DNA from: Deltaproteobacteria bacterium
GTDB taxonomy: Bacteria; Myxococcota_A; UBA9160; UBA6930
Assembly: GCA_016875395.1 (NCBI GenBank)
Contig: VGRF01000010.1
Span: 65,065 to 129,064 of the forward strand
DNA: 64,000 nt
Direction: 5' to 3'
In this document: piece after piece, positions 1-64,000 of the stretch
How the letters are laid out: every line of letters begins with the position of its first letter
Position numbering within the stretch: position 1 is the first letter of the stretch
Translations under genes and position numbers: made by a program
The notes under the pieces: model-generated
Database searches by the model: none
What the model was told of the DNA's origin: nothing
The model's input: the letters and a program-made list of their open reading frames with translations, nothing else

Positions 1-2138
1 ACCGGGGCGTCGACTTCGACCGCGTCCCTCGTGTCGGGGCTCGCCCGCCGGAGCCGCAGCGTGAGCGTGGCGCCGCGGCCCGGCTCGCTCTCTGCGCTCA
101 GCGAGCCGCCGTGCTGCGTCGCGATGCCCCGCGCAGCGGCGAGGCCGAGGCCCTTCGCCGTCGGCTTCGTACTGAAGAATGGCTCGAACGCGCGCCGCAG
201 CGTCTCGGCATCCATGCCGCAGCCGTCGTCGCGCACGCGCAACACCACGTCCGAGCCGTCTTCGTACGCATCTACGGCGACCCGACCGCCACTCGCAGGA
301 AGCGATTCGACCGCGTTGCGAAGCAGTACTGCGAGCAAATGCCCGAGTTGCACCGCGTCGCCAGCCACTCGCGGCAACGCTGCAGGAAGGGAAACCTCGA
401 CGAGCACGCCCGCCCGCGCCTCGGCAGCGAGAGCAGCCGCCTCGCGCTCGACCACGCGCTGCAAGTCCACGCGCGCCTCCCGCAGCGGCGCGCGGCCGGC
501 ATAGGCGAGGAGCTGATTCGCGAGCGCCGCGCCGCGTTCGGCGGCGTCCCGCACCTCGCGCATGTGCGCACTCGCGCGCGCCTCGGGCGACGCCGTGAGG
601 AGCGCGAGATCGGCGTTGCCGAGGATCGCGGCTAGCAGGTTGTTGAAACCGTGCGCCACACCACCCGCGAGCGCGGCGAGATCGTCGAGGCGCGCGGCGT
701 CGTGCGCGGCGCGCTCGCGGCGGCGACGCTCGGTCACGTCGGCGTTCAGGAAGAGCCGCGAATGAACGGCGCCGGCGTCACGCATCGGCACGGTGACGAC
801 TTCGATGATGCGGCCGTCGCTGAGCGTGAGGTCGCGGCGGAGGAACACATTCGGGTCGCGGCTCGTTTCGTCGAGTAAGCGCACGATGCCGTCCGCCGCG
901 CCTGAAGAACGCAGCGGCTCGCGCTGTGCCAGCTCCGCGATCGGACCCTTCGTCGCCTCGCCGCGCGGGACCTTCCAGAGGCGCTCCATCATGTCGTTCC
1001 CGAAGCGCACCCGCCCCTGGCGATCGACCACGGCGACCGCGAGGCCGGCGGCGTCGAACACGGCTTCGAGCAGCGCGGCGCGCTTGCGCGCTCGCTCGTT
1101 GGCGGATGCGAGCTCGCTCTCATCGCGCGCACGCAGCAGTAGCGCTGCGGCCTCCTGCCGCTCGTCGCGCACGACGAGCGTCGAGACTCGGAGCGTGCGC
1201 GCAGCGTCGCGCACGAACGTGAAGACCTCTCCCGGCGGCGCGACGCCGATGCGCAAGCGCTCGTCGACGGTGAGGTCGTCCGATGCCTCGCCGGAATTCA
1301 GCGCCTTCGCGACACGGCGCAGTGCTTCGCTCGGGTCGTCGAGCGCGGCGCCGAAGAGCGCGTGCGCGGCGGGATTCGCGTCGAGCAGGTGCCCGTCGCA
1401 GTCGAACAGCACGACGGCATCCGGATCCTGCGCCCGCAGCTCCGCGAACTCGACGGGCGCGAGCGAGAAGACGCGCCGCCGCGCAACCAGGAAGACCATC
1501 ACCGCGGAAGTGAGCGTGAATGCGGCGATGGTGGGGTCGAGCTCGCCCGGGCTGGGCATGGCGAGATAGACGACGTTCGCGACGAGCGGCGCGCACATCG
1601 CGAACGCCAGTGCGCGGCTGTTGGCGCGCACGCGCGGGCGCCGCGCACGCAGCGCGAGCCACGCCTGCACGCCGATCGCTCCCACCGCGGCGAGATACGT
1701 GATCGCGGTGTGCACCCAGAACAGCGGCCGGAACTCGCTGCGGAACGGCTGCGGCTCGAGGAACGCGCCGTGCCACGGGTTCGTGAGGAGCACCCCGAAG
1801 AAGAACGCGGCCGAGAGCGTGGGAACGTGGATCCAGCGCGCGTGCGCGAAGGAGAGGTGCTCTCCCTGCGCCTCCGCGTAGCGCAGCGACGTGATCCACC
1901 ACGCGGGCGGCACGCACATCAGGCCCCCGTAGAGCACGACGAGCCAGCGCCAGTGCTGCACGGGATCGTGCACAGTGAGGCGCGTCATCACGTCGGCGAT
2001 CGCGTACACGAGCGCACCGCCGATGCCGACGAGCAGCGCGGGCCTCAGCGCCCGCGGCGTCTCGCGACGCAACACGTCGACGAGGAGGAGCGCCATCGAG
2101 GCGACGCACGCAATGCCGACGAAGAGCCAAAATTGCAC
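1..2138 (-). CDS. Sensor histidine kinase (7TM N-terminal domain, PAS-like middle, HisKA + HATPase_c); 3' end runs off the left edge
   Basis: Absent from the ORF track because it is open at the window edge. Reverse translation of about 130-190 gives FEPFFSTKPTAKGLGLAAARGI (HATPase_c G-box). About 640-670 gives GGVAHGFNNLL (H-box). From GTG at 2138 it reads VQFWLFVGIACVASMALLLVD followed by multiple hydrophobic helices. The frame agrees at all three points. Confidence 0.8.
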   Translation of the reverse strand, partial: MQFWLFVGIACVASMALLLVDVLRRETPRALRPALLVGIGGALVYAIADVMTRLTVHDPVQHWRWLVVLYGGLMCVPPAWWITSLRYAEAQGEHLSFAHARWIHVPTLSAAFFFGVLLTNPWHGAFLEPQPFRSEFRPLFWVHTAITYLAAVGAIGVQAWLALRARRPRVRANSRALAFAMCAPLVANVVYLAMPSPGELDPTIAAFTLTSAVMVFLVARRRVFSLAPVEFAELRAQDPDAVVLFDCDGHLLDANPAAHALFGAALDDPSEALRRVAKALNSGEASDDLTVDERLRIGVAPPGEVFTFVRDAARTLRVSTLVVRDERQEAAALLLRARDESELASANERARKRAALLEAVFDAAGLAVAVVDRQGRVRFGNDMMERLWKVPRGEATKGPIAELAQREPLRSSGAADGIVRLLDETSRDPNVFLRRDLTLSDGRIIEVVTVPMRDAGAVHSRLFLNADVTERRRRERAAHDAARLDDLAALAGGVAHGFNNLLAAILGNADLALLTASPEARASAHMREVRDAAERGAALANQLLAYAGRAPLREARVDLQRVVEREAAALAAEARAGVLVEVSLPAALPRVAGDAVQLGHLLAVLLRNAVESLPASGGRVAVDAYEDGSDVVLRVRDDGCGMDAETLRRAFEPFFSTKPTAKGLGLAAARGIATQHGGSLSAESEPGRGATLTLRLRRASPDTRDAVEVDAP

Positions 2139-2231
2139 GAGGGAACCCTGTCCGCGCGCCGGCAGCCGCGCGTCGCGCCCATCCTACTCCGGTCGCCGTA
2201 TGCTGTTCGCGCGAATCGAGGAGTTTTTTCG

Positions 2232-3332
2232 ATGCGCGCTTTGGTGATCGGCGGCACAGGTCCGACGGGCCATTTCATCGTGAACGGCCTGCGCGCGCGC
2301 GGTTATCAGGTCGCGATGCTGCACTCGGGGCGACACGAAGTGCCCGAGATCCCGGGCGACGTCGAGCACGTGCACACGAATCCGTTCGACGAAGCGGCGC
2401 TGCGCGAGGCGCTCGGCGCGCGCACGTTCGACGTGTGCGTCGCGACGTACGGGCGCCTGCGCGTCACGGCGAAGGTGATGGCGGGGCGCTGCGGGCGCTT
2501 CGTCTCGGTGGGCGGCGCGCCGGCGTACAGCGGGTACATGAACGCCGACGCGTGGACGCCGGCCGGGATGCCGGTGCCCACGCGCGAGGACGCACGCACG
2601 GTGCCGGGCGAGAGCGAAGACGCGAAGGGCTTCCGCATCCGCCGCACCGAGGAAGCGGTGCTCGCGATCCACCCGACGGCGGCGCACTTCCGATATCCGT
2701 ACGTCTACGGCAAGTACCAGCTGCTGCCGCGCGAGTGGCTGGTCGTCAGGCGCATCCTCGATCGCCGCCCGTTCATCGTCGTACCCGACGATGGCCTCAC
2801 GCTCTGCCACTACGGCTACGCGCAGAACCTCGCGCATGCGCTGCTGCTCGCCATCGACAAGCCCGAGGCCTCGGCGGGCGAGATCTACAACTGCGGCGAC
2901 GAGGAGATCCTCACGCTGCGCCAGGTGATCGAGCTCGTGACGGCGGCCTGCGGCGCGCAGCTCGAGCTCGTATCGATGCCGTGGGAGCTCGCCGTGTGCG
3001 CGCGGCCGCTCGTGATGCAGCAGCGCACGACGCACCGCGTGCTCGATCTCACCAAGCTGCGCGTGCAGCTCGGCTACCGCGATGTCGTGCCCGCACGCGA
3101 GGCGCTCGCCGCGACGGCGCGCGAGCTGCTGGCGAATCCGCTCGAGCGCGGCGGCAAGGAAGAGAAGTCGCTCACCGATCCGTTCGACTACGCGGCGGAA
3201 GACGACCTCGTCGGGAGTTGGCGCCGCGCGCTCGCCTCGGTGCCCCCGCCGAAGTTCGCGCGCGAGCCGGGCTTCACGCTGTCGTACAGCGGGCCGGGCG
3301 GAACCGCGCGCAAGGGAGCGTTCGAAGAATGA
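2232..3332 (+). CDS. NAD-dependent epimerase/dehydratase family protein
   Basis: Internal ATG (codon 291) of ORF 1362..3332. The N-terminus MRALVIGGTGPTGHFIV is a Rossmann GxxGxxG. The upstream part of the ORF is shadow of the kinase gene. Confidence 0.8.
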   Translation: MRALVIGGTGPTGHFIVNGLRARGYQVAMLHSGRHEVPEIPGDVEHVHTNPFDEAALREALGARTFDVCVATYGRLRVTAKVMAGRCGRFVSVGGAPAYSGYMNADAWTPAGMPVPTREDARTVPGESEDAKGFRIRRTEEAVLAIHPTAAHFRYPYVYGKYQLLPREWLVVRRILDRRPFIVVPDDGLTLCHYGYAQNLAHALLLAIDKPEASAGEIYNCGDEEILTLRQVIELVTAACGAQLELVSMPWELAVCARPLVMQQRTTHRVLDLTKLRVQLGYRDVVPAREALAATARELLANPLERGGKEEKSLTDPFDYAAEDDLVGSWRRALASVPPPKFAREPGFTLSYSGPGGTARKGAFEE

Positions 3333-3415
3333 GCCCGACGAGTCACTGCGAGAGGCACGCAAGCGAGCGAAGCGAGCGCGCAGCGAGCCGGAGGTGAGCG
3401 AAGTGAAACAAGCTG
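3320..3415 (+). repeat. Intergenic repeat family, copy R1 (ends 6 nt before the CoA-transferase ATG)
   Basis: Core GCAAGCGAGCGAAGCGAGCGCGCAGCGAGCCGGAGGTGAGCGAAGTGAAACAAG. Confidence 0.7.
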
Positions 3416-3420
3416 GCCCG

Positions 3421-4590
3421 ATGGCGGGCGTGAAGGTCGTCGATCTCACGATCGCGCTCTCCGGACCGTGGGCGATCGGATTGCTCGCGGATCAGGGCGC
3501 GGAGGTGATCAAGATCGAGCCGCCGGGGATCGGCGACATCGGGCGCTGGGTGGGCGTCGCGCGCGGCGGCGTCTCGGCGATGGCGCAGTTCGCGAATCGC
3601 GGGAAGCGCTCGCTGTGCGTGAACCTCCAGACCGACGAGGGGCGCGACATCGTGCGCGCGCTGGCAATGCGTGCCGACGTGTTCGCGCAGAACTTCCGGC
3701 CCGGCGTGATCGAGCGATTAGGGCTCGGCTACGACGAGCTGCGTCGCGACAACCCAGAGCTCGTCTACCTCTCGATCAGCGGCTTCGGCGACACGGGCCC
3801 CTACGCGGAGAAGAGCGCCTACGACCCTGTCGTGCAGGCGTACGGCGGCCTCGCCGCGACGCAGGCCGGGCGCGACGGACCGCCGCAGCTGATTCGGCAC
3901 ACCGCAGCCGACAAGATCAGCTCGCTCACCGCGTCACAGGCCGTGACCGCCGCGCTCTTCGCGCGCGCGAACGGGCGCGGCGGGCAGCACGTGCGCGTGC
4001 CGATGCTCGACGCAGTGGTGAACTTCGTGTGGGCCGACGCCGCCGGGAACGAAGTGCTGCTCGACGCGGATCACTCGCAGCCTTCGAGCTTCGCGCGCGA
4101 CCAGAAGCTCTGGCCGACGAAGGACGGCTTCGTGATCGCGGCGCCCACCGGCGACGAGGACACGGCGCGCATCTGCCGCGCCGCGGGCGTCGACGGTTAC
4201 GACGACCCGCAGACGAAGCTGATGCAGCGCCGCGCGAACCCCGGCCCGTTCCAAGAGTTGTTAAGGCGCGTGCTCGAGAGCGTGGCGCAGATGACGACCG
4301 CCGAGGCGATGGAGCGCTTCGATCGCGAGAAGGCGCCTGCCGGCGCCGTGCTCGGGCCCGAGTCGCATCACCTCGATCCGCACGTCGCCGCGACGGGGCT
4401 CCTGGAAGACAGCGTGCACCCCGCCGCGGGCCGCGTGCGCCAGCCGCGTCCCGCCGCGCGCTTCGAGCGCACGCCCGCGCGCATCGGCGCGCCCGCACCG
4501 ACGCTCGGGCAGCACACGGACGAGATCCTGCGCGAGCTCGGCTTCGCGGATCGCATCGCCGCGCTGCGGGAGAAGAAGGTGGTGGCGTAG
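3421..4590 (+). CDS. Family III CoA-transferase (CaiB/BaiF type)
   Basis: Internal ATG (codon 114) of ORF 3082..4590. MAGVKVVDLTIALSGPWAIGLLADQGAEVIKIEPPGIGD is the typical N-terminus of this family. Confidence 0.85.
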   Translation: MAGVKVVDLTIALSGPWAIGLLADQGAEVIKIEPPGIGDIGRWVGVARGGVSAMAQFANRGKRSLCVNLQTDEGRDIVRALAMRADVFAQNFRPGVIERLGLGYDELRRDNPELVYLSISGFGDTGPYAEKSAYDPVVQAYGGLAATQAGRDGPPQLIRHTAADKISSLTASQAVTAALFARANGRGGQHVRVPMLDAVVNFVWADAAGNEVLLDADHSQPSSFARDQKLWPTKDGFVIAAPTGDEDTARICRAAGVDGYDDPQTKLMQRRANPGPFQELLRRVLESVAQMTTAEAMERFDREKAPAGAVLGPESHHLDPHVAATGLLEDSVHPAAGRVRQPRPAARFERTPARIGAPAPTLGQHTDEILRELGFADRIAALREKKVVA

Positions 4591-4596
4591 GGCGGC

Positions 4597-4648
4597 AGCG
4601 AACGTTCGAACTTCGCTCGCCTGCGGCTCGCTGCGCGCTCCGCTTGCG
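4597..4648 (-). repeat. Intergenic repeat family, copy R2 (inverted, partial)
   Basis: The reverse complement reads GCGCAAGCGGAGCGCGCAGCGAGCCGCAGGCGAGCGAAGTTCGAACG. Confidence 0.65.
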
Positions 4649-5518
4649 CTACCCGAGCTTCTTCGTCAGCAGCTCGCGGCCCGTCGCCGTGAAGCCCTCG
4701 GCGAGATAGAGCCGCTGCGCCTCGTTGCCTGGTTCCACCTCGAGATGCAGCTGCCGCACGCCGCTCGCACGCGCGTCGGCCTCGAGCGCGCGAAGCAGCG
4801 CGCGGCCGAGTCCGCGCCCTCGCGCGTCGGGCGCGACGTAGAGCTCGTCCACGAAAGCGTCGCGGCCGCGAAACTCGATCGAGTGCCCGAAGCAAAGCGC
4901 CGCGTAGCCGAGCGCGCGGCCGTTCTCGCGAGCGACGAGCATGCTCCCGCGCTGAGCGACGCCGAGGAGCTCGAGCACGGCGCTGCGCAGCGCGTCGTCG
5001 CCGGCGGCGTAACCCTCCTCGCGCTGGAATGCGTCGACGAGCGGCAGCAGCTCGGGGAGGTTGTTAGGCGCCGCGCGCTCGATCGAGACGCCAGTGGGCG
5101 CCTCGAACGCGCCGGCGTCGCCCGCCAGCCGGCGCCAAGCGATCGCGCCGAACACGAGCGCCGCGATCTCGCCAGCGTGCAGCGCAAAGCCGAGTGCGTT
5201 CGGCGCACCCGCGAGCGCGAAGCTCACCACGCGCGCGCTCGCGAGCCCCGCGTAGAGCAGGAGCTGCGCCGCGAGCCCGACGCGCACGAGCGCTTCGTTC
5301 GCGCGCGCCGCGAGCGCGAGCAACAAGCCGCACGCGAGCTGCAGCCCGCCATACACCGCGCGCACGTCGTTGTCCGCGGTGGCGCCGCTGAGCGCGAGCC
5401 CGACGCGCTCCGCGAGCGCATGGGGCGCGAGCAAGAACGCGGCGCCGATCGCGAAGAAAGGCAGCGCGCTCGCGGCGAGCACGAAGCGGGCGAAACCGAT
5501 GCCGCGCGTGCGACTCAC
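4649..5518 (-). CDS. Fusion protein: N-terminal 4-helix membrane domain (DUF4345-like) + C-terminal GNAT N-acetyltransferase
   Basis: 289-aa ORF. The first roughly 125 aa are hydrophobic helices. The C-terminus reads VDELYVAPDARGRGLGRALLRALEADA (GNAT motif A, acetyl-CoA loop). Confidence 0.75.
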   Translation of the reverse strand: MSRTRGIGFARFVLAASALPFFAIGAAFLLAPHALAERVGLALSGATADNDVRAVYGGLQLACGLLLALAARANEALVRVGLAAQLLLYAGLASARVVSFALAGAPNALGFALHAGEIAALVFGAIAWRRLAGDAGAFEAPTGVSIERAAPNNLPELLPLVDAFQREEGYAAGDDALRSAVLELLGVAQRGSMLVARENGRALGYAALCFGHSIEFRGRDAFVDELYVAPDARGRGLGRALLRALEADARASGVRQLHLEVEPGNEAQRLYLAEGFTATGRELLTKKLG

Positions 5519-6042
5519 CGGACGCGGGCAGAGAACGTCGCGAAGAGGACTTCACCGACGACGCGGTCCGGCGGAGGAGCGAGTGGCGTCGCACTCGTCA
5601 CTGCCCGAAGCGTGCTGCGCGCCGCGGCATCACTCGTCGAGCTGAGAACCCTCGCGTAGGTGACACAGCCGTTCGCCGCGACCTGGAACTCCATCTCGAC
5701 CGTCGCGCTGACCGAGGTCGGCCCGGTCCAGTGGCGAAGGACTCGGGCCCTGCCGGCGCGCAGATAGGCTTCGGCCTCGCGTTTGTGCTCGTCCGGCGTA
5801 CGGACCCCATACGTGCTTTGCACGGCAGCGGGCAGCACCGCATCACGCCCAGGCGGCGGTGGACTCGGGGGGCGAGGCTGCGCCGCGGCGCCGTTCGAGC
5901 CAGCGAGGGGGTCGGTTCGTCCGAACGAGTAGGCCTCTTCGCGCGTGATCGGCGTTTCACGAAGATCCGGGCACGCGATGCGCGGGGGATTCGCGCAGGC
6001 GATGCACGCGAGTCCGAGGAGTGCGAAGCGTCGAGACCTCAT
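5515..6042 (-). CDS. Putative lipoprotein, unknown function
   Basis: Internal ATG (codon 37) of ORF 5515..6150. MRSRRFALLGLACIAC is a signal peptide with a lipobox-like LAC, followed by a Pro-rich linker. Confidence 0.55.
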   Translation of the reverse strand: MRSRRFALLGLACIACANPPRIACPDLRETPITREEAYSFGRTDPLAGSNGAAAQPRPPSPPPPGRDAVLPAAVQSTYGVRTPDEHKREAEAYLRAGRARVLRHWTGPTSVSATVEMEFQVAANGCVTYARVLSSTSDAAARSTLRAVTSATPLAPPPDRVVGEVLFATFSARVR

Positions 6043-6073
6043 AACAACCTCGCGGCCGAAGCTATCACGCGCC

Positions 6074-6619
6074 TCACTTCCGGAAGTACGGATTCTCCGG
6101 CGCGCCTCGCGCCGCGAGCACGTCTTCGGTGCGCGGCTCGCGCTTCGCACCCGCAGCGAGGGCGGCGCACGTGGCGGCGAGGTTGTTGCGGTACACGGCT
6201 TCTTCGTCGCGCGCCTCGGGCGAGACCCACACCGCGGCGATCAGCACGAGCGCGTCGACCAGCGCGCGCGGGATCACGCCAGCGGCCACGGACTCGGCGA
6301 CCCCCTGCGCGACGCCCGCCTGCGCGGCGCCCCAGGTGAGCTTGCCGTGCAGCGCCTCCGTCACGGTCGCCTTGCTCACGAACAGCGTGAACGGCTTCAC
6401 CGGTAGACCTGGCTTCAGCACCACGAGGAACGGCGTGTGCCCGGGCGACGGCTGCGCGAGCGCGGTCGCGAACGCAGCCTCTGCGGGGCCGCCGCGCGCG
6501 CCGAGCACGGTGTTCACGTGCGCCGAGTCGCCGCCTTCGCCCGCAAAGCCCTCGCCAATCTGCGTGACGAACGAACGCGCGCCGCGCGCGCTCGACTTGT
6601 ACCGCCGCCTCGCCGCCAT
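6074..6619 (-). CDS. fae: Formaldehyde-activating enzyme (Fae) family protein
   Basis: ORF 6074..6637 (start at second Met). IGEGFAGEGGDSAHVNTVLGARGGPAE...FLVVLKPGLPVKPFTLFVSKATV...VWVSPEA aligns by eye with the H4MPT-dependent Fae. Confidence 0.75.
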   Translation of the reverse strand: MAARRRYKSSARGARSFVTQIGEGFAGEGGDSAHVNTVLGARGGPAEAAFATALAQPSPGHTPFLVVLKPGLPVKPFTLFVSKATVTEALHGKLTWGAAQAGVAQGVAESVAAGVIPRALVDALVLIAAVWVSPEARDEEAVYRNNLAATCAALAAGAKREPRTEDVLAARGAPENPYFRK

Positions 6620-6668
6620 CGCGTGTCCTCCGCTCACGCGCGGAGAACGGCGAGCGAGCCGCGCGACG

Positions 6669-7100
6669 TTATCGCCGCCGCCAGCCGATCACGTCGTAGC
6701 CGCGGTCGCGCAGGCAGCGGTTCACGTAGCGCGCATACACCGGATCGACGCGCCCGTGCCGGCGCGGGTGAAGGATCGAGCGCACCACCGTGGCCGTCGC
6801 GGCACCCGCCGCGCCGCCTGCAGCACCACGCGCCGCGCTGCGCCCGACCGCTGCGCCAACCGCGGCGCCGGTCGCCGCGCCCGTCGCGGTGTTCGCGGCG
6901 GTGCGCTTCGCGGTGTCCTCCGCGCCGCTCGACGCGCTCCCGCCCACGTCGCCGTTCGCGCGCGCGAGGCACTCGTCGATGTCGCGCTGCGCCTGCTCGC
7001 GCCCGACGCGCTCGAGCTTCTCGTTCGGGTAGAGCACCGGCCGCGGCGTGGCGCAGGCCAGGAGCGAGAGAGCGAGTAGGAGCAGGGCGAGCTTGCGCAT
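6669..7100 (-). CDS. Glycine-zipper lipoprotein
   Basis: MRKLALLLLALSLLAC is a signal/lipobox. GAATGAAVGAAVGRSAARGAAGGAAGAA is a Gly-zipper region. Confidence 0.6.
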   Translation of the reverse strand: MRKLALLLLALSLLACATPRPVLYPNEKLERVGREQAQRDIDECLARANGDVGGSASSGAEDTAKRTAANTATGAATGAAVGAAVGRSAARGAAGGAAGAATATVVRSILHPRRHGRVDPVYARYVNRCLRDRGYDVIGWRRR

Positions 7101-7225
7101 CGTGCACCTCGAAGGGTCGAACCGCGCGGCCGGCGTGCGGTTGCGGCGATGCTACCCGGGAGCCGCCGCCACACGCGGCCCGCGCGGCCGCGAGTCGACC
7201 GCGCGCGCGGTGAATCGAAGCCGGT

Positions 7226-7597
7226 TCACGCGACGGCCCCGATCCCGCGAAACGCGAAGAACACCGCGCCGAGCAGGCACAACCCCGCCCACGCGAAGTC
7301 GATGCCGACCGGCACGCGCATGAACCAGATCGCGAACGGGACGAACACCACGAGCGTGATCACCTCCTGCAGGATCTTCAGCTGCGGGAGCGTCATCACC
7401 GTGAAGCCGATGCGATTCGCGGGCACCTGCAGCTGATACTCGAAGAACGCGACGCCCCACGAGAGCAGCGCCGCGATCCACCACGGCTTGTCGGCGAGCG
7501 ACTTCAGGTGGCCGTACCAGGCGTAGGTCATGAAGAGGTTCGAGAGAGTGAGCAGCAGCACGGTCTGAAGCGCGGCGGGCATGAGCGTCTCCTGCAC
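7226..7597 (-). CDS. DMT-superfamily small membrane protein (DUF486-like)
   Basis: 123 aa with four predicted helices. Contains LSNLFMTYAWYGHLK...FEYQLQVPANRIG. The start may be the Met at 7582. Confidence 0.65.
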   Translation of the reverse strand: MQETLMPAALQTVLLLTLSNLFMTYAWYGHLKSLADKPWWIAALLSWGVAFFEYQLQVPANRIGFTVMTLPQLKILQEVITLVVFVPFAIWFMRVPVGIDFAWAGLCLLGAVFFAFRGIGAVA

Positions 7598-7606
7598 ACG
7601 CGGCCG

Positions 7607-7891
7607 TCAGCGCCGGCGCGTGTTCTCGGTTTCGATCTCGTCCACGAGATCGAGGATCTGCGCGAAGCGCGCGCCGAAGGGCGTGAGCGTGTACTCGACG
7701 CGCGGCGGAATCTCGCGGAACGCGCGCTTCGCGATCACGCCGAAGCGCAAGAGCTTCGCGAGGCGTTCGTTCATCACCTTCGCGCTGATGCCGTCGACGG
7801 CGCGCTGAATCGCGCCGGGCCGCGCGACGCCGCGGCGCACGGCGCCGAGCACGGCGAGCGACCACTTGCAGCCGACGACGTCCTCGACCAT
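7607..7891 (-). CDS. HxlR-family transcriptional regulator
   Basis: C-terminal part of ORF 7607..8032. VGCKWSLAVLGAV...RPGAIQRAVDGISAKVMNERLAKLLRFGVI...YTLTPFG. The start is uncertain (ATG 7891 chosen). Confidence 0.65.
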   Translation of the reverse strand: MVEDVVGCKWSLAVLGAVRRGVARPGAIQRAVDGISAKVMNERLAKLLRFGVIAKRAFREIPPRVEYTLTPFGARFAQILDLVDEIETENTRRR

Positions 7892-8043
7892 GCGCGCGAC
7901 CGTCGTTCGCGAAGTTTTTTTCGTGCGCCGCGTCGCCAAGATGAACCGTTTCGTGCCTACCCCACGCGCGAGTGCGTGCTCGACAACGGTACTCCCGCGC
8001 GGTGACGATTGCGCGAGCGCAACACCGCGCATGAGGAGAAGTC

Positions 8044-8535
8044 ATGCACCGCACCGCACTCTTTTCGCTCGCCGCCGCCGGGCTGCTCGCCGCAACGCTC
8101 GCCTTCGCCTTCGCCGACGCCGCGAGCGTCGACTACCAGACCGGCTATCGCGAGTGGACCCACGTGAAGTCGATGGTGATCGAAGAGGGCCACCCGCTCT
8201 TCGCGAGCTTCGGCGGCATTCACCACCTCTACGCGAACGAGAAGGCGATCGAGGGCTACCGCGCGGGCAAGTTTCCCGACGGCGCGGTGATCGCGTTCGA
8301 TCTGCTCGAAGCCGCGCGCGCCGAAGGCGCCGTGACCGAGGGCGCACGCAAAGTGCTCGGCGTGATGCAGAAGGACGCCGCGAAGTTCGCTGCCACCGGC
8401 GGCTGGGGCTTCGAAGGATTCGCGGGCGGCGACGCGACGAAGCGCGCCGTCGGCGCGAACGCGGTGGAAGCTTGTTATGGCTGCCACGCGTCGCAGGCGG
8501 ATCGCGACTACGTGTTCAGCGCGTGGCGCGAGTGA
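8044..8535 (+). CDS. Cytochrome P460-family haem protein
   Basis: Has a signal peptide and a single C-terminal CYGCH haem-c motif. YREWTHVKS...GIHHLYAN is typical of P460. Confidence 0.7.
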   Translation: MHRTALFSLAAAGLLAATLAFAFADAASVDYQTGYREWTHVKSMVIEEGHPLFASFGGIHHLYANEKAIEGYRAGKFPDGAVIAFDLLEAARAEGAVTEGARKVLGVMQKDAAKFAATGGWGFEGFAGGDATKRAVGANAVEACYGCHASQADRDYVFSAWRE

Positions 8536-8581
8536 GCTGAGGCGCGCGGCGCGCAGCGACGAGGCTGCGCGCCGCGCGTGC

Positions 8582-9247
8582 TCACTGGATTCGGCGAATC
8601 GACACGCGCGCGACGGGGTTGCGCCAATCGCGCTCGGCGTCGTCGAAGTCGCCGACACCGTGCATGCCGTTGTGCACGTGCACGAAGCCCTCTTCGCCGC
8701 CGCTCGGGGCGCCGCCGCCGCCGGGGCCGCCGCACTCGGCGAAGCCGGGCCCCGGAATCGAGGCGCAGCTCTCGTCGTTGCGCTCACTGCCAGCGTCGTA
8801 AGCGACGGCGTTCAGTGTCACCGGGACACGATTCTTCGGGAGCGTCGTGCCGTTCACCGCCACGAACGCGTCGTTCGTGGGGATCAGCATGGCTGCGACG
8901 CTGAGTTGCTCGCCGGGGACGCCGCGAATCACGACTTGCACCGAAGCGCCCGGCGCGAGCAGTCCGCTCGTGCTGCTCACCTCGCGCACGCCGGAGGTCG
9001 CCTGCAGCGCGCTCGCGAGCGGAGCGGTGTCGCCTTCCTCCGCGAGCGTCGCGAGCTCGGGCGAGGCTGGCATGCCGACCGAGAAGAGCCGCGCGCCCTC
9101 ACCGTGGGTGGCGACCAGCACGGGCGTGAAGCGCTGATTGCGCGTCGCGTTGGTGAGCGTGACCTCGTACGTGGCCAGGCGGGTTTCCGCGAGCGCCGGG
9201 ACCGCGGCGGCGGCGAGGGCCGCACAAAGAAGAGTTCGCATTCGCAT
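8582..9247 (-). CDS. Secreted spondin_N-domain protein
   Basis: Internal ATG (codon 86) of ORF 8582..9502. Signal peptide MRMRTLLCAALAAAAVPALA. Also YEVTLTNATRNQRFTPVLVATH...MLIPTNDAFVAV. Confidence 0.6.
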   Translation of the reverse strand: MRMRTLLCAALAAAAVPALAETRLATYEVTLTNATRNQRFTPVLVATHGEGARLFSVGMPASPELATLAEEGDTAPLASALQATSGVREVSSTSGLLAPGASVQVVIRGVPGEQLSVAAMLIPTNDAFVAVNGTTLPKNRVPVTLNAVAYDAGSERNDESCASIPGPGFAECGGPGGGGAPSGGEEGFVHVHNGMHGVGDFDDAERDWRNPVARVSIRRIQ

Positions 9248-9411
9248 CGAGTTGCTCCTGATTGGGGATGCGCCGCGGCTCGCACCGCGCGAGAGAGGCG
9301 CACCCGGAGCAACAGGCGAGCCCCCACGAAAGTTCCCGCTTCGCTCGCGAACCCCCCGCGTAACCGAAAGGCCGGCTGGAACGTTCGCGCCCGAGGCTTC
9401 GAGGCACGTTC

Positions 9412-9966
9412 TTGGCGCAACGGTGGACGGATCACTCCGCGCGACGGGTGGCGTTCGAGCAGCTCGCGCTGCCGCACGCGGCGTCGCTGCGCGGCGCCGC
9501 ACGCCGTTGGTGCAGCCACGCGAGCGTGGCCGACGACGCGGTGCAGGAGACGTACCTGCGCGCCTACCGAACCTTCGACGCGTTCGAGCCGGGAACGAAT
9601 GCGAGGGCGTGGTTGTTCACGATCTTGTACTCGGTGTGCGCGAACGAGCGCGAGCGCGCCCGGCTGCGGAGGGTGACGGCGCTCGACGAGATTCCCGAAG
9701 CGATGCTCGCCGATCCCTCGCAACCCGTGAAACCCGAAGACTCGCTCGCGGAGAGCGAAGTCGGCCGCGAGCTGGCGGCGCTCGCGGAGCCGTTCCGCAG
9801 CGCCGTGCTGCTGGTCGACGTGGGCGAGCTCTCGTACGAGCAGGCCGCGCGCGCCGCGGGCTGCGCGACTGGGACGCTGCGCTCGCGGCTCGCGCGCGGG
9901 CGCCGCGCGCTCGCGGAAAAGCTCGCGCACCTCACGCGCGTGAGAGCGAGGGCTGCGCATGAGTGA
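9412..9966 (+). CDS. ECF (sigma-70 family) RNA polymerase sigma factor
   Basis: Region 2 reads DDAVQETYLRAYRTFDAF...NARAWLFTI. Region 4 reads LSYEQAARAAGCATGTLRSRLARGR. TTG start as given in the track. Confidence 0.8.
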   Translation: MAQRWTDHSARRVAFEQLALPHAASLRGAARRWCSHASVADDAVQETYLRAYRTFDAFEPGTNARAWLFTILYSVCANERERARLRRVTALDEIPEAMLADPSQPVKPEDSLAESEVGRELAALAEPFRSAVLLVDVGELSYEQAARAAGCATGTLRSRLARGRRALAEKLAHLTRVRARAAHE

Positions 9967-10735
9967 CGCGCTGCATCCGTCGCCCGAGGTGCTGGGAGCG
10001 TGCGTCGACGGCGCGCTGGCGGCGCGAGAGAGCGCCGAGGTCGAGGCGCATGCGCGCACGTGCGAGACGTGCGCCGGGGAGCTGCGCGCGCTGGCCGCAC
10101 TGAAGACGCAGCTGCGCGATGGCACGGGCGTCGGCGCCGACCCGGCGTTCGATGCGCGCATTCGCGCAGCGCTCGATCGCGAGGATGGGCGCGCCCTGCC
10201 GCGACGCGTGCGGCCGCGCTGGCCGTACGCTGCGCTCGCCGCGGCCGCCGCAGCGCTGTTGTTATGGGCCGCGCTGCCGCGAGCGGTCGACCTGCCTGCA
10301 GAAGCCGCAGTGCTCGCGCGCGAAGCCGCCGCGCAGCCGAGCGCGCGGACCCCGGCCGCGGCGCTCGAAGCGCGCTTCGCCGCAGCGGAGCTGCCCTTCG
10401 CAGCGCGCGTGCTCGATCTGGGCATGATGGGCTGGGAGATCGCGTCGGGGGAGGTCAGCCGGCTCGCAGAGCGCCCGAGCACTCAAATCCTCTATCGGGA
10501 CGCTACGGGTCGTTCGCTGCTGTGCGTGATGCTCGAGGCGCGCGCGAGCGAGCTGCCCGACGACGCCGCGCGCTTCGACTCCGGAGCGATCACGTTCTTC
10601 GAGTTCACGCGTGGCGACGTCACGGTGGTCGCCTGGGCGGAGGGGGACGTGCTGTGCTTCCTCGCGGGTAGGCTGCCCGCAGAAGAAGTGCGCGCGCTCG
10701 CGGTGGCGAAGGCGATGCTGCCGCCGCCCTCGTAG
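9959..10735 (+). CDS. Anti-sigma factor (zf-HC2 type)
   Basis: Overlaps the sigma gene by 8 nt. N-terminal H-x3-C-x2-C motif (EAHARTCETCAGEL) and a central TM helix. Confidence 0.7.
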   Translation: MSDALHPSPEVLGACVDGALAARESAEVEAHARTCETCAGELRALAALKTQLRDGTGVGADPAFDARIRAALDREDGRALPRRVRPRWPYAALAAAAAALLLWAALPRAVDLPAEAAVLAREAAAQPSARTPAAALEARFAAAELPFAARVLDLGMMGWEIASGEVSRLAERPSTQILYRDATGRSLLCVMLEARASELPDDAARFDSGAITFFEFTRGDVTVVAWAEGDVLCFLAGRLPAEEVRALAVAKAMLPPPS

Positions 10736-10750
10736 GCGCTCGCGCGCCCT

Positions 10751-11182
10751 TCAGCTCGCGACGAGCCCGAGCGCGGCGATCGCTGCTTTCGCCACTTCGG
10801 CGTCGCGCGCCTGGTCCGCGCCCGAGACGCCGATCGCGCCTAACAAGAGCCCGTTCTCGACGACGGGGTAGCCGCCGTCCGCGCCGATGTAGCCCGGGAT
10901 CGCGTGGATGATTTGCTGCTCGCTCGCCGGGATGCTCGCGACGTACGCGCCCCAGGCGCGCGTCGACATGCCCGTATTCACCGCGGTGAACGCCTTGTCG
11001 CGCGCGGTGTTCGCGGCGATGCGCGGCGCGCCCTCGAAGCTGAGCCAGCCCGCGAGCTGGGCCGACGAATCCATCACCGCGATGTGCACGCGGATGCCCA
11101 GCGCGCGCGACTTCGCGGCGGCGGCGTGGATCAGCTTCTCGGTCGCTTCGGTGCTGAGCGTGGCGCGCGGTGCGCTGTTCAT
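10751..11182 (-). CDS. GlcG/HbpS-like haem-binding protein (DUF336)
   Basis: Last 143 codons of ORF 10751..12310. GGYPVVENGLLLGAIGVSGADQARDAEVA is the family signature. There is a 4-nt overlap with the upstream P450. Confidence 0.7.
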   Translation of the reverse strand: MNSAPRATLSTEATEKLIHAAAAKSRALGIRVHIAVMDSSAQLAGWLSFEGAPRIAANTARDKAFTAVNTGMSTRAWGAYVASIPASEQQIIHAIPGYIGADGGYPVVENGLLLGAIGVSGADQARDAEVAKAAIAALGLVAS

Positions 11183-12420
11183 GGCGTGGCTCCTCGTCGC
11201 GGTTCGTACGTGATGTGCAGCGCGCGCAGCGTACGCAGCGAGAGGCCGGGCAGATACTCGGGCGCGAAGCCGGGCGCGAGCGCGATGCGGTCGAGTCGCT
11301 CGAGTAGCGCGGCGAACGCGAGCTGAAGCTCGAGCCGCGCGAGCGGCGCGCCAATGCAGTGATGCTCGCCTTGGCTGAAGGCCATGTGCGCGCCGGCGTT
11401 CGGGCGCTGCAGATCGAGCGCGTCCGGGTTCGCGAACACCTCGGGATCGCGGTTCGCGGCGGCGAAGCGCACGTGCACCATCGCGCCGCGCGGAATCAGG
11501 GCGCCGCCCACGACGCCGTCGGCCACGGCGAAGCGGAAGAAGCCCTGGCTCGGCGACTCGAGCCGCAGCACTTCCTCGACGAAGGTGCGCAGCAGCGCCG
11601 GCTCGCGGCGCAGCTCGTCCGCGACGTCGGGGCGCTGCGCCAATAACAACACGCCCGATGCGATGGCGCTCGTCGCCGTCTCGTGCCCGCCCACGAGCAG
11701 GTGCTCGGCGATGCCCATGCGGTCCGTGGGGGTGAGACGCGAGCCGTCCGGCAGCGTGTCGTGCACCAAGTCGCTGAGGATGTCCTCGCGCGGCGCGTGC
11801 TCGCGCTCGGCCATGCGCGCAGCGAGGTAGCGCTGCAGCTCGAGCCCGAGCCGCGCCACTTCGAGCTCGCGTTCGAGCGTCAGCGTGAAGCCGAGCGGCT
11901 CCACCCACGCGTCGCTCCACGCCTTGATGCGCGGCGCGTCCTCCGGCGGAAGCCCGAGGCGATTCGCGATCACGTGAATCGGCAGCGGCGCCGCGAAGCG
12001 CGCGATCAGCTCGCACGCGCGGGAGTCGAGCAGCGCGTCCGCGAGGCGCGCCACGATCGCGCGCAGAAACGGCTCGCTCGCGCGCACACGGCCCGCCGTG
12101 AACGACGTGTTGACGAGCGCGCGAAAGCCGCGGTGCTCGGGCGGATCGGTCTGCAGCTTCGTGTTGCGCGCGAAGCCCTCGCGCGCGAGCAGCTCCGCCG
12201 CCTCCGCGTGGCGGAACATCGAGAAGCCCGCCTTGCCGAGCAGGTCGTTCGACCAGATCTCGGGATGCGACAGCACGTGCTGCACGTCGCGATAGCGCGT
12301 CACGACCCACGCGTTGATCTCGGGCATGAAGTACACGCCGTGCTCGCGCAGCGCGGCGTGGTAGGCGTACGGGCTCTGCTGCACCGCGGGATCGAGCAAG
12401 CTCGCGTCGCTGGGCTTCAT
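11179..12420 (-). CDS. Cytochrome P450
   Basis: Internal ATG (codon 145) of ORF 11179..12852. Contains GGHETT (I-helix), ESP (ExxR region) and FSQGEHHCIGAPLA (Cys-ligand loop). Confidence 0.9.
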   Translation of the reverse strand: MKPSDASLLDPAVQQSPYAYHAALREHGVYFMPEINAWVVTRYRDVQHVLSHPEIWSNDLLGKAGFSMFRHAEAAELLAREGFARNTKLQTDPPEHRGFRALVNTSFTAGRVRASEPFLRAIVARLADALLDSRACELIARFAAPLPIHVIANRLGLPPEDAPRIKAWSDAWVEPLGFTLTLERELEVARLGLELQRYLAARMAEREHAPREDILSDLVHDTLPDGSRLTPTDRMGIAEHLLVGGHETATSAIASGVLLLAQRPDVADELRREPALLRTFVEEVLRLESPSQGFFRFAVADGVVGGALIPRGAMVHVRFAAANRDPEVFANPDALDLQRPNAGAHMAFSQGEHHCIGAPLARLELQLAFAALLERLDRIALAPGFAPEYLPGLSLRTLRALHITYEPRRGATP

Positions 12421-12439
12421 GCGCGGTCCCCTCGCAACG

Positions 12440-13615
12440 TCACGCGCTCGCCCACAGCGCGGCGGGCGCGCGCACGGTGGGGTTGTCGCTGCGCCACGCG
12501 ACCTCGCCCTCGAGGCGCAGCGCCGGCGCCGCGCGCAGCAGCGCGCCCACCGCGAGCTGCGCTTCGAGGCGCGCGAGCGCGGCGCCGAGGCACACGTGGC
12601 GGCCGCCGCCGAACGCGAGCGAGCGTTCGGGCGCGCGCGCGAGGTCGAAGCGATCGGGCGACGGGAAGCGCGCGGGGTCGCGGCTCGCGGCGGCGATCGA
12701 GATGAGCACGTGCGCACCAGCGGGAATCTCGGCGCCGCCGAGCTCCAGCGCGCGCGCCGCGAAGCGGCTGCACGAGAGCGCGGGCGGCTCGAAGCGCAGC
12801 GTCTCCTCGATCGCGGCGGCCAGCGCCGCGTCGTCCGCGCGCGCTCTCGCAAGTTGTTCGGGATGCGCGTGCAGGCACAGCAGCGTGTTCGCGATCAGCC
12901 CCGTCGTCGTGTCGATCGCCGCGGACACGAGCAGCACGCAGTTCGCGACCACCTCGAGCTCGCTCAGCGCGCCGAGCTGCGCGTCCGGCGCGCGCAGCCG
13001 CGCGAGTAGGCCCTCGGGCGGAGCGCTCGCGGCGCGCTGATTCGCGGCGAAGAAGTACTCCGCGAGCGCCGCGAGAAAGCCGCCGCCCTCGGCGCTCGCG
13101 CCAGGTCGCAGCAGCGGCTCCACCCGAGCCTGCCACTCCTCGCGCTCGATGCAGAACAGCGCGCGAATCACCTCGCTCGGCAGCGCGAACGCAAGGCGCG
13201 CAACGAGGTCGACGCGGCCGTGCACTGCTTCGCGCGCGACGCCCTGCGCGAGCCGCTCCGAGGTTGCGGCGATGAACGGCCGTAACAACTCGACGCGCCG
13301 CGGCGTTAACTCGCGGCGCACGAGGCCACGCGCGCGCTCGTGAGTGGCTCCGTCTTGCGCCATCAGCCAGTGCGTCATCACGTCGTAGAGGAGGCCGCTG
13401 CGCGCGCCGAACGACTCCGCGACGCCGCTGCCCGCCACGAGCTCCGGCGCACGCAGCGCGCGCTCGGCCTCGGCGTAGCGCGTCACGAGGAACACGTTGC
13501 CCGCCAGCGCGTGCACCGCCGCGGCGTCGCGCAGCTCCGCGAGCGCCGCGTGCATGTCCTCGCGGCGATGCAGCGCATAGAGATCCCAGCCTTGGGCGAA
13601 CGGCATGGCCCGCAT
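12440..13615 (-). CDS. Cytochrome P450
   Basis: 391-aa ORF with the FGGGRHVCLGAALARLE Cys-ligand loop. Tandem with the downstream P450. Confidence 0.85.
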   Translation of the reverse strand: MRAMPFAQGWDLYALHRREDMHAALAELRDAAAVHALAGNVFLVTRYAEAERALRAPELVAGSGVAESFGARSGLLYDVMTHWLMAQDGATHERARGLVRRELTPRRVELLRPFIAATSERLAQGVAREAVHGRVDLVARLAFALPSEVIRALFCIEREEWQARVEPLLRPGASAEGGGFLAALAEYFFAANQRAASAPPEGLLARLRAPDAQLGALSELEVVANCVLLVSAAIDTTTGLIANTLLCLHAHPEQLARARADDAALAAAIEETLRFEPPALSCSRFAARALELGGAEIPAGAHVLISIAAASRDPARFPSPDRFDLARAPERSLAFGGGRHVCLGAALARLEAQLAVGALLRAAPALRLEGEVAWRSDNPTVRAPAALWASA

Positions 13616-13649
13616 CTTGGCGTAGCCTGCCCAGCCGCGAGCCGACTTC

Positions 13650-13713
13650 GTCCGAGGCGGAGCGCGATGCCACGATCGAACGCAGCGACCGAAGGCGAGC
13701 GGGGAGTCGAGCG
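13650..13713 (+). repeat. Possible diverged member R6 (abuts the ADH GTG start)
   Basis: GAGGCGGAGCGCGATGCC..CGCAGCGACCGAAGGCGAGCGGGGAGTCGAGCG. Confidence 0.4.
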
Positions 13714-14655
13714 GTGAAAGCGGTGCGATTCGAGCAAGGCGCGGTGCGCGTAGTGGACGCGGAGGCGCCGCGCGGCGAAGGCGTGCGGGTGCGCGTCAGC
13801 GCGTGCGGCATTTGCGCGAGCGACCTCGCGATGCTCGACGCGGGCTTCCCGATCGCGGGCATCCCCGGCCACGAGATCGCGGGCACGCTCGCGGACGGCA
13901 CCGCGGTCGCGATCGAGCCCGTCGCGCCGTGCGGCGCGTGCGAGTTCTGCCGCACCGGCGACTACCAGGTTTGCCGTGCGGGCGTCGAGATCATCTACGG
14001 CGTCGGTCGCAACGGCGGCATGGCGGACGAGATCGTCGTGCCCGAGCGCTGCCTCGTCGCGCTGCCGCGCGGACTCGATCCGCGCCACGCGGCGCTCGTG
14101 GAGCCGCTCGCGGTCGCGGTGCACGGCCTCCGCCGCGCAGGGATTCGCGGCGGCGAGCGCGTCGCGATCATCGGCGGCGGCGCGATCGGCCTGTGCGCGA
14201 CGGCGGCGGCCGTCGCGGCCGGCTGTCAGGTCGCACTCGCCGCGCGCCACGATCGCCAGCGCGAAGCCGGCGCGCGCCTCGGCGCGAAGCCGCTCGCCGC
14301 GGGCGAGGCCGACATCGCGATCGACTGCGCGGGCACCACGCAATCGCTCGAAGAGTGCGCCGCCGCGCTGCGGCCGAACGGGATGTTGTTATTGCTCGCC
14401 GCCGCCTGGGGCCCGATCGCGCTGCCAGGCTTCACGTTCGTCGCGAAGGAGCTCGCGCTCACCGTCGCCTCGATGTACGGCCGGAGCGCCCAAGGGCGCG
14501 ACGCCGACGCAGCCGCCGCGCTGCTCGCCGCGAAGCCGCAAATCGGCGAGCTGCTGATCACGCACCGCTTCCCGCTCGCAGCCGCCGCCGAAGCCTTCGC
14601 TACCGCGCGCGACCGCAAGGCGGGAGCGATCAAGGTCGTGCTCGAGCCGGCCTGA
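13714..14655 (+). CDS. Zinc-dependent alcohol dehydrogenase (MDR family)
   Basis: GICASDL...GHEIAG (catalytic Zn), CGACEFC (structural Zn) and IIGGGAIGL (NAD fold). GTG start. Confidence 0.8.
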   Translation: MKAVRFEQGAVRVVDAEAPRGEGVRVRVSACGICASDLAMLDAGFPIAGIPGHEIAGTLADGTAVAIEPVAPCGACEFCRTGDYQVCRAGVEIIYGVGRNGGMADEIVVPERCLVALPRGLDPRHAALVEPLAVAVHGLRRAGIRGGERVAIIGGGAIGLCATAAAVAAGCQVALAARHDRQREAGARLGAKPLAAGEADIAIDCAGTTQSLEECAAALRPNGMLLLLAAAWGPIALPGFTFVAKELALTVASMYGRSAQGRDADAAAALLAAKPQIGELLITHRFPLAAAAEAFATARDRKAGAIKVVLEPA

Positions 14656-14705
14656 AAGGCGTCGCTGGCCTCGCCGCGCTGCGCGCAGGGGAGCGCCGCT
14701 CGCGG

Positions 14706-15110
14706 TCAAGCCTTCGGCGGGAATTCGTCGAACTGCGGGAGGTCGTCGCTGATCTCGTACCACGGCGCCTTCGACGCGACGAAGATGTGGCACACCGCGC
14801 GCTTCCCGGGGTCCGTCGCGAGCGTGCCGAGTGCGAGCCCGTAGTTGTCAGGGTCGGGATCCCACGAGTTCACGAGCGGCGACCCGCACACGCGGCAGAA
14901 ACGCTTCACCGTGTCCGCCGACGAGCGGTACTCCGTGATCAACTCCTCGCCGCGCACGAAGCGAAAGTCGCGCTTCCGCACCGCCGCGCTGGTGCGAAAC
15001 GCCGAGCCATGCCAGCGCCGGCACATCGAGCAGTGGCAGTAGAGAATCGTCCCGATCTCGCCGTCGATCTCGTACGCGACGCCGCCACAGAGGCACGAGC
15101 CGTGGTGCAT
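14706..15110 (-). CDS. GFA (glutathione-dependent formaldehyde-activating / CENP-V) family protein
   Basis: CLCGGV...CHCSMCRRWHG...CRVCGSPL Zn-Cys pattern. Confidence 0.75.
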   Translation of the reverse strand: MHHGSCLCGGVAYEIDGEIGTILYCHCSMCRRWHGSAFRTSAAVRKRDFRFVRGEELITEYRSSADTVKRFCRVCGSPLVNSWDPDPDNYGLALGTLATDPGKRAVCHIFVASKAPWYEISDDLPQFDEFPPKA

Positions 15111-15127
15111 GCTGTTCCCCGCGATGA

Positions 15128-15514
15128 GTGGAGGCTGCGATGCCCACGTACACGGGAAAGTGTCACTGCGGCGCGATCGAGTTCGAGGTCGACGGCACGC
15201 TCGACCACGTCGTCGACTGCAACTGCTCCTACTGCGCCCGCGCCGGCTACCTGCACTGGAACGTCGAGCCGCGCCAGCTCCGCATCACGAAGGGTGCGGA
15301 CGCCTACCGCACCTACACCTTCGGCACCGGCACCTCGCGGAACCACTTCTGCACCACCTGCGGCATCTCCCCCTTCCGCGTCCCGCGCTCCGACCCGCAC
15401 CTGATCGACATCAACGTGCGCTGCCTTCACGGCGTCGACGCGAGCAAGCTGCACGTCCAACGCTTCGACGGCGCCCACTGGGAAGACGCGATCAAGACGA
15501 GGCGCTGGAAGTAA
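15128..15514 (+). CDS. GFA family protein (second copy, divergent)
   Basis: CHCGAIEF...CNCSYCARAG...CTTCGISPF. GTG at 15128 or ATG at 15140. Confidence 0.75.
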   Translation: MEAAMPTYTGKCHCGAIEFEVDGTLDHVVDCNCSYCARAGYLHWNVEPRQLRITKGADAYRTYTFGTGTSRNHFCTTCGISPFRVPRSDPHLIDINVRCLHGVDASKLHVQRFDGAHWEDAIKTRRWK

Positions 15515-15535
15515 CCGCCGCCAACCTCAGAAAAG

Positions 15536-15570
15536 CGAAGCGACGGCGCCTCGATGGCGCCGTCGCTTCG
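15536..15570 (+). terminator. GC-rich hairpin after the GFA gene
   Basis: CGAAGCGACGGCGCC-TCGAT-GGCGCCGTCGCTTCG is a perfect 15-bp stem. It starts 22 nt after the stop. There is no clear U-tract. Confidence 0.45.
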
Positions 15571-15616
15571 TTCCTCCACAAACGAGACGTGCAGCCCCTC
15601 TTCGAACCCACGACAA

Positions 15617-15781
15617 GGCCGCGGGGGGCGGGGGCGGCGGAGGCGAAATCAAGCACAGCTCGGCCGCGAACACCGTGCAGCGCTACGCCGAGGCGAGCGC
15701 GTTCTCCCAGATCTCGGAGACGCCCCAAGCGAGCGGCCGCCAACGAGCCATTCGCCGCGGCCGCCCCCGCCCCCCGCGGCC
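15617..15781. repeat. 22-bp perfect G/C inverted repeat pair enclosing 121 nt of non-coding DNA
   Basis: GGCCGCGGGGGGCGGGGGCGGC at 15617-15638 and its exact reverse complement at 15760-15781. Confidence 0.7.
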
Positions 15782-15837
15782 GCTGCGAGCGCGAGTGCTT
15801 CCTCGAGCGCGAGTCCGCGACGCGCTCGATCCGCCAC

Positions 15838-17379
15838 TCAAGGCCGCATCGAGTAAACCCGCGGCCCTGACAACCCCCGCAGCTCTCCCTGCACTTCCTC
15901 CACCCACGCGCACAGCCGCGGGCGCGTCTCGCGCGGGTCGATCAGCTCGTGCACGCCGAACTCCTCAGCCCGCGGAAACACCGACTGCGCCGCGGCCATT
16001 TCCTCTTCCAGCTCGCGCCGCCGCGCCTCCGGATCCGGCGCCGCCGCGATCTCCTTGGCGAACGCGAGATGCACGCCGCTCTCCACCGGCAGCGCGCCGC
16101 TCGCGAGCGACGGCCACGCGAGCACCGTGCAGCTCGGGCCGTAATGAATCCCCTGCGCGACCCCGAACGACTTGCGCAGCACCACCGCGATCCACGGCAC
16201 GCGCGTCTGCTGCACGGCGAAGAGCGCCTCCATGCCGTAGCGGATCGTGCCCGCCTTCTCGGCGTCGGGGCCGATCAGGAAGCCCGGCTCGTCGACGAAG
16301 CTCACGATCGGCAGATGAAACGCGTCGCACGTCTCGACGAAGCGGCGCAGCTTCTGCGCGCCGTCGGCCGACATGCCGCCCCCGTAGATGTTGGGGTCGT
16401 TCGCGATCACGCCGACGGGCTGGCCCGCGATGCGCGCGAGTGCCGTGACCTGCGTGCGCCCGTAGAGCGGCGCGATCTCGAACAGCGAGCCGGAGTCGAC
16501 GACGTGCTCCAGCAAGCGGCGCACCTTGTACGTCTTGCGGCGATCGCGCGGGATGAAGCTCAGCAGCGCTTCTTCCGCGCGCGCTGCGGGATCGCTGCAC
16601 ACGAGGCGTGGCGCGGGCTCCCACACCGAGGGCGGGAGGTACGAGAGGAACGCGCGGATCTGGCGCCACGCGTCGGCTTCGTCGGCGGCTTCGTTGTGCA
16701 CGACGCCACTTCTCAGGTGGACCGCGGGTCCGCCGAGCTCCTCCTTCGTGAATTTCTTCCCCATCGCGCGCTCGACCAGCGCGGGGCCGCCGGTGAGCAC
16801 GACCGCGGTGTCGCGAGTCATTAGGGAGAAATGCGACGCGGTGAGGCGGCCGGCCGGGAAGCCTGCGCACGGGCCGAGCGCGGCGCACACGACGGGCACT
16901 TCGGCGAGCGCCTGCATCGCGAGCAGGTTCATCGGGCTCGGGGCTGTTAAGTCGTAGCCCGAGCGCCCGCGCGCGCCGTACGCGCCGGACACGCTGGCGC
17001 CGCCGCCTTCGAGCAGGCGCACGAGCGGCATGCGGCGGCGGATCGCGAGGCCCTCGGCGTGCTGGATCTTCTTGAGGCTCGCGGGCGTGTAGGCGCCGCC
17101 CTTGATCGTGAAGTCGTCGCCCGCGATCACCGCGGCGCGCCCGCCGACCGTCGCGGTGCCGGCCACGATGTTCGTGGGCGAGAACGCGCCGCCCTCGGCG
17201 ACTTCGCCCGCGATCTCGCCGACCTCGCGGAAGCTGCCCGCGTCCGCGAGCGCGTCGATGCGCTCGCGCACCGTGCCACGCCCGCGCGACTTGTGCTTCG
17301 CCACCGCCTCCGCGCCGCCGAGCGCGTGCGCACCGCGGCGCCGGCGCGCGATCTCGTCCGCCTCGTCCTGCCAGCTCAT
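15838..17379 (-). CDS. Acyl-CoA carboxylase carboxyltransferase (beta) subunit, propionyl-CoA carboxylase-like
   Basis: Internal ATG (codon 22) of ORF 15838..17442. GKRGTVRERIDAL-like N-terminus, GGAYTPA, and a PLVRLLEGGGA / GPCAG / IANDPNIYGG pattern. Confidence 0.85.
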   Translation of the reverse strand: MSWQDEADEIARRRRGAHALGGAEAVAKHKSRGRGTVRERIDALADAGSFREVGEIAGEVAEGGAFSPTNIVAGTATVGGRAAVIAGDDFTIKGGAYTPASLKKIQHAEGLAIRRRMPLVRLLEGGGASVSGAYGARGRSGYDLTAPSPMNLLAMQALAEVPVVCAALGPCAGFPAGRLTASHFSLMTRDTAVVLTGGPALVERAMGKKFTKEELGGPAVHLRSGVVHNEAADEADAWRQIRAFLSYLPPSVWEPAPRLVCSDPAARAEEALLSFIPRDRRKTYKVRRLLEHVVDSGSLFEIAPLYGRTQVTALARIAGQPVGVIANDPNIYGGGMSADGAQKLRRFVETCDAFHLPIVSFVDEPGFLIGPDAEKAGTIRYGMEALFAVQQTRVPWIAVVLRKSFGVAQGIHYGPSCTVLAWPSLASGALPVESGVHLAFAKEIAAAPDPEARRRELEEEMAAAQSVFPRAEEFGVHELIDPRETRPRLCAWVEEVQGELRGLSGPRVYSMRP

Positions 17380-17522
17380 AGGCGGGCGACAGTACCCCGA
17401 GGCCGGATGCGAGCGAACGTGCCCGGACGCGAGCGAACGCATGGCAATGGCACACTCGGGGTCCGACCACTTGAGGTCTGACCCTTTTGTGCCGCAGCCG
17501 CGCCGACCGAACCGGAGACCCG

Positions 17523-18044
17523 ATGCCCACCACCGATGAGCTCGCCGCCGAGATCGCGGCGCTACGGGCGCGCGTCGAGCGCGCGGAGGCGGCGCTCGCG
17601 ATTCATGCGCTGAAGGCGCGCTACGCGCAGCTCGTGGACGAGCGCTACGCGCGCGGCCGCGTCGCGAGCGACGAGATCGTGGCGGCGCGCGCGGAGGCGA
17701 TCGCGGCGCTCTTCACCGAGGACGGCGTATGGGACGGCGGCGCGCAGCTCGGCATCGCCCGCGGGCGCGCCGAGATCGCGGCGCGCATGCGCGTGCCCAC
17801 GCTCGTTTTCTCGTGGCACTTCTTCGTGAAGCCACAGATCGACGTGCTCTCGCCCGACCGCGCCCGCGCGCGCTGGGACATTCTCTCGCCATGCACGACC
17901 GCGGACGGCGCGCCGAGCTGGATGGTCGGCTTCGAGGACGACGAGTACGCGCGCGTCGGCGGCGAGTGGCTGCACCGCGCGATGAAGCTCACGCCCGTCT
18001 TCATGGCGCCGCACGCGACGGGCTGGACGCGCATCCTCCGCTGA
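17523..18044 (+). CDS. SnoaL-like / NTF2-fold protein
   Basis: Internal ATG (codon 13) of ORF 17487..18044. Coiled N-terminus, then the pattern of SnoaL_4-type proteins (W..G...G...I......F.WH). Confidence 0.5.
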   Translation: MPTTDELAAEIAALRARVERAEAALAIHALKARYAQLVDERYARGRVASDEIVAARAEAIAALFTEDGVWDGGAQLGIARGRAEIAARMRVPTLVFSWHFFVKPQIDVLSPDRARARWDILSPCTTADGAPSWMVGFEDDEYARVGGEWLHRAMKLTPVFMAPHATGWTRILR

Positions 18045-18052
18045 CGCGCACC

Positions 18053-18167
18053 TGGGACGTACGTGCACCAAAGCGCGCACACGGGACGTACATGCACCAA
18101 AGCGCGCACTGGGGACGTACGTGCACGCTCCCAGGCGTCTCGATGTGCACGTACGTCCCCAGTGCGC
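18053..18167. repeat. 29-bp tandem repeat (about 2.5 units) ending in a 23-bp perfect hairpin; likely bidirectional terminator
   Basis: Repeat units start at 18053, 18082 and 18111 (GGGACGTACRTGCACCAAAGCGCGCAC). The stem GCGCACTGGGGACGTACGTGCAC at 18104-18126 pairs with 18145-18167. It lies between convergent genes. Confidence 0.75.
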
Positions 18168-18170
18168 GGG

Positions 18171-19439
18171 CTACGCGCGCTCCTCGCGCGCCACGGCGGC
18201 GAGGTCTTCGCGGACGCTCGCGGCGCAGCGGAAGAAGAGCGGGCCCGAGAGCGCGCCGATCGCGGCGGGCAGGAGCAGCGTCCAGCGCAGCGCAGCGTCG
18301 GCGTACTCGGCGAACAGCACGTCGTTGAGCTTGCCGACGAGCGCGACACCGAGGCCGTAGCCGAACACGTTCGTGACGGCGAGCTGCGTCGCGGACGACG
18401 TGGCGCGCAGGCGCGCCGGCACGAGCGACTGCACCAGCGTCCAGAGCGAGGGCACGTAGATGTTGTTGAGGAAGTAGAAGACGCCGAAGCACGCGAGCGC
18501 GAGCGCCGCGCTCTCGACCCGTGCGAACGCCGCGAAGAACGGCGCCGCCGCGAGCGACACGCCGCCCGAGAGCCACGCGTACCAGCGCGCGTCGCGCGTG
18601 GAGAGGCGATCCGCGAGCACGCCGCCGAGCAGCGAGCCGGCGGCGCCCGCGATGCCGGCGGTGAGCCCGAACGCGATTCCGGACTCCGCCTTGTTCATCG
18701 CGAACACGCGCTGCAAGAAGAGCGCGCTCCACGAGAGCGCGGCGTAGCCGATGAACGCCTGGCACGCGGCTGCGAGCATGAGCCAGCGATACGTGCGCTG
18801 CTCGAACAGGACGCGCGTCATCTCGCGCAGCGGCGCGTGCTGGGCGCTCGCTGCGATGCGCTCGGGCTCGCGCACGCTGAAGGCGATCACCAGCGCGAGC
18901 GGCACGCCTGATAACCCCGCGACGAAGAACGCGGTGCGCCAGTCGAACCACTCCGCGATCACGCCGCCGCCCGCGAATCCGAGCAGCGTTCCGACATAGA
19001 TGCCGAGGCCGAACACGCTGAGCGCTCGCGCGCGCTGCTGGGGCGGGAAGTAGTCCGACAGCATCGACTGCGAGGGCGGTGCGCCCGCGGCTTCGCCGAT
19101 GCCGACGCCGAAACGCAGCGTCGCGATCTGCCAGAAGTTCGTGGCGAGCCCGCAGGCGGCGGTGAGCAGGCTCCACACCGTGAGCCCCGCCGTCAGCACG
19201 CGCTTGCGCGAGCGCGTGTCCGCCCAATGCGAAACCACGAAGCCCGAGAGCGTGAAGCAGAGGACGAACGCCGGGCCTAACAAGAGGCTCAGCTGAAAGT
19301 CCGTGAGCGCGAGCTCCTTCTTCACGTCACCCGCCACGATCGCGAGCACTTGGCGGTCGACGAAGTTCAGCACGTACGCGAGCGAGAGCAGCGCGAGTAC
19401 CCAGAGCGAGTACGCACGGGTCGGCTTCGAGTCGGGCAA
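18171..19439 (-). CDS. MFS transporter
   Basis: C-terminal 422 codons of ORF 18171..20375, with 12 hydrophobic helices and the VDRQVLAIV / GRLSDR-like ADRLSTRD motifs. There is no in-frame ATG; TTG at 19439 is proposed. Confidence 0.7.
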   Translation of the reverse strand: MPDSKPTRAYSLWVLALLSLAYVLNFVDRQVLAIVAGDVKKELALTDFQLSLLLGPAFVLCFTLSGFVVSHWADTRSRKRVLTAGLTVWSLLTAACGLATNFWQIATLRFGVGIGEAAGAPPSQSMLSDYFPPQQRARALSVFGLGIYVGTLLGFAGGGVIAEWFDWRTAFFVAGLSGVPLALVIAFSVREPERIAASAQHAPLREMTRVLFEQRTYRWLMLAAACQAFIGYAALSWSALFLQRVFAMNKAESGIAFGLTAGIAGAAGSLLGGVLADRLSTRDARWYAWLSGGVSLAAAPFFAAFARVESAALALACFGVFYFLNNIYVPSLWTLVQSLVPARLRATSSATQLAVTNVFGYGLGVALVGKLNDVLFAEYADAALRWTLLLPAAIGALSGPLFFRCAASVREDLAAVAREERA

Positions 19440-19514
19440 TGGACGCTCCAGCGGAAGAGGCGAGATAGCCGAGCCAACGTGCTGCTGCCCCGAGTTCGCG
19501 GAATCGGAGGAGCT

Positions 19515-19612
19515 GCCTCGAAGTCGAACACTCCTCGGGGTAGGTCTGCATGGGCCGCAAGCGGAGCGCGCAGCGAGGCGAAGCCGAGCGAAGTAAACAA
19601 GGAGGGCCGGCG
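19515..19612 (+). repeat. Intergenic repeat family, copy R3 (20 nt before the phosphotransferase ATG)
   Basis: CCTCGAAGTCGAACACTCC...GGCCGCAAGCGGAGCGCGCAGCGAGGCGAAGCCGAGCGAAGTAAACAAGGAGG. Confidence 0.75.
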
Positions 19613-19631
19613 CCGCCACGACGGAGGCTTG

Positions 19632-20978
19632 ATGCCCAGCGACACCTTGGAGCCCGAGATCATCGCGTGGGTGGCAAAGCAAGGCGCCGGCGACGTGACG
19701 CGCGCAGCGCGTCACGTCGCGCGACGCGAAGCGTGGCTGGTCGACGTGTCTCGGCCTGATGGCTCGCGCGCGGAGTGGTTCCTGAGCGTCGATCGCGCGA
19801 AGCCGGCGCGCCCGAATCCGTTCTCGCTCGCGCGCGAGACGCGCGTCCTCGGGGCGCTCGGCGCGAATGGCATTCGCGTGCCGCGCATCCACGGCTGGAG
19901 CGAGGCGCATCAGGTCGCGCTGCAGGAGCGCGTGCGCGGGAGTGCGGACTTGCCGCCGGCGCCGCCCGCCGAGCGCCGCGCCGTGCTCCTCGACTTCGTC
20001 GAAGAGATCGCGCGCATGCACGCCCTCACACCTGCGCAGCTCGCGCTCGATCTCGCGATTCCTCAGACGCCCGCCGAGGCCGCCCTCGGCGAGGTGAACA
20101 CGCTCGAAGGGATGCTCGCGGGCCACCGCGAGCCCGAGCCGATCGCGCGCTTCGGCGTCGCGTGGCTGCGCAAGCACGTGCCCGAGAAGCTCGATCGCGT
20201 CGCGCTCGTGCAGGGCGACACGGGCCCTGGAAACTTTCTCTACGAAGGCGCGCGCATGACGGCGCTCGTCGACTTCGAGTGGGCGCACTTCGGCGATCCG
20301 ATGGAGGATCTCGGCAACTTCTGCGTGCGCGAGTTCTTCGCGCCGTGCGGCGGCGTCGCAGAGGCGCTCGCGCACTACGGGAAGCTCACCGGCGCGCCGG
20401 TGCCGCTGGGTCGCGTGCGTTACTTCCGCGTGCAGCAGATGACGCGCTCGGTGCTCGGCCTCGTGCGCGTCACCTCACCGCACGATCCGCGCGGCCCCGT
20501 CGCGATGAATCTCGCCTATCGCGTGATCTGCGAGCGCGCGCTGTGCGAAGCGATCGCGGATGCGCTGGGCATCGCGCTCGAGCCCGCGGCGCTGCCCGAT
20601 GCGCCAGCGCTCGATCAGCACGCACTGCCCGCGCTCGTCGCGAAGCAGCTCAGCGACGAGATCGCACCAGCGCTGCCGAGCGCGTACCTGAAGCACCGCG
20701 CCGAGAGCGCGGCCGCGCTCGTGGAATGCATCGAGCGCGAGCGGCGCTACGGCGCGGCGATCGCCGCGTGCGAACGCGAGGAGCTGAGCGAGCTGTTAGG
20801 GATTCGCGTCGAGCGAGCGCGCGCCGGCCGCATCGAGCTGGAAGAGCGCATTCGCGCGGGATCGGCGCCGGAGGCAGCGACGCTGCGCTACCTCGCGTGC
20901 CACGCGCAGCGCGCCGAGGCGCTCTACGCGCCGGTCGTGGCGCCCTTCGCAGGGCGCAAGTTCTCGCCGCTCGCGTAG
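19632..20978 (+). CDS. Phosphotransferase (APH / choline-kinase fold) family protein
   Basis: Internal ATG (codon 95) of ORF 19350..20978. LVQGDTGPGNFLY (catalytic loop) and VDFEWAHFGDPMEDL (DFE/Mg site). Confidence 0.75.
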   Translation: MPSDTLEPEIIAWVAKQGAGDVTRAARHVARREAWLVDVSRPDGSRAEWFLSVDRAKPARPNPFSLARETRVLGALGANGIRVPRIHGWSEAHQVALQERVRGSADLPPAPPAERRAVLLDFVEEIARMHALTPAQLALDLAIPQTPAEAALGEVNTLEGMLAGHREPEPIARFGVAWLRKHVPEKLDRVALVQGDTGPGNFLYEGARMTALVDFEWAHFGDPMEDLGNFCVREFFAPCGGVAEALAHYGKLTGAPVPLGRVRYFRVQQMTRSVLGLVRVTSPHDPRGPVAMNLAYRVICERALCEAIADALGIALEPAALPDAPALDQHALPALVAKQLSDEIAPALPSAYLKHRAESAAALVECIERERRYGAAIAACEREELSELLGIRVERARAGRIELEERIRAGSAPEAATLRYLACHAQRAEALYAPVVAPFAGRKFSPLA

Positions 20979-22183
20979 TCGCTCACTTCGCGGCGCACGA
21001 ACCAGAGTGCCGCGAGCATCGCGACGTTCAGCACCGCAAAGCCCGCGAACGCCGGCTCGTAGCTGCCCGTCACGTCGCGCACGCGGCTCGTCACCATCGA
21101 CCCGAGCGGCGCGGCGACGAACAGGCTCATCATCACCGCGCCGTAGATCGCCGGCATCGTGCGCTCGCCGAAGCAGTGCGCGAGCGCGAGCGGATACACG
21201 ACGTCGCGCGCGGCGATCGCGAAGCCGTAGGCCGCGAGAAACGGGAAGAAGAGCGCGGGCGTGACGGGCAACGCGAATACGAGGAGCGCCGCGAGCGCGA
21301 GCAGCGCGTGGTCCAGCACGAGCGCGGTCTTCGCGGGCAAGCGATCGCCGAACCAGCCCGCGACGAGCTTGCTCACGCCGCCCGCGCCGGTCGCGATCCC
21401 GTAATGACGCGCGGCTTCCTCGCGCGACATGCCGAGGTCGTTCAGGAACGAGACGAACGCGTCGTTCATGCCGAGGAAGAAGAAGAAGAAGCCGAAGATC
21501 GTGAACGCGAGCAGCCAGAACGTGCGAGTGCGCAGCGCTTCGCCGAGCGAGAGCGCGCTCGCGCTTGCGGGGCCGGAAGCGGCCGCGGCTCCGCCTGGCG
21601 CGCTTCGCCCGGCGATCCAAGCGAACGGCAGGATCACCGCCGCTCCCGCGAGGCCCATCCATAACAACGTGGCCCGCCAGCCGCGCGCGGAGACGCCTGC
21701 CGCGAAAACCTGAGGCACGAAGAAGCCGGCGATGTTCGAGGCCGCGTACACGAAGCCCATCGCCGCGCCGCGCGCGCCGCGCACCCAGCTCGTGAGCACG
21801 CCCGCGATCGCGACGTCGCCGAGCCCCGCCATGAAGAGCCCGTAGAAGATCTGCGCGATCCAGAACATCGCGAGGTCCTGCATGCGCGACAGCAGCGCCA
21901 ACCCCGCCGCGAGACAGAGCGCGCCCGTAACGAGCACCGGCCGCGCACCGAAGCGTACGGTCCACTGCCCCGCCGCGAGCCCGCCGAGCGCCGTCATCGC
22001 GAAGTAAGGCCAGCGCCCGCTCGAAAACTGCGCCCGCGTCCACCCCAGCTCGGCCGTCGCCTCCGGCAACACCGCCGAAAACAAATACGTGTACCCAAGC
22101 CCCAACTGACACACGAAACACGCAAACACCACCAGCGCGCGCTGAGAGGCACTCGGTGACCGAATCGACTCCGCGCCGTTCAC
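20924..22183 (-). CDS. MFS transporter
   Basis: 419-aa hydrophobic ORF with 12 helices. Its 3' end overlaps the convergent phosphotransferase gene by 55 nt. Confidence 0.75.
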   Translation of the reverse strand: MNGAESIRSPSASQRALVVFACFVCQLGLGYTYLFSAVLPEATAELGWTRAQFSSGRWPYFAMTALGGLAAGQWTVRFGARPVLVTGALCLAAGLALLSRMQDLAMFWIAQIFYGLFMAGLGDVAIAGVLTSWVRGARGAAMGFVYAASNIAGFFVPQVFAAGVSARGWRATLLWMGLAGAAVILPFAWIAGRSAPGGAAAASGPASASALSLGEALRTRTFWLLAFTIFGFFFFFLGMNDAFVSFLNDLGMSREEAARHYGIATGAGGVSKLVAGWFGDRLPAKTALVLDHALLALAALLVFALPVTPALFFPFLAAYGFAIAARDVVYPLALAHCFGERTMPAIYGAVMMSLFVAAPLGSMVTSRVRDVTGSYEPAFAGFAVLNVAMLAALWFVRREVSDYASGENLRPAKGATTGA

Positions 22184-22222
22184 AGCTGTGAGCCCGACGC
22201 GCCGCTGAAGAAGTCAGAAAAA

Positions 22223-22322
22223 CCTCGATGACGAACGCTCCACCAAAGCAAGTCGGCCGAGACCGCAAGCGAAGCGCGCAGCGAGCCGGAGTCTTCGGAG
22301 GCGAGCGGAGTCAACAAGGAAA
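22223..22322 (+). repeat. Intergenic repeat family, copy R4 (full length)
   Basis: CCTCGATGACGAACGCTCCACCAAAGCAAGTCGGCCGAGACCGCAAGCGAAGCGCGCAGCGAGCCGGAG..GCGAGCGGAGTCAACAAGGA. Confidence 0.8.
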
Positions 22323-22385
22323 GATCGATGCCGGCCGCGCGACGGCTCGCATTCTGCGCGGCTCTGACTTCACGGTGCGCCCCAA

Positions 22386-23567
22386 CTACCCGCGCCACAC
22401 CACCGGCATCGATGCCCAGCCTTGCACGAACTCGGTTCTCAAGCGCTTCAGCTTCTCCGCGCGCACTTCGTACTCCGGCGCGAAGCTGAGCAGCTTCTCG
22501 ACGCACAGCTTCGCTTCCATCTTCGCGAAGTGCTGCCCGATGCAGAGGTGCACGCCGTGGCCGAAGGAGAGGATGCGCGGCGATTTGCGTCGCACGTCGA
22601 ACACGTCGGGATTCTCGAACTCGCGGCGATCGCGATTCGCGCTCGGGTAGAGGAACGCGAGGTTCGAGCCGGGCGCGCACTCCTTGTCGTGGAAGCGCAC
22701 GGGCTTCACGATCTTGCGCATCAGGTACTGCGTCGGCATGTCGTACCGCAGCACCTCGCGGTAGGCGTCAGGGATTAGGGACGCGTCCTGCACGAGCCAC
22801 TTGCGCTGATCCTTGTGTTGCCAGAAGCGGTGCACCGCGCTCGCGAACGTCTTCGGGAAGGTCTCGGCGCCGCCGATCAGGAACATCGAGAGGTGCGAGG
22901 CGGCGTCCTGCGGCTCGAAGCGCTTGCCGTCCTTCTCGAAGCGGCAGATCAGGTCGACCACGTTCGCTTCGTTCGCGCCCGCGGCGCGCCGCGCGGCGAT
23001 CAGCTCGTTGAAGTATTGGAACATCTCCATCATCGCGTTCACGCCATCGGGGGTCATGCCCGAGACGCCTTCTTCGCGCGCGAAGAACCGCCACACGAGC
23101 TTGTTCAGCATCTCGCTGTCTTCCATCGGGAAGCCGTTCGCGAGGCACGCCACCTTCACCGAGACTTTCGCGGCGAACTGATTGAACACGTCGACCTCGG
23201 CGAGCTCGCGCACCTCGGCGAACGCGTCGTCGACGAACTGCTGAATCTGCGGCTCGAGGCGCTTCACGCGGCCCGGCGTGAAGAAGCCGATCACGGCGCT
23301 CCGAAACGCGGTGTGAAACGGCGGGTCGAGGCTGTTGATCATGGGCGTGACGGGCTGGACCTTCGTCACGAGCTGCGCGGTCGTCGTGCCCTGCGCGGTG
23401 GAGAAGCGCTCGGCATCCATCGACGCGCTCCAGATGTCGTCGAAGCGCGAGAGGAAGTACGTGTTCCACTCGGGCAAGTAGAAGCAGGGGTCTTCTTCGC
23501 GCAGGCGGGCGTAGGTCGGGTGCGGGTCGTCCTGGACCGCCTCCGAGAACGGGTGGTAGTCGACCAT
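22386..23567 (-). CDS. Cytochrome P450 (noticeably more A/T-ending codons than its neighbours)
   Basis: Internal ATG (codon 93) of ORF 22386..23843. GGAETF (I-helix), EVLRYD (ExxR) and FGHGVHLCIGQHFA (Cys loop). Confidence 0.9.
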   Translation of the reverse strand: MVDYHPFSEAVQDDPHPTYARLREEDPCFYLPEWNTYFLSRFDDIWSASMDAERFSTAQGTTTAQLVTKVQPVTPMINSLDPPFHTAFRSAVIGFFTPGRVKRLEPQIQQFVDDAFAEVRELAEVDVFNQFAAKVSVKVACLANGFPMEDSEMLNKLVWRFFAREEGVSGMTPDGVNAMMEMFQYFNELIAARRAAGANEANVVDLICRFEKDGKRFEPQDAASHLSMFLIGGAETFPKTFASAVHRFWQHKDQRKWLVQDASLIPDAYREVLRYDMPTQYLMRKIVKPVRFHDKECAPGSNLAFLYPSANRDRREFENPDVFDVRRKSPRILSFGHGVHLCIGQHFAKMEAKLCVEKLLSFAPEYEVRAEKLKRLRTEFVQGWASMPVVWRG

Positions 23568-23634
23568 CGCGCGAATTCCCCTTTGATTCTGCGAGGGTGA
23601 ATGATAACGAGACGTACAGTATCGTAATGAGACG

Positions 23635-24288
23635 ATGTGGCCGGGAGCGCTTCCGGGGGTTCTAGAAATGGGCGCCGGGACGAGCGGAATCGGGAACGGC
23701 GAGGCGAGCGCCGCTGGCCGTCCGCGCAGTGGCGAAGCGCACCGCGCGATTCTCGACGCGACGCTCGAGCTGCTGCAGGAAGTGGGCTTCTCCGCGCTCA
23801 CGGTCGAGGGCGTCGCGACGCGCGCGGGCGTCGGCAAAGCCACGATCTACCGGCGCTGGCCCTCGAAGCTCCCGCTCGTGGTCGAGGCGTTCGGCCAGCT
23901 GCCCGCGTTCGAGGACGTCGACACCGGCACACTCGCGGGCGACCTGAAGGCGATGCTCACGCGCTACCTCGAGAACTTTCTCGCGACGCCGCTCGCCACG
24001 ATCTACCCGAGCCTCGCCGCGGAGCGCGCGCACAATCCCGAGCTCGGCGCCGTGTTCGATCCCGTGCTGAAGGGGCGCCGCCGCCCGCTCGAGGCGGCGC
24101 TGAAGCGCGCCGAAGTGCGCGGCGAGATCGCGCCGGGCACGGACCTCGATCTGGCGGCGGATCTCGTCGTGGGCCCGATCGCGGTTCGCCTCTTCTTTCG
24201 GGCCATGAAGATTTCGCCCGCCATGGTCGATCCGATGGTCGACCTCGCCCTCGAAGGCGTGCGCCGAGCCGGCGCGCGCAGGGAGTAA
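23635..24288 (+). CDS. TetR/AcrR-family regulator, divergent from the P450
   Basis: HTH LTVEGVATRAGVGKATIYRRWPSK. The start may be the ATG at 23668. Confidence 0.85.
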   Translation: MWPGALPGVLEMGAGTSGIGNGEASAAGRPRSGEAHRAILDATLELLQEVGFSALTVEGVATRAGVGKATIYRRWPSKLPLVVEAFGQLPAFEDVDTGTLAGDLKAMLTRYLENFLATPLATIYPSLAAERAHNPELGAVFDPVLKGRRRPLEAALKRAEVRGEIAPGTDLDLAADLVVGPIAVRLFFRAMKISPAMVDPMVDLALEGVRRAGARRE

Positions 24289-25713
24289 ATCCTGGCCCGC
24301 TACTTCTACGAACGCCTGAGCTACGAGAGCGCCGCGTTGTTAGGCGGCGAGAGCTCGCGCCACTTCGGGCACGCGGCGACGACGCTCGTGTTCGATGCGG
24401 GCCCGCTCGCGAACCCCGGCGGCGGCGTGAACTTCGATGCGATCCGCAGCGCGATCGAGTCGCGCCTGCACCTCGTACCGGCGTATCGCAGGAAGCTGCG
24501 CCGCATCCCGTTCGAGAATCACCCCGTGCTCGTCGACGACCGCGAGTTCAGCCTCGACTACCACGTGCGTCACACCGGTATCGCGCATCCCGGCGAGATC
24601 GCGCATGTGCAGAAAGTCGTGGCGCGCCTGCAAGCGCAGCGGCTCGATCGCTCGCGGCCACTCTGGGAATGCTGGGTGATCGAGGGGTTGTCGGGGGGGC
24701 GCTTCGCGCTCGTGGTGAAACAGCACGCGATCCTCGCCGAGAGCGGTGGCGACTTGATGCAGGTGCTGCTCGCGCAGAACGCCGACGACGAGTTCGAGCC
24801 CGCGCCGCCGTTCGTGCCGCGCGCGATGCCGAGCGCCGCCGAGCTCGTGCGCGACGAAGTGGTGCGCCAGCTGCGCCTGCCGCAGCGCGCGCTGCGGCGG
24901 CTGCAGGAGTTCGCGCGCGAGAGCGACTCGCTCTCGAACGAGCTGCGGCACCGCGCGCAGGGCGTCGCGAACCTGCTCGGCTACACGATTCGTCAGCTGC
25001 ACGAGACGCCGCTCAGCGGCGAGCCCGGCCCGCACCGCCGCTTCGAGACGCTCGTGATTCCGCTCGCCGACGCGAAGCTCGTGCACGAGGAATTGGGCGG
25101 CACCGTGCACGACGTGCTGCTCGCCGCGGTCGCCGGCGCCGTCGGCGCGTACTTCCGCATGCGCCACATGAATCCCGCCGTGATCGACTTCCGCGCGGCG
25201 GTGCCCGTGAGCCTGCGCAGCGGCGACAAGAACGAAGGCGTCGGCGAGTGGATCCTCGATCTGCCGATCTGGGAGCGCGATCCCGCGCGGCGCCTCGAGC
25301 AGATCCACGTGAAGACCGACGAGCTGAATCGCGAGAGCCCGGCGCTCGGCGCGCGCACGCTGAACAGCGTCGCGAAGTGGACCAGCTCGCGGACGCTCGC
25401 GCAGGCCGTGCGCGCGATCTCGGAGCGCACGCCCGTGAACGTGCGCATCGCGAACGTGCCCGGCCCGCAGACGCCCGTGTATCTGCGCGGCGCGCGCCTG
25501 CTCGAAGCGTTCGGCACCGTGCCGCTCGCGAAGAGCGGAGGCCTCGGCATCGCGATGTTCAGCTACGACGGAAAGCTGTGCGTGGGCGTGAACGCCGACT
25601 ACGACCGGGTCGCCGACCTCGACGTGTTCACGCGCCTGCTCGGCGAGTCCGTGCGCGAGCTCGTCGCCGCCGCGAAGCGCAGGTCGCGCCCGCTGAAGGT
25701 GGTGGGCCGCTAG
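24289..25713 (+). CDS. WS/DGAT-like (wax ester synthase / acyl-CoA:diacylglycerol acyltransferase family) protein, divergent active site, start codon unclear
   Basis: The frame opens immediately after the TetR TAA stop. The N-terminus ERLSYESAALLGGES..HFGHAATTLVF resembles the WS/DGAT N-terminus. The C-terminal half NVPGPQTPVYLRGARLLEAFGTVPL...LGIAMFSYDGKLCVGVNAD is typical. The HHxxxDG position reads KQHAILAESGGD. Confidence 0.6.
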   Translation: MLARYFYERLSYESAALLGGESSRHFGHAATTLVFDAGPLANPGGGVNFDAIRSAIESRLHLVPAYRRKLRRIPFENHPVLVDDREFSLDYHVRHTGIAHPGEIAHVQKVVARLQAQRLDRSRPLWECWVIEGLSGGRFALVVKQHAILAESGGDLMQVLLAQNADDEFEPAPPFVPRAMPSAAELVRDEVVRQLRLPQRALRRLQEFARESDSLSNELRHRAQGVANLLGYTIRQLHETPLSGEPGPHRRFETLVIPLADAKLVHEELGGTVHDVLLAAVAGAVGAYFRMRHMNPAVIDFRAAVPVSLRSGDKNEGVGEWILDLPIWERDPARRLEQIHVKTDELNRESPALGARTLNSVAKWTSSRTLAQAVRAISERTPVNVRIANVPGPQTPVYLRGARLLEAFGTVPLAKSGGLGIAMFSYDGKLCVGVNADYDRVADLDVFTRLLGESVRELVAAAKRRSRPLKVVGR

Positions 25714-25723
25714 CGGCTCGCGT

Positions 25724-26647
25724 CTACGACCGCTTCCGTACCCACGCCCCGATCTCGTCGATCGCGGCGTTCGCCTCGGGCAGGAACGGCGCGAACGCGT
25801 GCCACACGTGCGGCATCTCGGGGTAGATCGCGAGCGTCGCGTCGACGCCCGCGGCCTTCGCCTTCGCGGCGATGCGCGTCGAGTCGTCGAGCAGCACCTC
25901 GTGGTCGCCGACGTGGATCAGCAGCGGTGCGATCCCGCGTAGGTCGCCGTTCAGCGGCGAGCACAGCGGCGAGAGCGGGTCGGCGCGGCCCTGCGTGTAG
26001 ACGGCGCCCATCGCCTGAATGCCTTCGCGCACGCCGGGGATGACAGGATCGAGCGCGGCGCGCGTGCCGTAGGAATCGCCACTCGCGCTGAAGTCGGTCG
26101 CAGGCGAGATCGGGATCGCGCCGGTTGGCTGCGGGAGGCCGCGCTCCTTGCACGCGAGCAACGTGGCGAGCGTGAGGTTGCCGCCCGCGGAGTCTCCCGC
26201 GATGAAGATCGCGCGCGCGGGCGCGGCGCCGTTCGGGCCGTTGTTACGGAGCCAGCGGTACGCGTGCACGCAGTCGTCGAGGCCCGCCGGAAACGGATGC
26301 TCGGGCGCGAGGCGATAGTGCACGGCGAGCACCGCGACCCCCGCAGCCTTCGAGAGGCGCGCGCTCAGCGGGCGGTGCGAGTCGAGGTTGCCCGCGGTCC
26401 AGCCGCCGCCGTGGATGTAGAGCAGGCGCTTGTCAGGATCTGCGCCCTTCGCCACGAGCCACTCGCAGGCGACCCCCGCGAGATCGATGCGCTTCACGTC
26501 GGCGACGAGCTCCTGCGTCGAGCCGTCCACCTTCCAGTAATCGTTCACTGCCGCACGCGACGCTTCGATGTCCGCGCCCGCAGCGGCCATGCGCTTCGCG
26601 AGCGCGCGGAGATGAGCATCGACTTGCTTGGCTTGGGGGCTGGCCAT
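25724..26647 (-). CDS. Alpha/beta hydrolase, HSL/Aes-type esterase-lipase
   Basis: YIHGGGWTAGN (oxyanion HGGG), GDSAGGNL (nucleophile elbow) and C-terminal D...H. Confidence 0.8.
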   Translation of the reverse strand: MASPQAKQVDAHLRALAKRMAAAGADIEASRAAVNDYWKVDGSTQELVADVKRIDLAGVACEWLVAKGADPDKRLLYIHGGGWTAGNLDSHRPLSARLSKAAGVAVLAVHYRLAPEHPFPAGLDDCVHAYRWLRNNGPNGAAPARAIFIAGDSAGGNLTLATLLACKERGLPQPTGAIPISPATDFSASGDSYGTRAALDPVIPGVREGIQAMGAVYTQGRADPLSPLCSPLNGDLRGIAPLLIHVGDHEVLLDDSTRIAAKAKAAGVDATLAIYPEMPHVWHAFAPFLPEANAAIDEIGAWVRKRS

Positions 26648-26707
26648 GGGGTTCTCCTCGGGGTGCGCTCACTCTACGCCAGCAGCGACACCGAGTGGTG
26701 TCGCGCC

Positions 26708-27154
26708 TCACGGGAGCAACACGAAGCCCGTGAAGATCGACGCCGCCGCGCACAGCGCAGCGAGAACCGCGAGCAGCGCGTGCGTGTCGTGGGCGTCCTT
26801 CGCGCCGCGCTCGAGCTTTCGCCCGAACAGCGCGGCGCCGAGGAACAACACGAGCGCCGCGCTGCTGATCCGGCCGTGCGCGCTACCGAGCGCGCTCCAG
26901 CCGCGCAGCAGCACGGCGGACGCGACGCCCGCGGCGAAGCCGAGCGGCAGCAGCGTGACCGCGAGCTTCGCGAGCCGGAGGTGCCGCGCGTAGGCGCGCC
27001 CATCGCGCCGCGCGCCGAGCCTGCGCGAGCTGCGCAGCCCGAGGCCGAGCCGCAGCGCGGCGAGCGCGAGGCCGAGCGCGGCGAGCATGAAGGCGGGGTG
27101 TGCGTACGCGAGCCAGTACGCCGCGCCGCCCTGCGCCGCGAGATCGTTCTCCAC
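26708..27154 (-). CDS. Small integral membrane protein (DUF4079-like)
   Basis: 148 aa with four hydrophobic helices. GTG start. Confidence 0.5.
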   Translation of the reverse strand: MENDLAAQGGAAYWLAYAHPAFMLAALGLALAALRLGLGLRSSRRLGARRDGRAYARHLRLAKLAVTLLPLGFAAGVASAVLLRGWSALGSAHGRISSAALVLFLGAALFGRKLERGAKDAHDTHALLAVLAALCAAASIFTGFVLLP

Positions 27155-27192
27155 CTAACAGCTCGCACCAGCATGCGGCATCGAGCGGCGCC

Positions 27193-27918
27193 CTACTCGA
27201 CTCGGTGAATCGCGTCCGCCGGGAGCCGCGCGAGCAGCGAGTCGAGCGCGCGCTGCAGATAGCCTGCGTCGCGCGACTCGAGCGTGAGCAGCACGTGGAA
27301 CATCTCCTCGCCGATCTTCGGGTAGGAGCCGAGCATCAGCTCCGGGAACTCGGCGACGAGGTCGTTGAGCGACTGCGCGATCTCGCTCTCGCGGCGCTTC
27401 ACGAACACGTTCTTCAGCAGCACCGGCACGCCGTGGAAGCGCTCGCGGATCGACTCGAACTTCTTCCGTAACAACTCCGGGATGCCGGGGAAGATGTGCA
27501 CGTTCTTCACGATCACGACGGGGAACCAGAGATCGCCCGCGTCCACCAGCTGCGCGCCCGCCGGCACCATCGCCATCTTGATCTGGCTCGCGTTCGCCGG
27601 CTTGTTCTGGTGGCGCTCGACGCGCGACACCATCGACTCGTTGCGCTCGAGCGGCACGCCGAACGCGAGCGCAACGCCGTCCATCGTCATGTCGTCGTGC
27701 GTCGGCCCGATGCCGCCCGACGTGAACACGATGTCGTAGGCGGCGGAGAGCGTTCGCACCTCGCGCGCGATCAGCTCGATGTCGTCGGGAATCGTGAGAA
27801 TGCGGTGCACGTCGACGCCGAGCACGCGCAGCTCGCGGCACAGGTACGGCGAATTCGTGTCCGTGACTTTGCCGGACAAGACTTCGTTGCCGATCACGAG
27901 AATGGCCGCGGTAGGCAT
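27193..27918 (-). CDS. Molybdopterin-binding (MoCF/CinA N-terminal-like) domain protein
   Basis: AAILVIGNEVLSGKVTDTNSPYL...VFTSGGIGPTHDDMT. Confidence 0.7.
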   Translation of the reverse strand: MPTAAILVIGNEVLSGKVTDTNSPYLCRELRVLGVDVHRILTIPDDIELIAREVRTLSAAYDIVFTSGGIGPTHDDMTMDGVALAFGVPLERNESMVSRVERHQNKPANASQIKMAMVPAGAQLVDAGDLWFPVVIVKNVHIFPGIPELLRKKFESIRERFHGVPVLLKNVFVKRRESEIAQSLNDLVAEFPELMLGSYPKIGEEMFHVLLTLESRDAGYLQRALDSLLARLPADAIHRVE

Positions 27919-28002
27919 CGCGCGAGCTTAAACCGGCGCGCGCGGGCGCGGCGACGGAACCCAGCGAAATCGCGCTCGCGAAAGGCGCCTAAGATCGCGC
28001 GC

Positions 28003-28311
28003 ATGGAGCACACGGTGACGTTCGTGCGGCGCGTCGCGGGGGAGCCCGCGCTCGTGGTCGCGCGCGTGGTCGACGGCACCACGCTGCTCGATGCCGCGCG
28101 CGCGGCGGGGCTCCCGATCGCGAGCGCGTGCTCCGGAGTCGCGCTGTGCGCGCGCTGCGGCCTCAGCGTGCTCGCGGGCGCAGAGGCGCTCGACCCCGAA
28201 CGCGCGGACGAGCGGCGGCAAAAGGAGCGCAATCGCATCCCGGCCGAGCAGCGGCTCGCGTGCCGCGCGGGCGTGCACGGCGAAGTGACGGCGACGGCGG
28301 CGTACTGGTGA
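28003..28311 (+). CDS. 2Fe-2S ferredoxin-like protein
   Basis: Internal ATG (codon 170) of ORF 27496..28311. Cys cluster ACSGVALCARCG...LACRAG. Confidence 0.6.
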   Translation: MEHTVTFVRRVAGEPALVVARVVDGTTLLDAARAAGLPIASACSGVALCARCGLSVLAGAEALDPERADERRQKERNRIPAEQRLACRAGVHGEVTATAAYW

Positions 28312-28691
28312 TGCGCGTGGTGATTCTGCTCGATCACGGCAGCCGCGAGCCCGAGGCGAACGCGCAGCTCGAGGCGCTCGCCGCTCACGTGGCCGCGCGC
28401 CTCGGCGGCGCGCGCGTCGCGACCGCGCACCTCACGCTCGCCGCGCCCTCGCTCGCGGAGGCTGCTGCGGCGTGCGTGCGCGACGGTGCGCGCGAGCTCG
28501 TCGTGCTGCCGTGCTTTCTCGCGCCGGGCCGGCACGTGCGCGAGGACCTGCCGCGCCTCGCCGCGGAGCTGCGCGCCACGCATTCGGGGGTCGAGGTGGT
28601 GCTCGCGGAGCCGCTGGGCGCGCACCCCGCGGTGGCCGACGCGCTGGCGGAGCGCGTGCGCGAGGCACTCCGCGGGCCTGGCTCCCCTTGA
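28311..28691 (+). CDS. CbiX/SirB-type sirohydrochlorin chelatase
   Basis: Internal ATG (codon 62) of ORF 28128..28691, overlapping the ferredoxin stop (TGATG). VILLDHGSREPEAN...VVLPCFLAPGRHVREDLP. Confidence 0.7.
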   Translation: MRVVILLDHGSREPEANAQLEALAAHVAARLGGARVATAHLTLAAPSLAEAAAACVRDGARELVVLPCFLAPGRHVREDLPRLAAELRATHSGVEVVLAEPLGAHPAVADALAERVREALRGPGSP

Positions 28692-28790
28692 CTCCCATGT
28701 CCCCGGCGCGCGGTGTGGGTCTAGGTTTCCCGCGGGTCACTTCTGAGACGAGTTGGAGCAATCTCGTCTAGTTCGTCCTAGAGTGCTGCG

Positions 28791-29432
28791 ATGGCACACC
28801 CGACCCCCCTCGGCGAGCCGCTGCGAGTCGATCGCGCGGAGCGCACGCGCCAACGCCTGCTCGATGCGGCCGCTCAGTGCTTTGCGAACGCGGGCTACTC
28901 GAAGACGACCGTGGAGGAGATCGCCGCCTCGGCGCACGCGTCGAAGGCCGTCGTCTACCACCACTTCCGCGGCAAGGAGTCGATCCTCGAGGCGCTGCTC
29001 GAGCGCACGCTCGCGGATTGGGCACGCGTCTCCGACCTCGACGCCTACCTCGCGCGCGGCGCCGGCCTGCTCGCCGCCTTCGAGCGCTCGCTGCGCGCCT
29101 CGCTCGACTACGCGCGCCGCAGCCCGCTCCTGCGCGCGCTCTTCCAGCTCGATCCGGCGGTCGTGCTCGGCCTCGGCGGCAGCGCCGCGGTGCAGCGCAG
29201 CATGAGCGAGGCGCGCACGCGCCTGGTCGCCGCGGTGCGCGCGGCCATCGCGTCCGGCGAGCTGCGCAGCGACCTCGATCCCGAGTGCGCCGCCGACTTG
29301 TTACGGCTCGTGATGATCGCGCTCTGCGATCACCTGCTCTTCCCGCAGTGGATCGACGCCTCGGACGAGCGCTTCGTCGCCACTTGCGTCGACGTGCTGC
29401 AGCGCGGCCTGCGCGCGGAGGGCGCGCGATGA
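28791..29432 (+). CDS. TetR/AcrR-family regulator of the downstream efflux pump
   Basis: HTH TTVEEIAASAHASKAVVYHHFRGK. Overlaps the MFP start (ATGA). Confidence 0.85.
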   Translation: MAHPTPLGEPLRVDRAERTRQRLLDAAAQCFANAGYSKTTVEEIAASAHASKAVVYHHFRGKESILEALLERTLADWARVSDLDAYLARGAGLLAAFERSLRASLDYARRSPLLRALFQLDPAVVLGLGGSAAVQRSMSEARTRLVAAVRAAIASGELRSDLDPECAADLLRLVMIALCDHLLFPQWIDASDERFVATCVDVLQRGLRAEGAR

Positions 29433-30577
29433 AGGTGCGGATCCTCGTTCTTCTACTCACGGTGGCGCTCGCCGCGTGCGGAGACGATGGGAAGCGCGAG
29501 CACGCGGCGAAGGCGACGGGCGATGTCGCAGCCGCGCCCGCGGGCAGCGCCCAGGCGCCGGCGCGCGTCGAGACCGCAGTCGTCGCGAGCGAGTCCCTGA
29601 CCGCTGTCGTCGCCGCCTCGGGCACGATCGAAGCGAAGCGGCTCACCGAAGTCGGCACCGACGTGCCCGGCACGCTCGACGCGGTATTCGTCGACGTGGG
29701 GCACAGCGTGAAGGCCGGTGCTCCGCTGTTCCGCGTCGACCCGGGTCCGTACGAGATGGCGCTCGCCGAGGCGCGCGCCGGCCTCGCGCTCGCGCGCGCG
29801 GAGAGCGCGAACGCGGCGACCGAGGCGGCGCGCATGGCGAAGCTCGTCGAGGAGAACGCGGCCTCGGTGCAGCGCGCGGACCAGATCCGCACGCAGGCGG
29901 AAGTTGCGGCGGCGCGCGTGGTGCAGGGCGAAGCGCGCGTCGCGCGCGCCGAGCGCGACCTCGCGCGCACGACGGTGCGCGCGCCGTACGCGGGCAGCGT
30001 GGTCGAGCGCCGCGCGCACGAGGGTGCGCTCGCGGGCGCGGCGCCCGTGCTCGTGCTCCAAGAGTCGGGCGCGCTCGAAGCGATCCTCGATGTGCCCGAG
30101 ACGACGCCGATCACCGTGCGCGCCGGCCACGCCGTGCGCCTGTTCGCGCAGGGCGTCGCCGACCCGATCGTCACGGAGGTGACGCGCGTCTCCGAGCGCA
30201 TCGACCCGAGCACGCGCACGTACGAGGTGCGCTGTCTCGTGCGCGACGCGAGCGGCGCGGTGAAGGCGGGCTCCTACGCGCGCGCCGAGATCACCGCCAC
30301 GCGCGAATCGCCGCAGCCCGTCGCGCCGCGCAGCGCCGTCGTCACGCGCGACGGGCGCTCCTACGTGCTGCGCGTCGAACGCGGCGTCGCGCGCGAAGTG
30401 CCGGTGCGCGTGGGCATCGCCACCGAGACGCGAGTGGAGCTGCTCGCCCTCGTCGCGCCCGGCGACGTCGTGGTGCACGGCGAGGCCGCGCAGCGCCTCA
30501 GCGATGGCACGCGCGTCGACGCCGCCGCGCCCGGAGCCGCTGCGCCGGTCGTCGCGCAGAACGAGACGCAGCCGTGA
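29429..30577 (+). CDS. RND efflux pump periplasmic adaptor (MFP/HlyD family), lipoprotein
   Basis: Internal ATG (codon 185) of ORF 28877..30577. Signal/lipobox LTVALAAC, coiled-coil hairpin, and TVRAPYAGSVVER beta-barrel motif. Confidence 0.85.
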   Translation: MKVRILVLLLTVALAACGDDGKREHAAKATGDVAAAPAGSAQAPARVETAVVASESLTAVVAASGTIEAKRLTEVGTDVPGTLDAVFVDVGHSVKAGAPLFRVDPGPYEMALAEARAGLALARAESANAATEAARMAKLVEENAASVQRADQIRTQAEVAAARVVQGEARVARAERDLARTTVRAPYAGSVVERRAHEGALAGAAPVLVLQESGALEAILDVPETTPITVRAGHAVRLFAQGVADPIVTEVTRVSERIDPSTRTYEVRCLVRDASGAVKAGSYARAEITATRESPQPVAPRSAVVTRDGRSYVLRVERGVAREVPVRVGIATETRVELLALVAPGDVVVHGEAAQRLSDGTRVDAAAPGAAAPVVAQNETQP

Positions 30578-33500
30578 GGATCGCGGACATCTCGATCGAG
30601 CGGCCGGTGTTCGCCGCGATGCTGAACCTCGGCCTCGTCGTGTTGGGGCTGATCTCGCTCTCGCGCCTCGAGCTGAAGCTCGAGCCCGACATCGACTTCC
30701 CGTTCGCGAACGTGGTCACCGAGCTGCGCGGCGCATCGCCGGAAACCGTCGAGCGCGAAGTCACCGACGTGCTCGAGGAGCAGCTCAACGCGATCGAGGG
30801 CGTGAAGGAGATCAACTCCACCTCGGAGCAAGGTCTCTCGCAGGTCCACGTCGAGTTTCGGCTCGGCTACGACATCGACACGAAGGTTCAGGAGATCCGC
30901 GACAAGGTCGCGCTCGCCCGGCCCGAGCTGCCCGTCGACGTCGAGGATCCGATCGTCCAGAAGTTCGATCTCTCGGCGATCGAGTTCATGACGCTCGTGC
31001 TGGGCGGGCCGATCGGGCAGCGCGAGCTAACGGATTTCGCCGAGAACACGGTGAAGGAGCGGCTCGAGCGCATTCCCGGCGTCGGCGGCGTGCGCATTCG
31101 CGGCGGGCGCGAGCGCGAAGTCCGCGTGTGGCTCGATCCGCTGAAGCTCGCGGGCTACGGCCTCGCGATCGAGGATGTCGCGACCACGCTGCGGCTCGAG
31201 AACGCGGAGCTCGCGAGCGGGCGCATCGAGGGCGCGGCGCGCGAGTGGTCCGTAACGACTCAGGGCAAGGCGCGCACGGTCGACGAGTTCGGCGCGCTGA
31301 TCATCGCCGAGCGCGCTGGCCGCCCGATCCAGCTGCGCGACGTCGCTCTGGTCGAAGACGGCATGGCGGAGGAACGCAGCGTCGCGCGTGTGAATGGCGA
31401 GCCCGGCGTCTCGATCGACATTCAGCAGCAGAGCGGATCCGACCTCGTGCTGGCCGCGCGGCTCGTGCGCAAGGAGCTCGAGAGCATTCGCGCCGTGGCG
31501 CCGCCGGGCGTCGAAGTGAGCGTGCTGCGCGACTACGCGCGCATCGTCGAGGACCAGATCTCCTCCGTGCTGCTCGACATGCTGCTCGCCGCCGCGCTGG
31601 TCGTCGCCGTCGTACTGATCTTCATGCGCAACTGGCGCTCCACGCTGATCGCGTCCCTCGCGATCCCCGCGAGCGTGATCGCGAGCTTCACCGTCCTGTA
31701 CGCCACCGGTCTCTCGCTCAACAACATGACGCTGATGGCGCTCTCGCTCGCGGTCGGCCTCGTGATCGACGACGCGATCGTCGTGCTCGAATCGATCTTC
31801 CGCCGCGTCGAGCACGGCGAGGATTCGAAGAGTGCGGCGCTCACGGGCACGCGCGAAGTCGCGCTCGCGGTGATCTCGACCACGCTCGCCGTGTGCGGCG
31901 TGTTCGTTCCGGTGCTCTTCATGACGAGCACGATGGGCCGCTACTTCCTCGAGTTCGCGGTCTCGGTGACGGTCGCGGTGCTGATGTCCGCGCTCGTCGC
32001 GCTCACGCTCACGCCCATGCTCGCGAGCAAGGTGCTGCGCCAAACGCCGAAGGAGAGCGCGTTGTTCCTCGCGTGCGAACGCATGCTGCGGTGGCTGGAG
32101 CGCGGCTACGCGCGCGTGCTCGGTTGGTCGCTGCAGCACAAGCTCGCGACGGTGGCGATCGCGCTCGTCACCGTGTTCAGCGGCTGCGGCGTGTTCAGCA
32201 CGCTGCCGACGAACTACTTCACGCAGGACGATCTCGGCGAAGCGTTCGTGACGGCGAAGCTGCCGATCGGCACTCCGCTCTCGGTGACGGACGCGACGCT
32301 GCGCGCGATGGAGGCGGCGGTCGAGTCGCATCCCTACGTGGTGACGACGTTCGCGACGGCGGGCGACGAGCTGCAGTACCAGCCGCACAGAGCGCGCATG
32401 AACTTGTTACTGACCGAGAAGACCGAGCGCGACGTCCCGATCGCCGAGACCTTCGAGGAGATTCGGCAGCGCGTCGCCGCGGTGCTGCCGCCGGGCACCG
32501 AGATCGGCGTGTCGCACCCGATGTACGCGAGCTCGAGCGGCGAGGGCTACAACGACCTCGCCTACTCGGTGCAGGGCCCCGACCTCGAGCAGATCGCGCG
32601 CTACGCGACTGCGATTCGCGCAAAGATGGAGGCGGATCCGGACTTCATCGACGTGCGCTGGTCGCACGAGACGGGCCGCCCACAGATCACGCTCGACATC
32701 GATCGCGGGCGCGCCGCGGACATCGGCGTCTCCTCCGTCGCGCTCGGCCGAACGCTGCGCACGCTGCTCGCAGGTGAGGAGGTCGGCTCGTTCGAGGACC
32801 GCGGCGAGCGCTACGACGTGCGCGTGCAAGTGCTGCCCGAGTACCGCGACGATCCGAGCAAGCTCGACTTGATCCGTGTGCGCTCGATGCGCGGAGAGCT
32901 CGTGCCGATCACCAGCGCGGCGATCGTGCGAAGCGAGAGCGGCGCGGTCGAAGTGCGCCGCCACAACCGCGCGCGCATGATCCGCATCTACTCGAGCAAG
33001 GCCCCAGACACTTCGCTCGACGCCGCGATGCGGAAGATCGAGCAGTTCGGCAAAGAAGTGGGCGTCGCGCCGCCCTACTCGCTCGATGCCGGCGGGGCCG
33101 CCGAATCGCAAGCGGAGTCCGCCGCCGACCTCGGTTTCGCGCTCGTGCTCGCGATGATCTCGATCTACATGATCCTCGCGTCGCTGTTCAACTCGGTGAC
33201 GCATCCGCTCACGATCATGACCTCGGCGCCGCTCTCGTTCGTCGGCGGCTTCTTCGCGCTGAAAGTCAGCGGCATGTCCTTCGACATCATGGGCGCGATG
33301 GGCCTGCTCGTGCTGATGGGCCTCGTGATGAAGAACGGCATCCTGCTCGTCGACTACACGAACCAGCTGCGCGGCGAAGGCATGTCACGCGACGAAGCCA
33401 TCTTGCGCGCCGGCCCCGTGCGCATGCGCCCGGTCCTCATGACCAGCGCCGCGCTCGTGCTGGGCCTGTTGCCGATGGCGCTCTCGAACGCGACCGGCGC

Positions 33501-33696
33501 CGAGTTCCGCGCACCGATGGCCGTGATCGTGATCGGCGGGCTCGCCACTTCCACCGCGCTCACGCTGATGGTGGTGCCCGTGTTCTACGCGCTCATCGAC
33601 GGCATGAGCGCGCGCGTGCGCGGCTCGATCTCGCGAGCGCGCGCGTCGCTGCGCGGCCGCGACGAGGAGCGCGCGCGCCTCGACGTCTCGCCCTGA
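30574..33696 (+). CDS. RND efflux transporter permease (AcrB/HAE1 type)
   Basis: GTG at 30574 overlaps the MFP stop. IERPVFAAMLNLGLVVLG, 12 TM helices, two large loops, about 1040 aa. Confidence 0.9.
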   Translation: MRIADISIERPVFAAMLNLGLVVLGLISLSRLELKLEPDIDFPFANVVTELRGASPETVEREVTDVLEEQLNAIEGVKEINSTSEQGLSQVHVEFRLGYDIDTKVQEIRDKVALARPELPVDVEDPIVQKFDLSAIEFMTLVLGGPIGQRELTDFAENTVKERLERIPGVGGVRIRGGREREVRVWLDPLKLAGYGLAIEDVATTLRLENAELASGRIEGAAREWSVTTQGKARTVDEFGALIIAERAGRPIQLRDVALVEDGMAEERSVARVNGEPGVSIDIQQQSGSDLVLAARLVRKELESIRAVAPPGVEVSVLRDYARIVEDQISSVLLDMLLAAALVVAVVLIFMRNWRSTLIASLAIPASVIASFTVLYATGLSLNNMTLMALSLAVGLVIDDAIVVLESIFRRVEHGEDSKSAALTGTREVALAVISTTLAVCGVFVPVLFMTSTMGRYFLEFAVSVTVAVLMSALVALTLTPMLASKVLRQTPKESALFLACERMLRWLERGYARVLGWSLQHKLATVAIALVTVFSGCGVFSTLPTNYFTQDDLGEAFVTAKLPIGTPLSVTDATLRAMEAAVESHPYVVTTFATAGDELQYQPHRARMNLLLTEKTERDVPIAETFEEIRQRVAAVLPPGTEIGVSHPMYASSSGEGYNDLAYSVQGPDLEQIARYATAIRAKMEADPDFIDVRWSHETGRPQITLDIDRGRAADIGVSSVALGRTLRTLLAGEEVGSFEDRGERYDVRVQVLPEYRDDPSKLDLIRVRSMRGELVPITSAAIVRSESGAVEVRRHNRARMIRIYSSKAPDTSLDAAMRKIEQFGKEVGVAPPYSLDAGGAAESQAESAADLGFALVLAMISIYMILASLFNSVTHPLTIMTSAPLSFVGGFFALKVSGMSFDIMGAMGLLVLMGLVMKNGILLVDYTNQLRGEGMSRDEAILRAGPVRMRPVLMTSAALVLGLLPMALSNATGAEFRAPMAVIVIGGLATSTALTLMVVPVFYALIDGMSARVRGSISRARASLRGRDEERARLDVSP

Positions 33697-33714
33697 AGCT
33701 CGAGGAGAGTCGCC

Positions 33715-34407
33715 GTGGAGAAAGTCGTCTACGTGTTGTGGAAGCGTGGCGAAGAGCCGAACGAAGCGTTCAAGCAGCGCTTGTTGGGCGAGACGGGCCC
33801 GCGCCTGCTCGCGCTCGACGTCGAGCGCGTGCAGATCTCGATCGTGGATGACGACGTCGCCGCGGGCGAGAAGCTCCGGCTCGGGAAGATGTCGCCGCCG
33901 AAGGCCGCCTTCGCATCGTTCTGGATCGAGCAGTCGCAAGACCGCGCGCCGGTGGAGCGCGTGCTCGCGGGCACCTGCGGCGCATTCGCGGGCTACCTCG
34001 TCGTCGAGTCGCGCCCGCTCGTGAACCGCAGCGCGCGCGCCGGCGCGCGCACGCCGGGCTTCGCGCTCGTCACGTGCATCGAGCCTGCAGACGGCCTCCC
34101 GTACGCCGAGTTCCTGCGCATCTGGCACGAGCAGCAGCGCGCCTGCGCGATCGAGACGCAGAGCACGTTCGGCTACGTGCGCAACGAGATCGTGCGAGCG
34201 CTCACGTCGAACGCGCCGAGCTGGGCGGCGATCGTCGAGGAGAATTTTCCGATCGCCGCGCTGAACGACCCCGCCGCGTTCTACGACGCGGTGGGCGATC
34301 CGGCGAAGCTGAAGCGCAACCTGAAGCGCATGATCGACACTTGTCAGGGATTCCTCGCGCAGGAGCGCGTCGAGTCGCACCCGATGAGCGAGTACGTGCT
34401 CTCGTGA
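33715..34407 (+). CDS. Hypothetical protein (possibly tandem EthD-like alpha/beta-barrel)
   Basis: 230-aa ORF with normal amino-acid composition. GTG start. I made no firm motif match. Confidence 0.45.
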   Translation: MEKVVYVLWKRGEEPNEAFKQRLLGETGPRLLALDVERVQISIVDDDVAAGEKLRLGKMSPPKAAFASFWIEQSQDRAPVERVLAGTCGAFAGYLVVESRPLVNRSARAGARTPGFALVTCIEPADGLPYAEFLRIWHEQQRACAIETQSTFGYVRNEIVRALTSNAPSWAAIVEENFPIAALNDPAAFYDAVGDPAKLKRNLKRMIDTCQGFLAQERVESHPMSEYVLS

Positions 34408-34688
34408 TGCGCCTCGTGCTGATCGCGCTCGCGGTGCTCATCGCGCTGCGCATCCTCGCGCGCTTCGCGGCGCGCGAGATCCCGCTCGCGAAGGAGCGCG
34501 ACCCCGAGCGCCCGCGGCCGACGCTCAGCCCCGCGCAGCGCGCCGAGCTCGAGGCGGCACGCGAGCAGGCGCTGCGCGAGGGGCGTCAGATCGACGCGAT
34601 CAAGATCCATCGCGAGCTGACCGGCCTCGGGCTCGCGCAGGCGAAGGACGAGATGGACGAAGCGCGGCGAGACCGCGGCGGGAGCTGA
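34407..34688 (+). CDS. Small membrane-anchored protein with a bL12 (L7/L12) C-terminal-like segment
   Basis: Internal ATG (codon 112) of ORF 34074..34688, overlapping the upstream stop (TGATG). N-terminal TM helix MRLVLIALAVLIALRIL. C-terminus IDAIKIHRELTGLGLAQAKDEMDEA resembles the bL12 helix ..IREVTGLGLKEAKDLV. Confidence 0.5.
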   Translation: MRLVLIALAVLIALRILARFAAREIPLAKERDPERPRPTLSPAQRAELEAAREQALREGRQIDAIKIHRELTGLGLAQAKDEMDEARRDRGGS

Positions 34689-34697
34689 CTTCGCGCA

Positions 34698-34735
34698 CCT
34701 TGAAAATCGAAAGGCAGACTTTCTATTTTCAAGGT
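34698..34735. repeat. 38-bp AT-rich palindromic element, copy A
   Basis: CCTTGAAAATCGAAAGGCAGACTTTCTATTTTCAAGGT. 16-bp arms with one mismatch. Lies 12 nt upstream of the ATPase GTG. Confidence 0.9.
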
Positions 34736-34746
34736 AGGCTCGGCGC

Positions 34747-35934
34747 GTGATCGAACGCCCTCGCCTCCTGCGCGAGCTGCAGACGGCGCTGCGCCGCAGC
34801 CCCGTCGTGGCGCTCGTGGGCCCGCGCCAGTGCGGCAAGACGACGCTCGCGCGCACGCTCGTTCCGCCCGGCTCGCCTCGCTACTTCGACCTGGAGGATC
34901 CCGCGAGCCTCGCGAGCCTCGCCGAGCCGATTACCACGCTGCGTGAGCTGCGCGGCCTGGTCGTCGTCGACGAAGTGCAGCGGCGCCCCGACCTGTTTCC
35001 GGTGCTGCGCGTGCTGGCGGATCGACGCCCGCTCCGCGCGCGCTTTCTGATTCTCGGCAGCGCCTCGCCCGAGTTGTTGCGGCAATCCTCCGAGACACTC
35101 GCGGGACGCATCGAAGTGCTGACGATCGGAGGCTTCGATCTCTCGGAAGTGGGTGAGGACTCGCTCACGCGGCACTGGCGACGCGGCGGCTTCCCTCAGT
35201 CGTTCCTCGCGCGCAGCGAGGGCGACAGCTTCCAGTGGCGAAAGCAGTTCATTCAGACTTTTCTCGAGCGCGACCTCCCGCAGCTCGGCGTGCGCATCCC
35301 GCCGCAGGCGCTGCATCGCTTCTGGGCGATGCTCGCTCACTTCCACGGAAACGTGTGGAACGGCGCCGAGCTCGCACGCTCGCTCGCGTTGAGCCAGCCG
35401 ACCGTGCGCCAGTACCTCGACCTGATGACTGGCCTGTTCATGGTGCGGCAGCTCCTGCCTTGGCACGAGAACCTCGGCAAGCGCCAGGTGAAGGCGCCGA
35501 AGGTGTACGTGCGCGACGCCGGGCTCCTGCACCAACTGCTCGGCATCGCGAGCGACCGCGACCTGCAACGCCACCCCAAGCTCGGCGCGTCGTTCGAGGG
35601 CTACGCGATCGAGGAAGTGCTGCGGGCGGTGAGTCCTGCGCAAGCCTATTTCTGGGCCACGCATTCCGGCGCCGAGCTCGACTTGCTGCTCGTGAAGGGC
35701 GGGCGACGATTCGGCGTCGAGGTGAAGCACGCCGACGCGCCGCGCATCACGCCATCGATGCGCACCGCGATCGACGACCTCGGCCTCGAGCGCGTGACGG
35801 TGATCTATCCCGGCGAGCGCGCCTACGCCCTGTCAGACCGTGTGCACGTGCTCCCGGTCGGCGCTCTTGCCGACGGCGGCGCTACGCAGATCACGAAGTC
35901 CGCCAGGGCGCGTCAGGCGAAACGGAGACCTTGA
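34747..35934 (+). CDS. AAA+ ATPase with C-terminal DUF4143 domain (COG1373-type)
   Basis: Walker A LVGPRQCGKTTL and Walker B VVVDEVQ. The DUF4143-like region reads FLERDL...FWAMLAHFHGNVWNGAELARSL. GTG start. Confidence 0.8.
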   Translation: MIERPRLLRELQTALRRSPVVALVGPRQCGKTTLARTLVPPGSPRYFDLEDPASLASLAEPITTLRELRGLVVVDEVQRRPDLFPVLRVLADRRPLRARFLILGSASPELLRQSSETLAGRIEVLTIGGFDLSEVGEDSLTRHWRRGGFPQSFLARSEGDSFQWRKQFIQTFLERDLPQLGVRIPPQALHRFWAMLAHFHGNVWNGAELARSLALSQPTVRQYLDLMTGLFMVRQLLPWHENLGKRQVKAPKVYVRDAGLLHQLLGIASDRDLQRHPKLGASFEGYAIEEVLRAVSPAQAYFWATHSGAELDLLLVKGGRRFGVEVKHADAPRITPSMRTAIDDLGLERVTVIYPGERAYALSDRVHVLPVGALADGGATQITKSARARQAKRRP

Positions 35935-35966
35935 AAATCGAAAGGCAGACTTTCGATTTTCAAGGT
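35929..35966. repeat. 38-bp AT-rich palindromic element, copy B (perfect hairpin); contains the stop codons of both convergent genes
   Basis: CCTTGAAAATCGAAAGGCAGACTTTCGATTTTCAAGGT. The ATPase ends ...CCT TGA in the left arm and murI ends ...CCT TGA in the right arm on the other strand. Confidence 0.9.
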
Positions 35967-36805
35967 GCTGCCCGCTCGAAGCGCGGCGCCTCGGGCCAGA
36001 ACACTGCCGCGGTGCGCGAGACGTGCGCCGGATCGCCCGTCGTCAGCAGCCGCACTCCGGGCGCTCCGTTCGCGGCGTATTCGGGATGTCGCGCGAGGTA
36101 GTCCTCGAAGCTGTCCGCCACGACCTCGGGTTGCGAGAGGATGCGCACGCCGGCCGGCAGCTTCGCTGCGAACACGTCCTCGACCAGCGAGAAGTGCGTG
36201 CAGCCGAGAATCGCGCGATCGGGTTTGCCGCCACCGAGCTGCGCGGTCATCGCCTTCACCGCGTTCGCGACGATTGCCTCGAGCTCGGCGCGCGGCTGCG
36301 CGTTCTCGATCGCGGCGGCGAGCTCCGAGCACGGCTGCAGCACGATGCGCACGCGTGGACAGCGCTTGAAGATCTCCTCCGCGTACACGCCCGACGCGAT
36401 CGTGCGCGTGGTGCCGAACACCGCGATCACGTCGCGGTTGTTCTTCTGCGGATACTGCGGAGTCGTTACGGCCCACGGCGTCTGCGTCGCCGCCTCGACC
36501 GTCGGCGCCACGATGCCGACCACGTTGCGCCCCGCGTAGCCCGAGCCCGGCAGCCACTTGCGCTGCAGCGTGCGCAGCGCGACCGCCGTGGCGGTGTTGC
36601 AGCCGAGCACGACGAGCTTCGCGCCGAGCGCGAAGAGCCGCGCGACGCCGGCCTGCGTGAACGCGACGATCTCCGCCGACGCGCGATCGCCGTAGGGCGC
36701 GTTGGCGTGATCCCCGAGGTAGAGAAACGCCTGCTGCGGGAAGCGCGAAGAAAGCGCGCGCAGAACTGTTAGGCCGCCGAGCCCGGAGTCGAAGACGCCG
36801 ATCAT
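35960..36805 (-). CDS. murI: Glutamate racemase
   Basis: VFDSGLGGLTV, LVVLGCNTAT and ILGCTHF, with both catalytic Cys motifs. Confidence 0.9.
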   Translation of the reverse strand: MIGVFDSGLGGLTVLRALSSRFPQQAFLYLGDHANAPYGDRASAEIVAFTQAGVARLFALGAKLVVLGCNTATAVALRTLQRKWLPGSGYAGRNVVGIVAPTVEAATQTPWAVTTPQYPQKNNRDVIAVFGTTRTIASGVYAEEIFKRCPRVRIVLQPCSELAAAIENAQPRAELEAIVANAVKAMTAQLGGGKPDRAILGCTHFSLVEDVFAAKLPAGVRILSQPEVVADSFEDYLARHPEYAANGAPGVRLLTTGDPAHVSRTAAVFWPEAPRFERAAP

Positions 36806-38349
36806 GGGGCTTCACTCGGTCGCACATCGCGTGCTTTCACGGCTTCGAAGATCGCACGTGCAAGGACAGGAAACGCCGCCGCCTGGAACTGCGCATCGCC
36901 CATGTAACGCGTGACGATCGCGTCGTTGTCGGCCATGCGCTGCACCATCAGGTCCTCGATCAGCTTGCGCACGCCGAGCTCGAACTTGTCGAGCGGGTTT
37001 GCGCGCGCCGTGTCGATCACGCGCGGATCATTCGATGCCTTCTCTTGGATTTGTTGGAAGAACAGGCGGTCCTCCTCCGTGAACTGCGTGCCGAATCGTT
37101 CGTTCAGCAGCTCGATGATCTCCGAGAGCGGCGCTCGATCTTCCTTCGCCTTGGCGGTGCCCACCTCGCTCGGGCTCTTCACGCCCCACGGCTCGCCCTC
37201 GGCGACGTGGATCGGCCCAGAGAACAGGCGCTCGAGGCGGTAGTACTGAAGCTCGACGTCGTCGCCGAACCGAACTGTGAGGCGCTCGCGCTCATCGCGC
37301 AGGTACGGGAGCAAGAGCTTCCCGAACGAGTAGAGCTTCTCGAGCTCTGGATCGTTCCACGGCAAGACCTGGCTGACGAACGCGTACAGCTTCACGAACG
37401 CCGTTAGCTTCTCGCGGAACTCGCGGCGCGGTTCCTCCTCGAGCCCCTGGAAGCTGTCGACCGCGGGCTGGATGTGCTTCTGCATCTGCGCGTGGTCGGT
37501 CGCTGCGGCCTTCGCCGGCGGCTTGTAGAAGATGCGCGCGAACGCCTCGACTTCGCTCGCGTGGTAGACCTGCGCGAGATCGAGTTCGTGCTTCAGCGCT
37601 TCGAGCTGCGCCGGATCTGACGCCTCCGCGAGGCTGGTCGTGTCGTAGTAGGGCTTGAACGCGCGGTAGATGTTCTCCGCGTCGTTCACGAAATCGAGCA
37701 CGAACGGCGCTTCTTTGCCGCTCGCGGCGCGGTTCAGGCGCGAGAGAGTCTGCACGGCCTGCACGCCATCGAGCCGCTTGTCGACGTACATCGCTTGCAA
37801 GAGCGGCTGATCGAAGCCGGTCTGATACTTGTTCGCGACGAGCAGGATGTTGTAGTCGGGCGAGTCGAAGCGTTCGGGAAGCTGCGACTCGCTGATCGGC
37901 TTACAGCTCACCACGTCGCGATTCATCCCCGGCTCGGTGTACTCCTGGCCGTTCTCGGGATCGCGCACGCTCCCGCTGAACGCGACCAGCGGCCGCACGT
38001 CCGAGTAGCCGTGCTCCGCGATGTACGCCTGGAACGCGCGCATGTAGCGAACCGCGTGCAGGCGCGAAGACGTCACGACCATCGCCTTCGCACGGCCGCC
38101 GAGCTTCGCGCGCACCTTGTTACGGAAGTGCTCGATCATCACCTCCGTCTTCTGCTCCACGTTCACGGGGTGAAGCGTCATGAACTTCGCGAGCGCCTTC
38201 GCCGCCTGGCTCTTCGGCAGCGACGGATCCTCGGCCGCGGTCTTCACGAGGCGGGAGTAGGCCTTGTACGTCGTGTAGTTCGCGAGCACGTCGAGGATGA
38301 ACTCCTCCTCGATCGCCTGGCGCATGCTGTACGTGTGGAACGCCTCGGG
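36802..38349 (-). pseudogene. hsdR: C-terminal half of a type I restriction enzyme HsdR subunit (helicase C-lobe + C-terminal helical domain); N-terminal nuclease/motor half absent
   Basis: ORF 36802..38325 plus in-frame upstream APEAFHTYS. FHTYSMRQAIEEEFILDVLANYTTY, AMVVTSSRLHAVRY (motif IV), ILLVANKYQTGFDQPLL (V) and QTLSRLNR (VI). An in-frame TGA lies about 20 codons upstream of the Met. GC is lower than in the flanks. The stop overlaps the murI ATG (ATGA). Confidence 0.7.
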
Positions 38350-38554
38350 CGCAGTGGCCGATCGAGACGCCGAGCACGTTGCCCATCTTCAGCAGATCGC
38401 CGACCGCGGGCACCGCCTTCCCGTCCTCGAAGTCGCGCACGGCGGCTTCGGGGAGCGCGGCGCGGCGCGCGAGGTCCGCCATCGAGAGGCCGTTGTCTTC
38501 GCGCAGGCGGCGCAGCTTGCCGCCGACGTCGAGCTTGAGGAAGTCGTCGCTCAT
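38120..38554 (-). CDS. XRE-family HTH ORF; only the first roughly 65 codons look like real protein, and the rest runs out of frame across the hsdR fragment
   Basis: MSDDFLKLDVGGKLRRLREDNGLSMADLARRAALPEAAVRDFEDGKAVPAVGDLLKMGNVLGVSIG is a complete HTH_XRE domain. After about 38350 the sequence is frame-shadow. The ATG lies 3 nt after the E2 stop. Confidence 0.45.
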   Translation of the reverse strand: MSDDFLKLDVGGKLRRLREDNGLSMADLARRAALPEAAVRDFEDGKAVPAVGDLLKMGNVLGVSIGHCARGVPHVQHAPGDRGGVHPRRARELHDVQGLLPPREDRGRGSVAAEEPGGEGAREVHDASPRERGAEDGGDDRALP

Positions 38555-38557
38555 GGC

Positions 38558-39991
<1,434 letters not shown>

Positions 39992-40022
39992 GCGCTTCTC
40001 CGAGCCTGTAGTCACTAATGCC

Positions 40023-40136
40023 TCAATAATCGATCGCCCGCACGAGCGCGGAGAGGATTCGATCCGCGTTCGGCAGGTAGTGCTCTTCGAGCGTGTACGG
40101 GAACGGCAAAAACTCGGAGTCGCGGCGCGATGAGCG
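40023..40136 (-). pseudogene. Last roughly 35 codons of a 2-oxoacid dehydrogenase E1 beta subunit
   Basis: SEFLPFPYTLEEHYLPNADRILSALVRAIDY* with an in-frame TAA immediately upstream. No E1 alpha, and none of the rest of E1 beta, is present. Confidence 0.5.
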
Positions 40137-40140
40137 TTAG

Positions 40141-40344
<204 letters not shown>

Positions 40345-40357
40345 GCCCGCTGCCCGA

Positions 40358-41191
40358 TCACGAGCCGGTCGCGAGGAACTCGCCCACCACGCGCGCCAGC
40401 TCCGGGCCGTTGTCGAACATCACCGCATGCCCCGCGTTCGGGATCTGTGCGAGGCGCGCGTTCGCGATTACGCGCTCGGTCATCTTGCGCGCCACTTCTT
40501 CTGGGAGCATCGCGCTGCGTTCGCCGCGCGCGAGCAGCACGGGGCAGCGCAGCTTCGCGAGCGCGTCCCAGAGCGTGGCCTCGGTCTCGCGCAGCTCGTC
40601 CTCGGTGCCGAGCAGCTCGAGCAGCGCGGGGTCGAGCTTCGGCTCGAAGCGACCGTCGCGGCGCTGCACGAGGCTCGTGCGCGCGAGGCGATCCAGCGCG
40701 GCGCTCGCGGAGAGCGGATACGCGAGGCCGAGCAGCTTGCGGTACTCGGCGACGCTCTCGTAAGCGCGCGCCTGCTCGCTCACGTCGCTGGATGCGCGGC
40801 GCCAAGCATCGACCCCGAGCGCGGGGCCGCTGTCGATCATCACGAGGCGCGAGACGCGTTCGGGGTTCCGCGACGCGAAGAGCGCGGAGATGTTGCCGCC
40901 GAGCGAGTGGCCGACGAGCGCTGCGCGCTCGATGCCGAGCGCGTTGAAGATCTCGAGCAGATCGGCAGCGTGATCGAACAGGTGGTAGCGGCAGTCGAGG
41001 GACCAGCCGGAGTCGCCGTGCCCGCGCAGGTCGTGACGGATCGCTCGGTTGTCAGGGAGTGCGGCAGCGAGGTCGTCCCACACGAAGCGGTCGTTCGAGA
41101 AGCCGTGCACGAACACGACAGGTGAGGCGCCACCGCGCGAATCCGTCGCGGCCAGCTCGATTCCGTCGCGAGTGACGAGGCGCGCTTCCAT
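40358..41191 (-). CDS. Alpha/beta hydrolase, 8 nt downstream of the PKS
   Basis: Internal ATG (codon 127) of ORF 40358..41569. VVFVHGF, GHSLGG nucleophile elbow and a C-terminal GH. Confidence 0.8.
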   Translation of the reverse strand: MEARLVTRDGIELAATDSRGGASPVVFVHGFSNDRFVWDDLAAALPDNRAIRHDLRGHGDSGWSLDCRYHLFDHAADLLEIFNALGIERAALVGHSLGGNISALFASRNPERVSRLVMIDSGPALGVDAWRRASSDVSEQARAYESVAEYRKLLGLAYPLSASAALDRLARTSLVQRRDGRFEPKLDPALLELLGTEDELRETEATLWDALAKLRCPVLLARGERSAMLPEEVARKMTERVIANARLAQIPNAGHAVMFDNGPELARVVGEFLATGS

Positions 41192-41199
41192 GCGAACTC

Positions 41200-44100
41200 C
41201 TACGCGCCGCCGATCGAGGCGGCGAGGCGCTCGACCACGGCTTCGAGGTTGGGCTCGGCGAACAGCACCGCGGGCGGGATCTCGAGGCCCGCGGCTTCTT
41301 CGATGCGCGTGTGCAGCTCGACGCCCATCAGCGAGTCGAGGCCGAGCTCGCTGAGCGGGCGGTGCCAGTCGATGCGCGCGCGCGCTTCGGCGCTGAGGCG
41401 CAGCACGATCGCGAGCGCGGCGGCGACGATCTCGCGCAGCTTCGTGCGCCCGTCGGGCGAAGCGGCAGCGAGCTTCGAAGCGGCGCTCGCGTTCGCGGCG
41501 CCGAGCTCGCGCAGGATTGGGGCGCTCGCTGCGTTCCACGCGTTCGGCGCAGTGGCGTGCACTGCACACGCTGCGACGTCACTGCCTGCGATGCGCGAGA
41601 GCAGCGCGAAGGCCCCCGCGCTGGGCGCGACGCTCGCATCGAGCGCGAGGGCGGTCACCACATCACCGCGATCGCGGCGCGCGGCGGCGAAGTCCGCGAG
41701 CGGAATCTCGCCGAGCGTGAGCGAGGCGTTTGCGTCGCTCACGAGCCAGAGCGCTGCGCCCTGCTCCGCGGCGAACGAGGCGACCTCGCGAGCGCGCGGC
41801 GCGGCGTCGCCCGCGTCCGTTTCGTCGAGGACGAGCGCGACGAAGCGCAACGGCGCGCCGAGCTTGGCGCGCGCCGCCTCGAGGTCGTCGCTCGCACCGA
41901 GCCGCAACAACTCTCGCGGCGATTGCGCCGCAATCCAAGCGGCGAGCGCCGGAAAGCGCGCCTCGTCGCCGATCACCATCACGGCGCCGTTCGCGATGCG
42001 CTCGGACATCGAGAGCGGCACGAGCTGCGCGGACGCACGCTGCGCGAGCGAGATCACGACCTTCCCGGTGTGGCGCGCTTGCGCCATGAAGCGCACGGCG
42101 CGCCCGAGCTGTGCGACGGGGAAGACGCTGAGCGGGAATTCGAGCGCCGCGGGCGACGCAGCGATCGAGGCGCACAGCGATGCCGCGAGCTCGTCGGGCT
42201 TCGCGGCGAGTAGGCCCGCGGGATCGAGCGTGTGCAGCGAGACGTTGCGCGGTGCGCGCGAGAGCGTCGCGTGCGAGTCCCCGTTGCGAGCGAGCGCGAT
42301 GTAGCGGCCGCCGGGTGCGAGCGCGGCGAGCGGCGCGCCGTCGCCCGCGAGGTCGAGCGCGATGTCGAACGCGCCGGCCACTTCGGCGGGGCTGGATTCG
42401 GCGCGCGCTGCGACATTTCGGCCCGGCCGGAATGTCTCACCCGCGCGCGCGCCCAGCACGTGCGCTGCGCCGGCGCGCGCGAGGCTCTCGCGCTTGCGCG
42501 CGCTCCCGGCGCTCGCGGTGACCTCGGCGCCGAGCGCGCGCGCGAGCGCGACCGCCGCGTGCCCGATCGCGCCGCCCGCGGAGTGTACGAGCACGCGCTC
42601 GCCTTTGCTCACGCGCGCGAGGCCGTGCAGTGCGTAGTGCGCGACCGCGCGTGCGAGCGGGAGCGCGGCGGCGTTCTCGAAGCTGAGCGCTGCGGGCTTG
42701 CGCACGACGAGCGCGGCGTCCGTAACAACTCGCGAGGCGACGGACGCGCGCGCGAAGCCGAGGACCGCGTCGCCTGGCGCGAGCTCGCTCACGCCGGCGC
42801 CGACTTCGGAGACGATCCCCGCGACTTCGCAGCCAAGCCCGCGCAGCGCGTCGTCCTGTTCGAGGCCGAACGTGCGTAGAACGTCGAGGAACGAGAGGCC
42901 GGCGGCGTTCACCTCGATCGCGACTTGGCCGGGGCCGGGCGCGATCGGCTCGGACTCTCGCAACACCGCCGCAGAGAGGCGCTCGGGCGCTGCGGGCAGC
43001 GCGGTGAACTCGCGGCCGCGCGCGGGCTCGCGGCGCTCGCCGCTGGCGAGCGTGAGCGGCACGAGGCGCGGCGCGCTCGGAACGCCGTTGCGCGTCGCAC
43101 GCTGCGGTTCGTTCTCGCCCGATCCTTCGAGCTTTCGCCACGCGATCTCGTAGAGGAACGGGCCTGCCTCGGGCTTCGCGGGGCGCGCACGCCGCGCCAG
43201 TGCGATTCCTTCGAGCCGCGCGACGATCTCGCCACTGGCGCTGAGCAGCGCGACCTCCGCGCGCGCGCCGTCGAGCCGCGCGCTTGCGAAGATGTCGCCC
43301 GAGATGAACGCCGCACCGAGTGTGATGCGCTCGATCCCCGCAAGCTCGAAGCGTGTCGCGACGTCGCCGCGCGCGCGCTCGGCGAGGCGCGCGAGCAGCT
43401 GGAGACTCGCGTCGAGAACGGCGCCCGGAATCACCTCGTTGCTCGCGAGCGGCGCCGCGTGCGCAACGCGCGCGAGCGCTTCACCCGCGCCGAAGCTCGC
43501 CTCACGCAGCGCGCGGCGCTCCTTCGGTACGGACTCGCCCGCCGCGTCGAGCGCGGCGTAGAACGCATCGCGTGCTTCGGCGTTCGTGCAGCGCGCTTGC
43601 AGCGCCGCGAGGTCGAGCGCGCTCGCAGCGCTCTGTGCGCGCACGATGCGCGCGCTCGCGAGCGGCTCGAACGCTGCGTTCGAGAACGCGGCGCGCGTGG
43701 CGAAGCGCAGCGCAGCGCCATCCGCGGTTTCCCTCGCGGTGAGTTGCAGCGTCCGCGCGCCGCTCTTCGGAAGTGTGAGGGGCGCCGCGAGCGCGAAGTC
43801 CTCGACCCGAACGGCCGCATCGGGGAACGAGCGCTTCGCGACGCCGAGCGCGGTCGCGAGCAGCTCGCTCGGCGGAACGACGATCGCGCCGTCGCGCTTT
43901 GCCTCCGCGCCGAGCGCCTCGCGGAACAGGTCGATCTGCCAGAAGCGCTCGCCGCTCTCTGCGCTCTCGAGCTCGGTGGCGTTCGATCCGATCATGCCCG
44001 CGAACGGATGGGCGCTCTTGCGGCCGTCGACGCCGCGCTTGCCGCCGTACCAGTGCTCTTCGCGCTGGAACGGATACAGCGGCGTCGCAACGACTCGGCC

Positions 44101-46710
44101 CTGCGGGTGCACCGCGGCGAAGTCGATGCTCGCGCCGGCGCAGAAGAGCGCGCCGAGCGACGCGAGCATCTCGGCCTGATCGTCGGCCTCGCGGCGCAGC
44201 GACACCGCGACGTTCACGCGCTGCTTCGCGGTGCGGCCGATCTCTTCGAGCGAGAGCTTCAGCACAGGGTGCGGGCCGATCTCGAGGAACGTCGTGTGGC
44301 CCGCGGCGACTGCGGCGGCCGCCGCATCCGCGAAGCGCACGGGCTCGCGCAGGTTCTCGCCCCAATAACTCGCCGTGAGCGACTCACCCGCGACGACACC
44401 CGGCGTGACCGTGCTGAAGATCGGCACCGCGCTCGCGCTCGGCGCGACGCTCGCAACGCGCCGCGCGAGCTCGGGCGCGAGCGCATCCATGTGCGAGCCG
44501 TGCGAGGCGAACTCGACGCGCAGCTTGCGCGCGAAGACGCCGCGCGCCTCGAACGCGGCGACGACGGCCTCGATCGCGTCGATGTCGCCGGAGAGCACGG
44601 TCATGTTCGGGCTGTTCGCGCCAGCCACCGCAGCGCGGTTCCCGACGCGCGCGAGCTCTTCGTCGACTGCGCTCGCAGGCAGCGCGACGAGCGCCATCGC
44701 GCCGGGCGGCGCGAGCTCGCGCACCACCGCGCCGCGCGCGCACGCGATCAGCGCCGCGTCCGCGAGCGAGATCGCGCCCGCGATGTGCGCCGCGGCGATC
44801 TCGCCGCTCGAATGCCCGAGCACCGCGGCCGGCTTCACGCCCCAGTGCTCCCACTGCCGCGCGAGCGCGATCGCGATGCCGGTCAGGGCGGGCTGAAGCA
44901 CGTCGATGCGATCGAGGTCTTCGCCGCCGACTGCCCGCTCGAGCAGATCGCGGAGGGACCAGCGCACGTGCCTCCGCTGCTCCGCGTCCCACGCGTCGAT
45001 CGCCGCGGCGAACGCGGGCTCGCGCTCGAGGAGCGTCTTGCCCATGCCTGCCCAGTGCGTGCCGTGACCTGAGAACGCGAACACGACGCCCGTCGGTTTT
45101 GTGGCGACGCCGCTCGAAGTCGTTGGGGACGGCGCGCCCGAGAGGAAGCTCGCCAGCTCGCTCGCAAGCTCCGAGCGATCGCGCGCGACGACCGCCGCGC
45201 GGTTCGCGCGCAGCGTGCGGCGGCGTGCGTGCGTGTAGGCGACGTCGCGCAGCGCGGGGCCACCCCCGCGCGCCGCTTCTTCGCGAACGACATCGGCGAG
45301 CTCGACGAGCGCGCGATCGGTGTGCGCGCTGAGCGTCACGAGCCGCGGGCGCGCCGCCTCGTCTGCGAGCGCAGGCAGCGCAGGCGCTTCTTCGAGCACG
45401 ACGTGCGCGTTCGTGCCGCTGATGCCGAACGAGTTCACGCCCGCGAGTGCGCGCTCGGGATACGGCCAGGGCGCGAGGTCCTTCTGCACGCGGATCGGCA
45501 CCTTCTCCCACGGAATCTTCGTGCTCGGCGTCTCGAAGTTCGCCTGCGGCGGCAGCTCGCGGTGCTTCACGGCGAGCGTGGCCTTGATGAGTCCCGCGAC
45601 GCCCGACGCCGGTTCGGCGTGGCCGATGTTGCCCTTGACGGACGAGATCAGGAGCGGGCGCTCCTTCGCGCGGCCGGGGCCCATCACGTCCGCGAGCGCG
45701 GCGATCTCCACGGGATCGCCCACGACGGTGCCGGTGCCGTGCGTCTCGACGAAGTGGACGTCGCTCGGCGCGATGCCCGCGCGCTCGTAGGCGTCGCGAA
45801 TCGCTTGACCTTGGCCGAAGCGACCGGGCGCCATCATGTGCCCGCCGTCGCGGCCGTCGGCGCTGAAGCCGGTTCCCCTAATGACTGCGTGAATCGGGTC
45901 GCCGTTCGCGAGCGCGGCGGCGAGTGGCCGCAGCACGACGGCGCCGGCCCCTTCCGCGCGCACGAAGCCGTTCGCGCGGTCGTCGAACGCCTTGATCTTG
46001 CCGTCGGGCGCCATCATGCCCACGCGCGACAGCGCGATCATGCCTTCGGGCGTGATGAACACGTTCACGCCGCCAGCAATTGCGGTGTGCGTCTCGCCGC
46101 TCCACAGGCTCTGACACGCGAGGTGAACCGAGAGCAGCGAGGTAGAGCAGGCGGTGTCGATGAAGAAGCTCGGGCCGCGCGTGCCGAGCCAGAACGAGAT
46201 GCGCCCTGACAACACCGAGCCCGTGATGCCCGCAGCGCCCCACACGTCCATGTTGCGGCGGAAGCGATCCTCGCCGAGCACGGCGATGTGCTCGCGCGAG
46301 TAGTCCTCGTTCATGCGCCCGAAGATCACGGCCACGCGCTCGCCCATCAGCGCGTCGTGCGGAATGCCGGCGTCGTCGAGCGCGTCGAAGACGACCTCCA
46401 TCGCGTAGCGCTGGTGCGGCTCCATCGCGACGGCGTCGCGTGGCGAGAGGCCGAACACGAACGGATCGAACAGCTCGGGGTGATCGAGGAAGCCTGCGAG
46501 CTTCGACGAGATCTTGCCCGGCGTGCCCGGCCGCGGGTCGTAGATGTCGTCGATGTTGAAGCCGAGCTCGACGCGGTGCTGCGGCGGCTCGCTGATGCCA
46601 CTGCGCCCCTCGCGCAGCATGCGCCAGAACTGCTCGGGGCCGCGCGCGCCGCCGGGGAAGCGGAGCCCGATGCCGATGATCGCGATCGGCTCCGGAGCGC
46701 GCGGGATCAA
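41200..46710 (-). CDS. Single-module type I polyketide synthase: KS-AT-DH-ER-(KR-like remnant?)-ACP
   Basis: Part of ORF 41200..47106. KS: DTACSTSLL, HGTGT, GNIGHAEPASG. AT: GHSSGE, FASHG. DH: HPFAGM, LDASLQ. ER: an MDR fold with HSAGGAIGHAAV. ACP: LGLDSLMGVEL. The proposed TTG start at 46710 overlaps the upstream stop (TTGA). Confidence 0.9.
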   Translation of the reverse strand: MIPRAPEPIAIIGIGLRFPGGARGPEQFWRMLREGRSGISEPPQHRVELGFNIDDIYDPRPGTPGKISSKLAGFLDHPELFDPFVFGLSPRDAVAMEPHQRYAMEVVFDALDDAGIPHDALMGERVAVIFGRMNEDYSREHIAVLGEDRFRRNMDVWGAAGITGSVLSGRISFWLGTRGPSFFIDTACSTSLLSVHLACQSLWSGETHTAIAGGVNVFITPEGMIALSRVGMMAPDGKIKAFDDRANGFVRAEGAGAVVLRPLAAALANGDPIHAVIRGTGFSADGRDGGHMMAPGRFGQGQAIRDAYERAGIAPSDVHFVETHGTGTVVGDPVEIAALADVMGPGRAKERPLLISSVKGNIGHAEPASGVAGLIKATLAVKHRELPPQANFETPSTKIPWEKVPIRVQKDLAPWPYPERALAGVNSFGISGTNAHVVLEEAPALPALADEAARPRLVTLSAHTDRALVELADVVREEAARGGGPALRDVAYTHARRRTLRANRAAVVARDRSELASELASFLSGAPSPTTSSGVATKPTGVVFAFSGHGTHWAGMGKTLLEREPAFAAAIDAWDAEQRRHVRWSLRDLLERAVGGEDLDRIDVLQPALTGIAIALARQWEHWGVKPAAVLGHSSGEIAAAHIAGAISLADAALIACARGAVVRELAPPGAMALVALPASAVDEELARVGNRAAVAGANSPNMTVLSGDIDAIEAVVAAFEARGVFARKLRVEFASHGSHMDALAPELARRVASVAPSASAVPIFSTVTPGVVAGESLTASYWGENLREPVRFADAAAAAVAAGHTTFLEIGPHPVLKLSLEEIGRTAKQRVNVAVSLRREADDQAEMLASLGALFCAGASIDFAAVHPQGRVVATPLYPFQREEHWYGGKRGVDGRKSAHPFAGMIGSNATELESAESGERFWQIDLFREALGAEAKRDGAIVVPPSELLATALGVAKRSFPDAAVRVEDFALAAPLTLPKSGARTLQLTARETADGAALRFATRAAFSNAAFEPLASARIVRAQSAASALDLAALQARCTNAEARDAFYAALDAAGESVPKERRALREASFGAGEALARVAHAAPLASNEVIPGAVLDASLQLLARLAERARGDVATRFELAGIERITLGAAFISGDIFASARLDGARAEVALLSASGEIVARLEGIALARRARPAKPEAGPFLYEIAWRKLEGSGENEPQRATRNGVPSAPRLVPLTLASGERREPARGREFTALPAAPERLSAAVLRESEPIAPGPGQVAIEVNAAGLSFLDVLRTFGLEQDDALRGLGCEVAGIVSEVGAGVSELAPGDAVLGFARASVASRVVTDAALVVRKPAALSFENAAALPLARAVAHYALHGLARVSKGERVLVHSAGGAIGHAAVALARALGAEVTASAGSARKRESLARAGAAHVLGARAGETFRPGRNVAARAESSPAEVAGAFDIALDLAGDGAPLAALAPGGRYIALARNGDSHATLSRAPRNVSLHTLDPAGLLAAKPDELAASLCASIAASPAALEFPLSVFPVAQLGRAVRFMAQARHTGKVVISLAQRASAQLVPLSMSERIANGAVMVIGDEARFPALAAWIAAQSPRELLRLGASDDLEAARAKLGAPLRFVALVLDETDAGDAAPRAREVASFAAEQGAALWLVSDANASLTLGEIPLADFAAARRDRGDVVTALALDASVAPSAGAFALLSRIAGSDVAACAVHATAPNAWNAASAPILRELGAANASAASKLAAASPDGRTKLREIVAAALAIVLRLSAEARARIDWHRPLSELGLDSLMGVELHTRIEEAAGLEIPPAVLFAEPNLEAVVERLAASIGGA
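42413..42438. repeat. 26-nt exact copy (inverted) of the tetR-promoter palindrome, inside the PKS ER-domain coding sequence
   Basis: ACATTTCGGCCCGGCCGGAATGTCTC is the reverse complement of 47341-47366. It encodes ..GETFRPGRNV.. in the PKS. Confidence 0.85.
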
Positions 46711-47135
46711 ACGCGCTCCCAGATCAGGTAGCCCGTGGGTGCCTGCGCGTTGATCGTGAGCGGCGGCGTCTCGAGGATCAGGCGGTCGCCGTCGATCTTG
46801 AAGATGCGTTCTTGGTCGACCCCGACCCACTGCGGCAGCGACGCGACTTCGACGTGGTGAACGACGCGGTTGCCCTTCGTCTCGAAGCGCCCGCAGTAGG
46901 CGTTGAACTGATCGAAGTTCACGTTCTTCGCGGTGTCGGCGAGGTCGCTCGACTGCGGCTTCAAGCGATCCGCGCCCATGAACGCCGCCGACATGAAGCC
47001 CTGCGCGTTGTAGAAGAGGTAGCCGCGCGGCCCCTTCCCGAACGGGTACGAGACGTCGCCGTTCGGCATGCGCAGCTCGAACGAGAGCAGCTTCCAGGAG
47101 CCGCAAAGCGCGTGGCGGCCAGCGTCGTCGCTCAT
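46707..47135 (-). CDS. Lipocalin-like domain protein, first gene of the PKS operon
   Basis: 142-aa ORF. GSWKLLSFELRMPNGDVSYPFG..PRGYLFYNAQGFMS is typical of the small lipocalin-like beta-barrel family. Confidence 0.55.
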   Translation of the reverse strand: MSDDAGRHALCGSWKLLSFELRMPNGDVSYPFGKGPRGYLFYNAQGFMSAAFMGADRLKPQSSDLADTAKNVNFDQFNAYCGRFETKGNRVVHHVEVASLPQWVGVDQERIFKIDGDRLILETPPLTINAQAPTGYLIWERV

Positions 47136-47340
47136 CCGAACTTCCTCGATGGCTTTAGAGAGAGGTGGTCGCGAGGAGTCTCGGGGGTGGGCTCACTGCG
47201 CGCGGCGAAACAGCGTTCGCGCCAAACCAAGGACGCGGATGATGGGCGGATTCACGCGCGCTGTCTGTGCGGCGCGCCCGAAACCGCTGACTCGAAGCCC
47301 GCGCGCGTCTAATGCGGGGCGAGTCGATTGGCCCCCACGC

Positions 47341-47366
47341 GAGACATTCCGGCCGGGCCGAAATGT
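47341..47366. promoter_or_regulatory. Imperfect palindrome 42-67 nt upstream of the tetR ATG; candidate TetR operator
   Basis: GAGACATTCCGGCC|GGGCCGAAATGT(GTC). It sits in the divergent intergenic region between the PKS operon and tetR. Confidence 0.35.
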
Positions 47367-47407
47367 GTCACCTGGGTAAAGTGCGCCGACCTCGGGAGGG
47401 GGGACGC

Positions 47408-48043
47408 ATGGCGGGTGCGGGCGAGTTCTCTCAGCGGCGCGCCGGCAAGGCGGCGACGCAGGAAGCGATCCTCGTGGCGGCGACCCAGCTCTTCATGGAG
47501 CGCGGCTACGAGGGCACCACGGTCGCCGACGTCGCGGAGCGAGCGGGCGTCTCGCGCGCGACGGTGTTCTGGCACTTCAGCGACAAGGGCGGGCTGTTCC
47601 GCGAGGCATTCGTGCGGCTGTTCGCGCCGTTCCGAGACTCGATGGCGAACGATTTCCACGATCTCCCGGCCCCAAAGCGCCTGCACGAGCAGCTCGGCGC
47701 CGCGGAGCTGTTCGCACGCCAGCACGGCGCCGAGCTCGCGGCGTTCCTGCGCTGGGCCTTCGAGTCGCCCGAGCACCGCGAGGGCGTGATCACGGCACTG
47801 CTCGACCTCAATCAGCGCTACCAGGGCGTGCTGATCGAGACGGTCGCCGAGATCGCCGGCCCCGAGCGCGACGCGCGCGCCCTGGGCGGCGCGCTTTGGC
47901 TCGCGGTCGATGCGAACTTCTTCCTCTCGATCTTCGACAAGAGCGACCGCGGCTTCGAACAACGCGCCGCCGCCGCCCGCGCACTCGCGGACCTGATCAT
48001 CGCGGACGCGGAGACGAGCCGAGGGGCGGCAGCAGCGAAGTAG
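47408..48043 (+). CDS. TetR/AcrR-family regulator divergent from the PKS operon
   Basis: Internal ATG (codon 33) of ORF 47312..48043, preceded by GGGAGGGGGG. HTH TTVADVAERAGVSRATVFWHFSDK. Confidence 0.85.
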   Translation: MAGAGEFSQRRAGKAATQEAILVAATQLFMERGYEGTTVADVAERAGVSRATVFWHFSDKGGLFREAFVRLFAPFRDSMANDFHDLPAPKRLHEQLGAAELFARQHGAELAAFLRWAFESPEHREGVITALLDLNQRYQGVLIETVAEIAGPERDARALGGALWLAVDANFFLSIFDKSDRGFEQRAAAARALADLIIADAETSRGAAAAK

Positions 48044-48057
48044 GCCCCGCGGGCCCC

Positions 48058-48117
48058 GGGGACGTTCCGCAAGCAAGTAAAGAAACCCGCAGCTTTACTT
48101 TCTTGCGGAACGTCCCC
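48058..48117. terminator. 25-bp-stem hairpin between convergent tetR and nudix genes
   Basis: GGGGACGTTCCGCAAGCAAGTAAAG - 10 nt - CTTTACTTTCTTGCGGAACGTCCCC, with one mismatch. Confidence 0.6.
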
Positions 48118-48149
48118 GATTCTACGCGTCCCCGATTCCGCGGGCCGCC

Positions 48150-48707
48150 TCACCCCTCGCGATCGAGCCGCCACCAGTGCAGCGCGGCGATCACGAGCGC
48201 GTGGTCGATCTCGCCGGCGCGGAGTCGCGCCGCGATCTCGCGCTCGGGCACCAGCTCCACCCAGGTCTCCTCGAGCGGGCCGTTGCTCACTTCGGCAACG
48301 CGTTCGCAATTCTCGGCGAGATACGTGTGAACGCGGTTGCCGAAGATCGCGGGGTTCGGGTTGGCGACGCCGAGGGGACGCACGCTCGCTGAGGCAAAGC
48401 CCGTCTCTTCGAGCAGCTCGCGCGCCGCGGCGAGCTCTGGCGACTCGCCGGGATCGATCAGGCCGCCGGGGATCTCGAGCGTCACGCGGCTCGCGCCGTG
48501 CCTCCACTGCCGGACCATCACGACCTCGCCGAGCGCGGTGGTCGCGACCACGTTCACCCAGCTGTCCGCGTCGATCGTGTAGAACGGGTGCGCAGCGGCG
48601 GTGTGAGGCGAGCGCGCGGTGGCGCGGTGGACGCGGAAGATGCGGCAATCGTGGAGCAGCTCGCGCGCGACGACCTCCCACGCGGGGGGCTCGCGGCGTG
48701 CGCTCAC
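48150..48707 (-). CDS. NUDIX hydrolase (ADP-ribose pyrophosphatase-like)
   Basis: Nudix box GGLIDPGESPELAAARELLEETGF. GTG at 48707 overlaps the upstream stop (GTGA). Confidence 0.8.
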   Translation of the reverse strand: MSARREPPAWEVVARELLHDCRIFRVHRATARSPHTAAAHPFYTIDADSWVNVVATTALGEVVMVRQWRHGASRVTLEIPGGLIDPGESPELAAARELLEETGFASASVRPLGVANPNPAIFGNRVHTYLAENCERVAEVSNGPLEETWVELVPEREIAARLRAGEIDHALVIAALHWWRLDREG

Positions 48708-49267
48708 GAGGCGGGCTCGAGCGCGATCTCGACGCCTGAGTCGCCGGGAGATGCCGGCTGCGCCGCGCGGCCTTCGAGCCCACCCGCGTCGCGCGTCATC
48801 GCGTTGCCGTCGAGGTCGATGCGCGCCGTCACGTTGAACGGCCCCTGCCACGGCATCTCGGCGATCATGCGGTTCTCGGGGCCCAGCGAGAACTCGAAGG
48901 GAAAGCGCGGCGCGGGAACGCGCAGCACCGCGGTCGGCGGCCCGGCCTCGCCGGCACGCGCGATCACGAACAGCGTCGCGCCCGCGGGCGCCTCCACGCC
49001 GCTCGCGAGCCGCACGACACCGCGGATCGGCGGCCCCGCGTTCTCGGGCGCCGTCATGCCCGCGACCGCCGGCGACCCCGCTGCAAGCTGCTCGGGCGAG
49101 GGCGGCATGTCGCTCGGCGCCATCGCGCGCGTCGCGCCCTCGGGAAAGATCTTGGAGAGGTCGGGCTGCTGGACCTGTTCGTTCGGGTCGTAGGGCTCGA
49201 CCTTGCGGTGACAGGAGGCGGCGAGCGCGGCGACGAGAAGGGCGAGCGCGAGGCGGCGGATGAGCAT
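48704..49267 (-). CDS. Putative lipoprotein, unknown function
   Basis: Last 187 codons of ORF 48704..51247. MLIRRLALALLVAALAASC is a signal peptide plus lipobox. The rest of that ORF is antisense shadow of thiC. Confidence 0.5.
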   Translation of the reverse strand: MLIRRLALALLVAALAASCHRKVEPYDPNEQVQQPDLSKIFPEGATRAMAPSDMPPSPEQLAAGSPAVAGMTAPENAGPPIRGVVRLASGVEAPAGATLFVIARAGEAGPPTAVLRVPAPRFPFEFSLGPENRMIAEMPWQGPFNVTARIDLDGNAMTRDAGGLEGRAAQPASPGDSGVEIALEPAS

Positions 49268-49344
49268 GGCGGCGGACCTTAAGGCACGCATCCCGCCCGA
49301 ACGAGCGCAGCGAATGGCGCGGTGCGGGGCTAGGGTCGCGGACG

Positions 49345-49431
49345 CGGAGCCTAGGGGTGGGTCGCGAGAGCGATCCTGAGAAAACACCCTCGGAACCTGA
49401 TCTCGTTGATACGAGCGGAGGGAAGGCTCAG
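49345..49431 (+). promoter_or_regulatory. TPP (THI-box) riboswitch upstream of thiC
   Basis: GGGGTG...CCTGAGA..ACCC..GAACCTGATC....GATAC...CGGAGGGA in canonical order. A P1 pairing GAGCC/GGCTC is possible. Confidence 0.85.
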
Positions 49432-49477
49432 CGGCCGAGGCCGCGCGTCTCCTTCCGCCAACACGAAGGAGTGCGCA

Positions 49478-51217
49478 ATGCCGACTCATCAACTTCCGCC
49501 GCTCGGGCACAACCCCTCGTCGCGCGCGCAGGGCACGACACCCGGCAGCTTCGCGAACGTGCCCGACATCGGCGGCCCGCGCAGCTTCAGCTCGCCCGAC
49601 ACGCCGGGCATGCCTCAGCCTTCGGAGAAGACCGCGTGGCACTTCTTGCCGCGCGGCTGGAAGCGCGACGCGGCGACCGGCTTTGCGACTGCGCCGGCGG
49701 GCTTCGAGCCTTCGACGCAGCTCGAGTTCGCGCGCCTCGGAGTTGTTACGGCGCAGATGCGCCGCGTCGCCGAGCGCGAGCCGCACCTCACGCCCGAGCA
49801 GGTGCGCGACGAGGTCGCCGCTGGGCGCATGGTGATTCCCGCGAACAAGGTGCACCTCGGCTACGCGCTCGACCCGATGGCGATCGGCCGCGCCAGCACG
49901 ACCAAGGTGAACGCGAACATGGGCGCGTCGCCGATTTCGAGCTCGACCGACGAAGAGGTGGAGAAGCTGCGCTGGGCCGAGAAGTGGGCGGCCGACACCG
50001 TGATGGATCTCTCGACCGGCGGAAACCTCGACGCCACGCGCGCCGCGATCATCAGGGCCTCGACCGTTCCGATCGGCACCGTGCCGATCTACTCGATGAT
50101 CATCGGGCGCAAGATCGAGGATCTCGACGAGCGCATGATTCTCGACGGCCTCGAGCATCAGGCGAAGCAGGGCGTCGACTACATGACCGTGCACGCGGGC
50201 GTGCTGCAGGGGCACCTGCCGTTCGTGCAGCGGCGGCTGATCGGCATCGTGTCGCGCGGCGGCTCGCTGCTCGCGAAGTGGATGATCACGCACGGCAAGC
50301 AGAACCCGATGTACACGCTGTGGGACGACATTTGCGAGATCCTGCGGCGCTACGACGTGACGTTCTCGATCGGCGACGGCCTGCGCCCCGGCGGCCTCGC
50401 GGACGCGACCGATGCCGCGCAGCTCGGCGAGCTCGAGACGCTCGGCGAGCTCACCGAGCGCGCCTGGCAGCACGGTGTGCAGGTGATGGTCGAGGGTCCG
50501 GGGCACGTGCCGTTCGATCAGATCGAATACAACATGAAGCTGCAGCGCCGGCTCTGTCACGGCGCGCCGTTCTACGTGCTCGGGCCACTCGTGACGGACA
50601 TGTTCCCCGGCTACGACCACATTACGAGCGCGATCGGCGCGACGGCCGCCGCGTATCACGGCGCCGCGATGCTCTGTTACGTGACGCCGAAGGAGCATCT
50701 CGGGCTCCCAAAGAAGGACGACGTGAAGCAGGGCTGCGTCGCCTACAAGATCGCGGCGCACGCGGCCGACGTGGCGCTCGGCATTCCCGGCGCGCGCGAT
50801 CGCGACGACGAGCTGACGAAGGCGCGCGCCGCGCTGAACTGGGAGCGCCACTTCGAGCTGTCGTTCGATCCCGATCTCGCGCGCGCGTACCACGACGAGG
50901 ATCTCGACGTCGACACCGACTTCTGCGCGATGTGCGGGCACGACTGGTGCTCGGTGCGCATCAGCAAGGAGATCAACCAGTTCGTGAGCGGCAAAGACGA
51001 GAAGTACGCGTGGGCGTCGCCGAAGATCTCCGCGGCCCTCACCAGCGAGCAGAAGGCGGTGCTGGAGAAACGCGGCGTGCTGTCGGCCGCGGAGATCCAC
51101 CGCCTCGCGAGCAAGACGCGCGCGAAGGTCGGCGCCGACCACGGCGAGAAGGCGGCGTGCCACAGCGACGTCGCATCGCCCGAAGAGGCGCAGCGCCTGC
51201 AAGGCGATCCAGCCTAA
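49478..51217 (+). CDS. thiC: Phosphomethylpyrimidine synthase
   Basis: Internal ATG of ORF 49406..51217 after [25 protein letters not shown] and C-terminal [10 protein letters not shown] (CxxCxxxxC cluster). Confidence 0.95.
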
Positions 51218-51370
51218 CAACTCGCGTGAGCCGAGAAGCAAAGCCACGAGGCGCGTGAACGCCTCGGGGCTCGCGGCTTCCGGACCTCACCCCCCAGCTC
51301 GGTCCGGTTACGTGGTCGTAACTTCGGCCGATCTGCGCTCGTCTTGAGTGAAATTTTCGGAGATTGCGCG

Positions 51371-52384
51371 ATGGCTGCGCAGCGGCTGCTCACGGAAGAT
51401 GAGATTCCTGCGTACATCCGAGGCCTTGGGCTCGCGCAGGCGGGTGAGCCGGTCGCGGTTTCGGGCGCCGGGGACGGCAACATCAACTGGGTGCGGCGCG
51501 TCTCGATTGGCGGCGCGCGCCCGCGCTCGTTCGTGCTGAAGCAGGCGCGCCCTGCACTCGAGCGCTTCCCGCAGTACGCGGCGCCCACCGAGCGCCTGCT
51601 GTGCGAGGCGCGCTGGTTCGAGCTTGCGGCGCCGCACGACCGCGACGCGATCTGCCCGCGCGTGCTCGCGCTCGACGAGACGAACCGTGTGCTCGCGCTC
51701 GAAGATCTGACCGGCGCCGAGCGCCTCGACGCCGCGTTGTCGCGCGGCGCAGAGGTGGCGTCGCGCATGGAGTCGCTCGCACGCTTCCTCGCGCGCGTGC
51801 ACGCGGCGACCGAGCGCGACGCTTCGCTTCCTGCGCGCTTCCAGAACGACGCGATGCGCCGCCTCCACGGCGACCACATCTTCGCGCTGCCGTTTCAGCC
51901 GAACGACTTCGGCCGAACAGCTCGCGTCGAGGACGCGGCGCGTGAAGCGCGCGGCGACGTCGCACTCGTTGCCGCTGCTGCGCGCGCCTACGCGCGTTAC
52001 CTCGCGCCGACGGGCGCGCTCGTTCACGCCGACGTGCAGGCCGGCAACATCCTCTTGCCCGAGGCGGGCGGCGTGAAGCTACTCGACGCCGAGATCGCGC
52101 ACGCGGGCGACGCGGCCTTCGACCTCGGCACGCTGCTCGCGCACGTCGCACTGCCCGCCATCGCGCGCGGCGACGACGCGAGCGAGGTCGTGGCGCGCGC
52201 GCGCGAGGCCTATCGCCGCGAGCGCGGCGCAGACGAAGCGTTGCTCGCGCGCGCGCAGCAGTACGGCGGCTTCGAGCTGATTCGCCGCACGATCGGCGCG
52301 GCGCGCGTCGCCGCGGTCGCGAGTGATGAAGCGAGCCTGCGCGTGCTTGCGGCAGGACGCGCGTGGGTGCGCGATTCCGGTTAG
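51371..52384 (+). CDS. Methylthioribose-kinase-like phosphotransferase
   Basis: ORF 51344..52384 (ATG at codon 10). GAGDGNINWVRRV (MtnK G-loop-like), HADVQAGNIL and DAEIAHAGDAAFDLG. Confidence 0.6.
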   Translation: MAAQRLLTEDEIPAYIRGLGLAQAGEPVAVSGAGDGNINWVRRVSIGGARPRSFVLKQARPALERFPQYAAPTERLLCEARWFELAAPHDRDAICPRVLALDETNRVLALEDLTGAERLDAALSRGAEVASRMESLARFLARVHAATERDASLPARFQNDAMRRLHGDHIFALPFQPNDFGRTARVEDAAREARGDVALVAAAARAYARYLAPTGALVHADVQAGNILLPEAGGVKLLDAEIAHAGDAAFDLGTLLAHVALPAIARGDDASEVVARAREAYRRERGADEALLARAQQYGGFELIRRTIGAARVAAVASDEASLRVLAAGRAWVRDSG

Positions 52385-52387
52385 CGC

Positions 52388-53242
52388 CTACTCGCGCTCG
52401 ATCCCCGGCTCATCGACGTCTGCCCAGTGAATCCGCTCGTAGTCGAAGGCGCCGCTCTCGATCACGTTGAACTTCACGACCTCGAAGTACGGCGAGAGGT
52501 CGAAGTCGCGGGGCGTGAGGAGCGTCGGGTGGCGCATGCGGAACAGGCCCGTGAAGTGCTCGCTCTCGTGGCCGAGCACGTGACCGAGTAGGCCCGCGCG
52601 CCGGCCGTCGGGCGCAGCGTCGGGAAACTCGACCTGCGGCAACACGGGGAAGCCGACGCTGCCGAACAGGCGACCGAGCAGGCTCGAGCAGATCACCTCG
52701 GTGGGCTGCCCGCTGCCGAAGTGAAGTGCGTCGCGGCGGAAGCGGTGCGGGACGATCTGCGCAGGGAGCAGGTATCGCATCAGATCGAGCACGTTGCGCA
52801 GGTCGTAGCGCCAGCCGAGCGTGCCGATCGCATCTTCGAGGATGCGCTTCAGGTGCTCGGGCCGCAGGCGGTGCGGGCGGACGATGCGGACGTTGTAGTC
52901 GATGTACTTGGCGAGGGGCGCCACGACGACGCCGCGCGGCAGTGCCTCGACCAGGAGGTGCTCCGCGTCCGGGCCGAACTCGCGGCGCGTGCGCTCGGCG
53001 AGCTCGCCGCCGTGACGCAGCAGCTCGTCGCCCACATACAGCGCGGCGTGCGACCAGCTGCTCTGCGTCAGGTACTTGATCACGACCGAGATGCGGTTGT
53101 CGCCCTCGACCAGCACCACGTCGCCTTTGCAGATGTTGCGGCGCAGCGCGTGCGGGTCGTTCCAAACGCGCTGCTCGTACGCCGGCGCTGGCTCGGTGAG
53201 CCAGTCGAGCAGGCGCCCTGTGAGCCACGCACGCAGTGTCAT
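52388..53242 (-). CDS. YiiX/permuted-papain-like (C92-type) hypothetical protein
   Basis: GDVVLVEGDNRISVVIKYLTQSSWSHAALYVG...VICSSLL. The family assignment is tentative. Confidence 0.45.
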   Translation of the reverse strand: MTLRAWLTGRLLDWLTEPAPAYEQRVWNDPHALRRNICKGDVVLVEGDNRISVVIKYLTQSSWSHAALYVGDELLRHGGELAERTRREFGPDAEHLLVEALPRGVVVAPLAKYIDYNVRIVRPHRLRPEHLKRILEDAIGTLGWRYDLRNVLDLMRYLLPAQIVPHRFRRDALHFGSGQPTEVICSSLLGRLFGSVGFPVLPQVEFPDAAPDGRRAGLLGHVLGHESEHFTGLFRMRHPTLLTPRDFDLSPYFEVVKFNVIESGAFDYERIHWADVDEPGIERE

Positions 53243-53474
53243 GAGGACCTCGGCGCGCGCTTCGGCAGGAAGTCACTCGAGAGTGAGCCGTCGCTTGCGG
53301 CTGAGGCTCGCAAACACGCGAAAAGACGCGGTTTTTCCGTAGCCTTCCCTGGGGGCCTCGGTTATGATGCTCCACTCAACTGAGATTGTCCTTTAGTTTC
53401 GAGGATTTACGGGCGCTCGCGCACGCGGACTCTGGAAACGAACGAAGGCCGAGAGAAGAGCGCCGGAGCTAGCA

Positions 53475-53675
53475 ATGGATGTCAGGATCAAGGCGAATCT
53501 CGCGTTCACCATCAGCGGGCCCGCCCTCGAGGACGCGATGGCGGAGTACGACGAGCTCACGGTCGAAGGACTCGTGAAGGAGATCCTGGACAAAGCGATC
53601 GCCTGCGACTCGATCTCGGTCGAGGTGATCGAGGGCCCGAACACGCTCGAGGACTACGACGCACAGGGCAGCTAG
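53475..53675 (+). CDS. Small acidic hypothetical protein (66 aa)
   Basis: The ORF has normal (non-shadow) composition and sits behind an unusually AT-rich 130-nt pocket. No motif recognised. Confidence 0.35.
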   Translation: MDVRIKANLAFTISGPALEDAMAEYDELTVEGLVKEILDKAIACDSISVEVIEGPNTLEDYDAQGS

Positions 53676-53696
53676 CGAGACTTCGCTCGGCTCTCG

Positions 53697-54164
53697 TCAG
53701 CGGCTGTCAGCCTCGAACAGCGCGAGTTGAAGCGGGCGCCGCGCGGAAGCGTCCGCGCCAGCGAGCCGCGTGGTCGTGCGAGGCGCGCCGCGCATGACGC
53801 GATGCGGCAGCGCCGGAGCCAGCGGTCGCGCGCGTTGCTCGGCGCCAGGCCGGTAGATCCGCACCGCCCGCGCGTGCTCGAGGATCTCGCGGTAGAGCCT
53901 CTTGAAGCGCGCGCCGTGATTGAAGTGGCGTAGGTGCGCGAGCTCGTGGCAGAGCGTGTTCACGAGGCTCGAGTATGCGAGCGGCCCTCCGCTCGTGGCG
54001 TGCGTCAGCCGAATGCGGATCGTGCCGTCGGCAAAACACACGCCGTAGCGGCGCTTCACGCGCGGGAGCTCCGCCTCGATGGCGCGGTACTGGAGCCCGA
54101 AGCGCGCCGCGAGCGCGGCGCCATCGCGATTCAGCTGGGCGAGAATCTCCGACGGCGGCTTCAC
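53697..54164 (-). CDS. DUF45/YgjP-like zinc metallopeptidase-fold protein
   Basis: CHELAHLRHFNHGARFKRL (HExxH followed by a conserved H..F). Confidence 0.65.
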   Translation of the reverse strand: MKPPSEILAQLNRDGAALAARFGLQYRAIEAELPRVKRRYGVCFADGTIRIRLTHATSGGPLAYSSLVNTLCHELAHLRHFNHGARFKRLYREILEHARAVRIYRPGAEQRARPLAPALPHRVMRGAPRTTTRLAGADASARRPLQLALFEADSR

Positions 54165-54214
54165 GGCGCCGCAGCATCTCGGCAGCGCGAGCTCCGGTCA
54201 AGTAAGTTGCGCCG

Positions 54215-54862
54215 GTGACCTTTTCGCTGCCGATCTTCCCGCTCGCGGGCCCAGCGCTTTTCCCCCACTGCGCGGCGCCGCTGCACATCTTCGAGCCGCG
54301 CTATCGCGCCATGGTGGCCGACGCGATCGCGGGCGAGCGGCGCATCGGCATGGTCACGGTGCGCAGCGACGCGCTGGGCGAGATGTCCGGGGATCCGCCG
54401 GTGTTCGCGATCGGCTGCGCGGGCTTCATCGCGCAGCATCAGCGCCTCGCGGACGGCCGGTACCTAATCACTCTGCAGGCGACCTCGCGCTTCCGCATCG
54501 TGAGCGAGCTGCCGCGGCCCGCGGACCGGCTCTATCGCATCGGCAAGGTCGAGCTGTTAGGGGAAGAGCTCGGCGACGAAGCGCGCGCGCGAGCGCAGCG
54601 CGACGAAGTCGTACGCGAGCTGCGCGAGCTGCTCGGCGATGCCGGCGCTGGAGGCGAGCTCGATCTCGCGCGCATCGAGCAGCTCGAGCTCGGGCGCTTT
54701 GCCGGCGAGATCTGCCAAGCGCTGCAGCTGCCTGGCCCCGAGAAGCAGGCGCTGCTCGAGGCCGCGACGACCGAGCAGCGGATTGAACGGCTTGCGCAGA
54801 CGCTCGCCTTCTATCGGACACTGAGCCGCGCGCCTGGGGGCGACGGCGCCACGCTGCACTGA
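54215..54862 (+). CDS. LON substrate-binding (Lon N-terminal) domain protein
   Basis: LPIFPLAGPALFPHCAAPLHIFEPRYRAMV. GTG start. Confidence 0.7.
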   Translation: MTFSLPIFPLAGPALFPHCAAPLHIFEPRYRAMVADAIAGERRIGMVTVRSDALGEMSGDPPVFAIGCAGFIAQHQRLADGRYLITLQATSRFRIVSELPRPADRLYRIGKVELLGEELGDEARARAQRDEVVRELRELLGDAGAGGELDLARIEQLELGRFAGEICQALQLPGPEKQALLEAATTEQRIERLAQTLAFYRTLSRAPGGDGATLH

Positions 54863-55245
54863 CTTACCGCTTCGATCGGCCCCTCAGAAATCCTCAAATT
54901 CACACGAAAATTCTTGAATCGGAGCCGATTCACCGATTTCAAAGCGCGCGCTAATTCGGCGGGTGACACCAAACTGCGGCGGCGGCGGTGCCCTCACGAA
55001 AGCGGCCGAACCCCGTGTCCGACGGTCGTTTTTTGGGAAGCAAACAGCGGTTCCCTAAGTGCTGAAACGGTTTTTCGGTTGAACCGCTTTGGTGTAGGCC
55101 CCTCCGCAGGTTCGGGGGTCGAGCGCTTTGCCGGGCTCGCGGAGAAGTGGTCTACTTCGACGCCTTTTGACGGTTTCCGGCGGGCCCAACCGGCGGAATC
55201 CGTCGATTTCACCCCCAAACCCCTTCTCGCACCCCCGGACCCCGG
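54863..55245. other. dnaA upstream region, locally AT-richer; dnaA promoter and possible oriC-associated sequence
   Basis: The call rests on position only. I could not find consensus TTATCCACA boxes. CGATTTCA-type and CGGTTT-type short repeats are present. Confidence 0.2.
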
Positions 55246-56628
55246 ATGCCCTCGCCTCTCACGGCATGGGATGGCGCGCTTGCGCGCCTCTCGGCCGAAA
55301 CGCCTCCGCTCGCCCTGAAAGCGTGGATCCTGCCCCTCGGGATTCATGCTGACGGGGACACCCTGGTGCTCACGGCGCCGACGAGCTTTCACGCCGAGCG
55401 GGTGCGGTCGCGGTTCTCGAGCGCGATCGAGATGCACCTCGCCCAAGAAGGCGTCGCAATTCCGCTGCGAATCGAGGTGGGGAGCGAGGCTGCGCCCGTG
55501 CGGGAGCCCGCTGCCGGCGCGGTCGGTCTACGTCCGAACGCTCTTTCCGAAGCGGCGCCTTCGCGCGCGCTGATGGTCCGCGTCGAGGCGCCGCTGGCTC
55601 CGGCCGCGCAGCTCGCGCTGCCGCACACGTTCGACACGTTCGTGGTCGGGCCCGGCAACGCACTCGCCCGCGAGGCGTCCTTCGCGCTCGCGCGCGGCCG
55701 CACACTCGGCGCCGGCACGCTCTTCCTCGCGGGCCCGCCTGGCATCGGGAAGTCGCACCTCGCGCGCGCGGTCGTGCACGAGGCGCGCGCGAACGGCTCC
55801 GAGCGCGCGCTCTACGCCTCCGCCGAGTCGTTCACGAGCGAGCTGATGTCGGCGATTCGCGCGAACGAGACGCCGGCGTTTCGTCGCCGCTATCGACGCG
55901 AGTGCGACCTGCTCGTGATCGAAGACGTGCAGTTCTTTGCGGGCAAGAACGCGACGCAGCTCGAGCTCTTCCACACCGTCGAGCACCTGCGCCTCGTCGG
56001 CGCGCGCGTCGTGCTCACCGCCGATCGCCTGCCGCGCGACATCGCGCGCTTCGACGCGCGGCTCGCCTCGCAGCTCGCGAGCGGTCTCGTCGCCGAGATG
56101 GATCCGCCCGACCGCGAGCTGCGCCGCGACATTCTGCGCGACCGCGCCGCGCGCGGCGGCTTCCGCATTCCCGACGATTGCCTCGAGCTGCTCGCCGACA
56201 CGGTGCACGGCAGCGTGCGCGACCTCGAGGGCGTGCTCATGCAGCTCGTCGCGAGCTCGGCGCTGCTCGGGCGCAAGATCGATCGCGCGCTCGCGGAGAG
56301 CGCGCTGCGCAAAGTCGCCGGCCCGAGCGGCGCCGCGCACTCGATCGATGAAGTGATCGACTGCGTCGCGCAGTTCTCCGGCCTGCGCCGCGCCGACCTC
56401 GCGAGCCGCTCACGCCGCCGCGCAACGCTGCGGCCGCGCCAGCTCGCGATGTACCTGTGCCGCCAGCTCACCGACGCCAGCCTCAGCGAGATCGGCCGCG
56501 CGCTCGGCCGCGACCACCCCGCCGTCGCCAACGCCCTGCGCGCCATCGAACGCGCCCTCCTCGAACGCGCCCCCCTCCGCTACCAGGTCGAAGAGCTCTC
56601 CGCGCGCCTCCAACGACGCCGCAGCTAG
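55246..56628 (+). CDS. dnaA: Chromosomal replication initiator protein DnaA
   Basis: Walker A GPPGIGKSHL, Walker B LLVIEDVQF, sensor/box VII LTADR, and domain IV RQLAMYLCRQLTDASLSEIGRALGRDHPAV. Confidence 0.95.
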   Translation: MPSPLTAWDGALARLSAETPPLALKAWILPLGIHADGDTLVLTAPTSFHAERVRSRFSSAIEMHLAQEGVAIPLRIEVGSEAAPVREPAAGAVGLRPNALSEAAPSRALMVRVEAPLAPAAQLALPHTFDTFVVGPGNALAREASFALARGRTLGAGTLFLAGPPGIGKSHLARAVVHEARANGSERALYASAESFTSELMSAIRANETPAFRRRYRRECDLLVIEDVQFFAGKNATQLELFHTVEHLRLVGARVVLTADRLPRDIARFDARLASQLASGLVAEMDPPDRELRRDILRDRAARGGFRIPDDCLELLADTVHGSVRDLEGVLMQLVASSALLGRKIDRALAESALRKVAGPSGAAHSIDEVIDCVAQFSGLRRADLASRSRRRATLRPRQLAMYLCRQLTDASLSEIGRALGRDHPAVANALRAIERALLERAPLRYQVEELSARLQRRRS

Positions 56629-56690
56629 CGCGAGCAGGGTCTCTTCTCCGCCTGACTCGCCGACGCGCACTCCCCTCAAAGCGGGAGGAT

Positions 56691-56793
56691 CCTCGAAGTC
56701 GAACGCTCCACCGGAGCAGGTCGGCCGAGGCCGCAAGCAAAGCGCGCAGCAAACCGCGGAGTCCTCGACGCGGTTTGCGAAGTCAACAAGGAA
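56691..56793 (+). repeat. Intergenic repeat family, copy R5 (full length)
   Basis: CCTCGAAGTCGAACGCTCCACCGGAGCAGGTCGGCCGAGGCCGCAAGCAAAGCGCGCAGCAAACCGCGGAG..TTTGCGAAGTCAACAAGGA. About 85% identical to R4 by eye. Confidence 0.8.
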
Positions 56794-56819
56794 AAGGGGA
56801 GGCGCTGTCTCCTGACCGC

Positions 56820-58079
56820 CTACTTCCCGGCGTGACTCGCTGCCTCAATACGCTCCTTCACCCGCGCCACTCCAGCCTCCCCGCGGAAGCGCGACGGCCC
56901 CGCCATCGGGCGCAGGTGCTCGGGCTCGAGCGAGGGCGGATCCTGCGCGGGGTCGTCGAAGCGCCGCAGCACCTTGTAGGTCGTGCTGCGCTCGACGGGC
57001 GTGCGGCCCATCTCGCGGATCAGGCGGCGCATCTCCTCGGGCGCGAGGTTCTCGCCGAAGTCCGCGCCGGACTCGCGGCTGATCGACTCCTCCATCAGCG
57101 TGCCGCCGAAGTCGTTCGCGCCAGCTGTCAGGGATACCTGCGCGAGCTTCGGCCCCATCTTCACCCACGACATCTGCACGTTCTGGATGTGCGGGCGCAA
57201 GAACAGGCGCGACACCGCGATCATCTTCAGGTCTTCGGCCGCCGACGGGCCGGGCCGCGTGATGTCGACGTGGCCGAGCGTGTTCTTCTCGTGAATGAAG
57301 CCGAGCGGCACGAACTCGGTGAAGCCGCCCGTCTCCTTCTGAATGTCGCGAATCGTGCCAAGGTGCTTCGCGACGTGGTGCGGCTTCTCGAGGTGCCCGT
57401 ACATGATCGTCGCCGTCGAGCGCAGCCCGACGCGATGCGCGGTCTTCACGATCTCGATCCAGCGGTCGGTCATCAGCTTGTTAGGTGAGAGCTGGCGGCG
57501 GACCGAGTCGTCGAGGATCTCCGCCGCGGTGCCGGGGATCGTCCCGAGGCCCGCTTCCTTCAACCACGTCAGCAGCTGCTCGAAGGACCAGCCGCTCTGC
57601 TTCTGCATGAAGCTGATCTCTTCCGGCGAGTACGCGTGGATGTGCAGCTGCGGGTACTTCGCCTTGATCGAGGTGAGGATCAGCTTGTAGTGGTGTTGGT
57701 CCTTGTGCGGGTCGATGCCGCCTTGGATGCACACTTCGGTCGCGCCGCGTGAAACCGCGTCGTCGCACTTCGCGAGGATCTGCTCCATCGAGCGGTCGTA
57801 GGCGTCGTGCTCGTCGCGGTGGCGCGCGAATCCGCAGAACGAGCAGCCGACGTAACAAATGTTGGTGAAGTTGATGTTGCGGCACACCACGAACGAGACG
57901 TCGTCGCCTTTGTCGGCCTTGCGCGCGGCATCCGCGGTGAGGAGCAGCGCGGTGTAGTCCGCGCCCTGCGCCGCGAGCAGCGCGATCGCGTCTTCGTGCG
58001 TGAGCTCGCGGCCCGCGAGCGCGCCCTCGAGCAGCCGCGCGAAGTCGGGCTTCACGTCCGAGAGGAGTCGCTCCAGCAT
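56820..58079 (-). CDS. cofH: FO synthase subunit 2 (7,8-didemethyl-8-hydroxy-5-deazariboflavin synthase CofH)
   Basis: Last 419 codons of ORF 56820..59198. Radical-SAM CYVGCSFCGF, plus GTIPGTAAEIL and ATIMYGHLE. ATGA overlap with cofG. Confidence 0.85.
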   Translation of the reverse strand: MLERLLSDVKPDFARLLEGALAGRELTHEDAIALLAAQGADYTALLLTADAARKADKGDDVSFVVCRNINFTNICYVGCSFCGFARHRDEHDAYDRSMEQILAKCDDAVSRGATEVCIQGGIDPHKDQHHYKLILTSIKAKYPQLHIHAYSPEEISFMQKQSGWSFEQLLTWLKEAGLGTIPGTAAEILDDSVRRQLSPNKLMTDRWIEIVKTAHRVGLRSTATIMYGHLEKPHHVAKHLGTIRDIQKETGGFTEFVPLGFIHEKNTLGHVDITRPGPSAAEDLKMIAVSRLFLRPHIQNVQMSWVKMGPKLAQVSLTAGANDFGGTLMEESISRESGADFGENLAPEEMRRLIREMGRTPVERSTTYKVLRRFDDPAQDPPSLEPEHLRPMAGPSRFRGEAGVARVKERIEAASHAGK

Positions 58080-59281
58080 CAGGCAGCCTCCAGGCTCATG
58101 CGCGGGCGCGCGTAGAAATCGCCGGTCGCCGCGCGCTGCACGGCCTCGTACACGTTCGGCTCGAAGAACTCGGGCTTGCGCGCGTGGCGCGGATACACCG
58201 GCAGGCGCTCGACGAGGCGCTTGCCGTGCGCCTCGGTGCGCGCGCGCAGATCGCGCAGCGCAGGCCACGGCGCTTCGGGGTTGATGAAGTCGACCGTCAC
58301 CGGCGAAACGCCGCCCCAGTCGCTCACGCCGGCGGCGAGCAGCTCGCCGAACGACTCGGGCGAGAGATTCGGCGGCGCCTGCACGCTGATCTCGCGCCCC
58401 AGCACGAGCCGCGCGAGCGCCGACCAGTCCGCGACCTCGGCGTCCGTCACCGCCGCCGCCCAGCGCATGCGCGTGCCGGGCTTCGGGTGGAAGGGCTGGA
58501 TGATCGCTTCTTGGATGTGCCCGTAGCGATCGTCGAGCTCGCGCATCGCGATGAGTGTGTCGACGCGCTCCTCGAGATTCTCTCCGATCCCTAACAACAT
58601 GCCCGTGGTGAACGGAATCTTCAGCTCGCCCGCCTCGGCGTGCATGCGCAGCCGCAGCGCCGGGTCTTTGTCGGGCGCGTACTGATGCGCCATGCCCTTG
58701 CCGCGCAGGCGCGGGCTCACGGACTCGAGCATCAGGCCCATCGACGCGTTCCAGTGGCGCAGCGCCGCCATCTCTTCCTGCGTGAGGATCCCGGCGTTCG
58801 TGTGCGGGAGCATTCCGCCCTCGAACGAGACGCGGCAGCCCTGCACGAGATACTCCGCGGTGCTGCGGTAGCCGACGCCCGCAAGCCACTCGCGATACGA
58901 CCGGTAGGCGATCTCGGGCTTGTCGCCGAGGCAGAACAGCGCCTCGATGCAGCCCGTGCGCACGCCGCCGCGCGTCACGTCCGCGACTTCTTCGAGCGTG
59001 TAGGTCTTCGCCTCGGGCGAATCGTCCTGCTTCGCGAACGTGCAGTAGGCGCAGCGGTCGCGGCACAGGTTCGTGAGCGGGATGAAGACGTTGCGCGAGA
59101 ACGTGACCGCGTCGCCGAGCACGCGGCGCGTGCCCTCCGCCGCCGCCTCGAACACGGCGCCGCGCACGCTCGCGTCGCGCATGTGCTCCGCGAGCCAAAC
59201 CGCATCGGCGCGGGCGAGCCGCCCCGCTTCGAGGGCGTCGCGGGAAATGGCTTGCGCTTGCGCGGAGTCGGGGGAGGTCAC
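58079..59281 (-). CDS. cofG: FO synthase subunit 1 (CofG)
   Basis: ORF 58079..59458. Radical-SAM CRDRCAYCTF, plus FTTGMLLGIGE. GTG at 59281 is chosen because the longer ORF overlaps the upstream gene; the start is uncertain. Confidence 0.8.
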   Translation of the reverse strand: MTSPDSAQAQAISRDALEAGRLARADAVWLAEHMRDASVRGAVFEAAAEGTRRVLGDAVTFSRNVFIPLTNLCRDRCAYCTFAKQDDSPEAKTYTLEEVADVTRGGVRTGCIEALFCLGDKPEIAYRSYREWLAGVGYRSTAEYLVQGCRVSFEGGMLPHTNAGILTQEEMAALRHWNASMGLMLESVSPRLRGKGMAHQYAPDKDPALRLRMHAEAGELKIPFTTGMLLGIGENLEERVDTLIAMRELDDRYGHIQEAIIQPFHPKPGTRMRWAAAVTDAEVADWSALARLVLGREISVQAPPNLSPESFGELLAAGVSDWGGVSPVTVDFINPEAPWPALRDLRARTEAHGKRLVERLPVYPRHARKPEFFEPNVYEAVQRAATGDFYARPRMSLEAA

Positions 59282-59375
59282 GGGGAGCCCAGCATAACCC
59301 GCATGTCGGGGTGTCTCGCGCGGCCGGATGGATGCGGGTAGGGCCCGCCGCCGTTTGGTGTCACCCGCGACCGCA

Positions 59376-61100
59376 CTACTTCCCGTCCGCGATCCCCACC
59401 CACTCGCGCAGCTGCGCGGGGTCGGTGCGGTGCAGGAAATCGCCCGCCGGGAGCCCACTCCCGTGCTCGCGGATGGCGCGCGCGAGACCTACCAGCGCGG
59501 GCACCATCTGCTCCTCCGCGATGCGCGCGTACAGCGTGTGCGCGAGGCGCTCGCCGTTGCGCGCGCCGCCGACCAGGATCACGTGGTCGTTCTTGCCGTA
59601 GCCGAAGATGCCGATCTCGGCGGACGGCGGGCGGGCGCAGTTGTTGGGGCAGCCCGTCATGCGGATCACGATGTCGACGTCGCCGAGGCCCGCGGCTTCG
59701 ACCTCGTCGATGTAGTGCGGGAGGATGTTCTCGGCGTCAGTCATCGCGAGCCCGCAGGTCGGCTTCGCGGGGCAAGCCATCGCGTTCGCGCGCACGCGCG
59801 ACACCGCCTTGCGCGCGCCGTGCGCGTCGAGGATGCGCTCGACGCTCGCGGCGTCCGGCGCATCGCACAGGATCAGATCCTGCTGCGGCGTCAGCACGAC
59901 GGCGCAGCCGAGCTTCTCCACCGCTTCGCGCACGGCCTTGCGCTGCGCGCCCTTCAGGCGCCCGTTCTCGACGGAGACGCCGTAATAACCGCGTCCGCCG
60001 CGCTGCGCGTGCCAGCCGAGGTGAAGCTGCATGTCGGCGATGCGCACGGGCGCTGCGTCCTCGAGCGCGAGGCCGAAGCGCTCGCGCAGCTCCTTCTTCA
60101 CCGCGTCGACGCCGAGCCGGCGCAGCGTGTACTTCCAGCGCGCCTGCCTGCGGTCGCCGCGCTCGCCGTTCTCCTTCTGGATCAGCACGATTGCGCGGCA
60201 AGCGGCGACCACGTCGCTTCGCGCGATGCGCCCCAGGTGCTCGCCCAGCAGCGGCGCGGTCTTCGGGTTGTTGTGCGTCATCCCGAGCCCGCCGCCGGTG
60301 TAAAAGTCCCAGCGCTCGCCGCGCTCGTCCGCGGGCACGAGCCCGACGTCCTGCGTGCGCACGTCCACCGAGCCGTCGCGCGGGTGCGCGATCCCGATCT
60401 TGAACTTGCGCGGCAGGTACTGCGCGCCGTAGATCGGCTCGTCCGTGTTCACGGGCGCTTGGTTCCGACCCTCGGCGTCAGACACGAAGATCTGGAAGTA
60501 CGACGAGCTGCGCGGCGTCAGCTCCGCGGCGATGTCGTGCGCGAGCGCGAGGCCGCCGGGCGCGCAGCTCGGATCCAGCGCGTCGATCGGCGACGCCATC
60601 ACGTTGCGATTCACGTCGCCGCAGGCGGAGACGGTCGCGCCGTCGCGGTAGTGGCGGTTCAGGTGCCGCATCAGCGGCGCGAGCTTCGGTCCGTAGACGC
60701 GGTGGTACTGGATCGCCTGGCGCGAGGTGAGGCGCAGCGTCCCGTCCGCGAACTGATCGGCTGCATCGTCGAGCGCGAGCCACTGCTTCGGAGAGAGCTT
60801 GCCGCCCGCCGGATTCTTGATCCGCACCATGAAGAAGTAGTCGTGCGTCTTGCGCCCGCGCTCGCCGCGGCCCTGCTGCTTATAGATCCCGAAGAACTTG
60901 GACAGCTCCTTGGCCGTTCCCGAGATCGACTGCTCCTCGCCCGAATCGAGCTTCTGGACCTCGTCGAGGAAGCTGTGCGTCGCCTTCCCGTCCGCGACGA
61001 AGAACAGCCCGCGGCTCTCGACCTTGATGCGCTCGTTGTCGGACATCTCCGCGAGCGACGCGGTCTTCAGCGAGGCGACCGGCCTGGGCTCTGCGGACAT
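59376..61100 (-). CDS. Sulfite/nitrite reductase hemoprotein (sirohaem-4Fe4S)
   Basis: Internal ATG (codon 53) of ORF 59376..61256. RLTSRQAIQYH repeat halves, and the C-terminal cluster ACPAKPTCGLA...TGCPNNCARP. Confidence 0.85.
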   Translation of the reverse strand: MSAEPRPVASLKTASLAEMSDNERIKVESRGLFFVADGKATHSFLDEVQKLDSGEEQSISGTAKELSKFFGIYKQQGRGERGRKTHDYFFMVRIKNPAGGKLSPKQWLALDDAADQFADGTLRLTSRQAIQYHRVYGPKLAPLMRHLNRHYRDGATVSACGDVNRNVMASPIDALDPSCAPGGLALAHDIAAELTPRSSSYFQIFVSDAEGRNQAPVNTDEPIYGAQYLPRKFKIGIAHPRDGSVDVRTQDVGLVPADERGERWDFYTGGGLGMTHNNPKTAPLLGEHLGRIARSDVVAACRAIVLIQKENGERGDRRQARWKYTLRRLGVDAVKKELRERFGLALEDAAPVRIADMQLHLGWHAQRGGRGYYGVSVENGRLKGAQRKAVREAVEKLGCAVVLTPQQDLILCDAPDAASVERILDAHGARKAVSRVRANAMACPAKPTCGLAMTDAENILPHYIDEVEAAGLGDVDIVIRMTGCPNNCARPPSAEIGIFGYGKNDHVILVGGARNGERLAHTLYARIAEEQMVPALVGLARAIREHGSGLPAGDFLHRTDPAQLREWVGIADGK

Positions 61101-61135
61101 CGAGGGGTCTCCGGGGAAGCGGCGCACCCTATCGG

Positions 61136-62950
61136 ATGCCCCTAGGGCGAGCCACGAATCCCGACCTGCGCGCCTGTGAATCGCGGGCGAGGAGACGCGG
61201 TCCCGCGTGCTGGCGCCTCGATCGGCACGAAAGCGGAGGCAGAAGCCGCCTTCCATCCGGGGTTGAAGGGTTCATTTGCACGCAAGTTGCGGTCAAGAGG
61301 GCTTGCGGGGATGCCGATTCAAACCGCGACGTTGACTCGACACCGATCAGCCGCACGCCGCTCATCGCGTGGCTCCGCCAGAGCCTCGCGCGCGATCTCG
61401 CCGTGCTCGTGGTCGGGCTGTGCCTGGTCGCCGCAATCGTCACCGCGCTGACGTCGCGTGAGGTGCTAGACACCGCAGTTCGCCACGGCGTTCGTGCGGA
61501 GCTCGAGCGGGAGTTCGATCGTGCGCAAACCGCACTGCAGCTCTCGCGAAGACAAGAGTTCGAGGGAGCGAACGTAATCGCGCGCGACGATCTGCTGCTC
61601 GAATGCCTCGCACGCGGCAGCGAAGGGCACAGCGCCTTGCGGGCGCGGCTAGAGGTGCTGTTCGCGCGCGAGCCCGAAGCCATCGGCTTTGCGCTGGCTC
61701 GGCCCGGCGCGCGCGAGCCCTTCGTCATGGTCGGCCAGTGGGGCCGCTCGCACTGGCAGTTCGCGCTCGCACAGCGCACCTCCGCGGGCAGCTCCGTTGC
61801 CGCGACAGAGGTCGAAGGCGCTCCGATCGACCTCGCGCGGATCGCGATTGCGACGCGCGACGGGTCCGTGCTGCTGTGGATCGCGTTCGATCCGCTGCGC
61901 GCACTCGACGTGCTCTACGACGAGGGCCAGATCGACGCCGCGATCACGGGCGCGCGAGGAGACAAGCTCGCCGGCTCCCTCGCCGCGTCTGCGCTCACGC
62001 GCGAGATCGGCTTCCGCGACGCCAAAGGATCCGATGGCGCACCGCTGCTCGTGCTGCGTCGCGAGCTCGCCGGAACGCCGTGGCAGCTCGTCATCGCGCG
62101 TCCGCTGCCCGCGCTTCCGGCAAACACGCTGCTCAGCCTCGTGCTCGGGAGCGTTCTCACGGCGGTCGTCGCCGGGGGCCTCGCGTTCGGCGTCGGCGCG
62201 TGGCGCCTGCGCCCGCTGCTCGATCTCGCCGAGGGCGCGGGCCGGCTCGCCGGCGGCGACTTCAACGTGCGCATGCCCGTGAGCGAAGCGCACGACGAGG
62301 TGCAGACGCTCGCGCGCGCGTTCAACGACATGGCCGCGCAGCTCGAGGGCCAGCGGCGTGCGCTCGAGGAGCGCAACCGGGATTTGTTACGGGCGAACGA
62401 GGTACTCGAGCAGCTCTCGATCACCGACGGACTCACCCACCTCCACAATCACCGCCACTTCCACGACCAGTTCTCGCGCGAGGTGAAGCGCGCCGACCGC
62501 AGCGAGCAGCCGCTTTGCCTGCTGCTCGTCGACATCGACGACTTCAAGCTGCTGAACGACCGCTACGGCCACGCTGCGGGCGACCGCGTGCTCGCGGCGG
62601 CCGCTCAGCTGATCAACCTGCAAATCCGCGAGTCGGACTACGTCGCCCGCTACGGCGGAGAGGAGTTCGCGCTGCTCCTGCCACACACGCCCCTCGAAGG
62701 CGCCACCGCGCTCGGCGAGAAGATTCGGACCGCGATGTCGGAGCACGAGTTCCCGATCGAGGAGCGCGACATCGTCGTGCGCGTGACGGTCTCCGTGGGT
62801 GTCGCGCTCTACTCCACGACCACCGACGAGACCTTCGATGCCGCCGATCGCGCGCTGTACGAGGCGAAGGCCGCGGGCAAGGACTGCGTCTTCACGGCGG
62901 CGCCGCTCGATCGGACGCCGGCTCCATCTCCGCTGAAGCGCCGCCGCTGA
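61136..62950 (+). CDS. Membrane sensor diguanylate cyclase (periplasmic domain-HAMP-GGDEF)
   Basis: Two TM helices, HAMP (LAGGDFNVRMP...EVQTLARAFNDMA), I-site RESD and active site GGEEF. The start is uncertain; ATG 61136 lies only 36 nt from the divergent reductase start. Confidence 0.8.
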   Translation: MPLGRATNPDLRACESRARRRGPACWRLDRHESGGRSRLPSGVEGFICTQVAVKRACGDADSNRDVDSTPISRTPLIAWLRQSLARDLAVLVVGLCLVAAIVTALTSREVLDTAVRHGVRAELEREFDRAQTALQLSRRQEFEGANVIARDDLLLECLARGSEGHSALRARLEVLFAREPEAIGFALARPGAREPFVMVGQWGRSHWQFALAQRTSAGSSVAATEVEGAPIDLARIAIATRDGSVLLWIAFDPLRALDVLYDEGQIDAAITGARGDKLAGSLAASALTREIGFRDAKGSDGAPLLVLRRELAGTPWQLVIARPLPALPANTLLSLVLGSVLTAVVAGGLAFGVGAWRLRPLLDLAEGAGRLAGGDFNVRMPVSEAHDEVQTLARAFNDMAAQLEGQRRALEERNRDLLRANEVLEQLSITDGLTHLHNHRHFHDQFSREVKRADRSEQPLCLLLVDIDDFKLLNDRYGHAAGDRVLAAAAQLINLQIRESDYVARYGGEEFALLLPHTPLEGATALGEKIRTAMSEHEFPIEERDIVVRVTVSVGVALYSTTTDETFDAADRALYEAKAAGKDCVFTAAPLDRTPAPSPLKRRR

Positions 62951-62956
62951 AGATCC

Positions 62957-63958
62957 CTAATAGGTCTTCGGCTCTCGCCGATAGCGAGGCCGCGGCTCGC
63001 CCGGCGGCTGCGTGCGCCAGCGGCGGTGCGCCCACGTCCACAGCTCCGGCGCAGCGCGGATCTCCGCCTCGACCGCGCGGGTCATCTGCCGCACGTTCGC
63101 GGCGAGCGATGCGTCGTCGTCGCGCGAGCGCTCGATGTCGAGCGCGGGGTAGAAGCGCGCGACGTGGCGCGCGGGATCCATCGCGTCTCGGTGCAAGAAC
63201 ATCGGCACGATCGGCGCGCCGGTGGACATCGCGAGCTGCGCGGGGCCGCTGCGCGTGCAGGCGAGCCTTCCGAGGAACGGGACGAAGATTCCCTCGTCCG
63301 CGCCCACGTTCTGGTCGAGCAGCAGCGCGAGCAGGCTGCCCTTGCGCAGCGCGCGCACTACGCCCAGCGCGGCGCTCCCGCGCGGCAAGTACGTCGCGCC
63401 GCTCTCGGCGCGGCGGGCGACGATCACCTCGTCGAGCCCCGCGTCGTCGCGCACGCGGTGGACGACGGTGAGCGGGTAGCCGCGCGCGGTGAGCACGGCG
63501 GCGAAGAGCTCCCAGGAGCCGAAGTGCGCGGTCATCACGATCACGCCGCCGCCGGGCGCCGCAGCGCGCGCCGCGTCGAGATGTTCGAGGCCCTCGAAGC
63601 GCACGCGCGCGAGCACCTGCTCCGGCGAGCGGCGCCCGAGCCACGCGAGCTCGACCAAGCTGCGGCCGAGATTCTCGAACGAGCGCACGAGCCCGCGCGT
63701 TCGCCGAGCTTCGCTCCACTCGGGAAACGCGATGCGCAGATTGATCCGCGCGTCGCGCGTGCGCGGCAGCCCGAGGCGCGCCCAGCTGCGGCCGGCAAAC
63801 GCGCCGAGCGCGAGCGCCGCGTCGTCGGGCAGCTGCGCAACCGCCCATAACAACCCACGCGCAGCGACGCCTCGCAGGCTGGATCGCGGCGGCTCCTTCG
63901 CGTCGCGAGCGCTCAGACGAGCCCCAGCGAGCGCTCGAACTCCTCGAGCTCCGCCCAC
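62957..63958 (-). CDS. LpxL/HtrB-family lysophospholipid (lipid A late) acyltransferase
   Basis: IVMTAHFGSWE (HX4E-like motif), LLLDQN and a C-terminal WxWxHRRW motif (WTWAHRRWR). Confidence 0.7.
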   Translation of the reverse strand: MGGARGVRALAGARLSARDAKEPPRSSLRGVAARGLLWAVAQLPDDAALALGAFAGRSWARLGLPRTRDARINLRIAFPEWSEARRTRGLVRSFENLGRSLVELAWLGRRSPEQVLARVRFEGLEHLDAARAAAPGGGVIVMTAHFGSWELFAAVLTARGYPLTVVHRVRDDAGLDEVIVARRAESGATYLPRGSAALGVVRALRKGSLLALLLDQNVGADEGIFVPFLGRLACTRSGPAQLAMSTGAPIVPMFLHRDAMDPARHVARFYPALDIERSRDDDASLAANVRQMTRAVEAEIRAAPELWTWAHRRWRTQPPGEPRPRYRREPKTY

Positions 63959-64000
63959 ACCTCGCGATCGATCGCGCGGAAACGCTCGATCGCGTCGTCG
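63913..64000 (-). CDS. 3' end of an unidentified gene entering from the right edge
   Basis: The open frame reads ..DDAIERFRAIDREVWAELEEFERSLGLV*. It is too short to name. Confidence 0.3.
   Translation of the reverse strand, partial: DDAIERFRAIDREVWAELEEFERSLGLV

What the first reader, a model, noticed from the sequence alone, without database searches (positions are those of the whole stretch)
4258..63853. AT-rich hexamer TTGTTA is about 10-fold over-represented across the whole window
In a roughly 70% GC sequence I found at least 27 copies of TTGTTA/TAACAA. TTGTTA starts at 4258, 5061, 8472, 10259, 14386, 24337, 26241, 29298, 32404, 38117, 38572, 39601, 49743, 57478 and 62384. TAACAA starts at 6042, 10841, 11644, 13283, 19278, 21662, 27469, 42723, 51215, 57853, 58592 and 63848. 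With A and T each near 0.14-0.15, a hexamer with five A/T should occur only about 2-4 times on both strands of 64 kb, and fewer still given GC3 codon bias. The compositionally more probable sibling TTGTTG/CAACAA was seen only about 10 times, so the excess is specific to TTGTTA. The flanks are non-random: position -1 is G in 17 copies, C in 8 and T in 2, and position +2 is G in 23 of 27, giving S-TTGTTA-N-G. Copies lie almost entirely inside genes of unrelated function, in several reading frames and in both orientations, roughly one per 2.4 kb. This resembles genome-wide selected DNA words such as uptake sequences or sites for a nucleoid, partition or modification protein. It does not resemble a local regulatory site. 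I know of no described motif of this kind for high-GC Gram-negative genomes.
Basis: seen in the sequence. Interest (0 to 1): 0.75.

Follow-up and report, generated by a model that had tools for sequence, protein, structure and literature searches.

The report
Clade-specific hyper-abundant DNA word in Myxococcota
A small group of uncultured freshwater myxobacteria has written one short AT-rich DNA word (TTGTTA and close variants) into its very GC-rich genes about once every 2 kb, by many separate point mutations. This resembles the DNA uptake sequences of Neisseria and Haemophilus, but I found no published description of such a word in this phylum.

Summary
TTGTTA/TAACAA occurs 27 times; one coordinate is off by one (38571, not 38572). 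Chance predicts 1.1 copies (dinucleotide shuffle), 0.5-3.1 (Markov order 0-3) or 3.1 (synonymous codon shuffle, maximum 7).

The word is real: independent assemblies match the window at 99.98-100% identity. The enrichment continues outside the window, with 36 copies over 81.6 kb.

TTGTTA is the main form of an asymmetric 8-bp motif, Y-T-R-T-Y-A-N-G. The minor forms are CTGTTA, TTATCA, TTGTCA, TTATTA and CTATTA.

The motif is confined to a narrow clade of uncultured Myxococcota. Four relatives carry it and differ in which variant they prefer. Relatives with the same gene order have none (0 TTGTTA in 300 kb).

Codon alignments show that every site is derived. Sites were made by coordinated, mostly synonymous substitutions against the GC bias, at all motif positions, in six frame and orientation classes. 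The pressure therefore acts on the DNA word, not on a codon, peptide or RNA.

Sites are retained 4.5 times better than other rare-A/T states, yet about 60% are not shared between species.

My best mechanistic guess, held with low confidence, is an uptake-sequence-like molecular drive. Selected binding sites for a chromosome protein are the main rival. Whether the enrichment is genome-wide is untested, because all the data lie within about 75 kb of dnaA.

The parts
4258..4265 (+). TTGTTA-AG; in-frame Leu-Leu (TTG TTA) in the CoA-transferase gene
5061..5068 (+). TTGTTA-GG; antisense to a minus-strand gene, read as ccT AAC AAc (P-N-N)
6040..6047 (-). TTGTTA-TG; intergenic/5' end, where the final A is the A of the ATG start of gene 5515-6042(-)
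8472..8479 (+). TTGTTA-TG; gcT TGT TAT (A-C-Y) in the cytochrome P460 gene
10259..10266 (+). TTGTTA-TG; in-frame Leu-Leu
10839..10846 (-). TTGTTA-GG; in-frame Leu-Leu in the HbpS-like gene
11644..11649 (-). TTGTTA (followed by TT, no +2 G); in-frame Leu-Leu in a P450 gene
13281..13288 (-). TTGTTA-CG; in-frame Leu-Leu in a P450 gene
14386..14391 (+). TTGTTA (followed by TT, no +2 G); in-frame Leu-Leu in an alcohol dehydrogenase-like gene
19276..19283 (-). TTGTTA-GG; in-frame Leu-Leu in an MFS transporter gene
21660..21667 (-). TTGTTA-TG; in-frame Leu-Leu in an MFS transporter gene
24337..24344 (+). TTGTTA-GG; in-frame Leu-Leu near the 5' end of the WS/DGAT gene
26241..26248 (+). TTGTTA-CG; antisense, cgT AAC AAc (R-N-N)
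27467..27474 (-). TTGTTA-CG; in-frame Leu-Leu (E-L-L-R)
29298..29305 (+). TTGTTA-CG; in-frame Leu-Leu in a TetR gene
32404..32409 (+). TTGTTA (followed by CT, no +2 G); in-frame Leu-Leu in an RND pump gene
38117..38124 (+). TTGTTA-CG; antisense, cgT AAC AAg (R-N-K)
38571..38578 (+). TTGTTA-GG; antisense, ccT AAC AAg (P-N-K)
39601..39606 (+). TTGTTA (followed by CT, no +2 G); antisense, GTA ACA Act (V-T-T)
42721..42728 (-). TTGTTA-CG; gA GTT GTT ACG (V-V-T) in the PKS gene
49743..49750 (+). TTGTTA-CG; GTT GTT ACG (V-V-T) in ThiC. Outgroups read xxC/G ATC/GTC ACG at this position.
51213..51220 (-). TTGTTA-GG; its complement TAA is the ThiC stop codon
57478..57485 (+). TTGTTA-GG; antisense, ccT AAC AAg (P-N-K) in the cofH-like gene. 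Conserved in L007 and L091. Most outgroups read CCG AAG/CGC AAG; two (L009, L011) read CCG AAC AAG.
57851..57858 (-). TTGTTA-CG; atT TGT TAC (I-C-Y) in the radical-SAM Cys motif. The site reads CTGTTA in L007 and L091. All outgroups read TGC TAC.
58590..58597 (-). TTGTTA-GG; in-frame Leu-Leu. L091 has CTGTTA; L007 and the outgroups have CTG CTC.
62384..62391 (+). TTGTTA-CG; in-frame Leu-Leu in the GGDEF gene. Relatives read CTG CTG/ATG/GCG.
63846..63853 (-). TTGTTA-TG; the first two codons (TTG start, TTA) of the lipid A acyltransferase according to the public gene call
16944..16951 (+). CTGTTA-AG, minor variant
20793..20800 (+). CTGTTA-GG, minor variant
27154..27161 (-). CTGTTA-GG, minor variant
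36766..36773 (+). CTGTTA-GG, minor variant
50674..50681 (+). CTGTTA-CG; ctC TGT TAC (L-C-Y) in the ThiC AMLCYV motif. L007 has TTGTTA here. Most outgroups read TGC TAC.
54554..54561 (+). CTGTTA-GG; in-frame CTG TTA. L007 has TTATTA at the same position.
2303..2310 (+). TTATCA-GG, minor variant (a main form in L007 and L091)
18907..18914 (-). TTATCA-GG, minor variant; in-frame TTA TCA
14845..14852 (+). TTGTCA-GG, minor variant (TTGTCAGG occurs 6 times against 0.2-0.5 expected)
15866..15873 (-). TTGTCA-GG, minor variant
26430..26437 (+). TTGTCA-GG, minor variant
34341..34348 (+). TTGTCA-GG, minor variant
41049..41056 (+). TTGTCA-GG, minor variant
46205..46212 (-). TTGTCA-GG; in-frame TTG TCA GGG in the PKS gene. 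The orthologous site reads TTATCA-GGG in L007 and L091.
59981..59988 (-). TTATTA-CG, minor variant. The orthologous site is TTATTA in L091 and CTATTA in L007.
62956..62963 (-). CTATTA-GG, minor variant

Best explanation
What is shown. TTGTTA is the dominant form of a compact, asymmetric DNA motif, 5'-Y-T-R-T-Y-A-N-G-3'. A narrow clade of uncultured freshwater Myxococcota has accumulated this motif at about one copy per 1.5-2.4 kb. Sites arise in place, by point substitutions that run against the genome's strong GC3 bias. They appear wherever the encoded protein tolerates the word: Leu-Leu, Cys-Tyr, x-Asn-Asn/Lys on the opposite strand, Val-Val-Thr, and start and stop codons. The directional pressure therefore acts on the double-stranded DNA word itself. 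It does not act on a codon, a peptide or an RNA.

What is inferred. The word is the preferred target of a clade-specific, sequence-reading DNA-handling protein. I think the most likely mechanism is an uptake-sequence-like molecular drive. In that model, DNA fragments carrying the word are preferentially bound and taken up (for example by a type IV pilus or competence receptor) and recombined into the chromosome, so that variants which create or improve the word spread. That would produce a high, roughly even density, equal use of both orientations, placement governed by coding cost, rapid site turnover, and species-specific 'dialects'.

Confidence. I put about 0.9 on 'a real, clade-specific, DNA-level driven or selected motif'. 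I put about 0.33 on the uptake-drive mechanism specifically; that is the figure given below.
For: Real and non-random.
- 27 copies against 1.1 to 3.1 expected under dinucleotide, Markov and synonymous-shuffle nulls.
- Independent assemblies are 99.98-100% identical to the window.
- The enrichment continues beyond both window ends, giving 36 TTGTTA in 81.6 kb.

Acts on DNA.
- The 27 sites fall into six classes: 15 in-frame Leu-Leu, 5 antisense xxT-AAC-AAx, 2 V-V-T, 2 C-Y, 1 antisense V-T-T, and 2 at or outside gene ends.
- The +2 G holds regardless of frame: 12 of 15 Leu-Leu sites and 11 of 12 other sites.
- For the motif family, sense:antisense is 26:11. The subset that needs only synonymous changes splits 18:7, close to the 212:151 split of synonymous-only opportunities.

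Motif definition.
- The pooled logo of 86 ingroup sites shows T2, T4 and A6 invariant and positions 1, 3 and 5 tolerating transitions. G at +2 is 91%. There is no second half-site within 20 bp either side.

Derived and directional.
- In codon alignments with 11 outgroups, the ingroup sites replace GC-rich ancestral codons. Examples: TGC TAC to TGT TAC; CTC GTG ACS to CTT GTT ACR; CTG CTC to TTG TTA; CCG AAG to CCT AAC AAG.
- The changes fall at all motif positions and are of several mutation types.
- Ingroup 109 kb against outgroup 300 kb: TTGTTA 41:0, CTGTTA 15:1, TTATCA 15:0. TGCTAC is depleted (3 observed, 21.5 expected) while TGTTAC rises (21 observed, 1.1 expected).
- Occupancy of permissive contexts is high: C-Y 3/3, [LPHR]N[NKSR] 5/21, LL[RGWCS] 13/61.

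Not a GC3 effect.
- Outgroups L011 (GC3 0.79) and L015 (0.82) have lower GC3 than the ingroup (0.85-0.89) but no enrichment.

Clade pattern and dialects.
- Carriers are the window organism, L178 (18 TTGTTA against 0.35 expected), L181 (8 against 0.37), L007 and L091. In L007, CTGTTA and TTATCA outnumber TTGTTA; in L091 TTATCA is about as common as TTGTTA.
- Syntenic relatives have none.

Maintenance with turnover.
- 40% of sites are retained between ingroup species, against 9% for controls matched for A/T at the same third-codon positions.
- About 60% of sites are nevertheless not shared.

Resemblance to uptake sequences.
- Density, non-polar orientation (26 plus, 17 minus, p=0.22), placement in low-cost frames and dialects match what is described for DUS and USS (PMC2817400, PMC3630211, bioRxiv 10.1101/2025.10.24.684340).
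Against: - No functional link to DNA uptake is shown. The window holds no competence, pilin, methyltransferase or nuclease gene that could read or write the word.
- The motif is shorter and less informative than DUS or USS, with 7 specified positions of which 3 are two-fold degenerate. It would be common in the AT-rich DNA of other lake bacteria, so it would discriminate self from foreign DNA poorly.
- About half of DUS/USS copies lie in terminators, often as inverted pairs (bioRxiv 10.1101/2025.10.24.684340). Here only 6 of 43 family sites are intergenic, close to the 11% non-coding share, and none forms an inverted pair.
- Uptake sequences sit preferentially in frames that use preferred codons (PMC2817400). 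Here every frame needs rare codons.
- All sequence examined lies within about 75 kb of dnaA, so genome-wide distribution is unproven.
- A weak excess on the plus strand left of dnaA (23:12) cannot be excluded as real polarity.
Confidence: 0.33

Rival explanations
1. The words are selected binding sites for a chromosome-organising or nucleoid-associated protein. This would resemble the role proposed for HIP1 in cyanobacteria. The sites might be restricted to an origin-proximal domain. The organism would benefit from a sufficient density of sites, and natural selection rather than drive would maintain them.
For: - Sites are retained 4.5 times better than other sequences carrying rare A/T third positions. 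Close relatives share sites.
- Density is roughly even. The spacing CV is 0.76-0.79 against 0.95 for random placement, which is a trend only (P=0.07-0.16).
- The motif contains two pyrimidine-purine steps 3 bp apart. From general knowledge of DNA mechanics these steps are easily kinked, which would suit a DNA-bending protein. This is an inference.
- Every carrier locus lies near dnaA, so an origin-domain function is not excluded.
- HIP1 is a precedent for a 15- to 300-fold over-represented intragenic word that is thought to be selected for chromosome structure (PMC5861425).
Against: - Individual sites are no better conserved than average coding sequence (40% against 37%), and about 60% are not shared between species. 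That fits position-independent turnover better than positioned structural sites.
- Density does not fall with distance from dnaA across 70 kb.
- Known origin-domain or partition sites are much rarer, longer and palindromic (general knowledge).
- Selection per site would be very weak, and it would have to overcome strong GC3 bias at thousands of sites.
Confidence: 0.27
2. The word is a by-product of biased DNA repair or conversion linked to a sequence-specific methyltransferase. This is the model Elhai proposed for HIP sequences, and it resembles very-short-patch repair. Mismatches in near-cognate sites would be corrected towards the cognate word.
For: - In the window the core word is sharply bounded: no one-mismatch hexamer is clearly enriched. 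That suits enzyme-like recognition.
- The one-step precursor TGCTAC is about 7-fold depleted while TGTTAC rises about 20-fold, and CTGCTA is 4-fold depleted. This is what conversion of a substrate into a product would look like.
- Asymmetric 6-8 bp motifs with R/Y degeneracy are typical of Type IIG, Type III and BREX-type methyltransferases (general knowledge).
- Elhai's model links HIP abundance to cognate methyltransferases (PMC4390886).
Against: - Sites were created by substitutions at every motif position and of several types: C>T, G>T, C>A and C>G. A Vsr-like enzyme acts at one position on one type of mismatch.
- Converting pre-existing YTGCTA could supply at most about 40% of the observed sites.
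- Many sites needed 2-3 coordinated changes, and some changed an amino acid.
- No methyltransferase or Vsr-like gene is in the window.
Confidence: 0.12
3. The word is a polar, replication-related signal of the Chi or KOPS type. RecBCD/AddAB or FtsK would read it in one orientation relative to fork movement.
For: - Abundance of about one per 2-5 kb is in the Chi range (general knowledge).
- There is a weak excess on the plus strand left of dnaA (23:12) and the reverse to the right (3:5).
Against: - Orientation overall is 26:17 (p=0.22), and the left/right contrast is not significant (Fisher p=0.23).
- Chi and KOPS typically show 75-90% strand bias (general knowledge).
- GC skew gives no clear origin within the window.
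Confidence: 0.06
4. The effect is translational. Tandem rare Leu codons TTG-TTA (or TTA codons in general, as in bldA-type control in Streptomyces) would be selected to pause or regulate translation.
For: - 15 of the 27 TTGTTA copies are in-frame Leu-Leu.
- 16 of the window's 22 TTA codons are preceded by TTG or CTG.
Against: - 12 of the 27 copies are in other frames, on the antisense strand or outside genes. These classes alone far exceed expectation.
- The +2 G and the R/Y degeneracy hold in all frames.
- Cys-Tyr, Asn-Asn/Lys and Val-Val-Thr contexts have been converted to the same DNA word.
- Sites lie in unrelated housekeeping and metabolic genes, with no positional bias within genes.
Confidence: 0.02

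Closest known systems
DNA uptake sequences (DUS of Neisseriaceae, USS of Pasteurellaceae; 'DUES')
   Same: - A short word about 10- to 50-fold or more above expectation, at about one copy per 1-2 kb.
- Both orientations are used.
- Most copies lie inside unrelated genes, in the frames that cost least.
- Sites arise in place by point mutation.
- The trait is confined to one clade, and related species use different 'dialects' (PMC3630211, PMC2817400, PMC1626085, bioRxiv 10.1101/2025.10.24.684340; here).
   Different: - The word here is shorter and degenerate (8 bp, 7 specified positions) against 9-12 bp.
- It is AT-rich in a 70% GC genome, so every frame needs rare codons.
- It is not enriched in terminators or as inverted pairs (6 of 43 sites intergenic).
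- The host phylum is different (Myxococcota).
- Neither uptake bias nor a receptor has been shown.
HIP1 (GCGATCGC) and alternate HIPs of cyanobacteria
   Same: - A hyper-abundant intragenic word in all frames, 15- to 300-fold over expectation.
- It is lineage-specific, and some lineages use alternative words.
- Its function is unresolved, with selection for chromosome structure and a methylation/repair drive both proposed (PMC5861425, PMC4390886).
   Different: - HIP1 is a GC-rich palindrome with known cognate methyltransferases; this word is asymmetric and AT-rich.
- HIP1 sites are reported as conserved between genomes beyond controls. Here, retention exceeds only the rare-A/T-matched control and not average sequence.
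- Periodicity could not be tested in 82 kb.
Chi sites and KOPS/architecture-imparting sequences
   Same: Short words held at high density across the chromosome because a DNA-processing machine reads them.
   Different: Those words are strongly strand-polar relative to replication, and are G-rich in the known cases. This word shows no significant polarity.
Over-representation driven by very-short-patch repair (for example CCWGG in E. coli)
   Same: A product word is enriched and a one-step precursor is depleted (TGTTAC up, TGCTAC down).
   Different: The VSP effect is modest and acts at one position through T:G to C:G correction. Here the enrichment is 25-fold or more and involves all positions and several mutation types, mostly in the GC-to-AT direction.

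Membership tests
DNA uptake sequences (DUS/USS) | A short specific word present at hundreds to thousands of copies genome-wide, far above expectation | tested here: inconclusive
   The enrichment itself is strong: 9- to 27-fold, with 36 copies in 81.6 kb. Only one chromosomal neighbourhood, within about 75 kb of dnaA, could be sampled.
DNA uptake sequences (DUS/USS) | Both orientations are used, and copies inside genes sit in the least costly frames | tested here: met
   Orientation is 26 plus to 17 minus (p=0.22). There are six frame classes. Occupancy is C-Y 3/3, [LPHR]N[NKSR] 24% and LL[RGWCS] 21%.
DNA uptake sequences (DUS/USS) | Clade-restricted, with dialects among related species | tested here: met
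   There are five carrier lineages with different preferred variants. Syntenic outgroups have 0 TTGTTA in 300 kb.
DNA uptake sequences (DUS/USS) | Frequent location in transcription terminators, often as inverted-repeat pairs | tested here: not met
   6 of 43 family sites are intergenic, close to the 11% non-coding share. There are no inverted pairs and no extra hairpin potential.
DNA uptake sequences (DUS/USS) | Competent cells preferentially take up DNA carrying the word, through a cognate receptor (ComP or ComN-type minor pilin) | not testable with these tools
   The organisms are uncultured. The window holds no competence or pilin gene.
HIP1-like hyper-abundant words | A palindromic word | tested here: not met
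   YTRTYANG is asymmetric, and there is no second half-site within 20 bp.
HIP1-like hyper-abundant words | Sites are conserved between genomes beyond control motifs | tested here: inconclusive
   Retention is 40%. That compares with 37% for frame-matched controls (P=0.37) and 9% for controls matched for A/T third positions (P about 1e-11 on ordered pairs).
HIP1-like hyper-abundant words | A cognate DNA methyltransferase is present | not testable with these tools
   No methyltransferase is in the window.
Chi / KOPS polar words | Strong strand bias that switches at the origin and terminus | tested here: not met
   Counts are 23:12 left of dnaA and 3:5 to the right (Fisher p=0.23). GC skew is uninformative. 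The sample is small and the origin position is unproven.
VSP-type repair-driven words | Enrichment explained by correction at a single motif position | tested here: not met
   Derived substitutions occur at all six core positions and include C>T, G>T, C>A and C>G.
TTA-codon (bldA-type) translational control | The signal is the in-frame TTA codon | tested here: not met
   12 of the 27 copies are not in-frame Leu-Leu. The same word has been created in C-Y, N-N/K (antisense) and V-V-T contexts.

The most novel reading that the evidence does not exclude
This could be an uptake-sequence-type 'self word' system outside the Neisseriaceae and Pasteurellaceae. The word would be an AT-rich, degenerate 8-bp motif that spreads by molecular drive through the genes of an uncultured freshwater Myxococcota clade. 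Species-level dialects and a visible build-up along the phylogeny would let the birth of such a system be reconstructed. More radically, it could be a new kind of word-writing process that is neither uptake-based nor methylation-based.
Probability: 0.3. Interest if true: 0.88.

Novelty: new variant of a known kind. Interest (0 to 1): 0.72.

Why it matters
Hyper-abundant short DNA words are rare, and each known case (uptake sequences, Chi, KOPS, HIP1) revealed a machine that reads the whole chromosome.

This case has three unusual features.
- The word is AT-rich in a 70% GC genome. Every copy is paid for with rare codons and stands out clearly from background, with zero copies in 300 kb of relatives.
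- It occurs in a phylum where I found no such word described.
- Relatives at graded distances show none, few, intermediate and many copies, with shifting variants. The origin and growth of a genome-wide word could therefore be traced step by step. That is hard to do for DUS, USS and HIP1, which are old and saturated.

The case also offers a clean test of a long-standing question: whether such words spread by molecular drive or by selection. Finally, the word could serve as a marker for binning or tracking this lineage in metagenomes.

Tried and rejected
1. Assembly, sequencing or planted artefact. Rejected: contigs from JGI, Logan and ENA assemblies are 99.98-100% identical, and related species share sites.
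2. Composition, codon usage or relaxed GC3. Rejected by the Markov, dinucleotide and synonymous-shuffle nulls, and by outgroups with lower GC3 that show no enrichment.
3. A longer repeat, mobile element or conserved flank. Rejected: nothing is conserved beyond positions 1-8 within 20 bp either side, and sites are substitutions inside conserved genes.
4. A local hairpin or other structure. Rejected: MFE is -20.8 at sites against -23.1 at random positions.
5. Positional bias within genes. None found (mean relative position 0.49).
6. Regular spacing. Not significant. The two identical 803-bp gaps are probably coincidence.
7. A similar phenomenon in other fetched Myxococcota loci. Apparent words in L079, L012 and L103 proved to be a Cys-repeat protein, preferred Tyr-Phe codons and a few operator-like palindromes. 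A screen of about 150 loci found no further carrier.
8. A candidate reader or writer gene in the window. None found with Pfam or PADLOC. The protein at 36802-38325 matches only a fragment of a Type I restriction R subunit and has no evident link to the word.
9. SNPs between population contigs. None falls in a motif site.
10. Literature. Searches for TTGTTA with methyltransferase or motif, and for uptake sequences in myxobacteria, returned nothing relevant.
11. Failed look-ups. Three window proteins were not on record with my chosen start codons.
12. Unlinked genomic regions of a carrier. I could not reach any with the available tools.

Full report
**Observation.** The window is 64,000 bp with 70.6% GC. 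TTGTTA occurs 15 times and TAACAA 12 times. The sibling word TTGTTG/CAACAA occurs 13 times. The flanks are as reported: position -1 is G 17, C 8, T 2, and position +2 is G in 23 of 27.

**Null models.**

| Null model | Expected copies | Source |
|---|---|---|
| Dinucleotide-preserving shuffle | 1.14 (max 4; 0 of 100 reach 27) | |
| Markov order 0 / 1 / 2 / 3 | 3.1 / 1.0 / 0.47 / 2.35 | |
| Markov order 4 | 8.25 (inflated by the word's own pentamers) | |
| Synonymous codon shuffle within 53 genes | 3.14 (sd 1.04, max 7; 0 of 1000 reach 27) | |

The synonymous shuffle keeps protein sequences and each gene's codon usage, so it also keeps the rare codons that the sites themselves contribute. TTGTTA is the most over-represented hexamer in the window. 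As bare hexamers, none of its 18 one-mismatch variants is clearly enriched.

**The sequence is real.** The window comes from freshwater-lake metagenomes. Contigs assembled separately by JGI, Logan and ENA from several samples match it at 99.98-100% identity, words included. The same organism's contigs extend beyond the window:
- The first 5.35 kb to the left holds 6 more TTGTTA.
- The next 9.65 kb to the left holds 2 TTGTTA and 3 CTGTTA.
- The 2.6 kb to the right holds 1 TTGTTA and 1 TTATCAGG.

In total there are 36 TTGTTA in 81.6 kb of continuous sequence. Density does not fall with distance from dnaA, which lies at 55,246-56,628.

**Where the copies sit.** I built gene models from public gene calls and the GC1/2/3 signature; coding sequence is 88.6% of the window. 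The 27 copies divide as follows:

| Class | Copies |
|---|---|
| In-frame TTG-TTA (Leu-Leu) | 15 |
| Antisense xxT-AAC-AAx (x-Asn-Asn/Lys) | 5 |
| G-TTG-TTA-C read as Val-Val-Thr | 2 |
| xxT-TGT-TAY (Cys-Tyr) | 2 |
| Antisense GTA-ACA | 1 |
| At gene ends (one overlaps an ATG start; one supplies the TAA stop of ThiC) | 2 |

Only 22 of 18,973 codons are TTA, and 16 of those follow TTG or CTG. The G at +2 holds in the Leu-Leu sites (12 of 15) and in the other sites (11 of 12). The signal is therefore a DNA word, not a codon pair, a peptide or a sense-strand RNA motif.

**The motif is wider than TTGTTA.** I compared 109 kb of carrier sequence with 300 kb from syntenic high-GC relatives. This revealed further carrier-specific words that share the same 3' flank:

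| Word | Carrier : relative count |
|---|---|
| TTGTTA | 41 : 0 |
| CTGTTA | 15 : 1 |
| TTATCA | 15 : 0 |
| TTATTA | 4 : 0 |
| CTATTA | 3 : 0 |
| TTGTCA followed by NG | 8 : 1 |

Within the window alone, TTGTCAGG occurs 6 times against 0.2-0.5 expected. An orthologous PKS site reads TTGTCA-GGG in the window and TTATCA-GGG in two relatives.

The pooled logo of 86 sites is Y-T-R-T-Y-A-N-G. T2, T4 and A6 are invariant, positions 1, 3 and 5 accept transitions, and G at +2 is 91%. Nothing else is conserved within 20 bp either side. In the window this family has 43 members, against 11.1 expected (maximum 20). CTGTCA and CTATCA are not enriched and may be background. ATTAGG (15:0) is also carrier-specific, but it does not fit the family; I leave it unexplained.

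**Who has it.** ThiC and DnaA searches place the organism in uncultured Myxococcota.

| Locus | Relatedness to window | Word content |
|---|---|---|
| L178 | SDR 89% aa, 90.7% nt | 18 TTGTTA vs 0.35 expected in 20.8 kb |
| L181 | SDR 83% | 8 TTGTTA vs 0.37 expected |
| L007 | ThiC 89%, DnaA 75% | 4 TTGTTA, 7 CTGTTA, 6 TTATCA in 18 kb |
| L091 | ThiC 87%, DnaA 73% | 4 TTGTTA, 2 CTGTTA, 5 TTATCA in 21 kb |
| L182 | SDR 79% | no TTGTTA |
| L183 | SDR 74% | no TTGTTA |
| Relatives with DnaA 50-62% | same ThiC-dnaA-FO-synthase gene order | no TTGTTA except one copy in L011, at expectation |

In L182 and L183, the few family words present sit at positions orthologous to carrier sites. A screen of about 150 loci for the full family found only the carriers.

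The trait is therefore a property of the clade and not of the chromosomal region. It strengthens towards the window lineage, and species differ in their preferred variant. Relaxed GC3 does not explain it. Carriers have GC3 of 0.85-0.89. Two non-carriers have lower GC3 (0.79 and 0.82) and show the word only at expectation.

**How the sites arose.** In codon alignments of the syntenic genes against 11 outgroups, every carrier site is derived from GC-rich ancestral codons:
- TGC-TAC became TGT-TAC.
- CTC-GTG-ACS became CTT-GTT-ACR.
- CTG-CTC became TTG-TTA.
- CTC-ACG became CTA-ACA.
- CCG-AAG or CGC-AAG became CCT-AAC-AAG.

Changes occur at all six core positions and include C>T, G>T, C>A and C>G. 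Most are synonymous. A few alter the protein, such as Lys/Arg to Asn in the cofH-like gene, which all three species in that alignment share. Many sites needed two or three coordinated changes.

Occupancy of permissive peptide contexts in the window is high. All 3 Cys-Tyr dipeptides carry the word, as do 5 of 21 [LPHR]-N-[NKSR] contexts and 13 of 61 L-L-[RGWCS] contexts. Across carriers, TGCTAC is depleted (3 observed, 21.5 expected from outgroups) while TGTTAC rose to 21 (1.1 expected).

**Dynamics.** Window and L007 share only 3 of 8 and 3 of 11 YTGTTA sites, at 80% nucleotide identity. Over all ordered pairs among window, L007 and L091, 26 of 65 family sites (40%) are retained.
- This does not differ from frame-matched control 8-mers (37%, P=0.37).
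- It is 4.5 times the retention of controls that also carry A/T at the same third-codon positions (9%, P about 1e-11; ordered pairs double-count, so there are about 32 independent comparisons).

The closest pair, window and L178, shares most sites in the block examined. Sites are thus maintained or re-created far better than other rare-A/T states. They are not individually fixed, and there is steady turnover under a pressure that persists in all carrier lineages.

**Other properties.**
- Orientation: 15:12 for TTGTTA and 26:17 for the family (p=0.22). Left of dnaA it is 23:12 and right of dnaA 3:5 (Fisher p=0.23).
- GC skew is too weak to place an origin.
- Transcription strand: sense to antisense is 26:11 for the family. 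The subset needing only synonymous changes splits 18:7, which is in line with the 212:151 synonymous-only opportunities.
- Intergenic sites: 6 of 43, close to the non-coding share. There are no inverted pairs.
- There is no positional bias within genes and no extra hairpin potential.
- Spacing is not significantly more regular than random.
- The window holds no methyltransferase, nuclease, pilin or competence gene.

**Interpretation.** Shown: a clade-specific, DNA-level directional pressure creates and maintains YTRTYA-N-G against codon bias.

Inferred: a protein reads this word. The fact that all motif positions and several mutation types are involved argues against a single-position repair bias of the VSP kind. 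The converted one-step precursors (TGCTAC) leave room for some conversion-like component.

Several properties match what is described for DNA uptake sequences (PMC2817400, PMC3630211, PMC1626085, bioRxiv 10.1101/2025.10.24.684340): the lack of significant polarity, placement governed by coding cost, density, turnover, and species dialects. That makes an uptake-type molecular drive my leading mechanism, at about one chance in three.

Four observations count against it:
- The motif has low information content.
- It would discriminate poorly against AT-rich foreign DNA.
- It is not enriched in terminators.
- There is no evidence on competence. Myxobacteria do carry type IV pili, and I recall a report of natural transformation in Myxococcus xanthus, but I could not retrieve that paper.

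The main rival is a selected set of binding sites for a chromosome-organising protein, as proposed for HIP1 (PMC5861425). Because all my sequence lies within about 75 kb of dnaA, an origin-domain role cannot be excluded. A methyltransferase-linked conversion model (PMC4390886), a polar Chi/KOPS-type signal, and translational control rank lower.

**Novelty and limits.** The kind of phenomenon is known. This word, its asymmetry, its AT-richness in a 70% GC genome, its host phylum and its visible phylogenetic build-up are not described in the literature I could search. There are three main limits. No unlinked region of a carrier genome could be sampled. The carriers are uncultured. No reader or writer gene has been identified.

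Noticed in passing
window 38558-39991 (-): The 2-oxoacid dehydrogenase E2 gene looks split. A 45-aa lipoyl-domain ORF (39854-39991) is called separately from the E3-binding and catalytic part (38558-39832). Some public contigs call the downstream part as 312 aa and others as 424 aa. This could be a frameshift, a pseudogene or a gene-calling problem.
   Followed up: no
window 49406-59281, and L007, L091, L157, L102, L008, L009 and others: The gene order ThiC, unknown, C92 peptidase, SprT/WLM-like peptidase, LON-substrate-domain protein, dnaA, cofH/cofG-like radical-SAM pair is conserved across distant Myxococcota relatives. dnaA is not next to dnaN, recF or gyrB here. GC skew gives no clear origin.
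   Followed up: partly
window 56820-59198 (-): A 792-aa ORF spans two real radical-SAM genes (56820-58079 and 58079-59281). Part of it is an out-of-frame read-through. It still gives strong tblastn matches in relatives, because the underlying DNA is conserved. This could be mistaken for a fused FbiC-type gene.
   Followed up: partly
window 32400-38400: This segment has lower GC (0.68-0.69). It encodes an AAA_14/DUF4143 ATPase that matches the PADLOC candidate defence family PDC-S01 (E=8e-87), and a 507-aa protein that matches only a fragment of Type I restriction R subunits. No TTGTTA occurs for 5.7 kb here, although two minor variants do. It may be a more recently acquired island.
   Followed up: partly
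window 3717, 16820, 22774, 45877, 54463, 62956; also L007, L091, L181: ATTAGG/CCTAAT is also carrier-specific (15 copies in 109 kb of carrier sequence against 0 in 300 kb of outgroup; 6 in L181). It does not fit the YTRTYA family, because its 5' context is variable. It might be a second word or a truncated form (TTA-G-G).
   Followed up: partly
window 63848, 24337, 6042: Three copies coincide with translation starts. At 63848, TTG-TTA forms the first two codons of the lipid A acyltransferase according to the public gene call. At 24337, TTG is the first possible start of the WS/DGAT ORF. At 6042, the final A of the word is the A of an ATG start that follows a GAGG Shine-Dalgarno sequence. This may be coincidence or a gene-caller effect.
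   Followed up: no
carrier loci versus outgroup loci: Apart from the AT-rich words, carriers have markedly more CGCG, GCGC and TCGCGA-type words than the syntenic outgroups (for example CGCG 8676 observed against 5742 expected). The clade's general oligonucleotide signature differs as well.
   Followed up: no
window 4258/5061 and 10841/11644: Two pairs of consecutive TTGTTA copies are each exactly 803 bp apart. I found no repeat or homology to explain it, so it is probably chance.
   Followed up: no
L079 13100-21300; L103/L104 11477-14587: L079 (a Polyangiaceae MAG) encodes a very large Cys-rich repeat protein. Its repeats produce 44 copies of GCAGTT. L103 and L104 carry three ttgAATATTcaa palindromes, two of them 39 bp apart, that look like operator sites.
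   Followed up: partly

Follow-up and report, generated by a model that had tools for sequence, protein, structure and literature searches.

Abundance of the TTGTTA word

Why should the rarest leucine codon of a genome be found so often behind one particular partner? In the window, the 64,000-nucleotide stretch of DNA analysed here (70.6% GC), TTA accounts for 22 of 2034 Leu codons; it follows TTG in 15 cases, CTG in 2, and CGC, CGA, GAG, GAC and GGG once each. The initial annotation had attributed the pairing either to selection of the DNA word TTGTTA, with Leu-Leu as its cheapest host, or to an effect on translation. All 27 coordinates that it gave for TTGTTA are exact, and 15 copies are in-frame Leu-Leu by our own gene calls (59 genes in the window, in agreement with the JGI calls wherever both overlap; Table 1). 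Its figure of about 20 TTA codons was slightly low: the 15 after TTG and the two after CTG stand, but five codons, not three, lie elsewhere.

The 27 copies (15 TTGTTA and 12 TAACAA on the plus strand) compare with about one expected per 64 kb: dinucleotide-preserving shuffles of the window give 1.14 (largest value 4), an order-2 Markov model predicts 0.47, and base composition alone 3.1. A similar density prevails in the same genome beyond the window, with 7 further sites in 9.8 kb. Because our sample comprises ~74 kb of the host genome and ~35 kb of motif-rich relatives, "genome-wide" is to be read here as an extrapolation.

Table 1. TTGTTA copies and one-off variants in the window, with the aligned sequence in relatives
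Position	Strand	Reading and host gene	Aligned in relatives
4258-4263	+	in-frame Leu-Leu (gag TTG TTA agg), CoA-transferase 3394-4590	
5061-5066	+	antisense, GNAT/DUF4345 4649-5518(-); gene reads ccT AAC AAc (P-N-N)	
6042-6047	-	overlaps ATG start (TTGTT-ATG) of JGI-called gene 5515-6042(-); intergenic in own calls	
8472-8477	+	sense, third frame (gcT TGT TAt, A-C-Y), cytochrome P460 8044-8535	
10259-10264	+	in-frame Leu-Leu, zf-HC2 anti-sigma 9959-10735	
10841-10846	-	in-frame Leu-Leu, HbpS/GlcG-like 10751-11182(-)	
11644-11649	-	in-frame Leu-Leu (TTG TTA ttg), P450 11179-12420(-)	
13283-13288	-	in-frame Leu-Leu, P450 12440-13615(-); exact 12-mer GAGTTGTTACGG	
14386-14391	+	in-frame Leu-Leu, Zn-ADH 13714-14655	
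19278-19283	-	in-frame Leu-Leu, MFS 18171-19439(-)	
21662-21667	-	in-frame Leu-Leu, MFS 20924-22183(-)	
24337-24342	+	TTG (probable start; first start-type codon of ORF) then TTA, WS/DGAT 24337-25713	
26241-26246	+	antisense, alpha/beta-hydrolase 25724-26647(-); cgT AAC AAc (R-N-N)	TTCGCG (R-A-N) in L001, L054; TTGTTA in L015
27469-27474	-	in-frame Leu-Leu, CinA-like 27193-27918(-); exact 12-mer GAGTTGTTACGG	TTGTTG in L001, L002, L015; CTGCTG in L054
29298-29303	+	in-frame Leu-Leu, TetR 28791-29432	TTGTTA in L002, L004, L015; TTGTTG in L001; CTGCTG in L054
32404-32409	+	in-frame Leu-Leu, RND pump 30574-33696	TTGTTA in L006; CTGTTA in L004, L015; TTGTTG in L002; CTGCTG in L003, L010
38117-38122	+	antisense, hsdR remnant 36802-38325(-); cgT AAC AAg (R-N-K)	
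38571-38576	+	antisense, E2 acyltransferase 38558-39832(-); ccT AAC AAg (P-N-K)	
39601-39606	+	antisense, E2 acyltransferase 38558-39832(-); gTA ACA Act (V-T-T)	
42723-42728	-	sense, second frame (gTT GTT Acg, V-V-T), PKS 41200-46710(-); exact 12-mer GAGTTGTTACGG	
49743-49748	+	sense, second frame (gTT GTT Acg, V-V-T), thiC 49478-51217; exact 12-mer GAGTTGTTACGG	ATC/GTC GTC/GTG ACG in ThiC orthologues
51215-51220	-	TAACAA on +; TAA is the thiC stop codon, word extends into non-coding DNA	
57478-57483	+	antisense, cofH 56820-58079(-); ccT AAC AAg (P-N-K)	kept in L056
57853-57858	-	sense, third frame (atT TGT TAc, I-C-Y), cofH	CTGTTA in L056
58592-58597	-	in-frame Leu-Leu, cofG-like radical-SAM 58079-59281(-)	CTGTTA in L056
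62384-62389	+	in-frame Leu-Leu, HAMP-GGDEF 61403-62950	
63848-63853	-	TTG (start in JGI 298 aa call) then TTA, LpxL-like acyltransferase 62957-63853(-)	
20793-20798	+	GAG-CTGTTA-GGG, in-frame CTG TTA	
54554-54559	+	GAG-CTGTTA-GGG, in-frame CTG TTA	
27156-27161	-	GAG-CTGTTA-GGT	
31253-31258	-	GAG-TCGTTA-CGG, antisense in RND gene	TTGTTA in L002, L004, L006; TCGTCA in L001, L011, L015
36463-36468	+	GAG-TCGTTA-CGG	TTGTTA in L002, L052; TCGTCA in L001, L003, L011
35074-35079	+	GAG-TTGTTG-CGG	
41905-41910	-	GAG-TTGTTG-CGG	

Reading frames, strands and flanks

Codon-pair statistics on the window confirm the excess of the in-frame pair: 15 TTG-TTA against 0.105 predicted from Leu codon usage within Leu-Leu dipeptides (Poisson P = 1e-27), and 2 TTA-TTG against 0.1. 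The TTG at 24337 and that at 63853 are probably start codons rather than internal Leu codons. The excess extends beyond this frame. When synonymous codons are shuffled in the window, 0.12 in-frame, 0.15 out-of-frame sense and 0.59 antisense copies are expected, and 15, 4 and 6 are observed, so that the copies outside the Leu-Leu frame or antisense lie 10- to 26-fold above this null.

In-frame Leu-Leu dominates in the window because it is the cheapest host: it is by far the commonest dipeptide compatible with the word (207 sites, 13 used), the change from CTG-CTG to TTG-TTA takes three transitions that are synonymous throughout, and the mirror frame on the antisense strand would read TAA, a stop. 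Rarer opportunities are also taken, with two of three synonymous x-C-Y sites and 5 of 14 antisense x-N-[KN] sites filled, and the word imposes rare NNT codons on its hosts, as in thiC (GTT GTT where orthologues have GTC or ATC). The 20 of 27 copies that the annotation counted on the sense strand comprise 19 in coding sequence and the start overlap at 6042. The bias is not inherent in the signal. Antisense opportunities are used at least as often as sense ones (6/61 versus 17/318; Fisher P = 0.23), leaving no residual sense bias; the apparent one is a product of coding constraints.

With its flanks the word has the consensus GAG-TTGTTA-CGG, and these flanks are identical in every frame class: among 34 sites, G stands two bases downstream in 30 and three bases downstream in 23, and A is over-represented at the second base upstream of the word but never directly precedes it. 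The exact 12-mer GAGTTGTTACGG occurs four times, in two different frames, and 12 matches with at most one mismatch compare with 0.06 expected. Nearly all one-off variants in the window are transition neighbours of the word. TTGTTA is best explained as the core of a putative 9-12 bp double-stranded DNA recognition motif, (G/C)R-A-G TTGTTA B-G-G, whose best form would be GAGTTGTTACGG. Of the two readings offered initially, a selected DNA word hosted by Leu-Leu is thus the one borne out by the enriched non-Leu-Leu and antisense copies and their equal flanks.

Distribution and origin of sites among relatives

The window genome and four related soil MAGs carry TTGTTA at high density (L002, 5 sites in 8.6 kb; L004, 5 in 4.2 kb; L006, 4 in 6.7 kb; L015, 3 in 14 kb). 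Motif-poor relatives carry none in 19.6 kb (L003 and L054), 2 in 22 kb (L001) and 1 in 10.6 kb (L011); among outgroups L005, L007, L008, L009 and L018 have none and L010 has one, and the word is all but absent from ~40 other high-GC loci. Sister MAGs lacking or poor in the motif diverge to a similar degree, ~13% (~87% nucleotide identity). The motif is specific to its lineage, and its distribution is patchy even between closely related species ~13-16% diverged.

Sites arise from several distinct precursors through one-off intermediates: orthologous columns lead from CTGCTG, TCGTCA, CCGTCA and TTCGCG to TTGTTA via TTGTTG, CTGTTA and TCGTTA, and at 26241 an Ala to Asn change created the word. 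In the suggested comparison of orthologues, three relatives share TTG-TTA at 29298; at 27469 the aligned relatives read TTGTTG or CTGCTG. In motif-poor relatives, window sites are identical in 0 of 24 aligned comparisons, against 32% for random hexamers. No extra conservation is seen in motif-rich relatives (6 of 14 identical, against 40% for average hexamers), which is compatible with both selection and continual replenishment.

Nature of the signal

The signal is very probably a DNA-level motif rather than one of translation or mRNA. A codon-pair effect, in which rare TTA would be favoured after TTG through reuse of tRNA-Leu(UAA) or programmed pausing, would account for the in-frame excess and for the raised TTA-TTG and TTG-TTG (4 versus 0.4 expected) pairs. 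It is unsupported because it leaves unexplained the 12 non-Leu-Leu copies, their common flanks, the 12-mer in two frames and the near-absence of the pair from sister genomes ~13% diverged despite equal overall codon usage; copies in relatives, moreover, lie mostly in other frames. Published codon-reuse effects amount to a few percent, not 100-fold. This reading, initially offered as the alternative, is refuted by the enrichment of copies out of frame and on the antisense strand and retains very little probability. Even less attaches to a bldA-like regulon, in which TTA would mark genes that need a regulated tRNA-Leu(UAA); the rarity of TTA would suit it, but TTA codons occur in about one third of the window genes, housekeeping genes included (thiC neighbours, cofG/cofH, transporters), and their positions are dictated by the DNA motif. 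This spread refutes it, and the annotation was right to dismiss it. Recognition of UUGUUA in mRNA by an RNA-binding protein, RNase or small RNA would explain the 20:7 sense bias and fit the roughly one site per gene hit in the window, and single-stranded AU-rich sites would presumably be scarce in a 70% GC transcriptome. It is nonetheless largely refuted, and we regard it as most improbable: antisense copies are 10-fold enriched and take up a larger share of their synonymous opportunities than sense copies do, about half of the relatives' sites are antisense, and one copy runs through the thiC stop codon into non-coding DNA.

Among DNA-level readings, we consider about evenly balanced the chance that a recognition motif, with Leu-Leu as its cheapest host, accumulates through a lineage-specific factor, likely in DNA exchange or recombination. 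Directional substitution would build up the motif along the chromosome in one uncultured Myxococcota sub-lineage, where a sequence-reading factor may favour DNA that bears it, most likely during kin-to-kin exchange or recombination (biased uptake, transfer or processing). The outcome would be molecular drive, as proposed for USS and DUS and lately suggested for HIP1. That uptake or exchange specifically is the driver is proposed tentatively, by analogy, at somewhat less than an even chance; the window contains no candidate receptor or competence gene. A cis-acting site for a function within the cell, such as a Chi-like RecBCD/AddAB signal, a nucleoid- or repair-protein site or a strand-discrimination site, would produce the same DNA-level signatures; Chi specificity differs among lineages, and the 25 sites within genes occupy 23 different genes where 18.8 are expected (P = 0.017), a hint of even spread. 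Spacing in the window is not significantly more regular than random (CV 0.79 versus 0.95, P = 0.16). Chi and KOPS are, however, strongly skewed with replication, and the window sites show no strand skew (15:12), including around dnaA at 55.2 kb, if this marks the origin (13:9 to its left, 2:3 to its right). One gene in L004 holds several sites, and therefore there is no one-per-gene rule; sister species at ~87% identity, moreover, would not be expected to lack an essential housekeeping site. We judge such a site unlikely. More doubtful still is a functionless, neutral bias in which a mobile mismatch-specific enzyme (compare Vsr with Dcm) pushes near-matches to the motif. The patchy distribution suits a mobile gene that is gained and lost, the steps are mostly C>T or G>A transitions, the one-off variants are nearly all transition neighbours, motif density is equal in coding and non-coding DNA, and conservation among motif-rich relatives is not above background. 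Against it, the known very-short-patch systems resolve T:G as C:G, which enriches GC-richer words and runs counter to the direction seen here, and several sites required transversions and amino-acid changes (from TTCGCG, TCGCGA, GCACAA and TGATCA). We know of no enzyme with such a mismatch-to-motif property.

Comparison with known systems

Chi is likewise a short, asymmetric, over-represented word, partly on common codons and of lineage-specific sequence, but it is usually G-rich and co-oriented with replication, and the fold-enrichment of TTGTTA is far higher. Codon-pair bias and tRNA-reuse autocorrelation also place adjacent codons readable by one tRNA-Leu(UAA) far above expectation; the TTGTTA effect differs in reaching beyond the reading frame and the coding strand, in being ~100-fold and in being missing from sister species. 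HIP1 (GCGATCGC) of cyanobacteria is hyper-abundant, 15- to 300-fold over-represented, and its long obscure function is now tied by experiment to transformation efficiency (PMC5861425; bioRxiv 10.1101/2024.09.10.611283). Both are short motifs of lineage-dependent abundance, found within and between genes and without a peptide or RNA role. HIP1, however, is palindromic, GC-rich and conserved phylum-wide, with sites of known orphan methyltransferases, whereas the TTGTTA motif is asymmetric, AT-rich and confined to a narrow clade, with no known methyltransferase.

The motif also resembles the USS of Pasteurellaceae and the DUS of Neisseriaceae, whose frame and orientation biases are governed by codon and peptide compatibility (PMC2817400; PMC2346458), as they are here. 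These too are short and non-palindromic, with weaker flanks around a strict core, and are over-represented tens of times at about one per 1-2.5 kb on both strands and within genes, with one-off variants common. TTGTTA differs in that its uptake role is putative and its phylum is Myxococcota; it is also AT-rich against a genomic background of 70% GC, its strict core is shorter (6 bp plus the G two bases downstream), and its distribution is patchy even among species ~13-16% diverged. Unlike Neisseria DUS, it shows no intergenic enrichment (2 of 27 sites, against ~10% non-coding DNA in the window) and forms no inverted-repeat terminators there. Related species carry the same USS or DUS motif, "dialects" of it or none, and a dialect-like difference appears here as well: in L002 and L004, C directly follows the word at 10 of 10 sites, against 14 of 34 in the window genome (P = 0.0009).

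Abundance and coding context of TTGTTA

The hexamer TTGTTA occurs 27 times in the window, 15 times on the plus strand and 12 times as TAACAA, where dinucleotide-preserving shuffles predict 1.14 copies (largest shuffle, 4), an order-2 Markov model 0.47 and base composition 3.1. The GC content of the window is 70.6%, and TTGTTA is by a wide margin its most over-represented AT-rich hexamer. Beyond the window, another 9.8 kb of this genome hold 7 further copies among 19 TTA trinucleotides, their flanks being the same, which brings the sample behind our motif counts to about 74 kb, relatives being read from short contigs. Only 2 of the 27 window copies are intergenic, a test of spacing regularity was not significant and the window contains no inverted motif pairs. 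An assembly or sequencing artefact is excluded: independent JGI, ENA and several Logan assemblies from multiple samples reproduce the window with 100% identity (JGI samples 3300020200, 3300020109 and 3300020222 carry such contigs); the motif also recurs in metagenome-assembled genomes (MAGs) of unrelated studies. Contigs of the window genome include Ga0194121_10000805 and, in ERZ27247963, k141_1506269 and k141_1252159. Since the sites show neither indels nor similarity past 12 nt, dispersed repeats and mobile elements were dismissed as an explanation. TCGATC/GATCGA was likewise discarded as a motif: it occurs 164 times in the whole window against 17.8 expected from base composition, yet an order-2 expectation of 161 explains all of it.

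Fifty-nine genes were called in the window with a self-trained codon model, in agreement with JGI calls wherever the same DNA was retrieved. The coordinates of all 27 copies in the initial annotation are exact, and its 15 in-frame Leu-Leu copies were borne out by these genes, against 0.105 in-frame TTG-TTA pairs predicted from Leu codon usage (Poisson P about 1e-27). In-frame TTA codons number 22 instead of the roughly 20 first reported, with 15 following TTG and 2 following CTG as described. They are spread over 20 of the 59 genes, of unrelated function, which upholds the early dismissal of a bldA-type regulon. At two of the sites read as Leu-Leu, the frame stands and the TTG is probably a start codon, not an internal Leu. 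When synonymous codons were permuted so as to preserve each protein sequence and overall codon usage, 0.12 in-frame, 0.15 sense out-of-frame and 0.59 antisense copies were expected, compared with 15, 4 and 6 observed; the 10 genic copies other than TTG-TTA are therefore enriched 10- to 26-fold. Third positions in this genome are about 90% GC, and the non-Leu-Leu copies force rare T-ending codons. The thiC and PKS copies read gTT GTT Acg (V-V-T), where ThiC orthologues have ATC/GTC GTC/GTG ACG, another sense-frame copy reads atT TGT TAc (I-C-Y), and antisense copies are seen in the gene as ccT/cgT AAC AAg/c (P/R-N-K/N). One copy overlaps an ATG start, and another includes the stop codon of thiC; just 4 of 58 genes end in TAA, and in thiC that choice may owe something to the motif. 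Codon context among all 210 Leu-Leu dipeptides of the window is itself uneven (CTG-CTC 93 vs 40 expected, CTC-CTC 14 vs 70, CTC-CTG 11 vs 40), a strong but ordinary context bias without relation to TTGTTA.

Use of opportunities to carry TTGTTA through synonymous change alone, by strand and frame
Strand and frame	Peptide	Opportunities used
Sense frame 1	L-L	13/207
Sense frame 2	[FILV]-V-x	2/108
Sense frame 3	x-C-Y	2/3
Antisense frame 1	TAA (stop)	0 available
Antisense frame 2	[ILV]-T-x	1/47
Antisense frame 3	x-N-[KN]	5/14

A DNA-level motif independent of frame and strand

Once sites at which the protein sequence permits the word through synonymous change alone are counted as opportunities, no residual mRNA-strand preference is left (17/318 used in sense, 6/61 in antisense; Fisher P = 0.23). 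The sense-strand bias described in the initial annotation is thus a product of coding constraints, and the predominance of Leu-Leu follows from its far larger number of opportunities and from a route to the word that is fully synonymous. Among relatives, the majority of copies lie outside Leu-Leu frames, and roughly half are on the antisense strand.

The flanks extend the signal beyond six bases. In the 34 sites of the window and the adjacent 9.8 kb, the second and third bases after the word are G in 30 and 23 cases, the base directly after it is almost never A, A never directly precedes it (0 of 34) and A is enriched at the second base before it. These preferences are common to all frame classes. 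Four copies of the exact 12-mer GAGTTGTTACGG are present, two reading E-L-L-R and two V-V-T, and matches with at most one mismatch number 12 against 0.06 expected. A position-weight-matrix scan of 73.8 kb at a threshold of at least 10 bits retrieved 48 sites compared with 2.8 in shuffles, including GAG-CTGTTA-GG, GAG-TCGTTA-CGG and GAG-TTGTTG-CGG. We conclude that TTGTTA is almost certainly the core of a double-stranded DNA-level motif of about 9-12 bp, independent of frame and transcribed strand and enriched about 25- to 55-fold. The out-of-frame and antisense enrichment and the common flanks support the earlier suggestion of a selected DNA word for which Leu-Leu is the cheapest host.

Gain or loss within a narrow clade

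A search with the RND pump gene retrieved syntenic loci in uncultured Myxococcota MAGs (no exact match to the pump protein was found, probably owing to a differing start codon). TTGTTA is frequent in some of these loci (5 copies in 8.6 kb of L002, 5 in 4.2 kb of L004, 4 in 6.7 kb of L006 and 3 in 14.3 kb of L015) and scarce in others (2 in 22 kb of L001, 1 in 10.6 kb of L011 and none in the 19.6 kb of L003 and L054 together). It is absent from the outgroup loci L005, L007 (a complete chromosome), L008, L009 and L018, and in distant relatives, at 45-48% amino-acid identity, its count is at or below the composition expectation and mostly zero. Most loci found by scanning metagenomes with ThiC belong to distant taxa (75-85% identity) and served only as negative controls: TTGTTA is essentially lacking from some 40 unrelated high-GC loci, the exception being the closest locus, L056 (91%), with 3 copies. 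Several syntenic MAGs (L001, L003, L005, L047 and L054; 73-89% amino-acid identity) are labelled ‘uncultured Spirochaetales’, probably a taxonomic mislabel.

Neighbour joining on the RND gene groups the window, L015, L001, L003, L011, L006, L004 and L002 into a single star-like clade of 84-87% nucleotide identity, in which motif-rich loci alternate with motif-poor ones. Aligned with motif-poor relatives, window sites agree exactly in 0 of 24 comparisons (random hexamers, 32%); with motif-rich relatives they agree in 6 of 14 (all hexamers, 40%). The motif has been gained or lost inside one narrow clade. Motif-rich MAGs include JANNDT01, JANNRF01, DASTOI01 and DATBRS01, and their motif-poor sisters CAYWRY01, CAZCTH01, JANNKN01, CAYPSI01 and OZ245002.

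Orthologous columns reveal routes through intermediate forms, one leading from CTGCTG (L003, L054 and the outgroup locus L010) via TTGTTG or CTGTTA (L001, L002, L004 and L015) to TTGTTA, another from TCGTCA via TCGTTA (two window positions) to TTGTTA (L002, L004, L006 and the motif-rich L052). In one column L001 has passed from CCGTCA to TTGTTA, and one window site replaced TTCGCG at the price of an Ala to Asn substitution. Most steps toward TTGTTA are transitions (C>T or G>A), with some transversions and some non-synonymous changes. Nearly all one-off variants in the window are transition neighbours (CTGTTA 6, TCGTTA 4, TTGTCA 6 and TTGTTG 13), transversion neighbours mostly having a count of zero. 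Such changes fit directional evolution toward a single target from any near-match at hand.

The base directly after the word is C in 10 of 10 sites of the L002/L004 lineage and in 14 of 34 of the window genome (P = 0.0009). GTGTTA(C/G)G has 0 copies in the window but is common in L002, L004, L052 and L011 (2-4 copies each). The nearly exclusive use of TTGTTA-C-G in L002/L004, together with GTGTTA, may represent a dialect-like difference. TTGTTG as an ancestral ‘dialect’ of L001 and L003 was rejected, as it mostly reflects antisense AAC-AAC/AAC-AAG codons kept in all relatives. In the 22 kb of L001, TTG-TTG occurs in frame as Leu-Leu 5 times, twice where the window has TTGTTA; these pairs resemble motif sites that have decayed or are only beginning to form.

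Candidate drivers of the motif

Reuse of tRNA-Leu(UAA), the translational alternative raised in the initial annotation, predicts enrichment confined to in-frame pairs on the coding strand; it is wrong, since enrichment extends to out-of-frame and antisense copies and the 12-mer is read in two frames. The same copies contradict an RNA-level signal. No tRNA genes are present in the window. A polar motif resembling Chi or KOPS is less likely because strand skew is absent: the two strands carry 15 and 12 copies, and the plus:minus ratio is 13:9 left of dnaA (55.2 kb) and 2:3 right of it, the origin position being assumed and the GC skew close to zero. A primase initiation site, which would require lagging-strand skew, was rejected. 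Neutral repair bias is a possible source of the accumulation, but its direction would be opposite to that of every known very-short-patch (VSP) system, and it does not easily explain the transversion routes. VSP-type bias enriches the C-containing word that T:G to C:G repair leaves at a methylation site; TTGTTA is the AT-rich end state of GC-richer precursors.

We favour the interpretation that the motif acts in DNA exchange or recombination and spreads by molecular drive, because uptake sequences and HIP1 are known phenomena with the same signature. Some factor reading the motif would favour DNA that bears it. Hyper-abundant short genomic motifs have been described in very few lineages (USS, DUS, HIP1), and TTGTTA is best filed with this rare class. 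Competent cells with USS or DUS prefer motif-bearing DNA via a specific receptor such as ComP. Like USS/DUS, TTGTTA is many-fold over-represented, and it is shared or dialect-like in close relatives and missing further out, a distribution patchier than described for DUS. It also resembles them in occupying both strands and several frames with a frame bias from codon/peptide compatibility (PMC2817400), which is known to govern frame and orientation of coding USS/DUS copies, dialects of which exist (PMC2817400, PMC2346458, bioRxiv 10.1101/2025.10.24.684340). Unlike USS/DUS, mainly DUS, it shows neither frequent inverted pairs nor terminator location. HIP1 lacks a peptide, RNA or expression role and, as shown recently, boosts natural transformation (PMC5861425; bioRxiv 10.1101/2024.09.10.611283). 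It is a palindrome that holds the site of a cognate orphan methyltransferase, whereas neither TTGTTA nor GAGTTGTTACGG is palindromic. More specifically, and only tentatively, GAG-TTGTTA-CGG could be an undescribed uptake or exchange-specificity sequence of a narrow clade of uncultured soil and freshwater Myxococcota, subject to molecular drive, species-level dialects and repeated gain and loss. The window contains no competence or pilin genes, and the literature searched held no account of TTGTTA, its 9- to 12-mers, uptake sequences or TTA codons in Myxococcota.

If true, such a role would make this a third, independent USS/DUS-type case, beyond Pseudomonadota and cyanobacteria. Hyper-abundant motifs give insight into DNA uptake, recombination and self-recognition, and an asymmetric AT-rich motif sweeping the coding sequence of a GC-rich Myxococcota clade would amount to a natural experiment. 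Its gain or loss can be seen between species that differ by only about 13-16%, which could reveal how such motifs originate, how quickly they remodel codon choice and even protein sequence, and what gene lies behind them. Our results also caution that a spectacular codon-pair bias, here about 100-fold, can be purely a DNA-level effect.

Other features of the region

Coordinates of individual motif sites and neighbouring features (window positions unless L001 is stated)
Feature	Position	Strand	Detail
TTGTTA over ATG start	6042
In-frame TTGTTA, TTG probable start	24337
In-frame TTGTTA, TTG probable start	63853
TTGTTA replacing TTCGCG	26241
TCGTTA intermediates	31253, 36463
thiC stop within TAACAA	51215-51217		First half of the copy at 51215
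TTG-TTG pairs, L001	434, 6744, 8698, 17845, 19162
AAA_14/DUF4143 ATPase gene	34747-35934	+
HsdR (type I restriction) C-terminal remnant	36802-38325	-	Positions 499-671 of the 674-position TIGR00348 profile
Lower-GC intergenic stretches	~53.2-53.6 kb, 54.8-55.2 kb		Near dnaA
dnaA, full length	55246-56628	+	TIGR00362, 344.7 bits vs cut-off 343.9

No dnaN lies beside dnaA, no DnaA box (TTATCCACA-like, at most one mismatch) was found in the whole window and the GC skew is flat. The hsdR remnant, with no hsdM or hsdS nearby, is shared by the window and the motif-rich L052 and missing from the motif-poor L001, L003 and L011, a match with motif-rich lineages that is probably a coincidence. Compared with every syntenic relative, the window carries the AAA_14/DUF4143 gene as an insertion; the alignments of these relatives skip from about 34.67 kb to 35.97 kb.

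Follow-up and report, generated by a model that had tools for sequence, protein, structure and literature searches.

The 39-nt palindrome that brackets a DUF4143 ATPase gene next to a murI-like gene in the window (the whole 64-kb stretch of DNA analysed) is co-inherited with that ATPase gene across taxa and genomic contexts, and it travels with the gene. We propose, with a probability of about 0.5, that the palindrome is a cis-regulatory element of a horizontally spread DUF4143/PDC-S01 ATPase-nuclease gene and not a site of the host locus. In this reading the gene would carry its own promoter-operator, with the ATPase itself as the probable binder, and the downstream copy would have arisen by local duplication and be preserved by selection, as a second site, in four lineages. 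The PDC-S01 gene family is already known; the cis element is the new part. The features of the locus are the following.

34407..34688, + strand: 93-aa ORF (gene calls) with weak NCBIfam similarity to the C-terminal domain of ribosomal L7/L12; stop codon 8 nt ahead of copy A
34697..34735, no strand: palindrome copy A; loop 34714-34718 (GCAGA) between the arms 34697-34713 and 34719-34735; proposed promoter-operator of the ATPase gene
34700..34729, + strand: alternative sigma-70-like match in copy A (TTGAAA, 18 nt, TATTTT), the sole promoter-like site in 33500-37500
34735..34740, + strand: TAGGCT, a -10-like box (TAnnnT) that precedes the GTG start by 6 nt and implies a leaderless mRNA
34747..35934, + strand: ATPase-nuclease, 395 aa; AAA_14 P-loop domain, winged-helix region, and PD-(D/E)XK-type region (Pfam DUF4143) at the C-terminus; listed by PADLOC as candidate defence gene PDC-S01
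35928..35966, no strand: palindrome copy B, perfect 17-bp arms, loop GCAGA, between the convergent ATPase and murI-like ORFs; provides TGA for both
35960..36805, - strand: Asp/Glu racemase family ORF (murI-like, 281 aa); Pfam Asp_Glu_race, NCBIfam glutamate racemase at 129.9 bits, below the cut-off

The palindrome pair and the ATPase-nuclease gene

The palindrome reads ACCTTGAAAATCGAAAG-N5-CTTTC(T/G)ATTTTCAAGGT, with copies at 34697-34735 (A) and 35928-35966 (B). Reading of the sequence and pattern searches over the 64 kb find no other copy, where shuffles lead us to expect 0 matches, and thus bear out the sequence-only reading in its claim of a repeat pair found nowhere else. The 5-nt loop that it described also stands; its 38 bp become 39 nt, with one base more on the left, and its 16-bp arms become 17 bp. 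Copy A does lie just upstream of the ATPase GTG at 34747, at a measured 11 nt and not 12. In copy B all 17 of 17 positions pair, and in copy A 16 of 17, the exception being a C/T mismatch at 34708/34724. A hand count of letters gives 15 G or C in the 39 bases (38%), against 65-75% in the surrounding windows. RNA folding assigns -25.9 kcal/mol to copy A and -31.8 kcal/mol to copy B (z = -4 to -6 relative to shuffles), strong predicted hairpins on both strands, and folding as single-stranded DNA gives -13.3 and -18.2 kcal/mol (z = -6.8 and -9.2). Both copies are present in 10/10 fetched metagenome contigs with an identical ATPase. No Rfam family matches the palindrome, at gathering or permissive thresholds.

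The protein matches Pfam AAA_14 (1.4e-21, 77.2 bits) and DUF4143 (2.7e-43, 147.9 bits), both above cut-offs, as well as the PADLOC PDC-S01 model PDLC04790 (E = 7.7e-87); by these profile matches, the gene belongs to the PDC-S01 / DUF4143 ATPase family. In 35 homologues, the window protein included, the Walker A residues G30, K31 and T33 and the Walker B residues D75 and E76 are invariant, as are the D...E-x-K nuclease residues E310, D312, E325 and K327. No relative of solved structure was found by sequence. The AAA+ core of the modelled protein resembles the archaeal ATPases 2qen and 2fna and Orc1/Cdc6 (2qby), which are among the best Foldseek matches. The region that we annotate as winged helix shows several weak, sub-threshold HTH matches at residues 200-229, and the structure model has low confidence at residues 138-280; a Spirosoma homologue, 44% identical, matches HTH_5 with 27.8 bits (cut-off 22). 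DUF4143/PDC-S01 ATPase-nucleases are reported to be among the commonest candidate defence genes of bacteria and archaea, and we know of no description of their mechanism, ligand or regulation. In the searchable papers on DUF4143, COG1373, PDC-S01 or the motif, we found no palindrome, promoter or DNA site tied to the gene. PMC3424549 enters DUF4143 as a PD-(D/E)XK family whose function is unknown, and PDC-S01 ranks fourth in frequency among defence candidates, awaiting experimental validation as most PDCs do (PMC12988326).

Linkage across phyla and promoter layout

Searched for as an exact pattern across 185,579 species genomes, the core GAAAATCGAAAG-N5-CTTTCNATTTTC is present at 26 loci in about 12 phyla. 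There is one locus per genome, a count that includes five chromosome-scale records (3.2-5.9 Mb), and three further matches, all in Clostridia, have other loop lengths. At 14 of the 26 core loci an ATPase of 53-73% identity starts just downstream, and a metagenome scan adds 50 more loci with the same link between palindrome and ATPase. In the majority of 41 distinct homologous loci, 15-19 nt separate the end of the palindrome from the start codon; when homologues are picked by protein alone, all six (6/6) have a palindrome that ends 15-16 nt before it. Homologues on plasmids, 44-48% identical, have related palindromes (CCTTGCAA...TTGCAAGG, or a variant) directly against the ATG. Between loci in unrelated contexts, DNA homology sets in at the palindrome's left edge, at -45 to -52. 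These data show that palindrome and gene are linked across phyla, with the palindrome at a fixed position before the start codon.

The palindrome also occurs alone. About 18 distinct "solo" palindromes have unrelated genes as neighbours, and the 1-14 kb covered at each locus contains no ATPase. A search of phage and plasmid records yields essentially nothing beyond one Thioflavicoccus plasmid site, a variant solo palindrome adjoining an IS66 element, and a search of 2.9 million viral contigs yields no match. One Comamonadaceae locus is found in three states: palindrome-ATPase-palindrome (L004), palindrome-ATPase (L021) and palindrome only (L020). The comparison of L020 with L021 shows a replacement and not a clean excision, and an ATPase origin for the 44-45 nt filler of L020 could not be demonstrated. 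Deletions start at the palindrome edge repeatedly, in L054, L073 and L020. As to selection on the solo palindromes, we discarded the comparison of L007 with L023 (arms 24/24 identical, flanks 71-90%) as invalid, both loci having been retrieved by the exact pattern.

Of 33 homologous loci, 25 have a TAnnnT box 5-8 nt ahead of the start, where 2.5 are expected from shuffles, and 1 has a Shine-Dalgarno-like motif. The distance from the palindrome end to the TAnnnT box is 4 nt. The position of the box together with the missing Shine-Dalgarno indicates that the ATPase gene has a putative leaderless promoter, overlapped by the palindrome. The alternative sigma-70-like match within copy A arises from the G-to-T change that separates A from B; this CTTTCTATTTTC variant is also present in L092. 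Upstream, relatives that have the ATPase and relatives that lack it share the 93-aa ORF as syntenic neighbour on the left, with homologous small ORFs in L040, L041 and L097.

The arms of the palindrome are nearly invariant. Eleven columns never change and another 10 reach a conservation of at least 90%, while the 5-nt loop varies freely; across phyla, each arm preserves the sequence of its inner 12 bp and not just their pairing. The outer stem pairs covary, with symmetric A:T to T:A flips occurring at least 5 times on the ATPase tree and intermediates being rare. No winged-helix residue co-varies with these outer-pair flips, and no clean winged-helix column stands out when the columns of the ATPase alignment are tested, by mutual information, against the A:T/T:A state of pair 7/39. 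Symmetric flips that lack a co-varying protein residue suggest that base pairing itself, as a hairpin or a cruciform, is under selection, something that a simple dimer-operator model does not predict.

We propose that copy A sits directly upstream of a -10 box that would drive a leaderless mRNA, so that it would span roughly -12 to -50 of the promoter. At that position it may act as the operator for a protein that travels with the palindrome, and the most likely binder would be the winged-helix region of the ATPase itself. Such self-binding could give the gene a host-independent autoregulation, presumably repression, of a potentially toxic nuclease.

Copy B and the murI locus

The arrangement palindrome-ATPase-palindrome is found beside murI in L041/L042 and L097, and neither the gene nor the palindrome is found there in L040, L043 and L045/L046. 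With three relatives having the ATPase beside murI and three not having it, the gene is accessory and varies among relatives, as had been claimed from the window alone. The claim that the palindromes are tied to the ATPase unit holds as well, in that they are specific to the gene unit and absent at murI where the gene is absent.

The cassette inserted at a pre-existing hairpin, also put forward in the sequence-only reading, is not supported by this comparison. The murI of the ATPase-less relatives ends in FERA*, FEHA* or FERP*, with a stop codon of its own, and there is no hairpin at that end, so that no pre-existing site is seen. Three more observations oppose an insertion site: across phyla, each homologue examined has the upstream palindrome as a 5' element of the ATPase gene itself; the loops of A and B are alike within one locus; and gene calls find no integrase, intI, attI or transposase within 10 kb either side of the locus. 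The trees of ATPase and murI are congruent, the element being stable in vertical descent. L040, from which the ATPase has been lost, contains no intact palindrome. Its 73-nt intergenic region contains a 20/24 match to the L041 ATPase 3' end and a GGAAGCTTCCGATACTCGAGAG stretch that look like relics; this alignment is no better than shuffles, 47 of 300 of which reach its score, and is suggestive only.

Copy B contains the CCT-TGA end of the ATPase ORF (35929-35934) and, on the other strand, that of the murI-like ORF (35960-35965). The sequence and the ORFs thus agree with the earlier claim that copy B supplies both ends, which it happens to do because each arm reads CCT-TGA. Relative to the C-termini of its relatives, the murI-like ORF has a 2-3 residue extension into copy B, with AAP* as its last residues. 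The sharing of stop codons is incidental, since in L097 murI and the ATPase each terminate outside the palindrome; the same shared-stop geometry recurs independently in L063.

Copy B is kept at the same place in L041/L042 and L097. Its arms are 88-97% identical among the window, L041 and L097 (hand count), where the whole locus is at about 77% and the loops and flanks have diverged, and L097 presents a symmetric double change, GAATAT/ATATTC, in both of its copies. The likeness of the A and B loops within a locus points to local duplication or gene conversion, and not to recombination with an unrelated resident site. In total, copy B appears in four lineages, the Myxococcota lineage of the window and three others, and we call the bracketing independent. 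It is absent from most ATPase loci, in about 20 lineages, so a second site is not required. A position between convergent genes is observed in the window clade, L063 and L047; a convergent neighbour is found in 3 of 4 lineages with copy B and in about 6 of 19 without it, a difference that is not significant. In our proposal, copy B would be a local duplicate of copy A, retained by selection at the gene's 3' end. It could offer a second binding site, used either to form a loop or, as a roadblock or insulator, to keep the convergent transcripts of the ATPase and murI apart.

Alternative readings and known systems

The palindromes could instead be insulating RNA hairpins, each a bidirectional terminator or an RNA-stabilising hairpin, with copy A stopping read-through from the upstream acrB operon and copy B ending the ATPase and convergent murI transcripts. 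The strong folding on both strands, the place of copy B between convergent genes in three cases and the covariation of stem pairs, which fits a selected structure, all favour such a role, as does the layout of A-tract, stem and T-tract (GAAAA-TCGAAAG-loop-CTTTCGA-TTTTC), which recalls that of bidirectional terminators. We nevertheless regard it as unlikely: a consensus terminator scan calls neither copy, the stem is AT-rich with its T-run inside and not after it, the covarying outer pairs lie beyond the T-tract, and the association of copy B with a convergent neighbour is not significant. A near-invariant stem sequence across phyla is also unexpected for a terminator, which needs pairing only. 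The same scan result speaks against the generic terminator offered as an alternative in the sequence-only reading, and the dispersed REP offered beside it is contradicted by the one locus per genome of the species scan and by both window copies being at one gene. A core shared by many phyla at one locus per genome is not a REP. Palindromic shape and size are all that a REP-like repeat or generic terminator unrelated to the ATPase would account for, and given the tight linkage to one gene family we count that reading as refuted.

A modified version of the earlier cassette idea, a small mobile or self-excising unit whose palindromes would be recombination ends and whose hairpin or cruciform would be acted upon by the PD-(D/E)XK nuclease of the ATPase or by a host enzyme, would make the solo palindromes empty or excised sites. 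It can appeal to the existence of solo palindromes, to bracketing in four independent lineages, to the three states of the Comamonadaceae locus, to selected pairing, and to homology between contexts and deletions that both start exactly at the palindrome edge. Yet most loci have the upstream copy only, the ATPase-less relatives of the window genome retain no solo palindrome, and the Comamonadaceae change is a replacement. Alike loops in A and B oppose integration at unrelated resident sites, and the vertical stability with congruent trees, the lack of a nearby recombinase and the lack of viral matches weigh in the same direction, which leaves the cassette slightly less likely again than the RNA hairpins. 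A structural promoter switch independent of the ATPase, in which a supercoiling-driven cruciform or the binding of a nucleoid protein makes the leaderless promoter sensitive to topology or silencing, agrees with the AT-rich island in GC-rich DNA, with DNA hairpin energies of -13 and -18 kcal/mol, and with a symmetry maintained where no protein residue co-varies. It is improbable in view of the inner 12 bp of each arm, conserved in sequence across phyla with differing nucleoid proteins. We give equally long odds to the palindrome being a DNA hairpin or cruciform recognised and processed by the AAA+/PD-(D/E)XK protein, where palindrome-ATPase, with or without the second palindrome, would form a hairpin-bounded selfish or defence module that has no conventional recombinase. 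The protein would then guard, cut or recombine its own flanking structure, and this would explain the bracketing copies, the solo palindromes, the edge deletions and the selection on pairing in spite of a site upstream of the transcription start.

Under the preferred reading, a cis-regulatory element carried by the gene, the PDC-S01 family gains an exact and conserved partner on the DNA, a 39-bp palindrome that has a defined consensus and lies at a fixed place in a promoter of candidate leaderless layout. The palindrome becomes a sequence flag for annotating DUF4143/PDC-S01 genes and their remnants, and the apparent mobile-cassette or REP interpretation of the murI locus is removed. Selected base pairing, copies 3' of the gene and solo palindromes still leave room for a mechanism based on DNA structure.

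Among known systems, the C protein and C-box of restriction-modification have palindromic operators that overlap the leaderless promoter of the regulator, travel with a mobile defence module and allow host-independent expression. The window palindrome is similar in that it would overlap a leaderless promoter and co-transfers with a defence-type gene. It differs in its presumed binder, a domain of a large ATPase-nuclease where the C-box has a small dedicated HTH protein, and in its form, a single palindrome with 17-bp arms and a free 5-nt centre that has a second, 3' copy in some lineages. Archaeal Orc1/Cdc6 proteins (AAA+ plus winged-helix) are encoded beside AT-rich inverted recognition repeats (ORB). 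Here too an AAA+ protein, with a putative winged-helix region, has AT-rich inverted repeats beside its own gene, and 2qby is a Foldseek match, but the window protein has a C-terminal nuclease-type domain, there is no origin evidence, and its position beside murI varies among relatives. The hairpin ends of REP/RAYT and IS200/IS605 elements share the 20-40 nt palindrome, the conserved stem, the covarying pairs and the bracketing of a single gene. REP/RAYT elements, however, are present in tens to hundreds of copies and not at one locus per genome, and the gene bracketed here is AAA_14/DUF4143, not a Y1/HUH transposase, mostly with one copy at a fixed promoter position. Finally, integron attC cassettes likewise combine a single accessory ORF with an imperfect palindrome able to fold as a hairpin. 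In this locus there is no intI or attI within 10 kb either side, and inspection of the repeat finds no GTTRRRY core sites; and whereas attC lies 3' of a promoterless ORF, the copy common to the ATPase loci is on the 5' side of its ORF and brings a promoter-like box with it.

Palindrome pair and the gene it brackets

Two copies of a palindromic 39-nt direct repeat, ACCTTGAAAATCGAAAG-GCAGA-CTTTC(T/G)ATTTTCAAGGT, are present in the window, one 5' (copy A) and one 3' (copy B) of a gene for an AAA_14/DUF4143 ATPase-nuclease.

Features of the ATPase locus in the window
34697-34735, copy A, with one C/T mismatch in the arms
34735-34740, TAnnnT box, TAGGCT
34747-35934, ATPase ORF of 395 aa (Pfam AAA_14 and DUF4143), with a GTG start 11 nt past copy A
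35928-35966, copy B, with perfect 17-bp arms
35960-36805, minus strand, Asp/Glu racemase family ORF (murI-like), convergent with the ATPase ORF and ending at 35960

The element has a G+C content of 38% (letter count) against 65-75% in the DNA around it, and both copies fold much more stably than shuffled controls, as RNA and as DNA. There is no third copy in the window at up to 3 mismatches, either of the whole repeat or of the 17-nt arm (0 expected by chance). A CCT-TGA inside copy B ends both the ATPase and the murI-like ORFs. The palindrome pair and its shared stops had been described correctly from the sequence alone, except that the repeat is 39 nt and not 38, with arms of 17 bp. The convergent ORF is best named an Asp/Glu racemase family protein, and it is probably murI; against the NCBIfam glutamate racemase model it scores 129.9 bits, below the cut-off of 146.65 bits. 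Of the Rfam families just one matches the window, a TPP riboswitch (RF00059; 49343-49440, plus strand) with 60.2 bits, above the gathering score.

PADLOC models assign the ATPase to PDC-S01 (E = 7.7e-87), a candidate defence system of a single gene. No relative with a solved structure is detectable by sequence. In a structure model of medium quality (pLDDT 67), the AAA+ core and a C-terminal alpha/beta domain are confident and the helical middle is poorly resolved; Foldseek ranks 2qen and 2fna, both archaeal AAA+ ATPases, highest for this model, with clamp loaders and Orc1/Cdc6 next. The Walker A residues G30, K31 and T33, the Walker B residues D75 and E76, and the nuclease-type residues E310, D312, E325 and K327 are invariant in 35 homologues. 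The middle region of a Spirosoma homologue (44% identical), labelled an ArsR-family regulator by its depositors, has an ArsR-type HTH match above threshold, and the equivalent position of the window protein has several weak HTH matches. DUF4143 is listed as a PD-(D/E)XK family without an assigned function (PMC3424549), and PDC-S01 is described as the fourth commonest defence candidate, still unvalidated (PMC12988326). The searchable literature has no mention of a DNA motif tied to a DUF4143/PDC-S01 gene.

A motif that travels with the ATPase gene

We scanned one genome for each of 185,579 species with an exact pattern for the inner core only, GAAAATCGAAAG-N3-8-CTTTCNATTTTC. The scan yields 29 loci, 26 of them with a 5-nt loop, distributed over Acidobacteriota, Pseudomonadota, Planctomycetota, Verrucomicrobiota, Chlorobiota, Chloroflexota, Nitrospirota, Elusimicrobiota, Ignavibacteria, Bacteroidota and others. 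No genome has more than one locus, five chromosome-scale records of 3.2-5.9 Mb included, and an ATPase 53-73% identical begins directly downstream in 14/26. A metagenome scan adds 50 loci with the same pattern. Because all these loci had been chosen by their palindrome, we picked six more homologues by protein similarity alone (67-82% identity); in all six a palindrome, with variant arms in some, stops 15-16 nt short of the start codon. Homologues from plasmids at an identity of 44-48% (Mesorhizobium, Rhizobium, Octadecabacter, Acidithiobacillus, Granulicella, Spirosoma) have recognisably related palindromes, mostly CCTTGCAA...TTGCAAGG, abutting the ATG, and homologues at 32-33% have none. Between loci of unrelated context, DNA homology sets in at -45 to -52, where the palindrome has its left edge, and stops 25-190 nt short of the stop codon. 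A search of 2.9 million viral contigs gives no match to the motif, and phage and plasmid records give essentially none. Gene linkage across phyla, one locus per genome, the homology edge and the viral absence together refute the idea, offered as an alternative in the sequence-only reading, of a REP or dispersed terminator. The palindrome belongs to the ATPase gene and not to the locus.

Four of the homologues at 44-48% identity (L101, L102, L106 and L107) are on conjugative plasmids, each with a related palindrome at the start codon and with replication, partition or recombinase genes as neighbours (RepA, RepC/ScpB, integrase, recombinase). The Thioflavicoccus mobilis plasmid pTHIMO01 (L105, 2500-2540) has a variant solo palindrome, AACCTTGCAAATCGACAG-ATGTA-CTTTCGATTTGCATGGTT, with a ParDE toxin-antitoxin pair on one side, an IS66 element on the other and no ATPase nearby. 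In two loci, L071 and L099 (2260-3249), a few kb separate the main ATPase from a second, distant DUF4143 ATPase. The L071 paralogue (34% identical) has an AT-rich palindrome of another sequence, AAATTCGCATTT-TA-AAATGCGAAATT (~8320-8400, minus strand), a hint that palindromes particular to each subfamily may be general in the DUF4143 ATPase family.

Presence, duplication and truncation at the locus

By its murI protein the window comes from a Myxococcota ("Deltaproteobacteria") MAG. Relatives of the window differ in whether they have the ATPase, and its gene is accessory, as had been proposed. The order small ORF-palindrome-ATPase-palindrome-murI is found in L041/L042 (murI 83%, ATPase 78% identical to the window) and L097 (81% and 79%), and neither ATPase nor palindrome is at the locus in L040 (86-88%), L043 (83-84%) and L045/L046 (81%). 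The murI and ATPase trees are congruent, pointing to a single acquisition in an ancestor and later losses, although the murI tree is poorly resolved. In the ATPase-less relatives murI ends in FERA*, FEHA* or FERP*; in the window (FERAAP*) and L041 (FERVVAP*) it reaches 2-3 codons further into the palindrome. In L097 both stops lie outside the palindrome, so stop sharing is a lineage-specific by-product of a CCT-TGA in each arm, though the shared-stop geometry recurs independently in L063. Also beside murI, its start overlapped by 4 nt, is a 507-aa ORF (36802-38325, minus strand) with only a C-terminal T1R_D3-like/HsdR C-terminal domain, the helicase and nuclease parts missing; relatives have a Cys/Met-metabolism gene and a small ORF at this position, which makes it a second variable spot.

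Directly downstream of the ORF, at -2 to +46 nt from the stop, a second palindrome occurs in the window clade, in L004 (Rhodoferax), in L063 and in L047 (low GC, ATPase only 38% identical), four independent lineages in all; about 20 others lack it. L047 (5191-5294; 35% GC genome) also has two tandem upstream palindromes, the distal one well preserved and the proximal one degenerate and abutting the ATG. Copy B arms in the window clade are 88-97% identical between species (our own count) against a locus average of ~77%, with scrambled flanks and loops. The loops of A and B in one locus match at 21/30 positions, while loops between loci are unrelated, and in L097 both copies have the symmetric change GAATAT/ATATTC. 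Copy B is thus a duplicate of A made locally, or its partner in gene conversion, and no resident hairpin of unrelated origin. It may act as a second binding site, roadblock or terminator; convergent neighbours have no significant tie to it.

Integration into a pre-existing site would predict the reverse of such local duplication. The proposal of a cassette inserted at a resident hairpin is not supported, since the relatives without the ATPase have no palindrome and so show no pre-existing site. That the palindromes are the ends of a hairpin-bounded mobile cassette is quite doubtful: there is no integrase or transposase within 10 kb on either side of the locus. A Comamonadaceae locus upstream of pepP has three states, palindrome-ATPase-palindrome (L004), palindrome-ATPase (L021) and palindrome only (L020). 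Between L021 (3710-4930) and L020 (3333-3420), 1,173 nt are replaced by a 44-45 nt filler, with the last three ATPase codons kept; this is replacement, not clean excision.

L054, L073, L049/62/88, L078 and L003 have internal deletions or a palindrome fused to the last 60-80 ATPase codons, with the PD-(D/E)XK core (fusions at L054 376-651, L073 487-696 and L049/L062/L088). The fused frame is open in two diverged loci with no obvious start codon. These fusions could be recurrent deletions from the palindrome edge or a retained mini-gene; the truncated loci may reflect the decay of a gene that is costly to keep, or may hint at breakage promoted by the palindrome. Solo palindromes, about 18 distinct ones retrieved by exact pattern, lie between unrelated housekeeping genes (neighbours include flgH/hisIE, lysS, pepP and molybdopterin oxidoreductase genes); the 1-14 kb available per locus contain no ATPase remnant.

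Pairing, promoter layout and a proposed operator

In an alignment of 41 distinct upstream copies, 11 columns do not vary and another 10 are conserved to at least 90%, and the 5-nt centre is unconstrained. The 17-pair stem is paired in 92% of cells. Two-sided changes occur in 10/17 pairs (34 cells, against 12.2 +/- 2.6 in shuffles, with 0/500 shuffles reaching 34), and slid controls collapse. This covariation is not an ascertainment artefact, because the outer pairs were absent from the search patterns. Pair 7/39 switches between A:T and T:A at least 5 times on the ATPase tree, with rare T|T and C|T intermediates; no winged-helix residues were found that track these flips. Given the near-invariant columns and the covarying outer pairs, the inner half-sites look sequence-read and the stem base looks constrained by pairing.

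A TAnnnT box follows 4 nt after the palindrome and in 25/33 loci stands 5-8 nt (mode 6) ahead of the start codon (2.5 expected from shuffles), and only 1/33 has a Shine-Dalgarno-like motif. This is the signature of a leaderless mRNA, and copy A should therefore not be part of the ATPase mRNA. The right outer arm TGgTA of CCATG...CATGG variants resembles an extended -10.

The best-supported mechanism, to which we give a probability of about 0.5, is an operator that the gene brings with it on a leaderless promoter and that the ATPase's own winged-helix region probably binds. The pairing constraint exceeds what a plain dimer operator predicts and keeps hairpin or cruciform models alive. RNA insulator hairpins are unlikely. 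A cruciform switch without protein dependence, to which the folding as DNA is congenial and the seemingly sequence-read half-sites are not, we regard as the least probable of these readings. The palindrome finding is real and wider than could be seen from one sequence: a very widespread and uncharacterised family of ATPase-nucleases has this conserved palindrome close to its promoter, and the window lineage has it duplicated 3' of the gene. The leaderless layout would put the palindrome at roughly -12 to -50, across the spacer and -35 region, the usual binding place of repressors or class II activators.
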